Assembly: GCA_963754655.1 (NCBI GenBank) | Contig: CAVWGN010000001.1 | Location: 960,001-1,024,000 of the forward strand | Source: an uncultured Chlamydiae bacterium | GTDB taxonomy: Bacteria; Chlamydiota; Chlamydiia; Chlamydiales; Parachlamydiaceae | Direction: 5' to 3' | DNA: 64,000 bases | Shown: positions 1 through 64,000 of the stretch, one piece after another | Numbering within the stretch: position 1 is the first letter of the stretch | How the letters are laid out: the number at the start of each line of letters is the position of its first letter | Translations under genes and position numbers: made by a program | The notes under the pieces: model-generated | Database searches by the model: none | Seen by the model: the letters and a program-made list of their open reading frames with translations, nothing else | Told to the model about the DNA's origin: nothing

Positions 1-226
1 GGTTGACGGAGGGGTTACTGTATCTAAATTCTTGGAGGCAGGATTAGTCGACGACATCACCATATCCGTAATTGCTGTAGTCCTAGGCTCTGGTATTCCT
101 CTTTTTAGCACCATGAATCGAGAACATAAGTGCCGCTTAATCTCTACCCAATCTTACCCAAGTGGTTTAGTGCAGCTGAAGTATGAGGTTGCTCATGTCA
201 AATCTAAAAACTCTTGTAACAAGTAG
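1..226 (+). CDS. Dihydrofolate reductase / RibD C-terminal domain protein, 5'-truncated by window edge
   Basis: Reads VDGGVTVSKFLEAGLVDDITISVIAVVLGSGIPLF...SYPSGLVQLKY, the typical C-terminal half of RibD_C/DHFR-like proteins. Confidence 0.8.
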   Translation, partial: VDGGVTVSKFLEAGLVDDITISVIAVVLGSGIPLFSTMNREHKCRLISTQSYPSGLVQLKYEVAHVKSKNSCNK

Positions 227-404
227 CGATGAACGTGAATTATGCTTTGAACATTCCCTGCTGAAGATGCTCCACCGCATAGAATAGCAATAGGATAGCT
301 ATCTGATTTAGGTGCACTAAATTAGCTGATCACACCGGGCGCGGCCTTCTGAGTAACAATCACATGTGATTATTAAATGAATAAATAAAAATACTGTTTT
401 CAAT

Positions 405-826
405 CCCACATTCCTAGACCAGGAAGATAAGTTTTTTGAATTAGATAAGAGCTCTGTCGTTAGGCCTGAAGGGCCGTCATGTTACAGCCCAGGTCGAAGC
501 GAAGCGGAGGCCTGGGTAAAATAAAAAAGAATCGAGTCCTGAAAGGACGGCATACTCAAAGGAGTGATTTCGCTTCGCAAGGGAATGGAGGATTTTCTAT
601 CTCTACATTAGCTCTAGAAGGAGAAAAAAATATCTTGCTTCTCAAAAAGAACACCAAATATTTGTGGGATTAATTTATGCCGTCCTTTCAGGACTCGATT
701 CTTTTTTTATTTTACCCAGGCCTTCGCTTCGCTTCGACCTGGGCTGTAACATGACGGCCCTTCAGGCCTAACGACAGAGCTCTTAACTAATTCAAAAAAC
801 TTATTCTCCTGGTCTAGGAATGTGGG
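405..826. mobile_element. Palindromic non-autonomous element, family A copy 1 (422 bp; ~150-bp inverted arms, ~120-bp spacer)
   Basis: Ends CCCACATTCCTAGACCAGG...CCTGGTCTAGGAATGTGGG; arms 405-554 and 676-826 are near-perfect reverse complements; near-identical copy at 12914-13335. Confidence 0.9.
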
Positions 827-869
827 TAACTCCTTCTTAATCCGGATCAATAATAGATCATGTAAGATT

Positions 870-1635
870 TTAATTCTTTACGCATTCATACAAAATGACA
901 TCATCATTGCTTGCCTCTATTCGAGAGTGAGGCTCTGCTTGCCATTTACCTATGATTTTTAAGTTGTGTTGTTCTAGTAATTTTTCGATCTCTACCGGCT
1001 CATAGTGTCTTACATGATAATCTTCTACTTCTGTCCGTAAGATTAGATTCTCTTCCCATAATTCATAGCGGAAAAGACCCGTTTCTACATGCGTCATGGG
1101 ATCGAAACGTGAAAGTATGTTGATAACAATTTTTGATCCGTCAGACCTAGTAACCCATCTGCCTCTCCCTACACCTTGAGGCTCACGAATTGCTTTCAAC
1201 GTTTCGATTTCAACAACGAATTTCCCACCATGCTTTAATCGATCTGCAATGAATGTAAGAGCTAAGTTAACCTGTTCTGACGTTATTAAATGGCCAAATG
1301 ATCCGCTTGGTATAAAGATTAAGTTATAAAGCTCTGTTAAGGAAAATGTTTCAAAAGTTGCTTCTCGTAGGTTAGTAATTAAACCTCGTTCCTCGCACTT
1401 CCTGCGGCACATATCAAGCATATAAGGCGAATAGTCAAAACCTGTAACAGTATATCCATGTTCAAGAAGCGGAATAAGAAAACGGCCTGTTCCGCACATA
1501 GGTTCAAGTATGGGGCCATCGGCCTCTTTTGCATAATGCAAATAGCAGTCAAGTGCATCTTTTGGGGCCGGTTGGCTTATCCAACTCATAGTATTCGGTA
1601 CACAGTGCTCTGTAGGGAACCGATTCTTTACTCAT
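870..1635 (-). pseudogene. Class I SAM-dependent methyltransferase with a 1-nt frameshift near 1570
   Basis: Motif ILEPMCGTGRFL; natural N-terminus MSKESVPYRALCTEYYELDKP starts at 1635 in a different frame from ORF 870..1589. Confidence 0.75.
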
Positions 1636-1693
1636 AAACATCTTTTCTCACTAGAATTTATCTTTTTTACTCTAAGCTCGTGCAAAACGTCTT

Positions 1694-2329
1694 CTAAAAT
1701 GTTCCTAGCTTTTCGAGAATGAAATCAATTCTTTCTTTAACAGCTATTTTCGGGATAAGAACTGTCTCATAACCGAAATTCTTGTACTTGATAAGAAGTT
1801 CATCAAACTCTTTTTTTGCAGATTCAAAATCATGCTTCCGCTCTTTATCGCCTTTAAAAATCTCTTCCCAAGGAGGAACTAGGAATACTAGACGATTGTA
1901 TCTAAAGTTTTTAGCTGCCTGCTGAAAATATTCCGGCTGAGATGGATCTAATTGAACAGCATCAATAATGCCTCGATCAAAAAAAATAAACTTTTGTGAT
2001 TCTTTCTGAGAATTAAACTGAAATAAGTAGCGAGATAAAGCTAGTTCCAAAAACTTATTAAGATTTATCCAGGGTAAACCATTTCCGCCGATTGCAGTTT
2101 GTTCTTTTACGATTTGCCGTCCTGGCTCAAGAACGACAGGATAGCCTCGATTTACAAGCTCTGAAAGAAGGGTGGATTTCCCTCCACCAGAGCATCCAGA
2201 AATAACTACATAATTATTTTTGACAATTGGAAAACTAGTCTCGTTTAGATAATTATCCTCTAAATTTTCCGCAGAAATATATGGATTCATAATCAAGCAT
2301 CCTAATAAAATTAATATAACTATTTTCAT
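1694..2329 (-). CDS. AAA_28-type P-loop ATPase/kinase with hydrophobic N-terminal extension
   Basis: VVISGCSGGGKSTLL Walker A, FFDRGIID, VFLVPPWEEIF..D.ER motifs. Confidence 0.8.
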   Translation of the reverse strand: MKIVILILLGCLIMNPYISAENLEDNYLNETSFPIVKNNYVVISGCSGGGKSTLLSELVNRGYPVVLEPGRQIVKEQTAIGGNGLPWINLNKFLELALSRYLFQFNSQKESQKFIFFDRGIIDAVQLDPSQPEYFQQAAKNFRYNRLVFLVPPWEEIFKGDKERKHDFESAKKEFDELLIKYKNFGYETVLIPKIAVKERIDFILEKLGTF

Positions 2330-2392
2330 TTAAACCTCTTTAAGCTGCAAAACCCTTGTAAAAAACCTCCTTAAATCACTCACAACTGTTCC
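2330..2392 (-). pseudogene. Severed C-terminal tail of the gene interrupted by the IS607 element
   Basis: Frame reads GTVVSDLRRFFTRVLQLKEV*, with the TAA directly abutting the ATG at 2329; plausibly continues the fragment at 4598-4820. Confidence 0.5.
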
Positions 2393-2600
2393 TAAAAACG
2401 TGTTAAAACGTGTTTATTTTGTTTCGCTCTCTGATTGACCGCCCGGTCCCCGAAATCATTTCTCCCGGCTGTGATAGTTTTTCTATCTCGAAAGACATTT
2501 GTGGACAAATGTCTTTTACGGTTTCTAGAGTCCTGCCCGGAACAGTCACAGGTTGCCCTGTTTCCAATCGGCGATGGAACCTATCAAGAAGAATGGTTTT
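2375..2600 (-). ncRNA. Predicted TnpB omegaRNA (scaffold overlapping tnpB 3' end; guide from right flank)
   Basis: GC-richer, hairpin-dense tail after the RuvC-III motif (CAGG-GCAA-CCTG, AAAGACATTT-GTCCAC-AAATGTCTTT, GATAG-AAAAA-CTATC, GACC-GGGC-GGTC); position matches known TnpB omegaRNA architecture; ends approximate. Confidence 0.6.
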
Positions 2601-3950
2601 CACTTGGCGGTATGGCACATGCAGCCCGATCTCTTGATCGCCAAATCTTCTTGCATAATTCATTGCGGCAACCCGATCACTTAAGTCCTCATGCCCACAA
2701 TTGAGACATTTAAACTTATCTTTATTGCGATTTTTAGAATCCACAAAATCGCAACAAACACAAGTTTGAGATCCATAAGCTGGGTTGACCTGCTCATGAC
2801 GGAAACCTTCCGCCAATGCCTTAAATGCAACTCTTTCTTGAAGCTTTCCCCGCAGCCATGAAGAAAGCCTTCTATTGACAATTTTTGGTTGATAATAAGA
2901 GAAGAGGTGAGATAAATCTTCAGTAATCAAAATGCAAGGTTTTTTATTTCTTAATAACTTATTAATCCCTGTATTGATTTCTCTCTCTAAAGAACTTCTT
3001 CCCTTTTTTTTCACCTTATTCAATTTTTTATTGCCAAGGTTATATTTTTTGATGTTTGTTTTTCTCAAACATTTCTGAAATTGTTTTTTCTCATAAGCAT
3101 GCAGTTTGTGTCTTTTCTGCATTTTTTGGTGCCGATGATTCAAGATCCGGCTCAAGATTTTCCCAAATTGAATTCCATAACGCTTGCCTTCCGTATCAGT
3201 CATGACTTCGCTATACCCAAAATCTACCGCTTCAATGGTCTCTTGAGAAGAAGCCTGTAAAGGTGCGATTTCTTCTGTCACATGGATGAAAAGATCTGTT
3301 TCATCTATCACTAAAGTGATATTGCCCTCTATGCGTCCCTTGCCTTTTACAGGAATGACAATGCGTTTGCCTTTCTCTAAAGACATGATTTTAATATATT
3401 GACATCCATTCTCTTCGAAAACGGTATAACAACTAGAATCGAATTTAATGCTACGAGCCTTTTTAACAACAACTTTTTTTGGTCTTTGCTTTTTCACTTG
3501 CCTTTGAATATAACTGGCTATCTTCTTGCAACTTTTTTCATCGATTTCAAAGCTTGGCTTCGGAACTTTTCCCTGCATCATTGCTGAAAATTGAGAATAA
3601 CCTTTAATCAGCCAATAAGCATAATGACGCTCTTGTTCTCTTTTAAAATGAGAGGCAATCTTTGAGCGAATAATGACAAACTGAGACTTCCAATTCTTGT
3701 CCCAAGTTTCCACCGCATCTTGCAAAGCAAGCTTCCAATGACGCGCTTGCAGGCAATAACTTGAATGATATTTTCGATTGATAAATTCATCTCGAATCTT
3801 ACGGGGCACTCCAAGAAGGGATTGGTATTTCCATGCCTTTAAAACATCTAGCCAGTGATTTTTTTCTTTTGCATAGGCTTTGCAAAGTAATTGAATTGCA
3901 ATCAATTTGTTTTTGTTTAACGGTAAAGCTTTGCGTTTAATTGTTCTCAC
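2403..3950 (-). CDS. tnpB: RNA-guided nuclease TnpB (IS607-associated), 515 aa
   Basis: RuvC-I AVDFG, RuvC-II ITEDL, VNPAYGSQTC-x2-C...C-x2-C zinc ribbon, RuvC-III SDRVAAMN. Confidence 0.9.
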   Translation of the reverse strand: MRTIKRKALPLNKNKLIAIQLLCKAYAKEKNHWLDVLKAWKYQSLLGVPRKIRDEFINRKYHSSYCLQARHWKLALQDAVETWDKNWKSQFVIIRSKIASHFKREQERHYAYWLIKGYSQFSAMMQGKVPKPSFEIDEKSCKKIASYIQRQVKKQRPKKVVVKKARSIKFDSSCYTVFEENGCQYIKIMSLEKGKRIVIPVKGKGRIEGNITLVIDETDLFIHVTEEIAPLQASSQETIEAVDFGYSEVMTDTEGKRYGIQFGKILSRILNHRHQKMQKRHKLHAYEKKQFQKCLRKTNIKKYNLGNKKLNKVKKKGRSSLEREINTGINKLLRNKKPCILITEDLSHLFSYYQPKIVNRRLSSWLRGKLQERVAFKALAEGFRHEQVNPAYGSQTCVCCDFVDSKNRNKDKFKCLNCGHEDLSDRVAAMNYARRFGDQEIGLHVPYRQVKTILLDRFHRRLETGQPVTVPGRTLETVKDICPQMSFEIEKLSQPGEMISGTGRSIRERNKINTF

Positions 3951-4549
3951 TCTTTTGCCATCTCAATAATTTTCTTCTTATACTTACGCAGTCCATACAA
4001 TCTGCTTGAAAAGCAATGAATAATAGACAGCAAATCTTTTGTCATTTCTTCTTCGGGAGACAATGAATCTGCATTCATGATAACAATTTTTACCCCATGA
4101 TCTTGGCAAAATTTCTCAAACCACTCAAAGCCAAAGCGAACAAGCCTATCTTTATGTGCAATCACAATTTCTGATATTTCACCTTGTTCTACCATTTCCA
4201 TGAGTTTGACAAAGTTTTTTCTCTTATAATTTAGCCCTGATCCAATATCTTCTAATTTCTCCTGGACTTCTTTGCCTGCGGCCAAGCAAAAGGCTTCTAT
4301 TGCTTTCCTCTGAGAAATTAAATCATTTCTTTGTCCGGCGCTTGATACACGACAGTAGGTAATCAACTTCTTAGAAACTGGTTTCTTCCGAGCGACTTGC
4401 AAATACTGGTCATGTGTATAATAACGTCGGTTGGTAATTGAACGATGAGCTTTCAAAATACCATCCCGATCCCACTTCTGCAAAGTTTTTGTTGTACGGC
4501 CAATCAAAGAACCAAAATGCTTAGGAGAATACGTGTTTTTCATAAGCAT
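3947..4549 (-). CDS. tnpA: IS607-family serine recombinase transposase TnpA
   Basis: N-terminal MerR-like HTH (TLQKWD...RRYYT), YCRVSS catalytic Ser, DIGSGLNYKR, HKDRLVRFG, FSSRLYGLR. Confidence 0.93.
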   Translation of the reverse strand: MLMKNTYSPKHFGSLIGRTTKTLQKWDRDGILKAHRSITNRRYYTHDQYLQVARKKPVSKKLITYCRVSSAGQRNDLISQRKAIEAFCLAAGKEVQEKLEDIGSGLNYKRKNFVKLMEMVEQGEISEIVIAHKDRLVRFGFEWFEKFCQDHGVKIVIMNADSLSPEEEMTKDLLSIIHCFSSRLYGLRKYKKKIIEMAKE

Positions 4550-4597
4550 ACTTTGGCTTATTCACGTATATTTTTCAATAACTATTATCTACTCTTT

Positions 4598-4820
4598 CCA
4601 AAGTGATAGGTTCATGTGAAATATCCCTTAAAAAAGCATTCCATTTATCTTTTTTGATTTGATTATCATAGAAAGATTCTAAAAAGGCAATGAGAGGAAC
4701 CTCAGCAGAAGTACCGCGATTTTTGAGAACTTGTTGAATAATTTCCTTTAGCTCTTGAAGGTCAAAATTAAATTGTTGAATTGAAACTCCCAAACAAGAT
4801 ATGGAACTCATTTGTTCCAT
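4598..4820 (-). pseudogene. C-terminal fragment resembling AbiEii/AbiGii nucleotidyltransferase toxin, cut by IS607
   Basis: FDLQELKEIIQQVLKNRGT..VPLIAF.ESFYDNQIKKDKWNAFLR resembles the AbiEii C-terminus; N-terminal domain absent. Confidence 0.5.
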
Positions 4821-4873
4821 TAAATTAGCTGAAGAAATATATAAAGAGTGGAAACGTAAAGCAGGTAAAAATA

Positions 4874-5345
4874 ATGGCTAAGCAAAAAGAAAAATGCCCT
4901 GAATATGAAACCTCATCGGGTAATGTTTTTGCAGATCTTGGGTTAGAACAATCAGACGAGCTTCTCGCTAGTACTCAACCACAGTATTTAGATTGCTTGA
5001 AAGCTCCCGCGGTTGAATTGGCGTAAATGGGTCAATATTAGCACCAATTCAACCCGGGGCTTTGAAGCAATCTAAATAGTGTGGTTGAGTACTAGAGCAA
5101 AACTTCTGAATGATGTAAGCCCTTTAATCAAAAATAGTCGCCTTTCTCAGAAAGACGTTGCTGAAAGATTAGGAATAACGCAACCAAAGGTTTCTATGTT
5201 GGTTAGCGGTCAAGTGGCGGCGTTTAGCGCAGATACTTTGATTCATTATTTATCCATCCTTGGATGTGAAGCGCAAATCCGAGTTAAGAAACCAAGATTA
5301 AAAACAGGGATATTCCGTTATAGAGGCCATATTGCTGTTTGTTAA
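4874..5345 (+). pseudogene. XRE/HigA-like HTH antitoxin interrupted by a 122-bp MITE
   Basis: Removing 4971-5094 restores MAKQKEKCPEYETSSGNVFADLGLEQSDELLARAKLLNDV...SQKDVAERLGITQPKVS; an upstream overlapping remnant LKLAEEIYKEW resembles the end of a RelE/Gp49 toxin. Confidence 0.85.
4971..5092. mobile_element. Minimal MITE of shell family B (GTACTC...GAGTAC), TA duplication in a CTAG target
   Basis: Imperfect 122-bp palindrome; flanking TA/TA; excision restores the host reading frame. Confidence 0.9.
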
Positions 5346-5402
5346 GACTAACGAAAATAGAGGTTTCTCAAATCCTTTACAAAGAATTTTTCATGGAGAT
5401 AT

Positions 5403-5654
5403 ATGAATTCTAAAGCTTTACCTCCGTTATCACTCTTGGCAAAAACCGTAATCATTAATGGCCTGTATGAGCACTATAAAGGCTTCCGTTATAAGGTTAT
5501 TGCTGTAGCTCGCCATAGCGAAACTTTGGAGGAACTTATCGTTTATCAAGCTTTATATGGAGAAAAAGGCATATGGGTACGCCCACTTGCCATGTTTTTA
5601 GAAAACATTGAAATTAATGGGCAATTTCGACCTAGATTCACAATTATCAAATAG
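5403..5654 (+). CDS. DUF1653 domain protein
   Basis: GLYEHYKG..YKVIAVARHSETLEELIVYQALYG...WVRPLAMF...RF signature. Confidence 0.9.
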   Translation: MNSKALPPLSLLAKTVIINGLYEHYKGFRYKVIAVARHSETLEELIVYQALYGEKGIWVRPLAMFLENIEINGQFRPRFTIIK

Positions 5655-5804
5655 GAAAGTATTTTAAATTTTGGAAATTTTATCCAACACGATAGAGGAA
5701 CAATGTGGCTTTACCTTTTTCAAAACTCTCAATTGAGACCCATTCTACCCAATGAGAGCTTCCTCGGCCTTCATAGATCAGAATTTTGTATACGGGGATT
5801 TCCA

Positions 5805-6162
5805 TGAGCGAGAGAATCACGGGATTATTAATGGTGATGACGTTGTCATTGCTAGTATACTCGATTGCTCAAAGACGCCTGCATAAAGTGCTTAAAGAGG
5901 TGCAAGAAACTTTCCCAAATCAAATACATAAAGAAACGGACAAGAGCCGACTCTTCGTTGGTTTTCCAACTTTTAGAAGGAATCGAGTTAGTAAAAATGA
6001 GCATTAAAAAAACCTTGCACGTAGTCATTTCACGACTAACTGCTCTTAGAAGGTGAATTCTTGACTATTTTGGAAACTCTGTAAGAAAAATCTATGGACT
6101 AGATCTTTAATCTGCTCCAACGAATTGACAATACTGTCTCTAAGGGAAGTGCTCAATGTGGA
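5805..6162 (+). pseudogene. IS1634-family transposase 3' remnant with probable right end
   Basis: ERITGLLMVMTLSLLVYSIAQRRL...ETFPNQI.KET + VFQLLEGI is the IS1634 C-terminal pattern, frameshifted; followed by GTGCTCAATGTGG. Confidence 0.7.
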
Positions 6163-6241
6163 TTGGAATCTTGCAAACATGACCTCAATTACATTGCAAG
6201 CCTGAATCTAATCTTGATCCCAATCTATTAATATTGGAAAA

Positions 6242-6766
6242 GTGATGCATAATTATTCTATTGATGACCAAGTTAGAATTGAAAAAGCCATTATTCTAGT
6301 AAGTTCAAAATTTGCAATGCTTCATAATTTGATCAAACCTACTCTTTTGCACGCGATTAGAGTGGGGAGCTGGCTGTACTTTTATGATTATGAAACAAAT
6401 ATTGTAATAGCTGGATTTTTGCACGACATAATCGAAGACACTGATGTAACTGAACAGAATATTTGTGAAGATTTTGGTGTAGAGGTAGCAAATATGGTAA
6501 TAGCAAATACCAAAGATACCACGATTACAGAGAAGAAGATAAGAAACGATGAACTAATTAAAAGATGTCTCGAGACCAGTGAAAAAGCTTCGATAGTTAA
6601 AGCAGCTGATATACTTGATAATTACAAATACTATTCAAGCCTTAACGATCAAGTCGGAATTGAATATTGCAGAAATAATGCTCTTTCTTTTGGTAAATAT
6701 TTAAAAAAAGCCTATAAGGATAAAATTTTTACAAAGCTCTTTGAAGAGGTAGTTCAAAACAGCTAA
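6242..6766 (+). CDS. HD-domain hydrolase, small alarmone hydrolase (Mesh1/SpoT-HD)-like
   Basis: PTLLHAIRV...IAGFLHDIIEDTDVT...TKD...VKAADILDN. Confidence 0.8.
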   Translation: MMHNYSIDDQVRIEKAIILVSSKFAMLHNLIKPTLLHAIRVGSWLYFYDYETNIVIAGFLHDIIEDTDVTEQNICEDFGVEVANMVIANTKDTTITEKKIRNDELIKRCLETSEKASIVKAADILDNYKYYSSLNDQVGIEYCRNNALSFGKYLKKAYKDKIFTKLFEEVVQNS

Positions 6767-6832
6767 ATCAACCGATTTAAGGGTTTGAAACTGCTTGACT
6801 AAATCTGTACAAATCTCTTGTTATCTAATCAA

Positions 6833-7440
6833 ATGACCAGATTTATTAAGATAGGCGAAGCCGCAAAAATTTTAGGAGTGATATTCAGACTCTGCGAAGT
6901 TGGGAGTCTATAGGATATCTTATTTCTTATCGAAACTCAAAGGGACAAACAAGATATTATGATCTTGATCAATTGCTTGGCAAGAAAATTCTTGAAGATC
7001 ACTTAACAGTTGCTTATGCTAGAGTGTCTAGTGATGATCAAAAAGAAGATCTTAAAAGACAAGCAGAAGTGTTAGCAGATTATTGTACAAGGCAGGGGTG
7101 GAATTTTCAAGTCATCCAAGATTTAGGCTCTGGGATGAATTATCAAAAAAAAGGACTCAGAACTCTTCTTAGCTTGATTTTAGAAAAGAAAATGTCTCGC
7201 TTAGTTTTGACGCATAAAGATCGCTTGCTTCGATTTGGTGCAGAACTTATTTTTGCTCTTTGTGAGGCAAAGCAAATTGAAGTTGTTATTATCAATAGAG
7301 AGGGCGAAATCTCATTTGAAGAAGAATTAGCTCAAGATATACTAGAAATCATTACTGTTTTTGCTGCCAGGCTGTATGGGAGTCGAAGTCGAAAGAATCA
7401 AAAACTTGTAGAAGCAGCGAAAGTGCTAATCAGCAAATGA
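6833..7440 (+). pseudogene. tnpA: Second IS607 TnpA, 1-nt deletion near 6880
   Basis: MTRFIKIGEAAKILGV / IQTLRSWE in different frames; YARVSS, DLGSGMNY, HKDRLLRFG, FAARLYGSRS. Confidence 0.85.
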
Positions 7441-7448
7441 ATGATGCT

Positions 7449-7720
7449 ATGACATTGACTTATCAAAGTGATTATCATTGTCTGAAAGACAGCAAGAGAT
7501 TTTCTCAAAGTGCGCATTCTTATTTAATCACACAGAATATTCTTTATATGCGGAAGTTGCAAAAGGCAAAACTGCTGCTTGCAAGAATGATTTCTAAAAA
7601 AAATATGGAATCACTGCCCGTCAGTTTAATGCATGCCGCAGCAGCCTGGAAGGAAAATCGCTGCCTGCCAAGCAAGCGCGAATCTTGCAGCTGAGACTTT
7701 AAGAGGGCAAATTGCACTTG
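7449..7720 (+). pseudogene. Degraded N-terminal remnant of a TnpB-like accessory gene
   Basis: Directly after tnpA; stitched frames give MTLTYQ...SLYAEVAKGK..KNDF*KKYGITARQFNACR..LEGK; no RuvC region remains. Confidence 0.55.
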
Positions 7721-8032
7721 GCGCAAATTTTGATTAGCAATCCAACTGTTGAATCGGTTGCTAAGCAGTCTGGTGTTTCCGCTAAACAAATATTTGATTG
7801 GCTTAATCAGCTTATTTCCCGGTAGGAATTAGAAAATAAGAAGAATGAGGGATACTTGTTCGTATGTCTGAAAATTGTTCTAAGGAGAAACTTCTAAAAA
7901 TTTTTTCCAAAATTTTCTGACGAGGTCTAGTTATCTTCTCCATAATTTCGTTGTTGAAATTGAATGAAAGTCATTGTGATTTCTGTTATAGTTTTCTTTT
8001 AATATGGAAGCAACCCATGTGAGCAGAAGTGG

Positions 8033-8641
8033 ATGATGAACAAATCAGTGATTTTTGATTGTGATGGTGTTTTAGTTGACAGCGACATCATTTCAAATAG
8101 GATTGACGCTGAGGCTTTAACTTCTTTTGGTTACCCAATAACAGTAGAAGAGAGCATCAGGAGGTTTACGGGGCTGAACACAAAAGCTGTTCGTCAAATT
8201 ATTTTGAACGAATCCACCATGGATATCCCTTTAGATGACTTAAACTCACAGCAGCCGACTGTCTTAAAGGCTTTTGAAACTGAGCGCATCTCTTTGATTA
8301 AACGTGTTTTAGAAATTCTTGATAAAAAGAAGATTAGCCGGCGCGTAGCCTCAAGCAGCCAAAGAAATCGTGTTGTTCGATGCCTTGAATTGACTGAACA
8401 GTTCATATATTTCAACGATCAATCGATTTTCACGTCTCAACAAGTATCCAACGGAAAGCCTGCTCCAGATTTATTCCTCTTTGCTGCAAATCAAATGGGA
8501 TTTCATCCAGAAGATTGCATTGTAATCGAAGATAGTTCAGCAGGTATTGAAGCAGCTATCTCAGCTGGTATGCGTGTCATTGGTTTCTTAGGGGGAGGCC
8601 ATGCCCACCACCATTGGTATCAAGAAAAAATTTATACTTAA
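8033..8641 (+). CDS. HAD-family hydrolase (YieH/CbbY-like)
   Basis: VIFDCDGVLVDS, VASSS, GKPAPDLFL, VIEDSSAG. Confidence 0.88.
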   Translation: MMNKSVIFDCDGVLVDSDIISNRIDAEALTSFGYPITVEESIRRFTGLNTKAVRQIILNESTMDIPLDDLNSQQPTVLKAFETERISLIKRVLEILDKKKISRRVASSSQRNRVVRCLELTEQFIYFNDQSIFTSQQVSNGKPAPDLFLFAANQMGFHPEDCIVIEDSSAGIEAAISAGMRVIGFLGGGHAHHHWYQEKIYT

Positions 8642-8687
8642 AATGTAGCAATTGCCAGAAATTGCAACGAACTCATAAAGGTATTAA

Positions 8688-9929
8688 ATGTTAGATGAAT
8701 CCACAGCTCATTTACATGAAATAATAGACGATGCTACCAGATTGATGACTGTATATTTTAAAACGACTGTCAGTTTTTCTAAAGTTATTCAACTTAGCGA
8801 GCCCGATAGACGCAATGTGATTTTGAGGCTGCTGATTGATAATCCCCAAAGAGGCATGCCCCAAACTATAATTTTGAAACAGACAGCTACTGAAACAAAC
8901 AAATTTGATACTGCTAAAAGTGAAACAGAAATAGAAAAGCTTAGCAGGTTTGCCCACGATTGGGCAGGGATTGAGTTTTTGACAGAAATAGGGACCGATC
9001 ATGCCCCACATTTTTATGCTGGCAGTTTGGAGCATAAATTCATACTCATTGAAGATTTAGGTCTCTCGCATCCAAGTCTTGTGGGACCACTGACTCGCTC
9101 GCCTTCCATTGTAAATGTTCAAGAGGCAGAGTCCGCTTTAATAACCTATATACGTCGCATCGGTAAAATGCAGGTAGACACCTTAGGGAAATCCGCTCAG
9201 TTCACTTCCATTTTAAATAGAGTTTACCCCCAAGCCCTACGCTTTAATTTTCTTTCAGAAGTTGACGCCTCGGATACGCTTAATCGATTTAAATTATTGA
9301 TAGGTCAGGAATCGAAGGAATTAAGTCAGGAAATCCACAGAGTTCTTGAGTTCTCTAAATCTGATGGTGATTTTCATGTTCTTCTACATGGCGATATTTG
9401 CCCTGATAACGTTTACTACCAAGGCGATGAAATTAAGCTGATCGACTTTGAATTTGGTGATTTTGGAAATGCGCTAATTGATGCTGTGTATTTGCGCATG
9501 AACATGCCGAGTTGCTGGTGTTCCAAAGCTGTGCCAGAAACGGTGCTTTATAAAGTGGAATCTGCTTATAGAGAAGAATTAAAGAAAGGAATTCCAGAAG
9601 CAAACGATAATGCTGCTTATGACAAATGTTTAACTTACGCTTGCGCCTATTGGTTAATTAGGACGATAAGCACAATGGATGTAGACCGTGAATGGATTTG
9701 TTCAAGTGGACCTGTAGATTCTGATTCTCAGTGGGATCCTAAGGAAAATGGATTTAGACCAAGAATATTATCGAGGCTCAAAGCTTTTATAGATTGTTCG
9801 AGAAATACAGGTCATCTCTCTAAATTTTGTGAAGCTTCAATCTTACTATTATCACATTTTAAAAAAGTCTGGCCAGAATCTCGATATATTGATGTTTTTC
9901 CAGTTTTTAAGGAGCAAAATAATGAATAG
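8688..9929 (+). CDS. APH/choline kinase-like phosphotransferase
   Basis: ILIEDLG, LLHGDICPDNV, LIDFEFG. Confidence 0.8.
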   Translation: MLDESTAHLHEIIDDATRLMTVYFKTTVSFSKVIQLSEPDRRNVILRLLIDNPQRGMPQTIILKQTATETNKFDTAKSETEIEKLSRFAHDWAGIEFLTEIGTDHAPHFYAGSLEHKFILIEDLGLSHPSLVGPLTRSPSIVNVQEAESALITYIRRIGKMQVDTLGKSAQFTSILNRVYPQALRFNFLSEVDASDTLNRFKLLIGQESKELSQEIHRVLEFSKSDGDFHVLLHGDICPDNVYYQGDEIKLIDFEFGDFGNALIDAVYLRMNMPSCWCSKAVPETVLYKVESAYREELKKGIPEANDNAAYDKCLTYACAYWLIRTISTMDVDREWICSSGPVDSDSQWDPKENGFRPRILSRLKAFIDCSRNTGHLSKFCEASILLLSHFKKVWPESRYIDVFPVFKEQNNE

Positions 9930-10218
9930 CAAAAGACAGATCGCTTTAGTTACAGGCGCCTCATCAGGCATTGGGGAAGCGATTTCTAAGGAACTCAGTA
10001 AACGTGGCTGGTTGGTAATTGGTATTGCCCGATCACCTGATAAGCTTTCCCAGCTTAAAGAAGAATTAAAAGATGCTTTCATTCCTATAGTCTGTGATGT
10101 GTCTAAAAAGGAAAGCATCGAAGAGGCTTCTCAAAAAATCTTGGTACAGCAATTTTGTCCCTCTCTGTTTTTTTAATGCTGGCATAGCTGGAGAAGCTGT
10201 TATCGAGAATCCTAATTA
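9922..10218 (+). pseudogene. Short-chain dehydrogenase, truncated/frameshifted
   Basis: IALVTGASSGIG Rossmann motif; frameshift before NAG and a stop soon after. Confidence 0.8.
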
Positions 10219-10229
10219 GTTCGATCTCA

Positions 10230-10800
10230 AAATCCATGCACTAATAGACTCCAAAGTTCCTACACCTCATCTGATTTATGCAGATGAAAACCATCGTCCC
10301 TTTGCTTATGCAATTTTTCAGTTGATAGAGGGCAAGCATATCTCTGAAGTCTCATCAGAACTAAAAAAACCCACTGTCATATGAGCTAGGTTCAGTACTT
10401 GCTTCAATTCATAGATTTAAATTTCAAAAGGCTGGGTTATTGGAGATGGAATCACAATAGCACAACCTTTTGAAGCTAGCTCACGTCCTTATTCTGAAGA
10501 GGCTTTCAGAGTATTATCGACTGGTCAATTTGTCCGAAGTCGGTTAGGCGATAAGCTCTCTAACGAAATGCTTGACTTCATGCTACAAAACAAAATTTTT
10601 TTTCCTCGGTGGATGAGAATATATGTCTCACTCATTCAGATTTCAAGCCCGTCAATTTACTTTACAAAACAGGTAACGTGCTCGTGTTAGATTGGGAGTT
10701 CGCTCATGCAGGTATTGGAATACTTGATTTTGCGATTTTACTACGTCATCGAGATCAATTCCCTTTTGACTCCAAATCTTTAGTTAAAGGGTATTCTGAA
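10230..10800 (+). pseudogene. Fragmented APH-family phosphotransferase
   Basis: Stitched frames: KVPTPHLIYADE...ELGSVLASIHRF...CLTHSDFKPVNLL..VLDWEFAHAG. Confidence 0.65.
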
Positions 10801-11260
10801 ACTCGCGTAAATGCATGTCATCCCAACATGTAGTGTTTTCTAGTAGATGGACAACACGCACTGGATCGCTCACTTCCCACTTATTGTCAAACCACACCTC
10901 CGGTGCTAGTTTTTGCAAGGGATCTTCAAGTGAGAGCTTGCCTTCATTGGCTAGCAGGACTGCGAGGGAAACAAATCCCTTAGAAACCGACCCTATGCGG
11001 AATAGTGTTGCTGCGGTTACAATCCGATCATTGGCTAAATCAACCTTGCCTAGACCAGCTATCCACTCGGGATTATCTCGATTCACAATTGCAATGGACA
11101 TACCTGGTATGTGCATATCTTGAAGTACATGTTCAAGTTGCCTTTGCAATTCTTCGATAGACTGAGCCGGCTTTTTATTTTCAGTGATATTTTGAGAGGA
11201 GCATGAGATTCCAAGAAAAGCTAAAATAGCTATTAAAATCAGAGATTTTATGCATGGCAT
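10784..11260 (-). pseudogene. Serine hydrolase/beta-lactamase-like lipoprotein, C-terminally truncated
   Basis: Lipoprotein-like signal (LGISC), IPGMSIAIV, FRIGSVSK (SxxK); only 158 aa. Confidence 0.75.
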
Positions 11261-11311
11261 ATTAAATACTTCTTATTTACTTACGTCTTTCATATTTTTT
11301 AAACCAATTTT

Positions 11312-12277
11312 TTATTCACGATATAGTTTGTAATATTTCTCATAGCCTATGCCTGGAGGTGGTTGTTGCTTTGCTCTCTTTGACAAAAAGAAATCAGCGA
11401 GCACTTTATTTTCTTGCATGACCGCAATTTGAAAAGGCGTCAAACCGCTTTTATCTTTGGTGTCAACATCTGCCCCAAAATTTACTAAAAGTTTAACGAT
11501 CTCTTCTAAACCAGCTTTAACAGATAGTTGTAGAGCTCTATGCCCATTTGAAGTTTGATCATTCGGGCTACATCCACTTCTTAATAAAGCTTTCACTATA
11601 GCGAGTCCTTTTTCTCCACTTATGTGTGTTCGGTAGAAGCTATTTCTAATCAGCTCACTAAGATTCGGATTGCTCGCTCCTAGCTTTTTCATAAAATCAA
11701 CCAAAGGCACATAATCACCTCTGTCAGCACTGTTAAGCGTTTTAATATAGTCTTTGCGTACAATACCTTCTTGATTCAAATGACTCGGCCATACGGGATG
11801 TTGACATCTGAAAGCCAAAAGAAAACGGTCGGCGATTAAGCGCGAAAAGCGACCATTACCATTCTCAAAAGGATGAATAAAAACTAAGCGGTGATGTATT
11901 CTTGCAGCCATTTCTACAAAAGTAAGCTCAACAGGGTATTCCGACCAAGAGGAAACTTCTAGGCAAAGCTCTGCAAGCTGTATAGGTATTAAGCTGGCAT
12001 TGATACCTATAGATGTTATAGATTTTCTGTATACTCCTGCCCATTCCCACACATCTCCAAACATAGCTTGATGGATAGCTTTAAGTTCTTTCACTTGAAA
12101 CCAGGTTTGGGGATCGCCAATTCTTCCTTGGAGGTATTTTCTTTGTGCATTGAGTATATTTTCTGCTTCCACGCGATTGAGATCATGTAGATGATGAACC
12201 CAAACAGGGATGAGCCCGCTGCAATCACCTATGGGAGTAGCGCCTTCTGGAAATTCAAAACGCTCAGGCATTTTCAT
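11312..12277 (-). CDS. Mobile mystery protein B (Fic domain) with C-terminal ankyrin repeats
   Basis: PEGATP..D..GL N-terminus, MFGDVWEWAG.YR, HPFENGNGRFSR Fic motif; C-terminal GHRALQLSVKAG...GADVDTKDKSGLTPFQIAV ankyrin repeats. Confidence 0.88.
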   Translation of the reverse strand: MKMPERFEFPEGATPIGDCSGLIPVWVHHLHDLNRVEAENILNAQRKYLQGRIGDPQTWFQVKELKAIHQAMFGDVWEWAGVYRKSITSIGINASLIPIQLAELCLEVSSWSEYPVELTFVEMAARIHHRLVFIHPFENGNGRFSRLIADRFLLAFRCQHPVWPSHLNQEGIVRKDYIKTLNSADRGDYVPLVDFMKKLGASNPNLSELIRNSFYRTHISGEKGLAIVKALLRSGCSPNDQTSNGHRALQLSVKAGLEEIVKLLVNFGADVDTKDKSGLTPFQIAVMQENKVLADFFLSKRAKQQPPPGIGYEKYYKLYRE

Positions 12278-12731
12278 CCCATAATTTAGAATTTGGTCCT
12301 TGCAGGAGTCGTTCTTCTTCTTGCTTTATTAATTCTGAAATAAATCTAGGATCAGGCTGTTGGTCTTCTAAGTTCATCGTTCCTTCGAGATAACGAACTT
12401 GTTTTTCAGCCATTATTCTGGCTTGCTTACGCCGAATAGCATCTATTGAATCTTGTAGAAGTGGAACAATGACAAGGTCGCATGAAATTGCGCTTAAAAT
12501 TTTATTCAAGGTTGAAAGATTAGCATCTCTTTCTTCTTGCTCAATACGTGAGATTGTAGATTGGGGAACTCCGGCTCGTTTTGCCAAGGCTTTTTGCGAC
12601 ATCCCTAATTGTACACGAATAGATTTAATGAGAGCTCCAATCGTAAGACCTCTAACTGCTACTCTTGTTTTTTGAGCGGCTTGCATGATCTCTTCAATAA
12701 GAAGCTTTTCCGAGGGCGAAAATGATTTCAT
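12264..12731 (-). CDS. Mobile mystery protein A (XRE HTH)
   Basis: IRVQLGMSQKALAKRAGVPQSTISRIE; TMNLEDQ and LWD C-terminal signature; overlaps protein B. Confidence 0.85.
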   Translation of the reverse strand: MKSFSPSEKLLIEEIMQAAQKTRVAVRGLTIGALIKSIRVQLGMSQKALAKRAGVPQSTISRIEQEERDANLSTLNKILSAISCDLVIVPLLQDSIDAIRRKQARIMAEKQVRYLEGTMNLEDQQPDPRFISELIKQEEERLLQGPNSKLWDENA

Positions 12732-12913
12732 AAGTTTACCTCACAACTTAATGATAGCATATACGACATAATTTCCAATAGAAAATATGCCAATTTAACA
12801 TAGAAAAACATGTAGAATATATCATAAAAGCTGTATATTACGAGATAGAGAGCTGATTTTGGAAGGAATTCATTTCAGGCTGATAGAATTTTTCTTAATG
12901 CAAGTAATAAAAT

Positions 12914-13335
12914 CCCACATTCCTAGACCAGGAAGATAAGTTTTTTGAATTAGATAAGAGCTCTGTCGTTAGGCCTGAAGGGCCGTCATGTTACAGCCCA
13001 GGTCGCAGCGAAGCGGAGGCCTGGGTAAAATAAAAAAGAATCGAGTCCTGAAAGGACGGCATACTCAAAGGAGTGATTTCGCTTCGCAAGAGAATGGAGG
13101 ATTTTCTATCTCTACATTAGCTCTAGAAGGAGAAAAAAATATCTTGCTTCTCAAAAAGAACACCAAATATTTGTGGGATTAATTTATGCCGTCCTTTCAG
13201 GACTCGATTCTTTTTTTATTTTACCCAGGCCTTCGCTTCGCTTCGACCTGGGCTGTAACATGACGGCCCTTCAGGCCTAACGACAGAGCTCGTAACTAAT
13301 TCAAAAAACTTATTCTCCTGGTCTAGGAATGTGGG
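12914..13335. mobile_element. Palindromic element family A copy 2 with 6-bp direct repeat TAAAAT
   Basis: Same 422 bp as 405-826 (3 substitutions seen); TAAAAT immediately on both sides. Confidence 0.9.
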
Positions 13336-13460
13336 TAAAATGTAAGGAAATTTCATGAAAAATGGAGTAACACTAACTAGACGGCAGTTGCACGTTTTAC
13401 CGCATGAAGCTTATGTAATTGGCAAAATTTCCATCAAACAATACAGCTTGGGATTTTTTT

Positions 13461-14501
13461 CTACAAAATTTGAGATGATTTTTCTACAGTTGACTCCCAA
13501 AAAAGGTCAGGGCGTGATAGAGTCTTTGCAGCTTCATTATGAATAGTTTTAATTCTTTCGTATTGATCTGGCGCAATTATTTGTAGAGTCCCTAAAGTTT
13601 CTTGATTTTTTTCATTTCTCAACCACTTAGCAGCAATTATTGCATCTTGTTTAACACCATCACGATAGTAAAACTCAATTTCATCTGCATGTTTAAGAAA
13701 AGTATCGTTTATGCGTTGTGGAAGTAATAAACCTTTTTCTATTACGTCCTGTTCTGTGGTTTGAACAAAGGTTTTATCCCTTTCTTGAATAGAACCCCAT
13801 CTAACGTCATCGGGAGCTGAAACGTATATAAGTCTAATGAGGTATCCTTGCGCTTTTAAGAACTCGAAAAAATTACCAGTAGCTGGACCTGAAGATGTTG
13901 TTCCAAAATAAAAGGCACATTTTTCTCGAATAAGGTTTCCTAGAATTAAATGAGTTGCAGCGTTTGAACCTGGTCTCCATTTATTATAAGCATTCTGACG
14001 GACAAGTTTTGAGCTATCACTGCTCTCTATCTCAGCTTTATATGTCCTGGTCTGGTTTTTTAAACAAACATCATCTGGGCAAATGTAAGCGTAATGCTTT
14101 CCTTGAAGGGCATTAATTTCAAGATCTTGTCTTAATTTAGTAGTTTTCCCTGCACCAGGCGCTCCAGCTGTCATAATAGCTATATTTTCTTTAGCAGGGT
14201 TTGCTGAAATGATCTGTTGATATAATTCATTAATATCTTCACGCAGTTTTTCCGACTCTTCAAATGTATAGTTCTCAGAATTGTCAAAGGCTTTTCCTGA
14301 AAGGAAACCTTCCAGCACATTTTGAGGCAAAGAGTACTGATAGTGTGAATTGTATATGAGATCTAAATTACATACGTTATGTGTGACAAGGCTTGACATG
14401 GCCACCTCCTGCAATTGCTCTTTGGCCTTTAAAGTGCTATCAAGCATAAAGAAAGAGGCTATAGAAGCAATGATAAAATTTGATAAGTTTTGCTTGTTCA
14501 T
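13461..14501 (-). CDS. Zeta-toxin-like P-loop kinase domain protein
   Basis: IMTAGAPGAGKTT, YICPDD, FGTTSS, IYVSAPDDVRW.SIQERD pattern; start codon uncertain. Confidence 0.65.
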   Translation of the reverse strand: MNKQNLSNFIIASIASFFMLDSTLKAKEQLQEVAMSSLVTHNVCNLDLIYNSHYQYSLPQNVLEGFLSGKAFDNSENYTFEESEKLREDINELYQQIISANPAKENIAIMTAGAPGAGKTTKLRQDLEINALQGKHYAYICPDDVCLKNQTRTYKAEIESSDSSKLVRQNAYNKWRPGSNAATHLILGNLIREKCAFYFGTTSSGPATGNFFEFLKAQGYLIRLIYVSAPDDVRWGSIQERDKTFVQTTEQDVIEKGLLLPQRINDTFLKHADEIEFYYRDGVKQDAIIAAKWLRNEKNQETLGTLQIIAPDQYERIKTIHNEAAKTLSRPDLFWESTVEKSSQIL

Positions 14502-14609
14502 AATAAGGACTATAAAGCAAAAAAAATGTACGCTCAAGGGAAAAAGCAGTGCGGTGCACTAACGGTGCAATAACTCCACTTAAGACGACCGGCATCTTTT
14601 TTGAGAGGT

Positions 14610-15452
14610 TTAGCAGCGGCTCAAAGGAGAAATCATAAAAGGGTTAGAGGTTTGCCATTCTCCATGAATTAGAAGATGACTTTTGTCGTAAAGATAAGCT
14701 TGAGGAGTAGCTTCATCGGTAAAGTGATCTGGAGAGAAGTAAAAATAAATATCTTTGATCTCTGCTGGTAAATGCTCAAGAATGGTGTTGAGAGAAGGAA
14801 TCTTGCTAGCAACGACATCCAAAAGATGCAGCGTTTTGTCTTCAAGTAAATAAGAAATCAATCCATCTATTGTTGGGCTGTAATGGACTGACCAATACGA
14901 TGGGTAAGTAGCAAATAAAGTATTAAATGAGGCGATTAAACCATAATCCTTTATCCACAGACGATTGGAGACAGGTTCTCGCTCATAAAAACAGCGTAAA
15001 AAAAGATTATTATCTTGAGGGGCTATAAGAGGTCTCAATAGTTTTGTTCCTTTCGGATGCGGATAAGAAAGATGAAAGCGGTATTCCTGGATTCGCTGAA
15101 AGGAAAGCTTTTCATAGAAAGCAGATATTTCGGTGAATAGAAATACTGTTTCACACCGTCCTTTTGCCCATTGAAGCGCTTCTTGAATCAATGCCGTTGC
15201 AAGACCCTGTCCTTGATAAGTGGATTTTGTGCAGATGCCATGCAAAGCACCCATGTTATGCCACTGACCCTCTACTAGCATAGGACATTCTAGTAGAGCA
15301 ACGTGAGATAGAACTTCTCCTTTTTCTTCCTTGTTAAAAAGCTTGCTTGCTTCCCAGGTAAACCCAAGCGCTTCGCAACGCACAATATTTTCCTTAATGC
15401 CAGGAAATGATTCTTCGAGTAAATTGACGTAAGATTTCTGGTTTTTTTTCAT
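14610..15452 (-). CDS. GNAT acetyltransferase (two-domain, Eis-like size)
   Basis: ICTKSTYQGQGLATALI acetyl-CoA motif, AFYEKLSF. Confidence 0.8.
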   Translation of the reverse strand: MKKNQKSYVNLLEESFPGIKENIVRCEALGFTWEASKLFNKEEKGEVLSHVALLECPMLVEGQWHNMGALHGICTKSTYQGQGLATALIQEALQWAKGRCETVFLFTEISAFYEKLSFQRIQEYRFHLSYPHPKGTKLLRPLIAPQDNNLFLRCFYEREPVSNRLWIKDYGLIASFNTLFATYPSYWSVHYSPTIDGLISYLLEDKTLHLLDVVASKIPSLNTILEHLPAEIKDIYFYFSPDHFTDEATPQAYLYDKSHLLIHGEWQTSNPFMISPLSRC

Positions 15453-15561
15453 GCGCTATCTTAAAGTTGGTTTTTCAGTCATTCAAATGATTGATTAATG
15501 ATATCGGGTCTTTTGCGTACATAAGGATCCATGTCCTCAACTCGTAGATATGTCACATTTA

Positions 15562-15681
15562 CACCGCCATGGGTGCTGGTCCAGTCAGCCTTTTCATAAC
15601 TTCGCCAGTCATGGAGCTGATGCTTTTAGAATTCTCGCTGTAGGCATAGGAAGGCTCGAAAGTAAAGGTGTATCTGCCTAA
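15562..15681 (+). pseudogene. Phage terminase large-subunit C-terminal remnant
   Basis: Translates HRHGCWSSQPFHNFASHGADAFRILAVGIG, matching the H-x-x-x-S-H-G-A-D-A-F-R nuclease-end motif. Confidence 0.6.
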
Positions 15682-16121
15682 GAGTGCGGCGGTTAAGAGC
15701 AAAATATGTTATCTAATATGCTAATAAAAACGCAACTGTTAGAATTAGTTTAGCATATAGAGAAATGCACTCATTTTATAAGAAATCGGCTAACTATTCC
15801 TGGAAACAGTTTCTTCTATCCTTTGCAAGCATTTAGCAAGAATTTCGCTTACATCTTTCATACTTCTTTTGCTACCAAGACCTTGTTTTTCTAGTTTTTC
15901 TTATGTACACTGTTCTTATGTTAAAAAATAGCAAACATAATATTTAAAAAAGGAAAAGGGGAGTCGCTAATTAAATGCTAATTTTAACGGGCCACACAGC
16001 AGCAGGCAAAAATACGATTGGGCATTTGCTTGCTAAGCAAGGGAAATGAAAATTCATTCGACAGTGGTTTTTCAGCGGCCTTTGATCAGATATGTATAGG
16101 TTTTTGCGAACTGTTTCTAAC

Positions 16122-16202
16122 CCCATCCAACTCATAACTTTGCTAGTCATGGAGCTGATGCTTTTAGGATGTTGGCCGTAGGAATCGGCAAGTTCGGAAA
16201 AA
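16122..16202 (+). pseudogene. Second terminase large-subunit C-terminal remnant
   Basis: Translates HPTHNFASHGADAFRMLAVGIGK; diverged from the first copy mostly at synonymous sites. Confidence 0.55.
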
Positions 16203-16276
16203 AATCTTGCATTAAGTAAGATAATCAAATATTTTCTTCTTTCAATGGTTAATGTTACACAACTTAGGAGGATATT

Positions 16277-16687
16277 ATGATTTCTGTTAGCGGTACGACA
16301 GGGGTAACTTGTCAAGATAATCTATGGCCACCCAGGCAATGTCTCAAACCTGAAATAATTACAGAAAAAAAATGGACAACAGAATATGAAGGATACAGCT
16401 CAGGTAAGCAATTGACTTGGAATAGTTCGATTCTGTCAATACCTTTGCAATATGGCGGAGGATGTCAACATCCATTTAAAATATATATTTTAGATAATTC
16501 AAATGACCAAAAGTCTTTTGTACTTCTTCTGGAAGACCAAATAAAAGACGATGACCGAGAAGCACTTATTCACAGCATTATTAATGTTGATTTAAAAGAC
16601 TATGCCAAACCAGGCACAATATTTAAAGTAATGATGTTAGGTTGGGGTAATTCAGCAAATAAAGTGGGTGAATCAATTTTTAGTTAG
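16277..16687 (+). CDS. Hypothetical protein
   Basis: Strong RBS (AGGAGG) upstream; 136-aa ORF with YGGGC.HPF motif; family not recognised. Confidence 0.55.
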   Translation: MISVSGTTGVTCQDNLWPPRQCLKPEIITEKKWTTEYEGYSSGKQLTWNSSILSIPLQYGGGCQHPFKIYILDNSNDQKSFVLLLEDQIKDDDREALIHSIINVDLKDYAKPGTIFKVMMLGWGNSANKVGESIFS

Positions 16688-16877
16688 TGGACTCATTTAA
16701 TTTATATTCATCGTAAAACATAGCCTTTATAATGGAATATAAATTATTCTTCTTTTTGTGGTGCACTGATGGTGCAACGACGAACCTATTGCACCATCAA
16801 GATCCAATAAAATTCAGTTGCTTGAAATAAGGCTTTTAAAGGTAGAACGTTCAACTAATGACCGTCGCTATTTGATA

Positions 16878-16934
16878 AACTTGTGACAAACCCATGTCGC
16901 AACTTATGACAAACTTGCGACACAACTTATGACA
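16878..16934. repeat. Four 11-bp direct repeats AACTTRYGACA
   Basis: Copies at 16878, 16901, 16912, 16924. Confidence 0.75.
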
Positions 16935-17044
16935 GTTAAATCGTATTAAGTTTGTTTATTAATACCGAACGAAACAAAATGGCTTCTCTTTTTTCAAACT
17001 GTTCAATTGGAGTCCATTCCACCCAGTGAGTACTCCCTCTTTTG

Positions 17045-17212
17045 ACATCCTTACACAAAAATCGATTTCGTCATGCAAGAGCTTTAAATTCATCGTAATA
17101 CAGCCATAAAATATCTTGAAGAATTAGTGCGAATTGGGCTACTAACCAAGCATAAAATAGGTAAGAAAATTTTTACCTTAATACAGCTCTATATGATCTT
17201 TTAGGAAATTCT
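17045..17212 (+). pseudogene. C-terminal HTH fragment of a Fic-family protein
   Basis: HPYTKIDFVMQEL*IHRNTAIKYLEELVRIGLLTKHKIGK..YLNTALYDLL. Confidence 0.55.
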
Positions 17213-17306
17213 AGTTCGATCCTCTGAAAAAAATTTGGTAGACAAATTATGTACGTATACGTACAATCGCATCAAACAATGTTATTTCAACTTAAAGGAG
17301 ATATTT

Positions 17307-17678
17307 ATGTTAGCCGCCAATTTAGGCTTTGTTTTACTCTTTGTAACTAATCCCCAAAAAAGCAGCCTTTTCTACCAACAAATTTTTGAAATTCAACCAA
17401 TCGAAGAGTCTTCTACATTTGTCATGTTTGCATTGAAAAATGGTGTAATGTTAGGTCTTTGGTCTAAATATACAGCAGAACCTCGTGTAGAAGCTTCACC
17501 TGGCGCACTGGAGATATGTTTTCCCGCTAGTGATGTTGATACTCTTTATAAAAATTGGGGTAAAAAACATGTCACAATTGCTCAAAAACCTACCGATATG
17601 GATTTTGGACGCACTTTTGTTGCATTAGATCCTGATGGACATAGAATTAGAATTTATCATTTAAACGAGGTAAGCTAA
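17307..17678 (+). CDS. VOC/glyoxalase family drug-binding protein (EhpR-like)
   Basis: RBS AAGGAG before ATG 17307; LLFVTNPQKS..FY, MDFGRTFVALDPDGHRIR. Confidence 0.85.
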   Translation: MLAANLGFVLLFVTNPQKSSLFYQQIFEIQPIEESSTFVMFALKNGVMLGLWSKYTAEPRVEASPGALEICFPASDVDTLYKNWGKKHVTIAQKPTDMDFGRTFVALDPDGHRIRIYHLNEVS

Positions 17679-18096
17679 TGCATTGGCTAGCTGTTGCAAG
17701 TCGAGAACATGTGAAGAGAGGAATTGCTGGCGGATTTGCTCAAGTTTGTCATGGAAAACCAGGGCCATTAAAGCAGATGTCCCAGGCGATTGGCCTGTTT
17801 ACTATTCTCCAACTGAACTTTTTGGTGAAAAAATACCTTGTTGCAAGTTTACTGCAATCGGTTTTGTTAAGCCAAGAGAACCGTATCAATTTCAAATAAG
17901 TTCTGATTTTATACCATGGCGAAGAGATATTGAATTTATGGAATCCAACGAAACTTCAAGTTTGCCTTTAATCGATAGTCTTTCGTTTATTCAAAATAAA
18001 CAAAGATGGGGATTTACTTTTCGACATGGTTGTTTCAGTATTTCTTCAAATGATTTTCAAATAATTGCCTCTAGTATGGAGATTATGGTACAATGA
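17678..18096 (+). pseudogene. EVE domain protein, frameshifted near 17785
   Basis: WLAVASREHVKRG..GGFAQVCHGK continues in another frame as GDW.VYYSP...FTAIG...F.PWRR. Confidence 0.8.
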
Positions 18097-18569
18097 CACC
18101 GTCTATTAATTTTAATGAAATGAGTATTCATTCTTCAGCTGAGGAAAGTCCAGGATTTTTACTATGGCGAGTGAGCACGCTATGGCGTAAATCAATTGAA
18201 GCAGTTTTGAAGCCAATTGGACTTACACATCCGCAATTTGTTGTTCTTGCAACTACAGCTTGGCTGACAAGAAATGGTGATAAAGTAAGTCAAATTGCCA
18301 TTGGAAAACAAGCAGCTTTAGATCCTAATACTCTTTCACAAATACTGAGGGGATTACAGACTAAAGGGCTTATAGAACGATCTCATGTTAGCGAAAGATC
18401 TAAATACCCTATACTTACATCTATAGGTGTTGAAAGTTTGACAAAAGCGATGAGAGCTGTAGAGAGTGCAGATGCAGCTTTTTTTGCATCTGTTGATATA
18501 GGAGAATCAAAAATTCTTAAAACCTTACAGATTCTTGCTCATACTGAATCTTTAAAAAATAAAAAATAA
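18093..18569 (+). CDS. MarR-family regulator
   Basis: ESPGFLLWRV...LTHPQFVVL...SQILRGLQTKGLIER. Confidence 0.88.
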   Translation: MTPSINFNEMSIHSSAEESPGFLLWRVSTLWRKSIEAVLKPIGLTHPQFVVLATTAWLTRNGDKVSQIAIGKQAALDPNTLSQILRGLQTKGLIERSHVSERSKYPILTSIGVESLTKAMRAVESADAAFFASVDIGESKILKTLQILAHTESLKNKK

Positions 18570-19054
18570 TGATCATGAAAAAATTAGTTTCAAAACTAGA
18601 AGTTCACCAAACTTTACCTGAAGGCTTTGTTCCTCAAGTTCAGGTTGCTGCTTGTTATATCGAAATAAACAACCAGCTTCTTTTTTTGCAAAGATCCCAA
18701 GAAAAATTAGAAGGTGGCAAGTGGGGTGTGCCAGCAGGTAAGCTCGAAGATAGTGAATCTCCAGAAAATGCTGCAAAAAGAGAGTTATTTGAGGAAACTG
18801 GTATTTCTTTAGAAGATGCGCAAATCCAACGTTTGAATGCATTGTACATACGCAAGCCTGAAGTTGATTATATTTACCATCCCTTTAAAATTCACTTAGA
18901 CCAGATACCTGAGATTTGTTTGTCTGATGAACATCAAAGTTATATATGGGCTAACTCAAGGAATATTGAAAACATAGCTTTAATGGATGGCGCAAAAGAA
19001 GCTTTACAGCATTATCGGGCTATGGTCATAAAAAAAGAATGGGAACCAGTGTGA
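18569..19054 (+). CDS. NUDIX hydrolase
   Basis: Nudix box GKLEDSESPENAAKRELFEETGI. Confidence 0.88.
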   Translation: MIMKKLVSKLEVHQTLPEGFVPQVQVAACYIEINNQLLFLQRSQEKLEGGKWGVPAGKLEDSESPENAAKRELFEETGISLEDAQIQRLNALYIRKPEVDYIYHPFKIHLDQIPEICLSDEHQSYIWANSRNIENIALMDGAKEALQHYRAMVIKKEWEPV

Positions 19055-19464
19055 ATGTTTATCTTATTTTAAAACAGGGGGATAAGATCCTCCTGCATTT
19101 AAGAAAAAATACAGGCTATTGTGATGGAATGTGGAGCTTAGTAGCTGGACATGTTGAAAATGGTGAACCTACTACGGCTGCATTAATACGAGAAACTGAT
19201 GAAGAAATCGGTATCAAATTATCTTCCGATCAAATCAAAGTTGTTCATGTCATGCACCGTCAGACAAACCGATTGAATGTCGATATCTTCTTTGACTGTT
19301 CCTCATGGGAAGAAATGATTAAAAATTGTGAGCCCGAAAAATGTGACAAGCTGGAGTTTTTTCCAATAGAAAATTTACCAAGGAATATTGTTAATTATAA
19401 CGTACTGGCTCTTCAAGCTATTCGAGAGGGTAAACTTTACTCGGAAGAAGGATGGCGTTTATGA
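19039..19464 (+). CDS. NUDIX hydrolase (possibly the frameshifted second domain of the upstream gene)
   Basis: GHVENGEPTTAALIRETDEEIGI; overlaps the upstream ORF just after an A run. Confidence 0.8.
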   Translation: MGTSVNVYLILKQGDKILLHLRKNTGYCDGMWSLVAGHVENGEPTTAALIRETDEEIGIKLSSDQIKVVHVMHRQTNRLNVDIFFDCSSWEEMIKNCEPEKCDKLEFFPIENLPRNIVNYNVLALQAIREGKLYSEEGWRL

Positions 19465-19600
19465 TCTTGCAAAAAGAATTTTATTTTGTTCGGCACGGAC
19501 AAACCAACCATAATATTTTGGATGGTGCAGATAAGGGCGATCATCCTGATGACATCTCATTAAATGAACTAGGTAAAAATCAGGCAAAACTCATCTTTTT
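19461..19600 (+). pseudogene. Histidine phosphatase family N-terminal fragment
   Basis: MILQKEFYFVRHGQTNHN...DISLNELGKNQAK, then similarity stops. Confidence 0.7.
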
Positions 19601-19815
19601 ATTTCTCTTCTGATCGATTAACAAATGAAGCTCTTAAGTCGCTGCTGAAAATAACAAATAAAAGTGAATCCATCGATTTAGCACACTACAGCGCTATTCC
19701 TAAAGAGGTGTTACTTAAAGCCGCATCATTCATTTTATCTAGTTTAAAAAGGATTTTAAGAGCTTGTTTTATTTTGCTGCGAATTAAAAAAATTCTCTTT
19801 TACTTCATCTTGAAA

Positions 19816-20667
19816 TTATGTGGTATAGTATTTTATAACTTCCAAAACAAATGGGGATGCTTTTGCTTCTTGAATCTCACTCATTTTTTTCCATTCATAT
19901 TTTAATAGATCCTTTGATACTTCACTTGAGAGATATAAGCCAGAAATTGAATAGATAAGTCCAATTCGATGAAATGAATAAGAATCATTGTCATTTGGAA
20001 CATCTACTCTTTCTGTTAAGTTGCAAAGAAACTTCATCGATTTAAAGTGCATAGAGACTTCCTCATGAAATTCTCGTCGTAGTGTCTCTTCAATTGTTTC
20101 CCCAAACTCGATGCGCCCGCCAGGTAAGTCAAATTTTCCTTGATGACAGCCTGATTGCTGAGTAATGAGTAAAATCTTTCCGTTTTGAATTACAACGCCA
20201 TAGGCACCGGTTCGCATAATTTGTTTGGAAGGAGGAGTTAGACTATTTATTAAACCTTTTGTGAGATAATGAAAAGTGGTATTTTTGGCATATCCTTCTC
20301 TAGAAAAATCTATGAAAAAGCCATTTTTTTGATAGAATTCAAGTGCTTGAAAGCTCATTGTCTCGACAAATGCAAATTGACAGCCTCTTTTTTTGCCAAA
20401 CTCTAATGCATATTCCATTAGCTGAGTTGCGATTCTTTGGCCTCTGTATTTCTTTTCTACAAAGAGATATTTGATATGAAGCTGCTCCCAAAATATTTGA
20501 ACAACGATAGCGCCTACAAATTTGTTCTGATCGAAAATTTCAAATGAAATAGGATCTTCACTCAAGCCATTGATGCCCGTGGCCTCAATTGCTTGCTCAC
20601 TAAAGCCTTGAAAAATTTTCTTTTTGATCTCATCGCTAAGTGGATTTTGTTTAATTTGAAAGCTCAT
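19816..20667 (-). CDS. GNAT-NUDIX fusion protein
   Basis: LFVEKKYRGQRIAT..ETMSFQALEFYQK followed by PGGRIEFGETIEETLRREFHEE. Confidence 0.85.
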   Translation of the reverse strand: MSFQIKQNPLSDEIKKKIFQGFSEQAIEATGINGLSEDPISFEIFDQNKFVGAIVVQIFWEQLHIKYLFVEKKYRGQRIATQLMEYALEFGKKRGCQFAFVETMSFQALEFYQKNGFFIDFSREGYAKNTTFHYLTKGLINSLTPPSKQIMRTGAYGVVIQNGKILLITQQSGCHQGKFDLPGGRIEFGETIEETLRREFHEEVSMHFKSMKFLCNLTERVDVPNDNDSYSFHRIGLIYSISGLYLSSEVSKDLLKYEWKKMSEIQEAKASPFVLEVIKYYTT

Positions 20668-21068
20668 AAATTTCTTTCCTACCGCAATATCATGAGGCCT
20701 TGATGGCTTTCCAAAGAGCTTGATTGTACAAATTTAAAGTATCAAGTGTTTTGCCGTCTTCTCTCAAAATATCTGCTTGTTCACGAAGCATTTTAGGAGA
20801 ATCTGCCATGTATACAACATTCAAGATTGTCAAAGTCATAGCAATTCCTATAATGCAATTTTTGATCATACTGTTAAGATTTACCTAAGGTTAGTGTTGC
20901 GATGCACAAGCGGTGCGCCGGATAGTTTGTCTTACCATTAAAATAAAATCCAATCATATTTTAGCCATAAAGGCTTGAGCAGATGTTCAAAGCGGCTAGA
21001 AAATATTAATTATATCAATTTCTTTATTTGAGCAAAAATAGCTGCTTATTTATGAGTTTCATCGCATT

Positions 21069-21647
21069 CTACACAATAGTTATACCGAATCCCTTAAGCA
21101 ATCCAACAGCTTCAGGAAGCGAAAATTTTGCTTTTTTAATTTTATTCGTTTGAGGATCAATATCATATCGCATAGCAGAGGTAAAATCTGCCATTGAAAG
21201 GTCACAATTATGAAACACAGTCCCAGATAAATCTACCTCGCCAAAATCCGCGTTATTGAGGTTGGTGTTTGTAAAGTGACATTCCTTCAGCTTACTTCCA
21301 CTAAATGAAACTTTTTTCATGTTTAGATCAGAAAAATTGCAATAATGTAATAAGCACTTTTCAAATTTTGGAGAGAAAAAAGTTTTTTCACATTTGAAAA
21401 ATTCAGCTCCTACTATTTTGCAAGCTATAAAACGCACGTCCTGAAAACGGCAACCATCAAGTTTTGGAAGACTCAAATTACAGTTAGTGAAGATACAAGC
21501 GCAAAACTGTACGTTGCGAAGAAGTGATTCAGAAAAATCACAATTATTAAAAGAACAAGAAATAAAAATCTGATTTTCCAACGATTTTTTTGAAAAATTT
21601 TGTGATTGAATTACTTGGTTTTCTAAACTTGTTGGTTGCTTTATCAT
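21069..21647 (-). CDS. Pentapeptide repeat protein (Qnr/MfpA/McbG-like)
   Basis: Continuous pentapeptide repeats (CSFNNCDFSES...ADFTSA), C-terminal IDPQTNKIKKAKFSLPEAVGLL. Confidence 0.9.
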   Translation of the reverse strand: MIKQPTSLENQVIQSQNFSKKSLENQIFISCSFNNCDFSESLLRNVQFCACIFTNCNLSLPKLDGCRFQDVRFIACKIVGAEFFKCEKTFFSPKFEKCLLHYCNFSDLNMKKVSFSGSKLKECHFTNTNLNNADFGEVDLSGTVFHNCDLSMADFTSAMRYDIDPQTNKIKKAKFSLPEAVGLLKGFGITIV

Positions 21648-21753
21648 TGACTAATCCTACTTGTGAATGATGATGTTAATTGATGCAGTAGGGAAAATCA
21701 ATAAGGATAAAGACGGGATTGAATATCAGTCAACTTGACCGCGGTTATGTATA

Positions 21754-22828
21754 GTCTTCAATCATATGAGTTTTTGCCTATTGGGTTTGCTTGAAAGTTG
21801 GGATGAGATGATTCTCATGTAGTCCTTCAGACTACATGACGAGGGCTAATCTAACCCAGGGTGATGCCCTGGGCTATTTTTATTTGAAGCCTTTCATGCT
21901 CTGAACATTGGACATCTTTTTGTTAACCGTCTCTAATATGTAACATTTAATAGGCATGGCCCTACAATTGTTATAGAAGGATGTCTTCCAAAAATATCCG
22001 ATGTTCAGAGCCTGAAAGGCTTCAAATAAAAATAGCCCAGGGCATCGCCCTGGGTTAGATTAGCCCTCGTCATGTAGTCTGAAGGACTACAAGAGAATCA
22101 TCTCATCCCAACCCAGGGCCGGGACTTAACAAAGAACTGTTTTGGGCTTGATATTCGTCCCGTCAATTTAACAACACCGCGCCTGTAATAGGCTTTAGGG
22201 GCATATTTCTCGAAAATGACGCGAAAAACATCAAGCCCAAAACAGTTCTTTGTTAAGTCCCGGCCATAGGCTAGGAACGAAATGCTTCCGGCAAACTCCA
22301 GAAGCTAAATTTGTCGCTCAAGCGGCGTTAGCCGCGCATGGATAGTAGCCGTGGGTGTAGGCGAAGCCGGAACCCACGGTGTATGGTAAAAAAAATGAAG
22401 CCACGTTAGTGGCGTAGGAAATGTGATTGTGGAGCAATGTTTATTTAAACGAATGCTACGCCACTAACGTGGCTCAAATTTGTTTTGAGGGTAACCGTGG
22501 GTTTCGGCTTCGCCTACACCCACGGCTACTATTCATGCGCGGCTAACGCCGCTTGTCGCTGAGGGAAAGGATATGGATCAAGCAACATTTCAAAAACAAA
22601 GATAAAAATTCCGATTACCTAGCCATATGCCGGGACTTAACAAAGAACTGTTTTGGGCTTGATGTTTTTCGCGTCATTTTCTGGAAATATGCCTCTAAAG
22701 TCTATTATAGGCGTGGTGTTGTTAAATTGATGCGACGAATATCAAGTCCAAAAATAGCTCTTTGTTAAGTCCCGACCCAGGGCCTGTGAAGCAGTCCCAA
22801 TAGGCAAAAACTAATGTGGTTGAGTAAC
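21754..22828. mobile_element. Nested composite element: shell B > REP-pair D > inserted E-F-E' composite
   Basis: Degenerate TA-GTcTTCAA...TTGAGTAAC-TA ends; D arms ~21797-21920 and ~21995-22112; insert 22118-22776 flanked by CCAGG/CCAGG. Confidence 0.85.
22118..22776. mobile_element. Composite E-F-E': two inverted ~147-bp MITEs flanking a REP-pair element
   Basis: E 22118-22264 and E' 22629-22776 (TIR GCCGGGACTTAACAAAGAACTGTTTTGGGCTTGAT); F 22270-22623 with GCTAGG...CCTAGC ends flanked by CATAG/CATAT. Confidence 0.85.
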
Positions 22829-23026
22829 TAGCCTATTCGTCCGAATAATTGGCGGGTAATCGTTATTTTTTATAAAGATTTTCAATTGAAAAAATTTTAG
22901 CAATCATAGCATTTGATTTAAAGGAATTTCCAGAGGAAAAGATTAACAGATACTCTATGTTTTTGGTATACTTATCTCCTCAAATAAGTTTTTTTTAACC
23001 AGCAAAGTCCGGATGAAGCTTGTTCT

Positions 23027-23608
23027 ATGAAGAAGATCCAACCGAAAAAATTTGCTCTAATCGGTCTTCCCGGAAGCGGAAAATCTACATTTGCTTCCAA
23101 ACTTGGAAAGATTTTAGGCATTCCAGTCCACCATCTAGACAGGCATATGTTCGAGTCGGATGGAAAAAAGAAAGACAAACAGGAATTCATAGAAATTCAA
23201 CAAGCCATGCTCAATGAAGAAGCTTGGGTAGTTGAAGGGTGTTCTTTTTCGAGTTTCGAAATGAGGTTTGCTAAGGCAGATGTTTTGATCTATTTCCACT
23301 TTTCTCGTCTTGTCTGTTTTTTGAGACTTTTCAAAAGATTATTCAATTACAAAAAAGAATTTGGTAGCTTGAGAGCTGTTACTTGGGAGATTTTGAAATA
23401 CACCTGGAACTTCGATAAGGAAAAAAGGGCCCGTATCGAAGAGCTTAGTCAAAAATATTCTCAGACCGAGTTTCTTATTTTCAGAAATCAAAAAGACGCC
23501 GATTCTTATCTAAAATCCTTGAGGGGAAGCTTGCTCATTGGCAATGCGCTGAATGTTACCACTTTATTCAGAGATAATCCTAAACATCTAAAAAGAATAG
23601 TAATATGA
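23027..23608 (+). CDS. FlaR/topology modulation protein-like P-loop kinase
   Basis: IGLPGSGKSTFASKLG..LGIPVHHLD, WVVEG. Confidence 0.8.
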   Translation: MKKIQPKKFALIGLPGSGKSTFASKLGKILGIPVHHLDRHMFESDGKKKDKQEFIEIQQAMLNEEAWVVEGCSFSSFEMRFAKADVLIYFHFSRLVCFLRLFKRLFNYKKEFGSLRAVTWEILKYTWNFDKEKRARIEELSQKYSQTEFLIFRNQKDADSYLKSLRGSLLIGNALNVTTLFRDNPKHLKRIVI

Positions 23609-24519
23609 CTCATCAATGGGAACCACAGCAAATCATTGAACCTCCGCTTGCTTTACAATTAATTAGAGAGCAATTTCCAGAACTTTCCTCTAAAAATATT
23701 CGCCTCTTAGGAGCTGGTTGGGATAATACAGCTTTTATTATCGATGAAGAATTGATCTTTCGATTTCCTAGAAGAGAGATCGCTCTTCCTCTTTTAGAGG
23801 CTGAATGGTGTGCGTTACCTAAATTGGCATCAAACCTTCCTGTGCCTATTCCGATTCCGAAATGGAAAGGTTCACCAACTTCCAATTTCCCTTGGCCTTT
23901 TATTGGCTATCCCTTAATTCCTGGCTTCACTGCCTGTTATGCCAATCTTCTTGAAGACGAAAGAGCTGCTCTTGCAGAACCTATTGCTAGATTCCTTGCA
24001 TTGCTTCATGCGACGCCTAAATCAGAATTTTCAGATTGCCATATTCCAGAAAATAACCAGAGCCGAATCGATGGTTCTTTATTGAAAACCAAAATAGAAA
24101 AAAACTTTGAAGAACTTTCTTTACTTGGATTGCTAGAAAATAGAAAGGAACTTGAGCTTATTGTGCAGAATTTACAACATTTTAAAGCACCTGTTAGTTC
24201 ATTCCTTGTACATGGAGATTTTTACGTAAGACATTTGCTTATTGATCAAAAACACGATCTAGTGGGAGTTATCGATTGGGGAGATATTCATTGGGGAGAT
24301 CCTGCAATCGATCTCGCTATTGCCCATAGTTTTTTACCAGTTCAAGCACATCAATCTTTCATAAAAACTTACGGAGATATATCGGAAGAAACATGGACAT
24401 TAGCTAAATTAAGAGCAATTTATAGCAATACATTACTGACGTTATTTGGTTATCATTCTAATGATCCTAGTATTATGCGTGAGGGACTTCGTTCTCTTAA
24501 AGTGATGGCTGCTGAATGA
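23605..24519 (+). CDS. APH-family phosphotransferase
   Basis: LGAGWDN, IFRFPRR, LVHGDFYVRHLL, GVIDWGD..GDPAIDLA. Confidence 0.88.
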   Translation: MTHQWEPQQIIEPPLALQLIREQFPELSSKNIRLLGAGWDNTAFIIDEELIFRFPRREIALPLLEAEWCALPKLASNLPVPIPIPKWKGSPTSNFPWPFIGYPLIPGFTACYANLLEDERAALAEPIARFLALLHATPKSEFSDCHIPENNQSRIDGSLLKTKIEKNFEELSLLGLLENRKELELIVQNLQHFKAPVSSFLVHGDFYVRHLLIDQKHDLVGVIDWGDIHWGDPAIDLAIAHSFLPVQAHQSFIKTYGDISEETWTLAKLRAIYSNTLLTLFGYHSNDPSIMREGLRSLKVMAAE

Positions 24520-24555
24520 ACTCAAATAGTTTACCTTTAAGTCGATAAATCAAAA

Positions 24556-25461
24556 ATGATCAGTCTAACTGATCTATTGTTTATCAAATCAATTTGGGAA
24601 ACGATTGATGAGGGATATATGACATATATTTATAGCTCTGAAATGCTGCAACAACTTAAAGATAGCCTAGAATTATTAAAAATGATTTTAAAATCGGATC
24701 TTTTAGGTGTTTATCTTTACGGTTCATCTCTTGTAGGTGGGTTGCAAAAATACAGCGACATGGACTTATTGGTTGTGACTAATCGTGCGATAACTTCGGA
24801 GGAGAAAAATAGATTAATTGTTCATCTCCTTCAAATTTCTGGCATTTATATGAAAAGTTCAAAATTACCTATTGAAATGACTTTTGTTGAGAAGAAAATG
24901 ATTAATCCTTGGCAATATCCTCCGCGCTTTGGTTTTCAATATGGTGAGTGGCTGCGCGAGTCTTTTGAAAACGGCATTGTTGAACCATGGCTAAATGATG
25001 AAATGCCCGATCTTGCGTTAATAGTGACTCAAGTTTTATTAAAAAGCCAAACTTTGTGGGGATTAGAACCGGAGCAGCTATTGGCACCTGTACCCTACCA
25101 GGATTTTATGAAAGCGATGCTTCATGATTTAAATAGACTTGCCACAGCTCTTGAGCATGATACTAGAAATGTTTTACTTACCTACGCGCGCATTTGGAGC
25201 ACATTGGAAACAGATGCAATAAGATCTAAGCCTGCGGCAGCGGATTGGGTAATGAAGCGTTTACCAGAAATCTATCAACCTGTGATGAAGCGCGCTAAAT
25301 CGATTTGCATGGGTGTAGAAAAAGAGCATTGGGATGATATCGAATCACTCATAAAGCCTTGTACACATTTTATGGTGAATAAAATCAATTCACAGATTTC
25401 ATTGGTAAATTTCGATAATCCAAACAAGCTAATAAAACTAGCTGAGGCAACAAATGAATAA
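24556..25461 (+). CDS. Aminoglycoside nucleotidyltransferase, ANT(3'')/ANT(9)-like (start may be 24619)
   Basis: VYLYGSSLVGGLQKYSDMDLLV, PWQYPP..FQYGEWLR, DTRNVLLTYARIW, IRSKPAAADW. Confidence 0.9.
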   Translation: MISLTDLLFIKSIWETIDEGYMTYIYSSEMLQQLKDSLELLKMILKSDLLGVYLYGSSLVGGLQKYSDMDLLVVTNRAITSEEKNRLIVHLLQISGIYMKSSKLPIEMTFVEKKMINPWQYPPRFGFQYGEWLRESFENGIVEPWLNDEMPDLALIVTQVLLKSQTLWGLEPEQLLAPVPYQDFMKAMLHDLNRLATALEHDTRNVLLTYARIWSTLETDAIRSKPAAADWVMKRLPEIYQPVMKRAKSICMGVEKEHWDDIESLIKPCTHFMVNKINSQISLVNFDNPNKLIKLAEATNE

Positions 25462-25592
25462 GGCAGTCTGAAAAGGAGAAAATTTCGAAAAGAATGGCCT
25501 TATTTTTTTGTGATTTATTAAATTGTTCTCTATAATCAATCTTCCTTTAGGAGATAAATTCCATCATGTAAATTAATGGTTAAAATAATAAT

Positions 25593-26402
25593 ATGGATAG
25601 ACAAGCTAAACCAAAATTAGATACAGCAATAGAACAATATTATTCTAAAGGAAAAGAACAAGAACGATTGAATGAACACCCTCTCGAAAGGGACCGTACC
25701 CTAATGATTTTAAAAAAAATGATGCCGAGAGCACCAGCTGTTGTGTTGGATATTGGGGGAGCGGCAGGAGCCTATGCTTTTCCTTTAACAAGTCAAGGAT
25801 ATGAAGTTCATTTGATAGACCCAGTTCCGCTCCATATTGAACAAGCATTAAACTTTGAATGCATTTCTTCAATTAAATTAGCGAGTTGTTCGATTGGAGA
25901 TGCAAGGCATATCGAAAGAGAAGATCAGTGTGCAGATGTTATTCTGCTCTTTGGGCCCTTATATCATCTCACTTCTCAAAGTGATCGTTTGAAAGTTTTA
26001 AAAGAATCTCACCGTCTTTTAAAACCAGGAGGAATCCTTTTCGCTGTTGGAATTTCCCGTTTTGCGACTTTTATGGATAGTGTTTATAAAGAAGTGTTCG
26101 GCTCTAAAAAAGAAATCATAGAGCGAGAATTAGTCACTGGTATTCATCATAAAATAGCGGAGGAATTTGATTTTGGATATTTACACACCTCTTCTGAATT
26201 AAAAAACGAAATTGAACAAAGTGGTTTTCAGGCTATCTCTATTCTCGCGATTGAAGGCCCTGTATGGCATAAAGAGTTAATGGCTAATCTTTGGGAAAAT
26301 CAAAATCAATGGAAATCCTTGCTTTCTACGATTGAAAAAATAGAAACGGAAGAATCCATCATAGGCGCTAGTGCTCATATCATGGCTGTAGCTCAAGTAT
26401 GA
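25593..26402 (+). CDS. Class I SAM-dependent methyltransferase
   Basis: VLDIGGAAGAY, LLFGPLYHL, LLKPGG. Confidence 0.88.
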   Translation: MDRQAKPKLDTAIEQYYSKGKEQERLNEHPLERDRTLMILKKMMPRAPAVVLDIGGAAGAYAFPLTSQGYEVHLIDPVPLHIEQALNFECISSIKLASCSIGDARHIEREDQCADVILLFGPLYHLTSQSDRLKVLKESHRLLKPGGILFAVGISRFATFMDSVYKEVFGSKKEIIERELVTGIHHKIAEEFDFGYLHTSSELKNEIEQSGFQAISILAIEGPVWHKELMANLWENQNQWKSLLSTIEKIETEESIIGASAHIMAVAQV

Positions 26403-26548
26403 GTTAGTAAAAAATAAATAAGCATATTATTAAATTTTTATAGAAAAAATTTCGAGCTTTTTCAAACTACATCCTTTTTTTGAAAAAGGATGCGGCACAA
26501 AATTGTTAGATGCAGCAGAACGAGAAGCCATTAAAAAAAGAAAAGTCT

Positions 26549-27128
26549 ATGACTGAAATCAAACCTGTAATAGAAACAGAACGCCTGGTTTTACGTCATT
26601 GGCAGCAAGAAGACTTAGAACAGTTTGCAGTAATGAATGCTGATCTCCATGTTATGGAGCATTTCCCTGCTATAAAGAGTTTCGAGGAAAGTCTAAAAGA
26701 ATATCACGCTATTGTAGATCATTTTAAGAAACATGGTTATGGCTGGTGGGCTGTATCTGAGAAAAAATAAAACCAAGTTTATTGGATTTATAGGCTTAAG
26801 ATATATCGATTTTCCTGCTGCATTCACTCCTACTGTGGAAGTCGCTTGGAGACTTGTGTATGAGTATTGGGGAAAAGGATATGCAACTGAAGGAGCCAAA
26901 GCCTCTTTAAAATATGGATTTGAGAGACTGAAATTACCGGAAATCATTTCTTTTACTTCTATATAGAATTTACGATCAAGAGCCGTGATGGAAAGAATTG
27001 GCATGCACCGCAGTCCAAAAGACGATTTCGATCATCCAAAATTGCAAGAAGGTCATCCATTGAGAAGGCATGTTTTTTACCGCCTTTATCGCGATGAATG
27101 GGAAAAATCTCAGGAGGTCTATGAATAA
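26549..27128 (+). pseudogene. RimJ/RimL-type GNAT, frameshift near 26765 and internal stop at 26964
   Basis: IETERLVLRHW...FIGFIGL...VEVAWRL..YWGKGYATEGA...FTSI*NLRSRAVMERIGM. Confidence 0.85.
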
Positions 27129-27633
27129 AATCTTTTTTGTTATAGGTGCTTCTGGTTCGGGAAAAACAACTGTCATTAACGCTTTAGATAAAGCGGGTCT
27201 TTCTGAATTTAAAACAGTTTATTTTGATAGTATTGGAATACCTACTTTAGAGGAAATGAGTGCGAGATACAATGGCCCTGAAGAATGGCAAAGAATAAAA
27301 ACAGTCGAATGGGTCAAAATAATAAAAGAAACGCTCATATCCCATACACATGTGATTTTAGATTGTCAGACAAGACCCCTATTCATTGAGGAAGCGTGCA
27401 TTGAAAATAAGATGATTTATGAGGCGATAGTATTTGATTGCTCTGATGAAGAAAGAACTAAACGTCTTGTTACTCGCGGACATCCAGAGCTTGCGAATGA
27501 ACAGATGATGAATTGGGCTAGATATTTAAGACAAGAGGGTCAAAAACGGGCGTATCAAATAATTGATAATACCGCTCTAACATTTGAAGAAACGCTTAGT
27601 CAATTTCTAGACTGGTTAAAGAAAAAGAAATGA
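27121..27633 (+). CDS. P-loop NTPase/nucleoside kinase-like protein
   Basis: RBS GGAGG; VIGASGSGKTT, FDSIGIP, ERTKRLVTRG. Confidence 0.75.
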   Translation: MNKIFFVIGASGSGKTTVINALDKAGLSEFKTVYFDSIGIPTLEEMSARYNGPEEWQRIKTVEWVKIIKETLISHTHVILDCQTRPLFIEEACIENKMIYEAIVFDCSDEERTKRLVTRGHPELANEQMMNWARYLRQEGQKRAYQIIDNTALTFEETLSQFLDWLKKKK

Positions 27634-27746
27634 ATGTAAATAAACAGGTTGCATGAGTTACAGGAATGATTTCAATACAAAAAGCCTTGTCTCATGGCCT
27701 AAACTCGCACTCATCTTAAGACCGAATATGAAAAAGTTGAAGGAAT

Positions 27747-28592
27747 ATGACTGTTTTTGAAAAAAATATCATCGGCATCTATGGACAAAAAGGGAAATCG
27801 TGGCTTGCCAAACTCCCAGATCTCATTTGTCAATTAGAAGTCTTATGGAATTTAACCGAACTTAAACCTGTAGCCAACCTTACTTATAATTATGTGTTGG
27901 TCGGTTTTCAAAATGAAATACCAGTTGTTTTAAAACTTAGTCTAGATTCTCAAGGTTTAGAAAGAGAGGCAAATGCTTTAGAAGCCTTTAAGGGATATGG
28001 CACTGTATTAGTTTTAAAGAAACAAAAAAACGCCCTTCTACTGCAACGAGCTTTTCCTGGATATTCCTTAAAAAATTCCAAACACAACAAAGGCAAAAAG
28101 AATATTGAGATCGCTTGTACTATTGCAGAAAGACTACATAAGGCTCCATTTCCCCAAGCAAACTTTCCTCATATAGCGGATTGGCTGACTGCATTAAACA
28201 AAGATTGGAAAATTCCAATGGAGCATTTGTTAAGAGCTAGAGAGCTAAAACGTCAGCTTTTAGAAAATCTTGTTGGTTCACCCATCTTGCTTCATGGTGA
28301 CCTTCACCAAGATAACATCTTATCCCATGCTGATGACTGGTTAGTCATCGATCCAAAAGGTGTTATTGGGTTCCCAATAAATGAGTTATGGGCATGTATT
28401 GAAGAACCAAACCATGATCTTAAATACATTTCTGAATATTTTGGGTATTCATTTGACAAGGTCGTCAAATGGTACTACGTCCATCTTGTGCTAGCCGCCT
28501 GCTGGCAAACTGAAGATAATCTTGATTCTTCACTATTTTTAAAACTAGCGAATTGCGTTTTGCCTCTTATTCAAAGTGATTTTGAAAAATAG
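27747..28592 (+). CDS. APH(6)/hydroxyurea-resistance kinase family (StrB-like)
   Basis: GKSWLAKLP, LTYNYV, LLHGDLHQDNIL...WLVIDPKGVIG. Confidence 0.88.
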   Translation: MTVFEKNIIGIYGQKGKSWLAKLPDLICQLEVLWNLTELKPVANLTYNYVLVGFQNEIPVVLKLSLDSQGLEREANALEAFKGYGTVLVLKKQKNALLLQRAFPGYSLKNSKHNKGKKNIEIACTIAERLHKAPFPQANFPHIADWLTALNKDWKIPMEHLLRARELKRQLLENLVGSPILLHGDLHQDNILSHADDWLVIDPKGVIGFPINELWACIEEPNHDLKYISEYFGYSFDKVVKWYYVHLVLAACWQTEDNLDSSLFLKLANCVLPLIQSDFEK

Positions 28593-28791
28593 GAAATTTA
28601 CAGGGAATTAGAAAGAAGCATTTAAGAGCTTTTCCCCAATAGCATGAGCCAATTGACTGCTCGCATTGATACTAGTGGATCGCTTTTCACGCTTCGGCGC
28701 ATCCTGAAAGACTAAAAAAATCTCTAAACTGATCCTTAAAGCCATTTATATAGAGTCTTATTTCGTTATGCCTACGCCAGATGACCCACTA

Positions 28792-29631
28792 GGGAGCGTA
28801 CCTAAAAGATTAACCATTGTATAATACAAGCGATCGTCAACATTCCTGCATAATTTTGAGCTTTCATTTCGTATCTTATTCCAATACGCCTAAATCGTTT
28901 TATAAACTGAAAAAAATTTTCTACCAAGCAACGCTCTCTGTAGATATGTTTATCATGTTCAATTAGTTCAGCTCTTGATACTTTGCTGGGTATGACTGCT
29001 TGACTTCCCATCTTTTCTATAAAATTTCTGATTTCATTTGAGTCGTAAGCTTTATCAGCTATAACATTTTTTGGATTTTTTCCACTGAGTAAAAGCTTCA
29101 TTTGAGTGCTCTCGTGTACTTGACCTTCTGTCAAGATAAAATCAATACAACGACCTAATCCATCTGTTACTGCATGAATTTTTGTGGTTGTTCCGGCCCT
29201 TGATTTTCCCATGGCTTCTTCGGCTTTTTTTTTATCCTACAAGCATCTTGATGCGCTTCAACAATTGAGCTGTCTACAGAGTAATTTTCTTCGTCAATTT
29301 CATCTTTTAAAGCTTGCCAAATCGTTTGCCAGATTCCAGCCTTTGTCCATCGATTAAAGCGATTATAACATGTGCTCCAAGGACCATACTTGGGTGGTAG
29401 ATCCCTCCAAGCGGCTCCTGTTCTTAAAATCCAAATAATGCCTTCTAAAATCTTACGATGAGGCCGACTTGGTCTGCCCCAATATCCTCGTTCTTTTGGC
29501 AATAAAGGTTTTATTTTTATCCATCTTTCATTAGTTAATACTATCCTACTCATTCAAATTTCCCCCTTGTTTTATCAGAGAAAATTATAAATCATAAGAG
29601 TTATTATTTTAAATCTTTTAGGTACGTTCCC
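28792..29631 (-). mobile_element. IS5-family (IS427-group-like) insertion sequence, 840 bp
   Basis: 20-bp TIRs GGGAGCGTACCTAAAAGATT / GGGAACGTACCTAAAAGATT, TA duplication in CTAG, two overlapping ORFs. Confidence 0.92.
28802..29553 (-). CDS. IS5 transposase, OrfA (29167-29553) + OrfB (28802-29212) joined by a -1 frameshift at A9 (29225-29233)
   Basis: ILRTGAAWRDLP..YGPWSTCYNRFNRW, VDSS, GKSRAG.TTKIH, ADKAYDS, YRERCLVENFF..KRFRR. Confidence 0.88.
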
Positions 29632-29633
29632 TA

Positions 29634-30376
29634 GTACTCCATTACATTAGTTTTGCGTATTTGGACTGCTTCAAAGCCCGGGGTTAGGGTGTTCATTTGT
29701 GCAAAAATGAGCTTTATTTTTCACAATAATTGGCATAGTTGAATTGAAGGTCGCATGTTTATGCCGTCCTTTCAGGACTCGATGTCTTTTTGATAGAACC
29801 CAGGCCTCCGCTTCGCTGCGACCTGGGCTGTAACATGACGGCCCTTCAGGCCTTAACAAAATTTGAATTGAAGGTCGCATGTTTATGCCGTCCTTTCAGG
29901 ACTCGATGTCTTTTTGATAGAACCCAGGCCTCCGCTTCGCTGCGACCTGGGCTGTAACATGACGGCCCTTCAGGCCTTAACAAAATTTGAATTGAAGGTC
30001 GCATGTTTATGCCGTCCTTTCAGGACTCGATGTCTTTTTGATAGAACCCAGGCCTCCGCTTCGCTGCGACCTGGGCTGTAACATGACGGCCCTTCAGGCC
30101 TTAACAAAAAGATGATTTAGGGACTATAGAAGAGGGACTTAAACATCTCTTGTTAAGGCCTGAAGGGCCGTCATGTTACAGCCCAGGTCGCAGCGAAGCG
30201 GAGGCCTGGGTTCTATCAAAAAGACATCGAGTCCTGAAAGGACGGCATAAACATGCGACCTTCAATTCAACTATGCCAATTATTGTGAAAAATAAAGCTC
30301 ATTTTTGCACAAAATGAACACCCTAACCCCGGGCTTTGAAGCAGTCCAAATACGTAAAACTAATGTAATGGAGTAC
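29634..30376. mobile_element. Shell B carrying element C with three tandem plus one inverted REP-like unit
   Basis: GTACTCCATTACATTAG...CTAATGTAATGGAGTAC ends with TA/TA; inner GTTAGGGTGTTCATT...AATGAACACCCTAAC. Confidence 0.9.
29739..30109. repeat. Three perfect tandem copies of a 124-bp REP-like unit
   Basis: Units start at 29739, 29863, 29987; inverted fourth copy ~30151-30270. Confidence 0.92.
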
Positions 30377-30483
30377 TAGAAGAAGGAACGCACAACTTTG
30401 GATGTTTCTTGCTGCGCTTTGACTGAACTTTGGATTTCAGATAGTATCACTCGGAATTAAATTAATGAATAAGAAGAGTCATC

Positions 30484-31434
30484 TTAGGATTTGGGAATCA
30501 ATATTACAAATTTTTTTGTTGCAAGAAAATCTATTGTTTGTCCAATAGCTTTATTAGAAGGTCCAAAGTCAAGTTCTTTAATTCCTTCCCCTTCTTCAAC
30601 AAAATCAAAGTGTTTATTGCCAGCTATAATAAACACTTTTTTATGTGTCTCTAATACATGTTGTATGGTTTCACACATTTTTTGATTTCTAATTGGAACT
30701 TCATTTATTATTTCTTGTAAACCTTGATATGCTTTATTTTTATAATATTTTTTTATACAGGGTGTACAAGATTTTATAAAAATAGCGGTACAACACCATG
30801 TACAAAAAAATGAAAATATTTTTGTTATCTGACAACAATTAGATAATTCATTATTTTCTAGGTCCTTATCCACTTTAGTTATTTTAGATAGAGTCAAAAA
30901 GTCACTTACTTTTGGTTTCTTATAAATCGTACTTGCTTTGACAAATTCATGGAGTTCTTTTCTGCGATTCTCATCAAATTCAATATCCCAGCCTTGAATT
31001 TTAATAGCCTTTTTTACATATTTTGCTTGTTCAGGTAGGATTTCGTTTTCATACAGAATCTTTGACTGTTCATTGTTTTCTTGGCTTGTTTCCTCAACTA
31101 AAAGAATGCTTTCATCTTCATAAAGCGTATCAACAATTTGTGCATTGATTTCTTTGTGTATTTCATTGTTATGACTTTCACCAAGGCAGATAATTTGCGC
31201 CTCGTCCAACTGATCCACGTTTGAAATCACAACTCTGTAGTTTTCCTTGACCAGTTGATTGATTTTTTCTCTTTGTATTTGCAAGCTGTTGCTTTCAATT
31301 GAAGTAGTGGGCTCTAGTTTCGAAAACTTTAAATTTATTGAGTGTAAACTTAATCTGGAAACTTGATTCATTATACTCCTATTTTGTAAATGGATATTAT
31401 TCTGATTTGTAATTGACACGATAATTCTTATCAA
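30484..31434 (-). CDS. Hypothetical protein (possible secreted effector; start may be 31371)
   Basis: 316-aa ORF with IICLGESH...LLVE...RNQKM...IIAGNKH pattern reminiscent of the TraB/PrgY/EreA-like fold; Ser-rich N-terminus. Confidence 0.6.
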   Translation of the reverse strand: MIRIIVSITNQNNIHLQNRSIMNQVSRLSLHSINLKFSKLEPTTSIESNSLQIQREKINQLVKENYRVVISNVDQLDEAQIICLGESHNNEIHKEINAQIVDTLYEDESILLVEETSQENNEQSKILYENEILPEQAKYVKKAIKIQGWDIEFDENRRKELHEFVKASTIYKKPKVSDFLTLSKITKVDKDLENNELSNCCQITKIFSFFCTWCCTAIFIKSCTPCIKKYYKNKAYQGLQEIINEVPIRNQKMCETIQHVLETHKKVFIIAGNKHFDFVEEGEGIKELDFGPSNKAIGQTIDFLATKKFVILIPKS

Positions 31435-31509
31435 CTACATTTTTCCCTTCACTTATTCTATTTTGCACAAAAAAAGTAGAATGACATTCCCAAGATTTTA
31501 AGGATAAAT

Positions 31510-32745
31510 ATGAAACTTCTATATACAACATTGCTTTGTTTTTTAGTTATCGGTTGCTTTGGCGATATATTTGCTTCGGAAGCCAAAATGGATTACTGGA
31601 ATATTCAGCGTAAGGGGGCTAATTTTTTTAACCAAAATCCCTCTCTTGCCTGGTTTGAAGCTGCTAAGCAGGTTGGAATAGAATTTGCTCGGTTAGCTCC
31701 AGACAAATGGAAATGCGAGCAACGGGATTTTTTAATAGGGAACGCTGATGAATTCGCAGAAATTTCCTTTAAAGACTACCAAATTTTAAAAGAGACATTG
31801 GATAATGCATACAATCACAACATTAAAATTGTGCTTACCCTGCTGTCATTACCAGGTTCTCGATGGAGACAAAATAACTATGGAAAAGATGATCTGCGCA
31901 TATGGCAACATGAAAAATATCAAAAGCAAGCAATCAAGTTTTGGAAAAATTTAGCCGAGCTATTAAAGGAACATCCCGCAATAGTGGGTTATAACATTTT
32001 AAATGAACCGCATCCCGAATTATTATCTAGAATTGGGGATTATAGGGAGGTTGATTTTCAAAATTGGTATCAATCTATTAGTGGTTCATTAGCAGATCTT
32101 AATCTCTTTTATCAAAAAATAGTAAAATCCATTCGAGAAGTTGATCAAGATACTCCTATTATTCAAGATACTCCTATTATTATAGATACTGGAATGTATT
32201 CAACTCCTTGGGCCATCGATTATCTACACCCTGTTAATGATAAGAGGATTCTCTATTCTTTTCATATGTACGAACCGTATATTTATACAAATCGAAAAAT
32301 TAATAATGGACGCTATGCTTATCCTGGCATTCTTCCCTTGAAACTTGAAGACGCAGAAAGCGACAATCAGTCAGAAGTAATCACTATTAATTGGGATAAA
32401 ACTGCTTTAAATGATTTCCTACAACCGATTTCCAAATGGCAAAAACAACACTGCATTCCTTCTTCTCAAATTTTGGTAGGAGAATTTGGCTGTGATCGAA
32501 CTGTTAACGGTGCTGAAGCCTATTTGACTCATCTTATTGAAATTTTCAACGCAAATAATTGGCATTGGGCCTTTTATTCATTCAGAGAGGATTGTTGGGA
32601 TAGTATGGATTATGAATTAGGCTCTGGGAAACTGAGTTGGAAGTATTGGGAAGCAAGTGAGAATGGAAAAAGCTTAGATGAATTTAGAACAGATAATTCT
32701 TTATTTGATGTGATTAAAATTCATTTAAAGCGTAAGTTTCTTTAA
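31510..32745 (+). CDS. Glycoside hydrolase family 5 (cellulase-like), secreted
   Basis: Signal peptide; GYNILNEP acid/base, YSFHMY, VGEFG nucleophile, WHWAFY. Confidence 0.88.
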   Translation: MKLLYTTLLCFLVIGCFGDIFASEAKMDYWNIQRKGANFFNQNPSLAWFEAAKQVGIEFARLAPDKWKCEQRDFLIGNADEFAEISFKDYQILKETLDNAYNHNIKIVLTLLSLPGSRWRQNNYGKDDLRIWQHEKYQKQAIKFWKNLAELLKEHPAIVGYNILNEPHPELLSRIGDYREVDFQNWYQSISGSLADLNLFYQKIVKSIREVDQDTPIIQDTPIIIDTGMYSTPWAIDYLHPVNDKRILYSFHMYEPYIYTNRKINNGRYAYPGILPLKLEDAESDNQSEVITINWDKTALNDFLQPISKWQKQHCIPSSQILVGEFGCDRTVNGAEAYLTHLIEIFNANNWHWAFYSFREDCWDSMDYELGSGKLSWKYWEASENGKSLDEFRTDNSLFDVIKIHLKRKFL

Positions 32746-32797
32746 TTGACTACATTTATTTGGCAAAATTTTATACTTCGTCACTTACTCGAATTTT

Positions 32798-33553
32798 TTA
32801 TATTTCAGACAACTTAAAATATATTTTTTCATCATCAGATGAGACAATCATATTAAACTTTTTTCCGTAAAAAGGATTAACGCCAACCTTAGTAGACGCC
32901 TCAACAATGCATTCGGTAACCATCGAATGGATGATATTGTCTAATTCTAAATTGATTAGGGTGGTAGGAGTAAACCATGATACGACAAGCCCATTGTCAA
33001 CCGATAAATAATTCGAGATATCTGTATATATGCCATCTGCATTTTGCATGCATAAAAACGAAGCAGAACATGTCCCTACTTTTTCATCTTGTTTGTTGTA
33101 AATTGATGCTCTTCCTGCTAAATATTTAGAGGATATGGTCGAACTGTCAGCTGAAAGATTAGATGTTGGTATTTCAATAAAACTATTTATAAAATCTTCT
33201 GTATATAAATAATATGATAACTTTTTATGTTTTTGGCGTAGTTTTACCCGGGATTTATCGTTTTCTTTTATGATGTTCAGATTGATCGCTCCATTCTCTA
33301 TTACTTCAGTACTTGTATTTATGCTACCACCAGATGGAAGACAATGATCACTATATATACACAATGGTGCACAGATGGGCAAAAAGAGAAAACACACACT
33401 TCTATACGCATTTTGTAAATTCAACATCACTTTCTCCTTAAATTTTGAATAAGCCTCTATCCCATCATATGCTGAAATTTGAACGGACTCGATACTAAAA
33501 CCTCTATAATTAAATTTTGCATTTATTTTCAATATTTTATTTTCTGAGGTCAA
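32798..33553 (-). CDS. Hypothetical protein (start uncertain)
   Basis: 251-aa ORF with internal signal-like segment; no recognised family. Confidence 0.55.
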   Translation of the reverse strand: MTSENKILKINAKFNYRGFSIESVQISAYDGIEAYSKFKEKVMLNLQNAYRSVCFLFLPICAPLCIYSDHCLPSGGSINTSTEVIENGAINLNIIKENDKSRVKLRQKHKKLSYYLYTEDFINSFIEIPTSNLSADSSTISSKYLAGRASIYNKQDEKVGTCSASFLCMQNADGIYTDISNYLSVDNGLVVSWFTPTTLINLELDNIIHSMVTECIVEASTKVGVNPFYGKKFNMIVSSDDEKIYFKLSEI

Positions 33554-33832
33554 TAAAAGAAATTAGAAAAAGATATTCAAAAGCTAAAATCTGGCTAAGC
33601 GACGCCTTCAGTCGCCGCGCCGCTTAACCTAAAATCCTCTCTTGTAATGGAGTACTCAAAAAAGGATGGGTAGGGAAATCAGAAAAAGGGCAATGTCCTC
33701 CCTAAAGTAATGGCTAATCAATGAATCAAGAATGATTGAAACAAATTTTATAAAATATAGAAAATGAAGATAGGATAAATAAACTCCTATTCGACAGAAC
33801 ATGAATTTACAAGAGAAAATCTAGCAATTGAT

Positions 33833-34849
33833 ATGATGATGAATTTTCGGACACCTTCAAAATTAGACCACCTTAAAAATTGTTTAGCAGCGATTCCCCA
33901 AGCTTGTTATCCCATGCATTCTCGGGTGCATTCTTTGCGTTCTTTTTCTTTTCCATCTGTTCAATGTTATGTGAAGAGAGATGATGAATTGGGATTTGGG
34001 ATTTCAGGATCCAAAATCCGCAAATATCGATCGTTGATCCCCTTTCTTTCAACTAATAAAATCCAAGAAGTCATTATCATTGGAAGTGCTTATTCTAATC
34101 ACGTCTTAAGCTTAATTCAATTATTGATTGAAAATGGATTTCTTCCGACATTATTTTTAAGAGGTGATCCAAATCGACCTCTGAAAGGCAATTCTCTTCT
34201 CATTTCTCTCTTTATTTCTCCTTCCTCCATCCATTGGTTTTCAAAATCTGAATGGAAAAATGTGGAATTGGAAGCAGATGCCTATGCCCGGAAAAAACAA
34301 CATGCCACATTTGTTCTACCTGAAGGAGGATTTTGCTCAGAAGCTTTGCCTGGCGCTTTAACTATAGTCCTAGATTTGCTAGCAAACGAGCAGGAAAAAA
34401 AATGCACATTTGATCATATCTTCATAGAAGCAGGAACTGGCTTTACAGCAAGTGCATTGATGTTGGGCCTTCATTGGATCGAGCATCCTGCTTGTGTTCA
34501 TGTTATTCTACTTGCAGAAGATGAGCAGGCTTTTCTTGCAAGCTTAAAACTTTGCCATGAGATGTTTATTCAATTGATGGGATGTCCATTTTCTTTTCCT
34601 GAAAATTTTGTTCTTCATTATCCGCAAAAGGTAAAAGGTTTTGGTAAAATCAATTCCTTACTATTTAAAAGCATTGCTCATCTTGCCCGCCAAGAAGGCT
34701 TTTTAACAGATCCTATCTACTCTGCCAAGCTGTTTATTACAAGCAAGGAACTCTTGAGGCAAGAAAACATAAAAGGAAATGTGCTTATTCATCATTCTGG
34801 CGGTTCTTTAACTCTCATGGGATTTCAAGATGAACTGCAACACCTTTAG
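33833..34849 (+). CDS. PLP-dependent D-cysteine desulfhydrase / ACC deaminase family
   Basis: YVKRDDELGFGISGSKIRK, GSAYSNH, PEGG, AGTGFT, TDPIYSAK, HHSGG. Confidence 0.88.
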   Translation: MMMNFRTPSKLDHLKNCLAAIPQACYPMHSRVHSLRSFSFPSVQCYVKRDDELGFGISGSKIRKYRSLIPFLSTNKIQEVIIIGSAYSNHVLSLIQLLIENGFLPTLFLRGDPNRPLKGNSLLISLFISPSSIHWFSKSEWKNVELEADAYARKKQHATFVLPEGGFCSEALPGALTIVLDLLANEQEKKCTFDHIFIEAGTGFTASALMLGLHWIEHPACVHVILLAEDEQAFLASLKLCHEMFIQLMGCPFSFPENFVLHYPQKVKGFGKINSLLFKSIAHLARQEGFLTDPIYSAKLFITSKELLRQENIKGNVLIHHSGGSLTLMGFQDELQHL

Positions 34850-35042
34850 AAGCAAGCATGACCCATTTTTTTGGCTTATAGCGAAAAAAAATCAACAAAT
34901 AATCAATTCCTGAAATGAAAAATAAAGGTAGAAACTTTACGAATAGATCTAAGCCTCCTCTTGCAAAATTACCAGTGAAACTCCAAAGGTTAGGGGCCAA
35001 ATTTGCTGCAAGCAAATTGTCAGATGAGCTGCGCTGCTGATG

Positions 35043-36581
35043 TTATTGAGTATAGGTGCTTTGCTTATGCTTTTTTCGTAATATTTTTTGAGCGGTACGT
35101 TCCATTTGAAGACTTAAATTTACAAATTGAAGAACATGGTCATTTTGCTGAACAGCAGCCAAGACAATTTCTCGATCTTTTTTAAGAATTGCATCTGCAA
35201 ATATAAGCGCTGTGCCTCTTTGCTTAACGGCAGCCAGGACAATCTCTCGATCTTTTTTAAAGCTTTCATCTGCAAATATAAGAGCCGTACCTCTTTGCTG
35301 AACAGCAGCTAAAACAATCTCTCGATCTTTTTTAAGATTTTTATCTGTAAATATAAGAGCCGTTCCTCTTTGCTGAACGGCAGTCAGGACAATTTCTCGA
35401 TCTTTTTTAAGGCTTTCATCTGCATATTGAAGAGCTCCGCCATCTTGCTTAATGGCAGTCAAGACAATTTCCCGATATTTTTTAAGACTTCCATCTGCAA
35501 ATTGAAGAGCCCGGCCCTGTTGCTGAACTGCAGTCAAGACAATCTCTCGATCTTTTTTAAGGCTTTCATCTGCAAATTCAAGAACCAACCCATATTGCTT
35601 AACAGCAGTCAAGACAATCTCTCGATTTTTTTTAAGGCTTTCATCCGCACATTCAAGAACTAACGCATGTTGCTTAACAGCAGCCAGGACAATCTCTCGA
35701 TCTTTTTTAAGGCTTTCATCTGCAAAGTAAAGAGCCTTGCCATTTTGCTTAACTGCAGCTAAGACTATCTCTCGATCTTTTTTAAGGCTTTTATCTGCAA
35801 ACTGAAGAGACCTACCATCTTGCTGAACGGCAATCGAAATAATCTCTCGATCTTTCTTAAGACTGTCATGTATATAAAAAACAAAATCTCCAAAACAGCG
35901 AGCAACTTGAATAAAAATTTTATTATCATTAAAATCGGAAAAATTTTTTTTAAGTGTGGAAATGACAGATATTCTTGCCTGTTCCCATGCTTGACATCGA
36001 TTGCCATGGTAAAGTTTTTCGATAGAGTCATTTTTGATAATGGTTAATATTTGGTCGTCAGTGCCTGATGTAAGAGAATTTAAAATAAATAATTGCTCTT
36101 TAGCCACATCTTGGATGTTTTTATTGGCGCTGTCTTTGCAAACTTCGGGATCCCATAAAAAGTGATCTAGAAGAGAAAGAAATAAACTTTTTGAGTGGAA
36201 TAATTTTGAATCAACCATTAACAATTTTTCAAATTTTTTTCCACGGCGGCCTTGAAATCGATCGATCAATTGAAATTCCTGAGGTGTAAAACGCTTCTTT
36301 TGCTCAATTGTGAGACACTCTTGGGGGAACTTAATAGTGGATGGATGACTATTCTCAAGTTGAAAAAAAGTCTGCACTAATGAAATGCAAGGATTCTTCT
36401 CTAGAACGAGTTTCCATTTTTTACAGGTGAGTAGAAGAGAAGAAATGTCACGCAAAGGTTGACTTTGATTGACAATCTGATCAAAAACAATTCCTAAGAT
36501 CTCATTGGGAATTAATGCGTCTAAGAAAACTTCATCTGAATCGCTTTGCTTTTTTTGTGAATTAAGAAGGGTAATTTGCAT
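35043..36581 (-). CDS. F-box-like + DUF4116 repeat protein (putative effector)
   Basis: N-terminal LIPNEILGIVF...LLLTCKKWKLV; about ten 25-aa repeats ADESLKKDREIVLAAVKQ.G.AL.F. Confidence 0.85.
   Translation of the reverse strand: MQITLLNSQKKQSDSDEVFLDALIPNEILGIVFDQIVNQSQPLRDISSLLLTCKKWKLVLEKNPCISLVQTFFQLENSHPSTIKFPQECLTIEQKKRFTPQEFQLIDRFQGRRGKKFEKLLMVDSKLFHSKSLFLSLLDHFLWDPEVCKDSANKNIQDVAKEQLFILNSLTSGTDDQILTIIKNDSIEKLYHGNRCQAWEQARISVISTLKKNFSDFNDNKIFIQVARCFGDFVFYIHDSLKKDREIISIAVQQDGRSLQFADKSLKKDREIVLAAVKQNGKALYFADESLKKDREIVLAAVKQHALVLECADESLKKNREIVLTAVKQYGLVLEFADESLKKDREIVLTAVQQQGRALQFADGSLKKYREIVLTAIKQDGGALQYADESLKKDREIVLTAVQQRGTALIFTDKNLKKDREIVLAAVQQRGTALIFADESFKKDREIVLAAVKQRGTALIFADAILKKDREIVLAAVQQNDHVLQFVNLSLQMERTAQKILRKKHKQSTYTQ
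35130..35870 (-). repeat. 75-bp coding tandem repeats (DUF4116)
   Basis: Recurrent GACAATCTCTCGATCTTTTTTAAGGCTTTCATCTGC with 75-nt period. Confidence 0.88.
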
Positions 36582-36908
36582 ATAATTACTCTCTAAGTAA
36601 ATAGATTAGTCTACTTGTATTAAACCTATAATTTTAATTTTATTATTTTACAAGGCATTAAAGTTAATTTATTTTTCATTTGACTGATTTGGCGAGAATA
36701 TTTTGAAAAATATTTAAAGTTATTATTCATTCTATTATTCATAAAATGAATAGTAGCCTATAGGACTCATTCGTAATTGAAAGAAAATCAAGCTGATATT
36801 AAGTCGAAACTTTCTTCACCGAAAATCAAACCTAAGAAAAAGGCTTCCACTATGCCATCATGACTATCATCGACGTAAGCACTATCTGCGAATGCAACTA
36901 ACATAGAT

Positions 36909-37787
36909 TTATGAAAGACTAAAATGAATGAGATTCACCATTGGAGTTAAAGAGAGATCTTTTAATTTTATAAATTGGCAATTTTTAAACTTTTGAGTGA
37001 CGTTTTTGTAAATATCAGGACTATGTGTCTCTACAATCCAGTAAGGAACAGCTCGGATGAGAGAATGATCGACTTCGCAAAGATGTTTTTCTCCTCCTTC
37101 ACAATCCATTTTAACCACGTCTACAGCATGAGAGGCTAGAAGAGTAGTTAAAGCAATTCCATGGCATCTTACACTATGCTTTCCCTCTATCATTCCAAAA
37201 CCAGGAGAACCTATAGGGGTAAGAGAAGTCAATGTGAGCAGCCCATCTTTTTCTGCTATTGCTTTTTGATGAAGATCTATCTTATCCCAGCAAAGTCGTA
37301 AATTATAATGAAGTGCTTTTATATTCTCTAAAAGGGGTTCATATATCACTACTTTTTTAGCTCCTTTTTCTAAGAAATACAAAGCAGTATCCCCAACAAA
37401 TCCTCCGATATCTAAAACTATTTTTCCTTGCCAGTCATAGTCATAGTAAGAGTAAAATTCTCCTTTTAAATATTCTTCTTTTAAACCTTCAAATTGAATC
37501 AAATTTGCATGAATCTGCCGATGGTTAACTTCCCACAAATAGATGCCGTTTTCCATATGTTTTTTGCGATGTTTGAATGAATCCAAATAAAAGTTAATTT
37601 CGTGTATTCCTCCATTTTTGAATTCTGCAGCACAAGGTCTTTTATCTAGGCGTGCGGCCAAGGCAGATAAGAAGTAGGGTCGATTAACTTGCCTGGCAAG
37701 CCTCATCATTTCTCTGAGGCTTCCATATTTAATAAATTTTACTACATAAGGGATTATCTTTTTCCAACGTTGAGCCATATCTTGCAT
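36909..37787 (-). CDS. FkbM-family methyltransferase
   Basis: VLDIGGFVGDTA, VVIYEP, VKMDCEGGE. Confidence 0.85.
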   Translation of the reverse strand: MQDMAQRWKKIIPYVVKFIKYGSLREMMRLARQVNRPYFLSALAARLDKRPCAAEFKNGGIHEINFYLDSFKHRKKHMENGIYLWEVNHRQIHANLIQFEGLKEEYLKGEFYSYYDYDWQGKIVLDIGGFVGDTALYFLEKGAKKVVIYEPLLENIKALHYNLRLCWDKIDLHQKAIAEKDGLLTLTSLTPIGSPGFGMIEGKHSVRCHGIALTTLLASHAVDVVKMDCEGGEKHLCEVDHSLIRAVPYWIVETHSPDIYKNVTQKFKNCQFIKLKDLSLTPMVNLIHFSLS

Positions 37788-38172
37788 CTTCCCTAATCTA
37801 TATTTCTTCTAGTTGAATCCTGGAAAATTGTAGCTAGCGTAAAAAATTTCTCTAGTCATTCTTTTCACTTAACGCTAGGGATTTTAAAACCATCCTAATA
37901 AGCAAAAACTAATGTCACGGAGTACTACCGATGGCATTAATCATGAGACGTCATTCTCATCTACTATTCAGTTTCCAGCAAGCATATTATTACATTCATT
38001 ACATAATCGAGTCATTTAAGATAAACATGCCCAAAATGAAATGACTTTAAAACTACTGAAGTTTATGAAGGAAAATAGAGGAATCATTCAAAAATTTAGA
38101 TCGAGTGCAAGAGCTTGGTCATAAGATGATAGAAAAGTCAAACAATCCTTCTATGTTAAAGGACATAAATTT

Positions 38173-39384
38173 ATGAACTTTTTTGCAACTATTCTAAGTG
38201 TCCTTATGATGATTCCGTTATTTGCAGGAATACAAGAAGGGCATGAGACAAATCCCCAACCTAAACAAATTAGCGTAGAGAATGACTTACGGCCTAAAAT
38301 TTTCATTGCAAGCGATCAGAATCATAAGGCAAATATCCTGAAACGAATGAAGGATGACAAAGTACCCGGTGTTAGTTTAGCTATTATAAATAATGGACAA
38401 GTGGAATGGGCTCATGGATATGGAAATATCACAAATGATCAAAAAAGCGCTGCTATTGACGAACACACTTTGTTTCAAGCTGGCTCCATTAGTAAACCTA
38501 TTACTGCTTTTGGAGCCCTTATACTTGTTCAACAAGGTAAGGTTTCCTTGGATGATCATGTTAATTTGTATTTAAAAAGATGGAAAGTTTCTGAAAATGA
38601 GTTCACAAAAACGGAAAAAGTGACTCTTAGGCGTCTACTTTCACACACTGCAGGAACTAATGTCCATGGCTTCCCTGGCTATCCTGTGCAAGCTTCCATT
38701 CCGAAAATTGTTGAGATACTCGAAGGAAAAAAGCCTCTTGTCAATACCGATCCTGTCAGGGTAATTTCTAAACCTGGAACAGTGATGAAATATTCCGGGG
38801 GCGGAACAACAATTGTTCAACTGCTGATTGAAGATATTACAGGAGAAGATTTTGATGTTTGGATGCAAAACAATGTACTTAAACCATTAGGAATGTCTGA
38901 AAGCACCTTTACACAGCCACTGCCGCCATCTGATGTCCTTCATGCCGCCTATGGACATCATCATGGCACTGTTGTAAAGGGTAAATGGCATATTTACCCC
39001 GAGATGGCTGCTGCTGGATTATGGACTACTCCTAAAGATCTTGCTCAATTTATTGTATACATTCAAGCAGCTTTAAAAGGCGAAAGAATAAAACCTCTTC
39101 ATCCTGATTATGTTAAAGCAATGATCACTCGTCAAAAAATTGCCAACCAAGAGATTGATATGGGTTTGGGGCTCTTTCTTAAAAATCAAGGGGAAGATCT
39201 AGAATTTAGTCATGACGGGCAAGATGAAGGGTTTATCGCAAGTCTTTTGGGATATGCATTTCGCGGGCAGGGAATTGTGATTATGATGAACGACGATTCA
39301 GACTGGGCGTTGATGAAGGAAATCACCAATAGCGTGGCAAATACTTATCACTGGCAACATTATGAACCAATGATAAAAAAATAG
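38173..39384 (+). CDS. Serine hydrolase / class C beta-lactamase-like, secreted
   Basis: FQAGSISK (SxxK), LLSHTAG, YSGGG, AAAGLWTT, HDG. Confidence 0.88.
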   Translation: MNFFATILSVLMMIPLFAGIQEGHETNPQPKQISVENDLRPKIFIASDQNHKANILKRMKDDKVPGVSLAIINNGQVEWAHGYGNITNDQKSAAIDEHTLFQAGSISKPITAFGALILVQQGKVSLDDHVNLYLKRWKVSENEFTKTEKVTLRRLLSHTAGTNVHGFPGYPVQASIPKIVEILEGKKPLVNTDPVRVISKPGTVMKYSGGGTTIVQLLIEDITGEDFDVWMQNNVLKPLGMSESTFTQPLPPSDVLHAAYGHHHGTVVKGKWHIYPEMAAAGLWTTPKDLAQFIVYIQAALKGERIKPLHPDYVKAMITRQKIANQEIDMGLGLFLKNQGEDLEFSHDGQDEGFIASLLGYAFRGQGIVIMMNDDSDWALMKEITNSVANTYHWQHYEPMIKK

Positions 39385-39399
39385 AGTAGACGGACGTTT

Positions 39400-40089
39400 T
39401 TATGGATCGTAGTCGTGTTTAATGCATACAATTAAAATGAACAGAATAAGAATAGGTAATAGCAATGCCCATACATCAAAGTGGGGAGTGAGAATGCCTG
39501 ATGATAATGCTCCAATTAAGAAGGAGCTCCAAACCCTAGCCAGCATGGCTGCACGACGCCAATGGCTATCCCAGGATCCTTGGGCCATTAAAAGAGGAGT
39601 CTGCTTAATTCCCCATGCGATATGACTTGCTATTCGACTTAATGTGCCTGTCACAAATGTCAGACTCACTAATTGAGTTCCAACTTGATTGATCGCAGTA
39701 TTCATGATGCCCATTGCAAAACAGAGTATGGCAATATGGATAAAAGGATTTATCTCTCCAAGTTGGGTCATGACAATAATCAAGCTGAGTAGAGATGCTA
39801 TGATTCCGAATATTTTTCTTCGCGATTGATATTGATCAGATGATGAAATCAGGGTCCCTACAGCGACTCCAATAACAAATAAGAGAATGGCTGTAAGGAA
39901 AGGCATGGCATCTGCAAATTTTCCTTCCCCCATCTTATAACCGCTCTGAGTGGTATTGCCACTCATGAATGAGAGATAGGTTGCATAGGTCATATAGCCG
40001 TAGGCATCCACATAGCCGGCAATGAAGGTCAAAGTAATAGCTAGCCTTTCCTGTGCCTTTACAGAAGCTAATAGTGAAAAGTTCATCAT
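39400..40089 (-). CDS. YoaK/DUF1275 membrane protein
   Basis: AGYVDAYG..SFMSGNTT, AMGIMN, TFVTGTL. Confidence 0.88.
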   Translation of the reverse strand: MMNFSLLASVKAQERLAITLTFIAGYVDAYGYMTYATYLSFMSGNTTQSGYKMGEGKFADAMPFLTAILLFVIGVAVGTLISSSDQYQSRRKIFGIIASLLSLIIVMTQLGEINPFIHIAILCFAMGIMNTAINQVGTQLVSLTFVTGTLSRIASHIAWGIKQTPLLMAQGSWDSHWRRAAMLARVWSSFLIGALSSGILTPHFDVWALLLPILILFILIVCIKHDYDP

Positions 40090-40524
40090 GCAGTCAGCAT
40101 AAATAGATGTGCTTCAATATCATTATAATTTTTTTTATTATAAAATTTAGGACATTGAAAAATCAACATGATTAAATTTTTTTAGATTTTTGAATATCTA
40201 AATCTAGAAATTTAACTAAGTTCATATAATAAAGCACTTTCATTATATGGATAGGAAGTGCCGGAACATATTTTAGAGGGTCACAATTTCTGAGAACAAA
40301 GTTAGGTCTATAACATTCAATTGAAATAGGCATGCGGCAATCTCGTTTAATCATAGAGATTGCCACATGTTTTTTAAGATAAAAAAGCTTCATCTTCCTG
40401 GTCATGAACGTTAATTGTCCAGAAATGATCTCAAAATTTGAGGTGCCTCTTTCTTCTAACCAATCGCCATAAATAAGCTGTCCGTTTGCATCTCCTGTAT
40501 CAAAGATTTCATGGTTGAGTCATC

Positions 40525-41760
40525 TTATTCTACGCTTTGCATTTGCATAGGCTGCGCTTGTGCGCTCTTGGTCTTTGTCACTATCCACAAGAAAATAAAC
40601 CCAGCACTGCCTATACAGAGTGAGACAGGAACCACCGAGACTCCATACACAAGAGCTTGAGAATCCGTTGCTCCCCCCATCGCATTAATGGTACTGCCAA
40701 TGGTTGTATGAAAGGCGTAGCCGAAGATCATGATGATCATATTAGCAACCGCCGTTGTCAGACCTGCTACTCTTTCTGGAACATAAGTTGACGCTTGATA
40801 AATCGCCAAGATTTGATAAGCACAGCATACTCCCACTAGTACAAAGCAAAAGCTGAGCCCTCCTGGAGTCAGGTGCCAGATAAGCATAGTAAAAAAGCAC
40901 GTTGCCATTACAATGCCAGCACCTATAATTGTCGTTAAATAACCACCAATTTTCTCGGCGGCTAAGCTCAATACAGGTGCCCCAAAGCACATGCCAATAA
41001 AAATCATTGATGGCAGGCTAGTGGCTAACGCTCCATCAAAACCATAGACCTGCTTTAAAAAAGCGCTACCCCAAACATCAGCAAATCCCTCCAAAGGCCC
41101 TACCATGAGCCCTGCAAAAATGCAGGACCAGATGACACGGCTATTGCTCAAGACTTCCTTAATGTCAGATAAAAGAGGGGCTTGCTGCTCACTTTTGATA
41201 TCAGGAACAATCCAATAGGTTGCAAAGGCTAATGCAATGCCTGCTACAGCAAAAAATTGAATGACTAATTGATAGCCAAAAATGTCTCGCATGTAACTCA
41301 CTGGCCCGCCTCCATAAATAGCTCCAATCAGACCAATTGTCACGGAAAAGCTCAACATTCGAGGAAAACGTTCCTCTTTGAATGCTATTCGAATAGTTTT
41401 AAAGACTCCTAGGATTGCAGCAGAAGAGCCCATTCCTATCAATAATCTTCCCACTATAGGATATACCCAGTAATCGGAAAAAATAAGAGGTAGCAATCCT
41501 ATAACAGTGAGAAGCGTACAAGCTGTCATGACTTTTCTTGGACCATGTCGATCTAGCAGGATGCCGATGGGTAAATGCATGAGGGAGTAGCCAATGTAAT
41601 AAACTCCAGAAAATTGGCCAAACGTTGCAGCGTCTATCTGAAATTGCTGCATAATGTTATCCAACATGATGTTGGGCATCACTCTTAAAATATACTGATA
41701 AGCATAAAATACAGATGCAATCATCCATACCGTCCATGCAATCACTCGTGAAGAAGACAT
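40525..41760 (-). CDS. MFS transporter (resembles Pht-type amino-acid transporters of intracellular bacteria)
   Basis: Multiple TM segments; FYAYQYILRVMP, GILLDRHGPRK motif A, FADVWG; ATG 41760 chosen, ORF extends to 41829. Confidence 0.85.
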   Translation of the reverse strand: MSSSRVIAWTVWMIASVFYAYQYILRVMPNIMLDNIMQQFQIDAATFGQFSGVYYIGYSLMHLPIGILLDRHGPRKVMTACTLLTVIGLLPLIFSDYWVYPIVGRLLIGMGSSAAILGVFKTIRIAFKEERFPRMLSFSVTIGLIGAIYGGGPVSYMRDIFGYQLVIQFFAVAGIALAFATYWIVPDIKSEQQAPLLSDIKEVLSNSRVIWSCIFAGLMVGPLEGFADVWGSAFLKQVYGFDGALATSLPSMIFIGMCFGAPVLSLAAEKIGGYLTTIIGAGIVMATCFFTMLIWHLTPGGLSFCFVLVGVCCAYQILAIYQASTYVPERVAGLTTAVANMIIMIFGYAFHTTIGSTINAMGGATDSQALVYGVSVVPVSLCIGSAGFIFLWIVTKTKSAQAQPMQMQSVE

Positions 41761-41907
41761 TGTTTCAATCATCCTTTTGATTTTTAGTAAAAATATGCAC
41801 TTAAAACTCGAATTTGTTTTTCCGCCCACTACCGATTGGGGCCATCATCAATGAAAACATTGGCATTCATTGAGCAAGAATAAAATTTGCTGCAAAAGAT
41901 TAAGAAA

Positions 41908-42033
41908 TTAGGCTAAAAGGCTAAGAAGGAAAAGAGAAAGAAAGGATAAAGAGAGAAGCGAGAAAAAAACAGGTTTGAAATTGGATAATGGCTTCGATTG
42001 CCAAGAAGCTTGGGTAAAACTCATAGGAAACAT
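41908..42033 (-). promoter_or_regulatory. Candidate leader peptide ORF (41 aa, Leu/Phe/Ser-rich) upstream of the MFS gene
   Basis: RBS AAGGAG, then MFPMSFTQASWQSKPLSNFKPVFFSLLSLSFLSLFLLSLLA*; followed by two hairpins before the MFS start. Confidence 0.6.
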
Positions 42034-42248
42034 GGCTTAAACTCCTTCTTTTTAAATTACTAAAAATTATACTAGACAATTATAATTTTTGTCTAGCTTT
42101 TACTAAAAAATAGAAAATTTATAAGTTTATCTTTTATAATAAAATGCAAGCGATTGATTGGTCTTGGGAAAAAAATAAGAAACGTGTTAAGTCGTAAATT
42201 CGCCTTTAGAAATTAGAAAAAATGATCTGATCATGAGGGGAGTATGGA

Positions 42249-42965
42249 TTGATGTTAACGACAGTATTGCCGTCACAATTGCCTGCCAGCTTACTTGCCA
42301 GGCGGGATTTATTGCCAATTAAACCTCATGTCACCCAGCTGATCGGACGATATGTGTGGCTTGAGCCTCTGGTCCTATCACGTGATGCTCAACCTCTCTT
42401 TGAAGTGTCTAATGGTAGTCCCATTAGTTTAGGAGAGCGATCAATGAATGCCTATGATGCAGATGAATCAATTTGGCGTTATATGTTAGAGGGGCCCTTT
42501 GAAAGTCTAGCTACCTTTGAGAGAAGTTTAGAGGCTCAAGTGAATGCATTTAATGGACTTTGTTTATGTGTGTTTGATCGACCTTCAAGACGGCAGGTGG
42601 GAGTTGTCAATTTGATGAACAATTATCCGGATCATTTAAAGCTTGAATTAGGAGGAATTTGGTACAGTCCAATTGTTCAAAGAACGAAGGCCAATACAGA
42701 GGCTGCATTTTTGATGCTTTCACATACTTTTAATTTAGGATATCGCCGCTTAGAGTGGAAGAGCAATGCATTAAATGAACGTTCGCGTCGGGCTGCTTTA
42801 CGCATGGGTTTCCAGTTTGAAGGCATTCATGAAGGACATCTGATTATCAAAGGATGCAATCGTGATACAGCGTGGTTTCGAATATTAGAAAATGAATGGC
42901 CGCAAATAAAGAAGAAGCTCGAGCATTTCCTTTATTCCGAAGTAAAATCAATAGATGAAATTTAG
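42249..42965 (+). CDS. RimJ/RimL-type GNAT acetyltransferase
   Basis: ELGGIWYSP..QRT, LGYRRLEWKSNALNERSRRAALRMGFQFEG, NRDTAWF. Confidence 0.88.
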   Translation: MMLTTVLPSQLPASLLARRDLLPIKPHVTQLIGRYVWLEPLVLSRDAQPLFEVSNGSPISLGERSMNAYDADESIWRYMLEGPFESLATFERSLEAQVNAFNGLCLCVFDRPSRRQVGVVNLMNNYPDHLKLELGGIWYSPIVQRTKANTEAAFLMLSHTFNLGYRRLEWKSNALNERSRRAALRMGFQFEGIHEGHLIIKGCNRDTAWFRILENEWPQIKKKLEHFLYSEVKSIDEI

Positions 42966-42987
42966 TCTAGTACTCAACCACATTAGT

Positions 42988-44142
42988 TTATGGCTTCAGA
43001 ACAACTTTCAAGCAATCATCCTTTTTTTCGCAAAAAATATCATAGGCTTGTACAGCTTGATCCAATGGTAATACATGAGTAATGACATCATTTAAGGTCA
43101 CTTTTTTATCTTTAACTAAAGATAAAAGGTGATCAATATAGCGATGAACAGGTGCTTGCCCTGTGTAGAGGGAAATACCTTTATCAAAAATTTGTCCCAT
43201 GGGAAAATTGGCGTATGTTGTAGCATATACGCCCACAATGCTGACAACGCCTCCACGACGTACGGCGCTTACGCAATTATCTATGGCTTTGATTGTGCCT
43301 GCTTGTAAATGTGCAAGATTAGCAAACTTTTCTAAAATGTTGCGATCCGCTTCCATTCCAACAGCATCTACGCATACATCCGCGCCTCTTCCTCCTGTCA
43401 TTTCTCGAATGATCTCAACGATATTATCTTCTTTCAAATTAAATGTTTCTGAATTCGCAGTTTTGCGTGCAATTTTCAAGCGATAGTCAAGAATGTCAAT
43501 TCCAATCACTCGTCCAGCTCCTTTTAACCAGGCTGCTTTCTGTGCCATGATTCCGACTGGGCCACAGCCAAAGACTGCTACGGTTTCGCCGCCTTTAAGG
43601 TTTGCCCAGTCAATAGCCGACCAGCCTGTGGGAAAAATATCTGTTAAGAAAAGAACTTCTTCATCCTTAAGATCACCCTCAACTTTTCTAGGGCCTACAT
43701 CAGCATAGGGAACGCGTACATATTCTGATTGACCACCATTATAGCCTCCATAGATATCTGTATAGCCAAATAGCGCCCCTCCTTTTTGAGTGAGCAATCC
43801 TCCTTCTGGTCCATAATTATCATTGGAATTTTCACATTGGACAGGAAGTTGATGCTCACAAAAAAAACAATGTCCACAAGCAATGGGAAAGGGAACTACG
43901 ACACGATCGCCTTTTTTTAATTTTGTCACACCTTTGCCCACTTCTTCCACGATTCCCATGAATTCGTGGCCTAAAACCATATTTTTTAATTGAGGAATAA
44001 ATCCATTGTAAATATGAAGATCGGAGCCGCAAATAGCAGTAGAGGTTACTTTAAGAATGACATCGGTAGCTTCTTCAAGAATGGGATCGGCTACTTCTTC
44101 AACTTTTACTTTCTTGGGATGGTGAAAAACTAAAGCTTTCAT
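42988..44142 (-). CDS. Zinc-dependent alcohol/formaldehyde dehydrogenase (YbdR-like)
   Basis: ICGSDLH, GHEFMG, CGHCFFC...C, GCGPVG, DAVG. Confidence 0.92.
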   Translation of the reverse strand: MKALVFHHPKKVKVEEVADPILEEATDVILKVTSTAICGSDLHIYNGFIPQLKNMVLGHEFMGIVEEVGKGVTKLKKGDRVVVPFPIACGHCFFCEHQLPVQCENSNDNYGPEGGLLTQKGGALFGYTDIYGGYNGGQSEYVRVPYADVGPRKVEGDLKDEEVLFLTDIFPTGWSAIDWANLKGGETVAVFGCGPVGIMAQKAAWLKGAGRVIGIDILDYRLKIARKTANSETFNLKEDNIVEIIREMTGGRGADVCVDAVGMEADRNILEKFANLAHLQAGTIKAIDNCVSAVRRGGVVSIVGVYATTYANFPMGQIFDKGISLYTGQAPVHRYIDHLLSLVKDKKVTLNDVITHVLPLDQAVQAYDIFCEKKDDCLKVVLKP

Positions 44143-44297
44143 AATTCTCCTCTATTTTCTTTATATCCATTTAAAGTTCGATTTAGATCTTTAACGAATA
44201 AGTGTCAAGATCTATTGTGGTATCACAATAATTTTGCCTATTGCTGTTGCTCAGACAAACTTCTAAGGCCAGCAAATGTTTTAATCAAAACACTCTA

Positions 44298-45379
44298 ATA
44301 CTCCATTACCTTAGTTTTAGCCTATTGGGACTGCTTCAAAGCCCGAGGTTGGGATGAGAGGATTCTCTTGTAGTCCTTAAGACTACATGACGAGGGCTAG
44401 TCTAACTCATGGCGATTCCCTAGGCTATTTTTATTTGAAGCCTTTCAGGCTTTGAACATTGGACATTTTTAGAAGACCTCCTTCTATAACGATGCCTATT
44501 AAATAGTACATATTCCACAATCATTCTAGAGACGGTTAACAAAAAGATGTCCAATGTTTATAGCCTGAAAGGCTTCAAATAAAAATAGCCCAGGTCCGGG
44601 ACTTAACAAAGAACTGTTTTTGGGCTTGATATTCGTCGAGTCGATTTAACAACACACCGCCTTTAAAAGCCTTTAGAGGCATATTTCCCGAAAATGACGC
44701 GAAAAACATCAAGCCCAAAACAGTTCTTTGTTAAGTCCCGGCCATATGCTAGGAACGAGATGCTTCTGGCAAACTCCAAAAGCTAAATTTGTCGCTCAAG
44801 CGGCGTTAGCCGCGCATGGATAGTAGCCGTGGGTGTAGGCGAAGCCGGAACCCACGGTGTATGGTAAAAAAAATGAAGCCACGTTAGTGGCGTAGGAAAT
44901 GTGATGGTGGAGCAATGTTTATTTAAACGAATGCTACGCCACTAACGTGGCTCAAATTTGTTTTGTGGGTAACCGTGGGTTTCGGCTTGCGCCTACACCC
45001 ACGGCTACTATCCATGCGCGGCTAACGCCGCTCGTCGCTGAGGGAAAGGATATGGATCAAGCAAAATTGAAAAACAAAGATAAAAAATTCCGACTACCTA
45101 GCCATATGCCGGGACTTAACAAAGAACTGTTTTGGGCTTGATATTTTTCGCGTCATTTTCGAGAAATATGCCTCTAAAGCCTATTACAGGCATGGCGTTG
45201 TTAAATTGATACGAAGAATATCAAGCCCAAAAACAGTTCTTTGTTAAGTCCCGGCCCAGGGCATCGCCATGGGTTAGATTAGCCCTCGTCATGTAGTCTG
45301 AAGGACTACAAGAGAATCATTTCCTCCCAACCCGGGCTTTGAAGCAGTCCCAATAGGCAAAACTAATGTAAACGAGTAC
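44298..45379. mobile_element. Nested composite element: shell B > REP-pair D with E-F-E' inserted inside the right D arm
   Basis: TA-aTACTCC...GAGTAC-TA ends; insert 44595-45255 flanked by CCAGG/CCAGG; F 44748-45102 flanked by CATAT/CATAT. Confidence 0.9.
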
Positions 45380-45598
45380 TAGCTGATTTATGAATAAAAT
45401 CGAAATCGATAAATTTTTTATTATCAAATTCAAGAAATTGTCATTTTTTAAATCTTAAGAACAGCTATTATTTTTATTCAAGAAAAGATCGAATTTAAAT
45501 AATTAATGGCAGTTGCTGTAAATTATAAATTAGATTTGATTGAAATGCTAAAAAGGTATAATTAAATATAATTTTAAATATGTGTTTTGGAGTGTATT

Positions 45599-46399
45599 AT
45601 GAATAGGTTAAGGTCTTACTCTTATGTTCAATCCTCTCATTAACTGAAATTGCACAAACTGGAGATCTAATTTGTACAATTCCAAGTTCTTTAGTCTATA
45701 CTATCGGGGTGGCGATTTTAAGTGTAGGTGCAGTCACTCTCACTGCTGGATTAGGTTTTTTGGCTGCCCCTATTATTGCAGCTAGTGTAGCTGTATTCCA
45801 AAATTATTCCATCCCTGCATTTTCTATCATAAGAGAAAACATTCCATTCACACTTGCTACACAACCTAAAAGAATATGGATTATTGCATCTATTGCTATA
45901 GCAATAATAGGCGCTTGTTTTTTGGCTATGCGTTATATCAAATGTAGAACTGACACTGAGATTGCAACCGAAACTATTTCTGCACAAAAGGAAAATTCAA
46001 TTGATTGGGATTCTGTAATAGAAATTGATATAGAATCGGATGCTAAATATCAACAGCAATTTGACAATTTCAAAAAACTTCTAAGCCACTCAACTATTGA
46101 CTTTTGTTCTTATAAAAAAATCTATGTGGCGTTTCTCCACGATAGTAACCTTAATATAGTTTTTGACGAAGAGTCTTATCATTATTCGTATGTGAAGCAA
46201 CTTCCTTGTCTTCCTGATGAAGCTCTTAATTTATATTGCAGAGGATGTTGCTAAAAGCAAACAAATTGAAGATTATTTTTACTTACTAAAAAATCCATTC
46301 AATATGGATAGCAAAATGATTTCCTACGGGGAATATCGCCAATCGATTCGACAAGGATGTTTTTCCTCTACAATCATTAATCGTCTATTTAACCATTAA
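45599..46399 (+). pseudogene. Membrane protein with bilobed hydrophobic segment (Inc-like), fragmented
   Basis: ORF 45709-46254 has two long hydrophobic stretches; upstream ATG 45599 and downstream ORF 46217-46399 are in other frames. Confidence 0.45.
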
Positions 46400-46743
46400 G
46401 CGAAGTTTGTTTTTTTTGCTTGTGAATAACACTTAATTGATATGGCTCCTCGGAAAATGTCCCTTTGATAGTTTCTGCGAATGTGCGGGCATCGAATTCT
46501 TTACTGGCTTCTAGGATTTTGGCATCAATTGGTTTACGTCGTGACATAGCTCCTCCAAATTTGAGGTATTCACTATGCCATATTAACCGATCCTCTATCA
46601 AAAAAAATTAGTTAACTCACATGATTTAGTTAAATGACCCTGAAGAAAAGATATAGTTAATAATTTTTTTTAAGGCTTGTTAAAAAATTTGAATTATTCT
46701 AAAATTAACATTTAAATAAATTACAACAATAAAGGAATAAATA

Positions 46744-48948
46744 ATGATTTCATCATTAGGGAAAAGACCTTTTGCTTCTTTAGAAGCTGAGCCGCAAAGA
46801 CAATATACTTATTCTCCATTCGATAATTTAGATGTTGTCTTCCACATTTTTTCACAGAAGTGTAGTGATTCAAAGGAACTTTCTGATCAAGACTTACTCG
46901 CTTTTGAGGGTGCATGTCATATGCATCGAACGCTAACAACATCAGTTTGGTATCGTTTAAGACAAAAAAACTTTTTTAGCATCGATTGGATGGTTTGCGG
47001 AGAAGATCATAGAAAAAATTATTTTTTATCTAAAGCCATTGTCACCTATATTCAACATTTACCAATAAAAGGTCGTAATACATGCAAATCAGTTATCAAA
47101 AAATTCTCTACTATTTGTAATCAATTTCCAGTATTTCAATCTTTTATTGACCTAACTTTATTATCGACCGAAAACCTTAATATTCCTAAAGAATTAGCTA
47201 AACAATTAAAACAAGAAAAAATTTTAGATACAATCCAAGAAGTGTATCATTTTGCATTACTTGCCACTTTTCGGAAAGGAGAAAAGGACCAACCGCAGAA
47301 AGTGTTAAATTCACAATACGAGTTAATGAAGAATAAAGTTGATAGCTTAATTGACCTTAACACTACTTTTATTAATAGATGTGTTATTAAGATTTTTGAA
47401 CGTTATTTTTTAGTAAATAAACACCGAGACTTTCTTGTTCAATTAGTAATTAAAGCAGATGAAAAAGGGGATTATTCAGGATTTCAAGAGTTAAGGAGAC
47501 TAGGAATTGATTTATACCCAAGTGATTTTCAGGAGATAGAACAGGAGTTAAACGCCGATTCTAATCCTCTTATTTTAGCCCAAGAATTTATAAACTTACA
47601 ATATCAAGCAAAATTAAAGGTAGAAAAAAACAAAAAATGCCCTTATTTATATTTGATTAATATTTGTGAGCAGGATAAGACACAGGAAGATGAGTGTATT
47701 GAAAGTCAAAAACTTTTTTTAAAATTAAAAGAACATTATGATAAAGAGATAATGCCTCCAGATCTTTTAATTGCAGTGCTTCAATTTCAACTTAAAGTAC
47801 AAAATTGGGAAGAAGCAGACAAATATTTATCTCAAATTCTTAATGAACAAAATAACTCTAATCCACATTTAATCTGGTTAGCGGCTAAACTTAAAGTCAA
47901 ACTTAATCAAAATGAAAAAGCCAATGATTATTATAATCAATTGAGCGGAAAAAAGCAGTCAAAATTTTATAATAAAATATTTTTTGAAAGCCTTAAAGTT
48001 AAAATTTTGCTAGAAAAATTTCAAGAAGCGGATAAAGAGCTTAAGAATTTCTTTAGTACAATCCGAGATTCCATTAAGGTTACTACTCGTTCTTGTGTTT
48101 TTAATGGTGGTTATTGTTTTATTACCGATTACAGTTCTTCAATAGATCCAATTCAAGATTGTATTAATTTAAAATATCATGTCAAAGACGAGAAAGGAGC
48201 AAAGTGGTTTGAAACCCTTGCTTTGCTTGCAAATCTTAATCAGTACAATAACCAGCAGGCCTGCCAAGAAGCAAACCAGCATTTTACAGAAGACTTCTAT
48301 CGAGCAGAATATCAAATTCCCCGTGAGCTTTTAGAAAAATTAGCTCAGATTAAAATGGAATTACAAGAATACAATGCTGCAGAATTTCTTTATGATCTTT
48401 ATTTTTCTCCTAAAAAGACTAAAAAAAATGATCCGGATATCGGATTTTTTAGAAATCATGGTGAGTATATAAATTATGCAGCGTTGAAATATCAAGCGGA
48501 AAAATGGACAGAGGCTGAAAAGCTTTACACTCAAATCTTCTATGATCGCCACAATTACTTTTGTAATTCTAACTCCGAGGCGTTAGAAAAATTTGCTCAT
48601 ACTAAGCTTAACCTTGAGAAATGGGAAGAAGCCGAACACCTTTACAGCATCCTTTTGCAGGATATGAGGCATGCTAATCCTTTAGCTGTCTATCTTAATT
48701 ATGCTCATGTTTGTCTTCAATTAAACAAATATGAACGGGCTTTAGAAATGTATCAATGTGCTCAATCTTTTTTTCCTCAACACGTTGATGCAAGAGTGGA
48801 CGCAGATATTGCTTATACTTTAATGAGTTTAGAAAGATTTGGAGAGGCGAATGATTTTTATAATAAAGCGATTCTACTCTATGGAGATCAACCACCAGAG
48901 CATGTTTTAGAAGAAGCAGCCATTGTGAGATCAAAGCTAGGTCTGTGA
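46744..48948 (+). CDS. F-box-like N-terminus + TPR repeat protein, copy 1
   Basis: LDVVFHIFS...DLLAFEGACH..RTLT..VW; C-terminal TPRs (VYLNYAHVCLQLNKYERALEMYQCA). Confidence 0.8.
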   Translation: MISSLGKRPFASLEAEPQRQYTYSPFDNLDVVFHIFSQKCSDSKELSDQDLLAFEGACHMHRTLTTSVWYRLRQKNFFSIDWMVCGEDHRKNYFLSKAIVTYIQHLPIKGRNTCKSVIKKFSTICNQFPVFQSFIDLTLLSTENLNIPKELAKQLKQEKILDTIQEVYHFALLATFRKGEKDQPQKVLNSQYELMKNKVDSLIDLNTTFINRCVIKIFERYFLVNKHRDFLVQLVIKADEKGDYSGFQELRRLGIDLYPSDFQEIEQELNADSNPLILAQEFINLQYQAKLKVEKNKKCPYLYLINICEQDKTQEDECIESQKLFLKLKEHYDKEIMPPDLLIAVLQFQLKVQNWEEADKYLSQILNEQNNSNPHLIWLAAKLKVKLNQNEKANDYYNQLSGKKQSKFYNKIFFESLKVKILLEKFQEADKELKNFFSTIRDSIKVTTRSCVFNGGYCFITDYSSSIDPIQDCINLKYHVKDEKGAKWFETLALLANLNQYNNQQACQEANQHFTEDFYRAEYQIPRELLEKLAQIKMELQEYNAAEFLYDLYFSPKKTKKNDPDIGFFRNHGEYINYAALKYQAEKWTEAEKLYTQIFYDRHNYFCNSNSEALEKFAHTKLNLEKWEEAEHLYSILLQDMRHANPLAVYLNYAHVCLQLNKYERALEMYQCAQSFFPQHVDARVDADIAYTLMSLERFGEANDFYNKAILLYGDQPPEHVLEEAAIVRSKLGL

Positions 48949-48961
48949 AATTAAATTGAAA

Positions 48962-49007
48962 TAGAGAGGCGGCAGTTTCGTTTTATCACAGAGATTGCCG
49001 CCTCTCT
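48962..49007 (+). terminator. Stem-loop after TPR gene copy 1
   Basis: AGAGAGGCGGCAGT...ATTGCCGCCTCTCT; long loop and weak U tract. Confidence 0.5.
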
Positions 49008-49209
49008 TGTCTCTAAGACACTTAGCTTAGGCTGGAATGTCATGCAGTCTGAAAGGCTACAGGTGTCAAATTTTTTTTATTAAAAACACTCTGGATTTTG
49101 AGCCATCAGTTAAAAGAACCTCTTTTAAAAAGCCCACTTAATTTAAATTAGAAGGAAAAGCGTTCTAATAATTAGTTGTTAAATATTTTTTTGTTTTCTC
49201 ATCCCTGTC

Positions 49210-50081
49210 TTGGCTTGAATTGGCGTAAAGCGGATCCATATTACCACAATCATTTTAGAGACGGTTAACAAAAAAATGTCCAGTGTTCAGAGCCTGAAAG
49301 GCTTCAAATAAAAATAGCCCTGGGCCGGGACTTAACAAAGAACTGTTTTGGGCTTGATGTTTTTCGCGTCATTTCCGAGAAATATGCCCCTAAAGCCTGT
49401 TACAGGCCTGGTGTTGTTAAATTGACGCGATGAATATCAAGCCCAAAACAGTTCTTTGTTAAGTCCCGGCCCTGGGCTAGGGTGTTCATTTTGTGCAAAA
49501 AATGATCTTTATTTTCACAATAATTGGCATAGTTGAATTGAAGGTCGCATGTTTATGCCGTCCTTTCAGGACTCGATGTCTTTTTGATAGAACCCAGGCC
49601 TCCGCTTCGCTGCGACCTGGGCTGTAACATGACGGCCCTTCAGGCCTTAACAAGAGAGGTTTAAGTCCCTCTTCTATAGTACTTAAATCATCTTTTTGTT
49701 AAAGCCTGAAGAGCCGGCCCTTCAGGCCTTAACAAGAGATGTTTAAGTTCCTCTTCTATAGTCCCTAAATCATCTTTTTGTTAAGGCCTGAAGGGCCGTC
49801 ATGTTACAGCCCAGGTCGCAGCGAAGCGGAGGCCTGGGTTCTATCAAAAAGACATCGAGTCCTGAAAGGACGGCATAAACATGCGACCTCCAATTCAACT
49901 ATGCCAATTATTGTGAAAATAAAGCTCATTTTTTGCACAAAATGAACACCCTAACCCAGGCAGGGCATCGCCCTGGTTAGATTAGCCTCGCCATGTAGTC
50001 TGAAGGACTACAAGAGAATCATCTCATCCCAACCCAGGGCCTGTGAAGCAATCCCAATAGGCAAAACTAGTGGTTGAGTAC
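49210..50081. mobile_element. Left-truncated nested element: D right arm carrying solo E (49324-49470) and C (49476-49955), closed by shell B right end
   Basis: E flanked by CCTGG/CCTGG; C ends GCTAGGGTG...CACCCTAAC; terminal GGTTGAGTAC-TA; left boundary approximate. Confidence 0.85.
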
Positions 50082-50312
50082 TAGGGCCGGTAAATCTTTT
50101 TAATTAAAACATCTGGGGTGATTTATGAATAAAATAGGAACTATAAATTTTATTATCAAATGCAAGAAATTGTCATTTTTCGAATCTTAAGAAAAACTAC
50201 TATTTGCATTAAAAAAAAAGATAAAACTAAAAAAAAATTTAACAGTTGTTAAAAAATTTGAATTATTCTAAGATTAACCTTTAAATAAAATGCCATAATA
50301 AAGGAATAAATA

Positions 50313-52523
50313 ATGATTTCATCATTAGGGAAAAGACCTTTTGCTTCTTTAGAAGCTGAGCCGCAAAGACAATATACTTATTCTCGATTCGATAATTTAG
50401 ATGTTGTCTTTCACATTTTTTCACAGAAGTGTAGTGATTCAAAGGAACTTTCTGATCAAGACTTACTCGCTTTTGAAGGTGCATGTCATATGCATCGAAC
50501 GCTAACAACATCAGTTTGGTACCAATTAAGACGAAAAAACTTTTTTAACATCGATTGGGTTGTTTGTGGAACAGATCATAAAAAAAATTATTTTTTATCT
50601 AAATCCGTTGTCACCTATATTCAACATTTACCTATAAAAGGTCGTAATACAAGGAAAACAATCATCAAAAAATTCTCTACTATTTGTAATCAATTTCCAA
50701 TATTTCAATCTTTTATTGACCTGACTTTATTATCGACCGAAAACCTTAATATTCCTAAAGAATTAGCTAAACAATTAAAACAAGAAAAAATTTTAGATAC
50801 AATCCAAGAAGTGTATCATTTTGCATTACTTGCCACTTTTCGGAAAGGAGAAAAGGACCAACCGAAGAAAGTGTTAAATTCACAATACGAGTTAATGGAG
50901 AAAAAGGTTGAGAGCTTAATTAACCTTAACGCTACTTTTATTAATAGATGTGTTATTAAAATTTTTGAACGTTATTTTTTAATAAATAAATATGAAGATT
51001 TTATTATTAAATTAGTACGTCAAGCAGATGCAAAAGGGGATTATTCAGGATATCAAGAGTTAAGGCGACTACGGATTAATTTACAGACAAGTGATTTTCA
51101 GGAGATAGAGCAAGAGTTAAACGCTGATTCTAATCCTCTTATTTTAGCCCAAGAATTTATAAACTTACAACCTCGAGCGAGATTAAGGGTAGAAAAAAAC
51201 AAAAAGGATCTTTATTTATATTGGATTGATATTTGTGACCAGGACCCTATGCCCCAGGAAGATAGGTGTATTGAAAGTCAAAAACTGTTTTTAAAATTAA
51301 AAGAACATTATGATAAAGAGATAATGCCTCCAGATCTTTTAATGGCAGTGGTTCAATTTCAACTTAAAGTACAAAATTGGGAAGAAGCAGACAAATATTT
51401 ATCTCAAATTCTTAATGAACACAATAACTCTAATCCACATTTAATCTGGTTATCGGCTAAACTTAAAGTCAAACTTAATCAAAATGAAAAAGCCAATGAT
51501 TATTATAATCAATTGATCGGAAAAAAGCAGTCAAAATTTTATAATAAAATATTTTTTGAAAGTCTTAAAGTTAAAATTTTGCTAGAAAAATTTCAAGAAG
51601 CGGATAAAGAGCTTAAAAATTTCTTTAGTACAATCCGAGATTTTGTTGAGCTTACTAGTCGCCCTTATTTTTCTAATGGCGTTCATGGTTTTATTTGCGA
51701 TTATAGTTCTTCAATGGATCCAATTCAAGATTGTATTAATTTAAAATATCATGTCAAAGACGAGAAAGGAGCAAAGTGGTTTGAAACCCTTGTTTTGCTT
51801 GCAAAGCTTAATGAGTACAATAATTGGCAGGCCTGCCAAGAAGCAAACCAGCATTTTACGGAAGACTTCTATCGAGCAGAATATCAAATTCCCCATAAGC
51901 TTTTAAAAAAATTAGCTCAGATTAAAATGAAATTACAAGAAGACAAAGCTGCAGAATTTCTTTATGATCTTTATTTTTCTTCTAAAAAGACTAAAAAAAA
52001 TGATCAGGATAGCGGATTTTTTGGAGATCATAGTGAGTATATAAGTTATGCAGCGTTGAAATATCAAGCGGAAAAATGGGAAGAGGCTGAAAAGCTTTAC
52101 ACTCAAATCTTCTATGATCGCCACAATGACTTTTGTAATTATAGCTCCGATGCGTTAGAAAAATTTGCTCATACTAAGCTTAACCTTGAGAAATGGGAAG
52201 AAGCCGAACACCTTTACAGCATCCTTTTGCAGGATATGGAGGGTGCTAATCCTTTAGCTGTCTATCTTAATTATGCTCATGTTTGTCTTCAATTAAACAA
52301 ATATGAACGGGCTTTAGAAATGTATCAATGTGCTCAATCTTTTTCTCCTCAACACGTTGATGCAAGAGTGGACGCAGATATTGCTTATACTTTAATGAAT
52401 TTAGAAAGATTTAGAGAGGCGAATGATTTTTATAATAAAGCGATTCTACTCTATGGAGATCAACAACCACCAGAACATGTTTTAGAAGAAGCAGCCATTG
52501 TGAGATCAAAGCTAGGTCTGTGA
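50313..52523 (+). CDS. F-box-like + TPR repeat protein, copy 2 (tandem paralog)
   Basis: Colinear and largely identical to 46744-48948, including upstream and downstream flanks. Confidence 0.8.
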   Translation: MISSLGKRPFASLEAEPQRQYTYSRFDNLDVVFHIFSQKCSDSKELSDQDLLAFEGACHMHRTLTTSVWYQLRRKNFFNIDWVVCGTDHKKNYFLSKSVVTYIQHLPIKGRNTRKTIIKKFSTICNQFPIFQSFIDLTLLSTENLNIPKELAKQLKQEKILDTIQEVYHFALLATFRKGEKDQPKKVLNSQYELMEKKVESLINLNATFINRCVIKIFERYFLINKYEDFIIKLVRQADAKGDYSGYQELRRLRINLQTSDFQEIEQELNADSNPLILAQEFINLQPRARLRVEKNKKDLYLYWIDICDQDPMPQEDRCIESQKLFLKLKEHYDKEIMPPDLLMAVVQFQLKVQNWEEADKYLSQILNEHNNSNPHLIWLSAKLKVKLNQNEKANDYYNQLIGKKQSKFYNKIFFESLKVKILLEKFQEADKELKNFFSTIRDFVELTSRPYFSNGVHGFICDYSSSMDPIQDCINLKYHVKDEKGAKWFETLVLLAKLNEYNNWQACQEANQHFTEDFYRAEYQIPHKLLKKLAQIKMKLQEDKAAEFLYDLYFSSKKTKKNDQDSGFFGDHSEYISYAALKYQAEKWEEAEKLYTQIFYDRHNDFCNYSSDALEKFAHTKLNLEKWEEAEHLYSILLQDMEGANPLAVYLNYAHVCLQLNKYERALEMYQCAQSFSPQHVDARVDADIAYTLMNLERFREANDFYNKAILLYGDQQPPEHVLEEAAIVRSKLGL

Positions 52524-52537
52524 AATTAAATTGAAAT

Positions 52538-52580
52538 AGAGAGGCGGCAGTTTCGTTTTATCACAGAGATTGCCGCCTCT
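52538..52580. terminator. Stem-loop between convergent genes
   Basis: AGAGGCGGCAGT...ATTGCCGCCTCT, duplicate of the 48962 hairpin. Confidence 0.5.
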
Positions 52581-52613
52581 TGTCTCCAAGACATTAGTCT
52601 ACCTTATTTATTA

Positions 52614-53201
52614 TCATTTAAAGGGAAATGTTCCTTTGGCTATTATTTCTGTCAATGGCTTACGTGTAGAGGGAACTTCTCTTTTTTTCAGCTCTTCTGA
52701 AAGCTCTTCTTTATTTCCTTGTTTGCCAATGGCGATCATGGCTTCGACTGTAAAGGAATCAGGAATTTGCAAGTTTCTTTTCAAAGCATCATAATCAAAG
52801 CCCTCCATGCCATGCGCAACGATATTTCTGGCATGCGCTTCTAGCGCAAGGCTCATCCAAGCGGCTCCTGTATCAAAATGGGAAGTGTGTGCAGGTTTAT
52901 TATTATGCTCAAATTCATTTCTTGAAATAACGGCTACAAGTGTATCTGCTTTGCTGCACCAGCTTTTATTAAAATCAATGAGGACATTGAACAAAGTGTC
53001 CCATTCTTTTTCTCCTCTTCGGACGTAAACAAAACGCCAAGGCTGATTATTATAAGAAGAAGGAGCCCATCTTGCAGCTTCAAAAAGCGCCATGAGTTCA
53101 TCTTCTGTTAAGCGTTCTTCGCTAAATGCGCGAGAAGAAAAGCGTGATAATAAAATAGGCAAAATCGGATACAGACTTTCCCGATTTAAAAATTTTGTCA
53201 T
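52614..53201 (-). CDS. Nitroreductase family protein
   Basis: RFSSRAF, EAARWAPSSYNNQPWRF, FDTGAAW, HGMEGFD. Confidence 0.92.
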   Translation of the reverse strand: MTKFLNRESLYPILPILLSRFSSRAFSEERLTEDELMALFEAARWAPSSYNNQPWRFVYVRRGEKEWDTLFNVLIDFNKSWCSKADTLVAVISRNEFEHNNKPAHTSHFDTGAAWMSLALEAHARNIVAHGMEGFDYDALKRNLQIPDSFTVEAMIAIGKQGNKEELSEELKKREVPSTRKPLTEIIAKGTFPFK

Positions 53202-53618
53202 ACAATTTCCTCATCTTTTTAATCTAATTTCTTTTTTTGACTCATTAGTGGTCAATATAAGATTACCTTACCATTTAATGTAAAGGAGTACAACAACCTA
53301 AAACGTAGCGGTGTGGCAATTGCAGGCAGTGTATAGCCTAAATCTTCCTTTCTGGCTTCACATGTATAGGCCATTAACGTAGTTAAATGTTTTTCAGTCG
53401 GGGCCTGATCTTTATTGTTTTGATTAATATTGATAATGAATTTAATTAGATTAATATCTAAAAAATATAGTTTTTAATTTTAAATAATAAACCGAATATT
53501 TGTTTTTATCATGTCAAAAATTTTTGATTTTTTGCTTTGCTTCATATCTTGAGGAGATTATAAATCATCTTAATAACCAACTAAGAAAAAATGATATTTC
53601 TAATTTTAAGGAAAAGAA

Positions 53619-55286
53619 ATGGAAAAAGTGAATCCTCTGGCAGGAAAGCCTGCACCGCCGACCATTCTAGTCAATATTCCGAAACTTATCACAGCTTATT
53701 ATGAAGAAAAGCCAGACATTTCTGTACCCGAACAAAGAGTTAAGTTTGGAACTTCGGGCCACCGAGGATCTTCTTTTGAACGAAATTTTAATGAAAGTCA
53801 TATTTTGGCCATTAGTCAAGCCATCTGCGATTATCGTCAACAACAAAAGATTGAGGGACCGCTATTTTTGGGCATCGATACGCATGCGCTTTCTGTTTCT
53901 GCCTATGCAAGCGCCATAGAAGTTTTGGCAGCCAATGGAGTGGATGTCATGTTGGCTCAGGGAGATGAATATGTTCCTACTCCAGTGATCTCTCATGCTA
54001 TTCTTACTTATAACCGTGGACGCAAAAATAGATTGGCTGATGGTATCGTTGTGACTCCGTCACATAATCCTCCTGCTGAAGGAGGATTCAAATACAACCC
54101 TCCCAATGGAGGGCCTGCCGAGCCTCTCGTCACCAATTGGATTGAAGCAAAAGCAAATGAATACATTGGCAAAGGCTTATCAGGAATCAAGCGGATAACG
54201 TATGAAAAAGCGATTAATGCTCCGACAACTCATCGACACCCTTATTTAAAAAATTATATTGACGATCTTGTCAATGTCCTCGATATGCAATTGATTCGCG
54301 ATTCGAAAATTCAAATTGCAGTTGATCCGCTTGGGGGTGCAGGAGTGCATTATTGGAAACCAATTGCGGATAAGTATCAATTGAATTTGACGGTTATCAG
54401 CGATCGAATTGATCCAACCTTTAGCTTCATGACTGTTGATTGGGATGGCAAAATCCGCATGGATCCTTCCTCCCCTTATGCCATGAAAAGATTGATTAAT
54501 TTAAAAGATAAATATCAAGTGGCTTTTGCATGCGATACAGATCATGATCGTCATGGGATTGTGACTAAAACTTCTGGCTTGCTTCCACCTAATCACTACC
54601 TGTCAGCCGCCATCTTTTATTTGTTTCAGCATCGCCCTCATTGGCGAAAAGAAGCAGCAGTGGGAAAAACTTTGGTAAGCAGTCAAATGATTGATTTCGT
54701 CAGCGCAAAGCTTGGACGCAAGGTGTATGAAATTCCTGTTGGCTTTAAATGGTTTGTTGATGGCTTGATGGACGGATCACTTGCTTTTGTTGGCGAAGAA
54801 AGTGCAGGAGCTTCTTTTGTACGTTTTGATGGGAGCGTATGGACGACTGACAAAGATGGCATCATTGCGGCATTGCTTTCAGCTGAGATCACAGCGCGCA
54901 TGGGCAAAGATCCAGGAGAAATTTACAAAGATCTTACGAAAGAGTTTGGAGAATCTTTCTATGATCGTTTTGAATCTCCAGCGACAAAGGAGCAGAGGGA
55001 TATTATCAGGGATTTGACGCCGGCACAAGTGCATTTAAAGGATTTAGCTGGGGAAAAAATCAAAAGTGTTTTCAATCGCGCTCCTGGAAACAATCAGCCA
55101 ATTGGAGGAATAAAAGTTGTAGCAGAAACGGGATGGTTTGCAGCACGTCCTTCAGGAACTGAAGATATCTATCGCATTTATGTCGAAAGCTTTCGCGGAA
55201 AGGAACAGATGCAGCGTATCTTGGAGCAAGCTCAATCAGTCGTTAACGATGCTTTAAAAGAGACTGTATTGAGTCAACAAGTCTAA
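53619..55286 (+). CDS. pgm: Phosphoglucomutase (glucose-1,6-bisphosphate dependent)
   Basis: FGTSGHRGSS, TPSHNPP, DTDHDRH, GEESAG, RPSGTE. Confidence 0.96.
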   Translation: MEKVNPLAGKPAPPTILVNIPKLITAYYEEKPDISVPEQRVKFGTSGHRGSSFERNFNESHILAISQAICDYRQQQKIEGPLFLGIDTHALSVSAYASAIEVLAANGVDVMLAQGDEYVPTPVISHAILTYNRGRKNRLADGIVVTPSHNPPAEGGFKYNPPNGGPAEPLVTNWIEAKANEYIGKGLSGIKRITYEKAINAPTTHRHPYLKNYIDDLVNVLDMQLIRDSKIQIAVDPLGGAGVHYWKPIADKYQLNLTVISDRIDPTFSFMTVDWDGKIRMDPSSPYAMKRLINLKDKYQVAFACDTDHDRHGIVTKTSGLLPPNHYLSAAIFYLFQHRPHWRKEAAVGKTLVSSQMIDFVSAKLGRKVYEIPVGFKWFVDGLMDGSLAFVGEESAGASFVRFDGSVWTTDKDGIIAALLSAEITARMGKDPGEIYKDLTKEFGESFYDRFESPATKEQRDIIRDLTPAQVHLKDLAGEKIKSVFNRAPGNNQPIGGIKVVAETGWFAARPSGTEDIYRIYVESFRGKEQMQRILEQAQSVVNDALKETVLSQQV

Positions 55287-55306
55287 AATAAGGGAGGCAG
55301 GAAACA

Positions 55307-57853
55307 ATGGCAAATCAATCTGTTCATAAGCAATCGATTAATTCTTATAATCGATCTGACATCAATGGTTATGCCTCTTTAGAAGAACTGGCTTTGGACA
55401 TGCACTGGTCATGGAACCATGGGGCTGATCAAATGTGGCATCGTTTGGATCCTGCTTTATGGGAATTAACACATAATCCTTGGGTTGTCTTGCAAACAGT
55501 TTCAAAAGAAAAATTAGAAGCTATTTTAGCCGATCCCGAATTTAAGCAAGTTGTCGATGACCTTGTTCAAAGCAAGCGAAACTTAGATCAAACTGAAACT
55601 TGGTTTCAAAAAAATCACTCTCAAAGTCCTCTTTCCCATGTTGCCTATTTCAGTATGGAATACATGTTGAGTGAAGCACTCCCTATCTATTCAGGAGGCC
55701 TCGGCAATGTAGCAGGTGACCAACTTAAAGCAGCCAGCGATCTTGGCGTGCCTGTCATTGCAATCGGATTGCTTTATCAACAAGGCTATTTTCGTCAAAT
55801 AATCGATAAAGAGGGTGTCCAACAAGCTCTTTATCCCTATAATGACCCCGGACAATTGCCGATTATGCCCTTGCGTAAACCAAATGGCGAATGGTTGCGT
55901 TTAGAGATTACTTTTCCTGGTTGGTCGATTTGGATTCGGACCTGGCAAGTGAAAGTAGGCCGAGTGAGGCTTCTACTGCTTGATAGCAATGATGCCGCTA
56001 ACTTTCCCGTTTACCGTGCCATTACAAGCGAATTATATGGCGGTGGACCAGAACTGCGCTTTCAACAAGAAATGTTATTAGGTGTCGGAGGTTGGCGCTT
56101 GCTGGAAGCGCTAGACATTAAACCCGAAGTTTGCCACTTGAATGAGGGGCATGCTGCATTTGCCATTTTAGAAAGAACAAAAAGTTTTATGCACGAAACA
56201 GGATTACCCTTTCATGCTGCTCTTGCAGCTACAAGGGCAGGCAATGTATTTACCACTCATACAGCAGTACCTGCTGGCTTTGATCGCTTTTCTCCCGGCC
56301 TCATTGAAAAATATCTTAGCAAATATGCAGATAAACTTGGAATCAGCCTATATGATTTATTGGCTCTTGGAAGACAAAATCCAGAGGATGCCGCCGAGCC
56401 ATTTAATATGGCCTATTTAGCTATTCGTGGCAGCGGAGCGGTCAATGGAGTCAGTCGTCTTCATGGACAAGTGAGCCGCAAAATTTTTGAGCCGCTCTTT
56501 CCGCGATGGCCTGAAGACGAATTGCCAGTTGGGCATATTACCAATGGAGTGCACGTGCCCAGTTGGGACTCTGTGCCTTCAGATAATCTTTGGACAGAAA
56601 TGTGCGGTAAGGATCGCTGGCGATGGATTGTTGATTTTGTTGAAACGGATATTGAACGCATGACAGATGTTAAATTATGGAAAATGCGTAGCGATTCCCG
56701 CAAGATATTGATTGAATATACACGCAAAAGGTTGTCGCGCCAATTGGCTGCTCGCGGATTGCCTTTAGATGAAGTTGAGAAGGTTAAGAATATTTTTGAT
56801 GAAAATACATTGACTTTGGGTTTTGCGCGGCGCTTTGCCACTTACAAAAGGCCAAATATGTTGCTCCATGATCCTGAACGACTGCTACGTATTTTAACTA
56901 ATCCCAAGTTTCCTGTACAACTTATCTTAGCCGGCAAAGCACATCCTGCAGATCAACCTGGACAAGCTCTAATTAAAGAATGGATGCATTTTATCAATAC
57001 TCAACCTGAAGCACGAGCACATGTCATTTTTCTGGCCGATTACGATATGCTTCTGACCGAGAAAATGGTACAAGGAGTCGATTTGTGGATTAACACTCCA
57101 AGAAGACCTTGGGAGGCTTGCGGAACAAGCGGAATGAAGGTGCTTGTCAATGGGGGCTTAAATTTATCTGAACTTGATGGGTGGTGGGCTGAGGCTTATT
57201 CCCCAGATGTTGGCTGGGCGATTGGAGATGGTAAAGAGCATGGCAATGATCCTTCTTGGGATGCTGCCGAAGCTAATGATTTATATCACATTCTTGAGCA
57301 GGAAGTGATTCCGACTTTTTATCAGCGCGATCAAGAAGGGATTTCACCGGGCTGGATTGCCAAAATGAGAGCTAGCATGGCACGCTTGACTCCCTATTTT
57401 TCAGCTAACCGTACTGTTCGCGATTACACCGTCCATTATTATCTGCCAGCGGCAAAAAATTTTAGCGAAAGAGCGGTAGAAAAAGGCGTACAAGGAACAT
57501 CTATTGTCAATTGGAAACAAGCTTTAGCGCAAAATTGGGCTAAGCTGCGTTTTAGTGAAGTAAGGGTCGAAACTCAAGGGGAGCAATATGCATTTAATGC
57601 ACAAGTTTACCTCAATGGCTTAGATCCTGGCGCTATAAAGTTAGAAATTTATGCTCATGGAGAAAATGGTAAAGAAGGGATTCGGCAGGAAATGAGCTTG
57701 ATTCGTCAACTTTCAGGCGAGCCCAATCTCTATGTCTATCAAGCATCGGTGCCAGCCACTATTTCAGAGCAAGCTTATACTGTGCGCATGGTTCCGTTTT
57801 TTCCAGGCGTGGCAGTCCCCTTAGAAGAAGGACATATTTTGTGGCAAAAATGA
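55307..57853 (+). CDS. glgP: Alpha-glucan phosphorylase
   Basis: YSGGLGNVAGD, HLNEGH, ARRFATYKR, EACGTSGMK PLP motif. Confidence 0.95.
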   Translation: MANQSVHKQSINSYNRSDINGYASLEELALDMHWSWNHGADQMWHRLDPALWELTHNPWVVLQTVSKEKLEAILADPEFKQVVDDLVQSKRNLDQTETWFQKNHSQSPLSHVAYFSMEYMLSEALPIYSGGLGNVAGDQLKAASDLGVPVIAIGLLYQQGYFRQIIDKEGVQQALYPYNDPGQLPIMPLRKPNGEWLRLEITFPGWSIWIRTWQVKVGRVRLLLLDSNDAANFPVYRAITSELYGGGPELRFQQEMLLGVGGWRLLEALDIKPEVCHLNEGHAAFAILERTKSFMHETGLPFHAALAATRAGNVFTTHTAVPAGFDRFSPGLIEKYLSKYADKLGISLYDLLALGRQNPEDAAEPFNMAYLAIRGSGAVNGVSRLHGQVSRKIFEPLFPRWPEDELPVGHITNGVHVPSWDSVPSDNLWTEMCGKDRWRWIVDFVETDIERMTDVKLWKMRSDSRKILIEYTRKRLSRQLAARGLPLDEVEKVKNIFDENTLTLGFARRFATYKRPNMLLHDPERLLRILTNPKFPVQLILAGKAHPADQPGQALIKEWMHFINTQPEARAHVIFLADYDMLLTEKMVQGVDLWINTPRRPWEACGTSGMKVLVNGGLNLSELDGWWAEAYSPDVGWAIGDGKEHGNDPSWDAAEANDLYHILEQEVIPTFYQRDQEGISPGWIAKMRASMARLTPYFSANRTVRDYTVHYYLPAAKNFSERAVEKGVQGTSIVNWKQALAQNWAKLRFSEVRVETQGEQYAFNAQVYLNGLDPGAIKLEIYAHGENGKEGIRQEMSLIRQLSGEPNLYVYQASVPATISEQAYTVRMVPFFPGVAVPLEEGHILWQK

Positions 57854-57901
57854 TGATTAAGCGCTTAAGCAAGTCTTTATCAATTTGAAAATACGTCTTG
57901 T

Positions 57902-58777
57902 TTAATGAGGTGCCAACGATTCTAATTGGGCAAATTCTTTGTCACTAAGCTCTAATAAGGCGGCAGCAGTATTTTCTTCAAGATGAGTAAGAGAGGATGT
58001 GCCGGGAATAGGAAGCATGACAGGCGAGCGCTTGAGCAGCCATGCAAGCGCAATTTGCGCAGGTGTTGCTCCCTTCGCTTTGGCGATGGCTTCGAGCAGA
58101 CTACCAGGATGTGCAAGCTCTCCGTTTGCAATGGGGAACCATGGAATAAAAGCCAATCCTTGTTTTTCACAGTATTGCAACACTTTTTCAGATTGACGGT
58201 TGCTGAGATTATAGAGATTTTGAACTGAAACAATATCGACAATTTTATTCGCTTGTTGAATTTGCTCTTCTGAGACTTCGGATAACCCAATATAGCGAAT
58301 CTTGCCTTGTTGCTGCATCTTCTTAAGTGCTTCTAATGACTCTTCAGCTGGCACTTTCGGATCGATGCGATGAAGTTGATAGAGAGGAATACAATCCATC
58401 TTCAAGCGTCTAAGACTCATTTCAACACATTGAATTAAATATTCGGCACGGCCGACAGGAGTCCATAATTCTGGTCCTTGGCGTGTCAGGCCTCCTTTGG
58501 TAGCAATGACAAGATCGGAAGGATAAGGGTAAAGAGCTTCTGCAATGAGATTTTCGGATACTTCAGGTCCATAAGCGTCGGCAGTATCAATGAAATTAAC
58601 ACCAAGTTCAAGAGCACGCCGCAAAATTGTTTTTGCTTCTTGGGGATTTTTCGGATTGCCCCAAATGCCCGGGCCTGTGAGGCGCATGGCTCCAAACCCT
58701 AAACGATGGACGGGGAGATCTCCGCCAATATGGAATGTCCCAGACTGACTTGCATGAGTGGTAATTGGCTTAACCAT
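57902..58777 (-). CDS. Aldo/keto reductase
   Basis: RLGFGAMRL, IDTADAYG, IATKGG, YIGLSE, PIPGTSS. Confidence 0.93.
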   Translation of the reverse strand: MVKPITTHASQSGTFHIGGDLPVHRLGFGAMRLTGPGIWGNPKNPQEAKTILRRALELGVNFIDTADAYGPEVSENLIAEALYPYPSDLVIATKGGLTRQGPELWTPVGRAEYLIQCVEMSLRRLKMDCIPLYQLHRIDPKVPAEESLEALKKMQQQGKIRYIGLSEVSEEQIQQANKIVDIVSVQNLYNLSNRQSEKVLQYCEKQGLAFIPWFPIANGELAHPGSLLEAIAKAKGATPAQIALAWLLKRSPVMLPIPGTSSLTHLEENTAAALLELSDKEFAQLESLAPH

Positions 58778-58897
58778 AGATCGTTCCTTCTATATTGAGA
58801 TTGAAACAAAGAAGATTTCTATATATTGGCAAGTTAATTTATTTTCTCATTAACCAAAAGATAAAAATAAAGTCATGTTTTTCATTCATGAAATTGT

Positions 58898-59299
58898 TCA
58901 TTCATGAGATTGAGTGGATTCACGATCAATGCTTAAAGGTCCAGAGCCAAAGTAAGCGATTAAAAGAGCGCCTCCTAGCATGGAGAGATTTTTTAAGAAC
59001 ATAATTTTTTGCAGCATGGCTGCCTGGGGATCCTCAATGCCCCAGAATTGATGCATCATCAATGTGGTAGGGACAAGGAAGATCACGATCAGCCAAGCTC
59101 CATATCGCGCTTTGTAGCCTAACACAATGCTTAAGCTTCCGAGAAAGGCAATGATTCCTGAAAGAGGTACAAGGAGTGAAGGAAGGGGGACGCCTTGACT
59201 GGCGGCATATTGAATTGTTTGTTGAGAAAAATGAGTCAAGGCAGACAGGATAAAAATGGCTGAAAAAAGAATCCTTCCTAATAAAGTCAGGCATTTCAT
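58898..59299 (-). CDS. DoxX family membrane protein
   Basis: LLGRILFSAIF, HQFW, FLKNLSMLGGAL...GSGPLSID. Confidence 0.9.
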   Translation of the reverse strand: MKCLTLLGRILFSAIFILSALTHFSQQTIQYAASQGVPLPSLLVPLSGIIAFLGSLSIVLGYKARYGAWLIVIFLVPTTLMMHQFWGIEDPQAAMLQKIMFLKNLSMLGGALLIAYFGSGPLSIDRESTQSHE

Positions 59300-59322
59300 G
59301 ATTGATTCCTTTATCTGATCAA

Positions 59323-59958
59323 TTAAGGGATAAGATCAGTGGGTTGAATGGAAATTTTGCTCTGGCCAGTCAATTTTTCATAAACTGTTGCCAGGGCAAT
59401 TAAGGTGACGGGAGCTGAAATTAAAATCCCTACACCAAAACATAATAGGCCTAATAAATCCAAACCAGCACAAGCAAGAAAAAGCAATAAGATATGCCAA
59501 CGCCTACCTTTGGAGGCTACCGCGGCTGCTTTAAGCGACTCTATGGGACCTAATCCCTTGTCTAAAATAAAAAAAGGATAAAATCCTAAAGTTGCCCATA
59601 GATATAACCCAGGCGCAATTAAAAAAATGAGTCCAATCAAAAAGAAGATACCAAAAACAAAACTCGCAATAATCCAAGAAAGCAATAGGCGCCAATTTTT
59701 ATAAAATTGATCAAAACTGGGTTTTAGACCTCTTGTTAACAAGAGCGTAGAGTTATAAAACCCCATTTTACCCAAGACAACGATGAGCCAACCAATAAAA
59801 TGAATGGGAGCTTGCCTCCAATCGTGCTCCGATTGACTAAACAACCAGATGACAAAAAATAAAATGACTTGATAGAGAACAAGGAAGGTGATATTGGCTT
59901 TTGTCAGCTCCCATCCTTCTCTAATTGCTCCGCTAATGGTAAAAGAATGTTGAGTCAT
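59323..59958 (-). CDS. Integral membrane protein (DUF975-like)
   Basis: AIREGWELTK, GLIFLIAPGLY, GPIESLKAA...KGRRW. Confidence 0.7.
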   Translation of the reverse strand: MTQHSFTISGAIREGWELTKANITFLVLYQVILFFVIWLFSQSEHDWRQAPIHFIGWLIVVLGKMGFYNSTLLLTRGLKPSFDQFYKNWRLLLSWIIASFVFGIFFLIGLIFLIAPGLYLWATLGFYPFFILDKGLGPIESLKAAAVASKGRRWHILLLFLACAGLDLLGLLCFGVGILISAPVTLIALATVYEKLTGQSKISIQPTDLIP

Positions 59959-60084
59959 AAGCGCTCCCGGTTAATGAATATTTAAATAGCTTAAGTATAA
60001 ATAAAAGACAAGTCACCAATCAGAATTGGAATTTAATGTCATTTGGAATAAGATAGTCTGGATTAAAATAAACAGTTAAAACAA

Positions 60085-61686
60085 ATGCATGACATTCTAA
60101 TTCTTCTATTTTTATTTATTTGTGGAATTCATTTATCGGCTTGCGAGGAGGATTGTCAAGCCTTATCCAAGGAATGTGTTTCTTTTACCAATTCTTCTGT
60201 TCATGCTCAAAGCATTTCTCCTTGTGTTTTTGTTGTATTTGGAGCAACAGGAGATTTAACTGCGCGCAAATTGCTTCCTGCTATTTACAACTTAGCTTAT
60301 GAGGGATCCCTATCTGAATTCGCTTTGGTTGGGTTTGCCCGTGGTGAAAATACACATGAGGGCTTTCGTAAAAAAATGGAAGAAGCACTCAATCAATTTT
60401 CTCGCACAAAACCCGTAGATCCCGTTTTTTGGAATCATTTTAAGAGTAAAGTTTTCTACCATCGATCTGAATTTGAAAATGACGCGGGATATGAAAGTTT
60501 AAAATTTTTTTTAACGCAACTCGATCAAAAATTCGGCACACAAGGCAATCGCATCTTTTATTTAGCTACTCAGCCCAGTTATTTTCCTAAGATCATAGCC
60601 AAACTAAAAGAGCATGGACTAATTGATGAGATCAATAGCCATTCACAGGCATGGTCACGAGTCATGATTGAAAAACCTTTTGGCTATGACTTAGAGTCGG
60701 CTCTGCAGTTACAAAAACAAATTTCCCAATTTCTTGATGAAAGTCAAATCTATCGCATTGACCATTATCTTGGAAAAGAAGGTGTGCAAAATTTAATGGC
60801 ATTGCGATTTGAAAATAGGATTTTTGAACCTATTTGGAATTGTCAGGAGATCGATAACATTCAAATTACACTTGCTGAAGAGATTGGCATAGGTTCACGC
60901 GCTCGCTTTTGGGAAGAGACGGGGACATTGCGCGACGTGTTTCAAAATCATTTGATGCAGCTTCTAGCACTCATTGCCATGGAATTACCCATTGATTTTA
61001 ACTCGGATAGTATTCATAGGGAAAAAATTCGAGTGTTAGAAGCGATTCGTCCTTTTCCTGTTTTAGAAATAAAAAAATATGTCATCCGGGGGCAATATGG
61101 TCCAGGATGGATCAAAGATTCGAGAGTACTGGGGTACAGAGAAGAAAAAGGAGTGTCAACTACCTCAACAGTAGAAACGTTTGCTGCACTAAAATTGTTC
61201 ATTGACAATGACCGTTGGAAAGGAGTTCCCTTTTATATTAGAGGTGGAAAACGGCTTCCTAAACAAACGACCGAAATTGCCATTACGTTTAAGCAACCTT
61301 TTGTCTTTCAAGATCAATATTCCCATGTTCTTTTTATTCGCATTCAACCCAATGCTGGCATTTTTCTCAAAACCAAGTCAAAAGTTTTAGGACTTTACAA
61401 TGATTTACAGCCCCTGGTATTCGGCTATCAGCCTGATGGAGCTTTTGGTCAATCTTCCCCAGAAGCCTACGAGAGAATAATTTTCGACTGTATCAGGGGC
61501 GATGATAGTTTATTTGTAAAAATTGAAGAGCAAATGGCAGCTTGGCGTTTGCTAACGCCTGTTTTAAATGATTGGAAAAAGCATGTTCCTCATGATTTTC
61601 CCAATTATGAGGCTGGAACATGGGGGCCAAAAGCTGCTGATCACATGCTCAATCTAGGACAGCAATGGCAACTTTTAGAAAAGTAA
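60085..61686 (+). CDS. zwf: Glucose-6-phosphate 1-dehydrogenase with signal-like N-terminal extension
   Basis: FGATGDLTARKL, IEKPFG, RIDHYLGKE, RDVFQNHL. Confidence 0.93.
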   Translation: MHDILILLFLFICGIHLSACEEDCQALSKECVSFTNSSVHAQSISPCVFVVFGATGDLTARKLLPAIYNLAYEGSLSEFALVGFARGENTHEGFRKKMEEALNQFSRTKPVDPVFWNHFKSKVFYHRSEFENDAGYESLKFFLTQLDQKFGTQGNRIFYLATQPSYFPKIIAKLKEHGLIDEINSHSQAWSRVMIEKPFGYDLESALQLQKQISQFLDESQIYRIDHYLGKEGVQNLMALRFENRIFEPIWNCQEIDNIQITLAEEIGIGSRARFWEETGTLRDVFQNHLMQLLALIAMELPIDFNSDSIHREKIRVLEAIRPFPVLEIKKYVIRGQYGPGWIKDSRVLGYREEKGVSTTSTVETFAALKLFIDNDRWKGVPFYIRGGKRLPKQTTEIAITFKQPFVFQDQYSHVLFIRIQPNAGIFLKTKSKVLGLYNDLQPLVFGYQPDGAFGQSSPEAYERIIFDCIRGDDSLFVKIEEQMAAWRLLTPVLNDWKKHVPHDFPNYEAGTWGPKAADHMLNLGQQWQLLEK

Positions 61687-61729
61687 GAAAGTATTAAAGA
61701 ATGATTTGATGGAGTTTACGGAAATAAAG

Positions 61730-61936
61730 CTAATTTTTTTTGTTTGGATCAATTGGGCAACTCTTTTTGCCTAATAGTTGGTAAACAATACACCAACCCC
61801 TAAAAGCTTCAAAAAAGGTAAAAAGAGAGATAAGCAGCGCAATCCAACTTTTTTGCCAAATGGCCAAGATTAAAATGAGGATGGCGATGACTAATCGAAG
61901 AATTCTTCCTGAGGTTCCAATATTTTTCTCGAACAT
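61730..61936 (-). CDS. DUF2892/YgaP-like small membrane protein
   Basis: KNIGTSGRILR...GWCIVYQLLGKKSCP. Confidence 0.8.
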   Translation of the reverse strand: MFEKNIGTSGRILRLVIAILILILAIWQKSWIALLISLFTFFEAFRGWCIVYQLLGKKSCPIDPNKKN

Positions 61937-62117
61937 GTTTAATCCTTTAGCTTTCTCATAAAATCCATTGTCGTTTATATCTTTTTTCCCTATTTTTTTG
62001 TGTCTTGAATTTTATGGATGAAAATTCCTGTACTTTCAATTTACATCTAAATAAAACTCAATTTCGATCATACGCGAAATAAAATCAATGAGGAAAAACT
62101 ACAAGTAGGATAATGAA

Positions 62118-63011
62118 ATGGACCGCAAATACAAGCAAAATTTTATCCAAGCGGGAGCACTTGCCAAGCAAGTTCGCGCTTATGGAAAATCTTTGATCCA
62201 GAAAGGGGCTTCTTACATAGATGTGATAACCAGAATCAATCAAAAGATTGCAGAACTTGGTGCTCGGCCTGCTTTTCCTCCTCAATTGGCCTTGAATGAA
62301 GTGGCAGCTCATTTTCTGCCCTTGCCTGGAGAAGATATTATTTTTTCCGATCAAATTGTTAAATTGGATATTGGTGTTTGTTATCAGGGTGCAATAGGGG
62401 ACTGTGCTGTAACTGTTGACTTATCAGGCAAGTATCAAGCGCTCATTGATGCTGCCGAGGCCGCTCTTTTAAAAGCAGAACAAAACCTAAGAGTCGGACA
62501 ACCTGTACGCGAAATTGGCAAAATCATTGAAGAGACGATTTCTTCCTATGGTCTCAAGCCTATTAAAAATCTTTCAGGGCATGGTTTGGGAGAATATAAG
62601 ATTCACATGGCGCCCATCATTCCTAATTATGAAGATCACTCTCAGGCGATCATTAAACCAGGGATGACATTTGCCATTGAACCCTTTGTCACAAATGGCG
62701 CAGGCTTAATTTATGAAGGGGGAACACCCACTATTTTTGGTTTAGCTGCAACCCGTCCGCTTCAATCCACTCTTGCACGTTCGCTTTTGGCTAAAATTAG
62801 AACATTTAGCGGACTTCCCTTTGCCATTCATGACCTTATCAGCAAGGAGTGGCCTATTTCGGAAGTGAAAACAGGTTTGGATGAATTGATAAAAGCTGGA
62901 GTTGTGATTGGCTATGCTCCCTTGATCGAACAAGGACATGGAATGGTTGCACAAGCGGAAAATTCTGTTCTCGTCGATGAAAATGGAAAAATTTGGATTA
63001 CGACGCGATAG
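62118..63011 (+). CDS. map: Type II (archaeal-like) methionine aminopeptidase
   Basis: KLDIGV...GDCAVT, NLSGHGL...IH, AIEPF, helical insert containing LPFA, AQAENSV. Confidence 0.88.
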   Translation: MDRKYKQNFIQAGALAKQVRAYGKSLIQKGASYIDVITRINQKIAELGARPAFPPQLALNEVAAHFLPLPGEDIIFSDQIVKLDIGVCYQGAIGDCAVTVDLSGKYQALIDAAEAALLKAEQNLRVGQPVREIGKIIEETISSYGLKPIKNLSGHGLGEYKIHMAPIIPNYEDHSQAIIKPGMTFAIEPFVTNGAGLIYEGGTPTIFGLAATRPLQSTLARSLLAKIRTFSGLPFAIHDLISKEWPISEVKTGLDELIKAGVVIGYAPLIEQGHGMVAQAENSVLVDENGKIWITTR

Positions 63012-63174
63012 AAAGATGTGAGCCTGTCTCTAAATAAGAATAAATTACAATAAAAATTATTTTAAAAGATGGTTGTGTAATTAAGGATGGTCATTATCAA
63101 ATCAGTGATTTGCGCGAAGTTTTGAAAGAAGTTAGAGTGGACATAGTGATGAATGGTAGCTATGCAACTACATC

Positions 63175-64000
63175 CTATCCTTCGACTTTTCCTAAGGCAA
63201 CCACAGAAACGTCAGTGATGTCCTCTGCATGATCTTTTGTTTTTTGAAGATCCAATGGAATGGCATTAGGATTCTTATAAACATAAAGGACCAGAGCAAT
63301 CATATGAGGAATGGCGATGCATGCAAGAACAATATCAATGAGCGACCAAACCAATTTGACTTCTGCAATAGCCCCAAGAAAAATCATGCAAGCTGTTAAA
63401 GCCAAGTAATAAGAAGTTTTCTTATTGTGAGTTAAATAATGAAAACATTGGCTGCCATTGTAACTATTGCCTAAGATAGTACCAAATGCAAAGAGAAAAG
63501 TGCTGATGACTACAATGATAATTCCAAAAGAAGAAAAATAAACCTGGAAAGATGATGCGACCATGCTGATTCCCAATGGAAGATTTGGATCCAACCATGT
63601 TTCAGTAATTAAAGCGACAATTCCGGATAAAAAGGCAATACAGCCAGCTGTATAGGTAGAAAGCATGGCTAAAGTCCCTTGTGCAATAGGATCTTCCGTT
63701 TGTGCCATCGAGTGCGGAATTGTTTGCGTCCCTACTCCCGCCTCACAGGTTTGAATGCCTTTAAAAATTCCCCAACGCAAGCTAGCAACTACGCCTCCCA
63801 CTAATGTTCCACTTGCTAAAGCATAAGGAGAAAATGCAGATGTAAAGATAAGAGAGAAAATGTGTCCAAGCTTATCTGCATTATATGAAATGATCCATAA
63901 ACATGATCCCAAGTAGAAAACAAACATCATGGGGACAAGCTTGGAAGATAGAGAACTAATACGCTTAATTCCACCAATTAAAGTCAAAATCACCAGAATA
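63175..64000 (-). CDS. Alanine/glycine:cation symporter family (AlsT-like), 5'-truncated by window edge
   Basis: GGIKRI...KLVPMM, EAGVGT..HS, FAFGTILG. Confidence 0.85.
   Translation of the reverse strand, partial: ILVILTLIGGIKRISSLSSKLVPMMFVFYLGSCLWIISYNADKLGHIFSLIFTSAFSPYALASGTLVGGVVASLRWGIFKGIQTCEAGVGTQTIPHSMAQTEDPIAQGTLAMLSTYTAGCIAFLSGIVALITETWLDPNLPLGISMVASSFQVYFSSFGIIIVVISTFLFAFGTILGNSYNGSQCFHYLTHNKKTSYYLALTACMIFLGAIAEVKLVWSLIDIVLACIAIPHMIALVLYVYKNPNAIPLDLQKTKDHAEDITDVSVVALGKVEG

Follow-up and report, generated by a model that had tools for sequence, protein, structure and literature searches.

Palindromic repeats in a chlamydial genome are probably nested mobile elements, with hairpin modules that match the flanks of Y1 transposase genes

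The window analysed here is a stretch of 64,000 nt from an uncultured Chlamydiae bacterium of the Parachlamydiaceae (assembly GCA_963754655.1, contig CAVWGN010000001.1, positions 960,001 to 1,024,000, forward strand). Four TLC ATP/ADP translocases are encoded in the genome and none in 14 control genomes, which fits an obligate intracellular bacterium. Seven loci in the window had been singled out in an original prediction as non-coding palindromic elements built from a small shared parts list, and an inverted-repeat search of the window found long inverted repeats at all seven. Below, A and B denote outer shells, C to G inner elements, and a module is a unit of about 100 nt with three hairpins, which occurs in three families (U, D-type and F-type). 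The features are as follows (window coordinates; a dot stands for no strand).

405..826, strand., element A, copy 1 (inverted-repeat search; blastn against the Y1a-bearing element)
405-458 and 773-826, shell ends of A copy 1 (CCCACATTCC...)
about 460-554 and 678-772, inverted U arms of A copy 1
about 566-673, centre of A copy 1, an internally deleted Y1 transposase gene remnant with its last codons and stop kept
462-516 (-) and 715-769 (+), RF01687 matches in A copy 1, 36.4 and 36.3 bits
4874-4969 and 5095-5345, pieces of an HTH_37 (HigA-like) ORF interrupted by B
4969..5094, strand., element B with native short core; body 4971-5092, TA at 4969-4970 and 5093-5094
12914..13335, strand., element A, copy 2, 99% identical to copy 1; TAAAAT on both sides
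21754..22826, strand., locus 4; right B arm ends at 22826
21754-21796, degenerate left B arm of locus 4
21797-22110, D of locus 4; arms match the Y1b flank
22111-22119 and 22775-22783, 9-nt duplication ACCCAGGGC, 0 mismatches
22120-22774, E-F-E composite of locus 4 (E 22120-22262, F about 22263-22630, E about 22631-22774); F arms match the Y1c flank
28790..29631, strand -, full IS5-family IS, adjoining the CTAG on the left of the B element (29632)
28802-29212, ORF of this IS; DDE_Tnp_1 at 70 bits
29632..30376, strand., locus 5; outer TA of B at 29632-29633 and 30375-30376
29634-29683 and up to 30374, left and right B arms of locus 5
29687-30323, C of locus 5; TA at 29685-29686 and 30324-30325; on its left side the 124-nt U arm in three tandem copies (repeat spacing 124)
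33593..33656, strand -, solitary B arm fragment, absent from the earlier list of seven loci
37877..37928, strand -, solitary diverged B arm, likewise absent from that list
44296..45381, strand., locus 6; B arms 44298-44347 and about 45330-45379, TA on each side
44348-44596 and 45254-45329, D of locus 6, split by an E-F-E composite
44597-45253, this E-F-E composite, within the GCCCAGGGC hairpin of D
49095..50083, strand., locus 7
49095-49205, right-end fragment of a hAT-like IS
49215-49242, B-core fragment
49244-49316, inner part of D
49326-49468, E, between GCCCTGGGC duplications at 49317-49325 and 49469-49477
49480-49951, C, between TA dinucleotides; an 82-nt unit is doubled at 49633-49796
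49956-50031, right arm of D
50032-50081, right arm of B; locus 7 is without a left B arm and begins with the fragment of a full IS

The inverted arms were 97% identical at 405-528/703-826, 95% at 12914-13037/13212-13335, 100% over 164 nt at 29696-29859/30150-30313 and 98% over 183 nt at 49471-49653/49778-49960; 4959-5007/5056-5104 formed a further pair. A within-window repeat comparison found modules common to several of the seven loci (families D2, D3, D6, D8 and D10-D17), and all seven proved to be nested palindromes drawing on a shared parts list, as had been proposed. Throughout the 3.16-Mb genome the parts are repeated 20 to about 290 times. The sequence of the seven loci matches 118,740 bases, or 3.8% of the genome, and 14-mers present at least 10 times start at 8.1% of genome positions. 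The distinct full-length copies numbered 227 for the 124-nt U unit (median 99% identity), 181 for the ends of C, 147 for the B arms, 73 for E, 26 for F and 20 for the ends of A. Because the 244 repeat loci of the genome hold many different module strings, the single fixed combination that would have spoken against the original prediction was not found. Its claim that shell B carries different cargo at different loci likewise held across 43 paired B shells, which contained the native core only, C, D, D+C, D+E+F or D+C+E; a 'core+C' class in this tally is unreliable, five B+C (or D+C) copies checked by eye being without the B core.

B would be a miniature transposon of roughly 160 bp and of IS630/Tc1-mariner type that enters CTAG, the classic IS630 target, and duplicates TA. 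Its ends were flanked by TA in 144 of 169 cases and by CTA in 117 of 169, against a genomic TA frequency of 6.3%. In a genome of the same genus (G003) the orthologous site is empty: it reads GCTAGAGC, with a single CTAG and an intact HTH_37 ORF, where the window has TA-B-TA. For the other six loci no orthologous empty site was obtained, the flanks not being kept together in three genomes of the same genus. The target-site duplications of the outer shells, and of several inner elements, make these behave as cut-and-paste (DDE-type) miniature transposons, which for the shells is in keeping with the prediction. B and C resemble IS630/Tc1-mariner (Stowaway-like) miniatures in being short and gene-less, with terminal inverted repeats and a duplicated TA, and B shares the preference for CTAG. 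They differ from them in having no convincing full-length partner in the genome and in having interiors that are exchangeable cargo, and C differs further by always lying in the centre of a GC-rich palindrome. The resident IS630-family element (335-aa ORF with DDE_3; ends TAGTACTTTATTT...) has in common with B only the 7-nt tip TAGTACT. Genome-wide, 28 ends of the IS5-family IS adjoin a B-type terminus or a close variant of it.

C (392 bp, about 90 copies) would insert between duplicated TA, always at the centre of a short GC-rich palindrome, for example that of B or that of one of the D hairpins. Among its ends, 170 of 186 were flanked by TA, and CCN(1-2)GG lay within the 12 flanking nt of 166 of 186, compared with 324 of 20,000 random 12-mers; 392 bp was the modal length of the 82 paired copies. 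Only two unoccupied CCNGG-YTAR-CCNGG sites were found genome-wide, both in a repeated (probably ribosomal RNA) locus, and this paucity leaves the insertion of C into a pre-existing palindrome without a paralogous empty site. No element with the GGGTGTTCATTTTG ends of C encodes its own transposase in the genome, and the long copies contain unrelated ISs. C also contains a further element with ends of its own, G (298 bp), which forms the core of C and in its free state has its own inverted ends and 8-bp duplications. Among 105 pairs of G ends, 63 lie within a C shell; direct repeats of 7-9 nt flank 13 free copies and measure exactly 8 nt in 11 of these. The junctions of G in C (63 copies, AATT) are palindromic and not duplicated. 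Those of D in B are also palindromic rather than duplicated, with TT preceding 77 of 89 ends and no direct repeat, so that neither kind looks like simple cut-and-paste. The 43 canonical copies of C had 26 mirror-symmetric variant types (16 in a single copy) and 35 asymmetric types, suggesting that copying from one arm to the other keeps the halves of each palindrome alike.

E (about 144 bp) and the E-F-E composite (about 656 bp) would enter GCCCWGGGC with a 9-nt duplication. The outer 9-nt flanks of E-F-E were identical in 7 of 16 cases and differed by at most one mismatch in 13 of 16; at locus 6 they read GCCCAGGTC and GCCCAGGGC (1 mismatch). Solo E had identical flanks in 6 of 21 cases, and F is nearly always enclosed by a pair of E copies (as seen at 40 of 42 F ends). 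A resident hAT-like IS without a Pfam match has GCCCAGGGC on both sides, so that the GCCCWGGGC target and the 9-nt repeat are common to E, E-F-E and this IS. A search of E against this IS for terminal similarity found nothing better than a 12-mer at E 0.012. The 'G-Y-Y-R-G-G' ends attributed earlier to the inner elements turned out to be mostly target sequence (GCCCWGGGC, CCCNGGG-YTA).

A has ends of its own, with duplications of 5-6 bp, and direct repeats of 5-6 nt were readable at five of six paired A elements examined. In blastn it is colinear with the element that carries Y1a: A56-164 aligns at 79%, A162-252, which matches within the ORF, also at 79%, and A252-421 at 95%; by this alignment the centre of A is evidently an internally deleted copy of the Y1 transposase gene. 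The claim that no cognate transposase is encoded inside any of the elements is for this reason only partly true. The genome yielded no autonomous element whose ends match those of C, G, A or E, so that only the length of the duplication and the target bear on their transposase assignments. The search for transposases that match the module ends, proposed with the prediction, gave Y1 genes for the U, D-type and F-type arms, no autonomous partner for C, G, A and E, and for B the 7-nt tip only.

The genome has nine PF01797 matches, among them five intact Y1 paralogues (Y1a to Y1e) with conserved HUH and Tyr motifs. Inverted U arms enclose the Y1a gene, next to which on one side stands an A shell end; the upstream arm has decayed to 79%. 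Y1b has D-type arms on both sides, and over its ORF tail and the next 63 nt downstream the arms of D match at 81-84%. The arms of F match the 100 nt directly downstream of Y1c at 79-80%, the downstream flank being the only one matched. A comparable arrangement of gene and arms is found in other phyla: among 40 loci taken from around relatives of these proteins, RF01687 matched at E<=0.01 in 18 and at >=37 bits in 13, typically on the minus strand just upstream and on the plus strand just downstream of the ORF. Given that the modules bracket Y1 genes, their sequences identify them as the presumptive REP-like recognition DNA of single-strand (HUH) transposases. The predicted HUH link of the inner hairpin units was confirmed in that U, D-type and F-type modules are the arms of three different Y1 paralogues. 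The cargo of A, C/G, D and F consists of inverted modules of about 100 nt, much as the expected inverted pairs of REP-like units, and the unit said to be common to C and shell A is the U arm, which was found in both.

None of the five Y1 proteins, on the other hand, is a RAYT. Four of the five paralogues scored 22.6-25.3 bits against the RAYT model NF047646 and the fifth was without a match (cut-off 80), whereas all five passed the IS200/IS605 model NF033573 with 63.5-73.3 bits (cut-off 55; the classical copy Y1f scored 148). Unlike the differing left and right subterminal hairpins of IS200/IS605, the Y1 arms are inverted copies of one module. All five paralogues have the signature Y---Q--HH, with Y115, Q119 and H123 invariant and the consensus KYIxNQKEHH. 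This is the signature given for TnpA-Y1 subclass 1.2, which the account of Quentin, Siguier, Chandler and Fichant (2018, PMC6006769) places near the IS200 transposases yet distinct from them and, in its passages on this subclass, describes as having no terminal secondary structures and as not IS-like in behaviour. By contrast with that description, the five paralogues here come with hairpin arms and gene-less derivatives.

The likeness to REPIN/RAYT REPtrons, as described by Nunvar (2010, PMC2817692) and Bertels and Rainey (2011, PMC3116915), lies in a Y1 gene bracketed by an inverted hairpin repeat that is also dispersed in the genome as inverted doublets. They also share the coexistence of several gene and repeat families in a single genome, with a separate repeat for every gene; REPtrons are described as well by Quentin (2018, PMC6006769). 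Measured against the REPtrons of these accounts, the unit here is a three-hairpin unit of about 100 nt rather than a REP of 20-40 nt, the proteins fail the RAYT model, U appears to be without a GT[AG]G foot, and the doublets lie inside carriers that have terminal inverted repeats and duplicate their target. As read from the sequence, the U hairpins (GTCC, CCCAGG and GGCC stems) contain no such foot, and the first D-type hairpin, ATGTAGTC...GACTACAT, contains GTAG. The U unit folded only modestly better than its shuffles (z -1.9), 10 of the 200 being as good. U doublets lie in duplication-bearing carriers (G, C) and D is without a duplication, so that duplication-free dispersal, a REPtron feature, holds for D only.

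The notion that each layer supplies target sites for the next was borne out by C at CCN(1-2)GG, by E in GCCCWGGGC and by full ISs in the loops or linker of U. A 375-aa IS (DDE_Tnp_1 + DUF772) lies in the h1 loop of a module; the CATGTT linker has received IS481-like elements, CCTGGG an IS5-like element and a module spacer an IS256-like element. C, E and these four full ISs prefer hairpins or palindrome centres. Nested MITEs of plants were reportedly described by Jiang and Wessler in 2001, and small dispersed repeats nested in cyanobacterial MITEs are said to have been described by Elhai in 2008. As in those plant and cyanobacterial nests, small non-autonomous elements here preferentially enter one another; the present case differs in its setting, a bacterium with a 3.16-Mb genome, and in its mixture of duplication-making shells and hairpin modules linked to HUH enzymes. 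REP hairpins are known as targets of insertion sequences (Tobes and Pareja 2006, PMC1525189; ISPpu9, PMC12288879), and full ISs and miniature elements specifically entering module hairpins are a similar case. Compared with what these two sources relate, at least five element families take part here, and the targets lie inside other mobile elements at several nesting levels. The view that this is not a described system needs dividing: the parts are of known kinds, and no description of such nests was found in the open-access literature on bacterial or chlamydial nested MITEs, REPINs and IS200/IS630 hairpin insertions.

The nesting, the duplications, the empty site of B and the homology of the modules to Y1 gene flanks are direct observations. 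We consider it probable (roughly 75%) that the loci are pile-ups of non-autonomous mobile elements of several mechanistic classes inserted into one another, with HUH hairpin pairs inside DDE-type shells. The hairpin-rich modules would serve as landing pads, and elements would for that reason accumulate inside each other. As U pairs sit inside duplication-making carriers (G with 8 bp, C with TA), their recent amplification looks DDE-like and not HUH-like; the shells that make duplications may have driven the burst of 95-99% identical copies, in which the HUH modules would be passengers.

A bolder version posits a two-way dependence. Y1 hairpins would act as structure-specific beacons for at least five unrelated duplication-making transposons, which would in turn have become the main multipliers of Y1 hairpins; this might extend to a full IS with a terminal repeat like a hairpin-less D-type arm, and mirror-symmetric mutations would record single-stranded hairpin intermediates processed by Y1 enzymes. 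We regard this as a tentative proposal, possible and still rather doubtful.

It is on the whole unlikely that Y1 enzymes actively move the hairpin-pair elements (D, U doublets, native B core) in a REPIN-like manner, the shells being merely landing pads, which is the strong form of the original prediction. In its favour are the five intact paralogues with conserved motifs; D and the native B core have ...TT and AA... on their two sides and lack a duplication, the pattern expected after HUH insertion, and tandem arrays of alternating hairpin and spacer units resemble BIME arrays; mirror-symmetric singleton variants are also expected if an element passes through a single-stranded hairpin. The location of 180 of 293 U units inside TA-flanked C and the 8-bp duplications of free G nevertheless argue against such movement, as do the decay of the upstream Y1a arm, the failure of the proteins against the RAYT model and the missing foot of U.

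We find it quite improbable that dispersed palindromes exchanging sequence through homologous recombination and gene conversion, and not nested transposition, were the main source of the mosaics. Some B shells have left and right arms from different B subfamilies, so recombination also shuffles modules; arm-to-arm copying, palindromic junctions without duplications and the near lack of unoccupied target palindromes (bar the two mentioned) would all suit this reading. Recombination would not, however, create the layer-specific duplications that exactly flank nested units, such as 22111-22119/22775-22783 and the TA around C.

A third reading, to which we give very little credence, is that the modules are genes for small structured RNAs (an Acido-Lenti-1-type sRNA, or an RNA like Wolbachia WsnRNA46) whose repetition reflects function. 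The second and third hairpins of U and their conserved linker align to the whole RF01687 (Acido-Lenti-1) model, a motif rated 'probably RNA' in Table 1 of Weinberg (2010, PMC2864571). The core of F scored 47.5 bits against RF02625 (E 1e-8; cut-off 65.3). Rfam at gathering thresholds, however, gave no match in the whole window, every U copy there remaining at 36.3-36.4 bits (four times 36.4 at locus 5), just under the RF01687 gathering score of 37; the D-type module reached 19.9 bits and the F-type had no match. Module copies also form inverted pairs on both strands, are carried by elements with duplications and flank transposase genes across many phyla. Compared with the motif as that table rates it, the sequence here is DNA of mobile palindromes, present on both strands. 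Finally, that the nests are assembly chimeras of repeats is scarcely credible. Public short-read contigs (Logan, three runs) do stop at repeat borders and none spans a nest, but the genome is in 2 contigs, matching duplications surround each nested layer and dozens of loci repeat the arrangements with variations.

Read as nested mobile elements of several classes, these loci would provide a concrete DNA partner for an IS200-like transposase subclass described in the literature as being without terminal structures, and would allow an Rfam family whose label remains 'of unknown function' to be read at the level of DNA. They would present, in one small genome, HUH recognition hairpins captured and multiplied by cut-and-paste miniature transposons, with GC-rich hairpins and palindrome centres as landing sites common to several transposon families. 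With dozens of near-identical copies at every nesting level, the genome may thus serve as a natural system in which to study insertion targeted to hairpins and the copying of one palindrome arm onto the other.

The nests are best read, on their sequence, as hairpin modules of IS200-like Y1 (HUH) transposases that are carried in, and targeted by, duplication-making miniature transposons. The window spans C1:960001-1024000 of the genome that holds them (3,123,268 + 35,310 bases, 38.8% G+C). This genome has four TLC ATP/ADP translocase genes, against none across 14 control genomes, which is consistent with an obligate intracellular bacterium.

As read from the assembled sequence, the nests are real. 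An inverted-repeat search of the window returned 32 pairs, the longest of which coincide with the seven loci (405, 4971, 12914, 21754, 29634, 44298 and ~49210); their longest palindrome arms measure 183 nt at 98% and 164 nt at 100%. Repeat comparison within the window found modules common to several of these loci, bearing out the original observation of a shared parts list. Genome-wide, the 124-nt unit U is present in 227 distinct full-length copies with a median identity of 99%, next to 181 C ends, 147 B arms, 73 E, 26 F and 20 A ends. Matches to the seven loci add up to 118,740 bases, or 3.8% of the genome, and 14-mers with at least ten genomic occurrences begin at 8.1% of its positions. A genome search with a library of module pieces gave 244 repeat loci with many differing module strings. 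The cargo of the 43 paired B shells varied likewise: C in 11, the native core in 9, D+C in 5, D+E+F in 3, D in 3, D+C+E in 1 and other cargo in 2, the remaining 9 falling in a 'core+C' class whose assignment is unreliable. The modules are thus variably combined, as had been predicted, and do not occur in one fixed arrangement. The copies of a direct duplication of ~3.57 kb (46669-48975 and 50238-52580, 95-96% identity), encoding two TPR-repeat proteins of 734 and 736 aa, bracket locus 7. Elsewhere in the window, 75-nt tandem repeats at 35023-35922 code for DUF4116 repeats (322 bits) in an ORF on the minus strand (35043-36581).

PF01797 matched nine times in the genome. One of these proteins is a classical IS200 transposase (NF033573, 148 bits). 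Five paralogues, Y1a-e, are 148-150 aa long, share 37-49% identity and passed the NF033573 cut-off of 55 with 63.5-73.3 bits; the RAYT model gave them 22.6-25.3 bits or no match, its cut-off being 80. All five carry Y---Q--HH, which they have in common with TnpA-Y1 subclass 1.2, where Quentin et al. (2018, PMC6006769) give it as the signature. In this genome the paralogues come with arms. Y1a (C1:395750-396241) lies between U modules in inverted orientation, one side also bearing an A shell end, and the A element of the window aligns colinearly with this Y1a-bearing element in three segments:

A56-164, against the upstream arm of the Y1a element, 79%
A162-252, against an internal part of the Y1a ORF, 79%
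A252-421, against the last 18 nt of the Y1a ORF plus arm and shell, 95%

From this colinearity, the centre of A is a Y1 gene with two internal deletions. The claim that no cognate transposase lies inside any element is therefore true only in part. D and F, the inner hairpin-pair elements, relate to other paralogues. At Y1b, the D arms align to the final 10 nt of the ORF together with the 63 nt that follow it (81-84%) and to the 90 nt that precede it (71-74%); the F arms match the 100 nt directly downstream of Y1c at 79-80%. In single-stranded DNA folding, the arms of D and F outdid all of 200 shuffles (z -4.4 and -4.7), and the U unit went weakly beyond its shuffles (z -1.9, 10/200 as good). 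With U, D and F arms matching the flanks of Y1a, Y1b and Y1c, the proposed HUH link of the inner units is upheld.

The mode of insertion is clearest for shell B. Genome-wide, TA precedes 144 of 169 B ends and CTA 117, in flanks otherwise unrelated. At 4971-5092, B interrupts an HTH_37 antitoxin-like ORF, leaving pieces at 4874-4969 and 5095-5345, and in the same-genus genome G003 both flanks lie adjacent, with one CTAG, in an unbroken reading ...ELLARAKLLNDV... This orthologous empty site shows that B inserted with TA duplication. TA duplication on insertion is typical of IS630/Tc1-mariner elements. The genome has a full-length IS630-family member (335-aa ORF, DDE_3) 4 kb upstream of the window, with only the tip TAGTACT in common with B. 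An empty B measures ~160 bp; its native hairpin core takes up 58 nt between CCCCGGGG arms, and in some shells the two arms come from two subfamilies. The CTAG at B termini is in turn adjoined by an IS5-family element, 28 ends of which lie beside a B-type terminus or close variant genome-wide. Toxin-antitoxin-like genes lie beside elements at more than one place, namely the HigA-like gene split by B and the ORFs around the second A copy (region 12264-14537).

28790-29631, full IS5-family element (DDE_Tnp_1), inserted at the CTAG bordering B
12264-12731, HTH_3 ORF flanking the second A copy
13461-14537, ORF with a weak Zeta_toxin/AAA match, flanking the second A copy

The ends of C number 93 + 93 in the genome and form 82 pairs, most often 392 bp long. 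TA flanks 170 of the 186, and CCN(1-2)GG occurs within 12 nt of 166, against 324 of 20,000 random 12-mers; inside B the context reads AAAGCCCCGGGGC-TA-[C]-TA-GCCCCGGGGCTTT. Longer C copies contain whole ISs. The core of C, named G (ends GGCATGGTTCAATTGAAGG), is also free at 26 loci. Among 105 G end pairs, 13 lie in unique contexts with direct repeats of 7-9 nt (exactly 8 in 11 cases), 63 lie inside a C shell, where the junction is palindromic (AATT), and 23 have no repeat. C copies also expand internally: at 29696-30107 the 124-nt U arm stands in three copies on one side only, and at 49633-49796 an 82-nt hairpin-spacer-hairpin unit is doubled, the spacer unit reaching up to 7 copies elsewhere in the genome. 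These tandem arrays resemble BIMEs in look.

E occurs genome-wide as 71 units in 41 chains. Flanks of 9 nt are identical in 7 of 16 two-E composites (E-F-E, ~656 bp) and differ by at most one base in 13; for 21 solo units, 6 are identical and 9 within one mismatch. Most of these flanks are GCCCWGGGC-like. F ends adjoin an E end in 40 of 42 cases, so F travels between two E copies. The copies in the window are:

22120-22774, E-F-E, ACCCAGGGC on both sides
44597-45253, E-F-E, 9-nt flanks with one mismatch
49326-49468, E, GCCCTGGGC on both sides

A resident Pfam-less insertion sequence, 'hAT-like' but assigned to no family, occurs in 11 copies and is flanked by GCCCAGGGC, as E is by like sites; sequence comparison found no resemblance of its ends to E. 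Its tip (IS at C1:1781575-1783421) reads GGGATGAGA-AA-ACGAGGGCTAA, and that of D reads GGGATGAGA, a 30-nt GTAGTC hairpin region, then ACGAGGGCTAA, so that the IS end looks like a D arm minus its hairpin. The Y1b ORF, too, ends in this tip, and the left edge of locus 7 is a right-end fragment of this IS (49095-49205, 89% identity). A has 21 ends in the genome, and five of six paired A elements show direct repeats of 5-6 nt (ATTGAA, TAAAAT, TTACTG, ATAAA, TCTAT); the flanks of the copy at 405 showed none. The F core (22328-22545) matches RF02625, the Wolbachia sRNA WsnRNA46, with E 1e-8, its 47.5 bits falling short of the 65.3 cut-off, and that 'sRNA' may perhaps be a related palindromic repeat.

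Full insertion sequences also use the modules. A 375-aa DDE_Tnp_1 IS (11 copies) is inserted in the loop of U hairpin h1, CCTGAAAGG; IS481-like elements occupy the CATGTT linker, CCTGGG holds an IS5-like element and the spacer an IS256-like one. Together with C at CCN(1-2)GG and E at GCCCWGGGC-like sites, these agree with the prediction that each layer offers targets to the next.

Some observations fit simple nesting poorly. ...TT and AA... border both D and the native B core without duplication (77 of 89 D ends), the junction of G inside C is palindromic, B shells with arms of mixed subfamily occur, and the only unoccupied CCNGG-YTAR-CCNGG sites found in the genome lie in a repeated locus, probably one of ribosomal RNA. 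The 43 canonical C copies compared (mean pairwise identity 95%) show 26 variant types mirrored on both arms, 16 of them in a single copy, beside 35 asymmetric types. Independent double hits would, on a rough estimate, yield far fewer than one such mirror variant, which argues that the palindrome arms copy each other. Copying from arm to arm would convert direct duplications into inverted flanks.

The second and third U hairpins align to the whole of RF01687 (Acido-Lenti-1) at 36.3-36.4 bits, just below the cut-off of 37. A scan of one genome per species gave 592 Y1 relatives in many phyla. Of 80 loci kept around these, 40 were searched; RF01687 gave a match at E<=0.01 in 18 of them, and in 13 a hit reached or exceeded the cut-off, the hits lying typically on the minus strand 40-100 nt upstream of the ORF and on the plus strand 20-120 nt downstream. 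No link between RF01687 and a Y1 transposase was found in the open-access literature searched; Weinberg 2010 (PMC2864571) gives the motif solely as a probable sRNA, and a 2026 preprint describes its function as unknown. The U module occurs in 11 of 40 relatives searched, 9 of 24 from the same family and, at most weakly, 1 of 3 from the same genus, and the C shell ends had matches in this genome alone. The U and C families are near-absent from the same-genus genomes G001-G003, but frequent in several other genera of the family. The F core stands at several loci of the same-genus genome G002 without E. In G020, which belongs to another genus, a different inverted-repeat shell encloses a U pair (contig C28, 1176-1725); the arms of that shell contain AAGTACTTTAAT, resembling the end of this genome's IS630-family element. 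The patchy distribution of U and C suggests recent invasion or loss.
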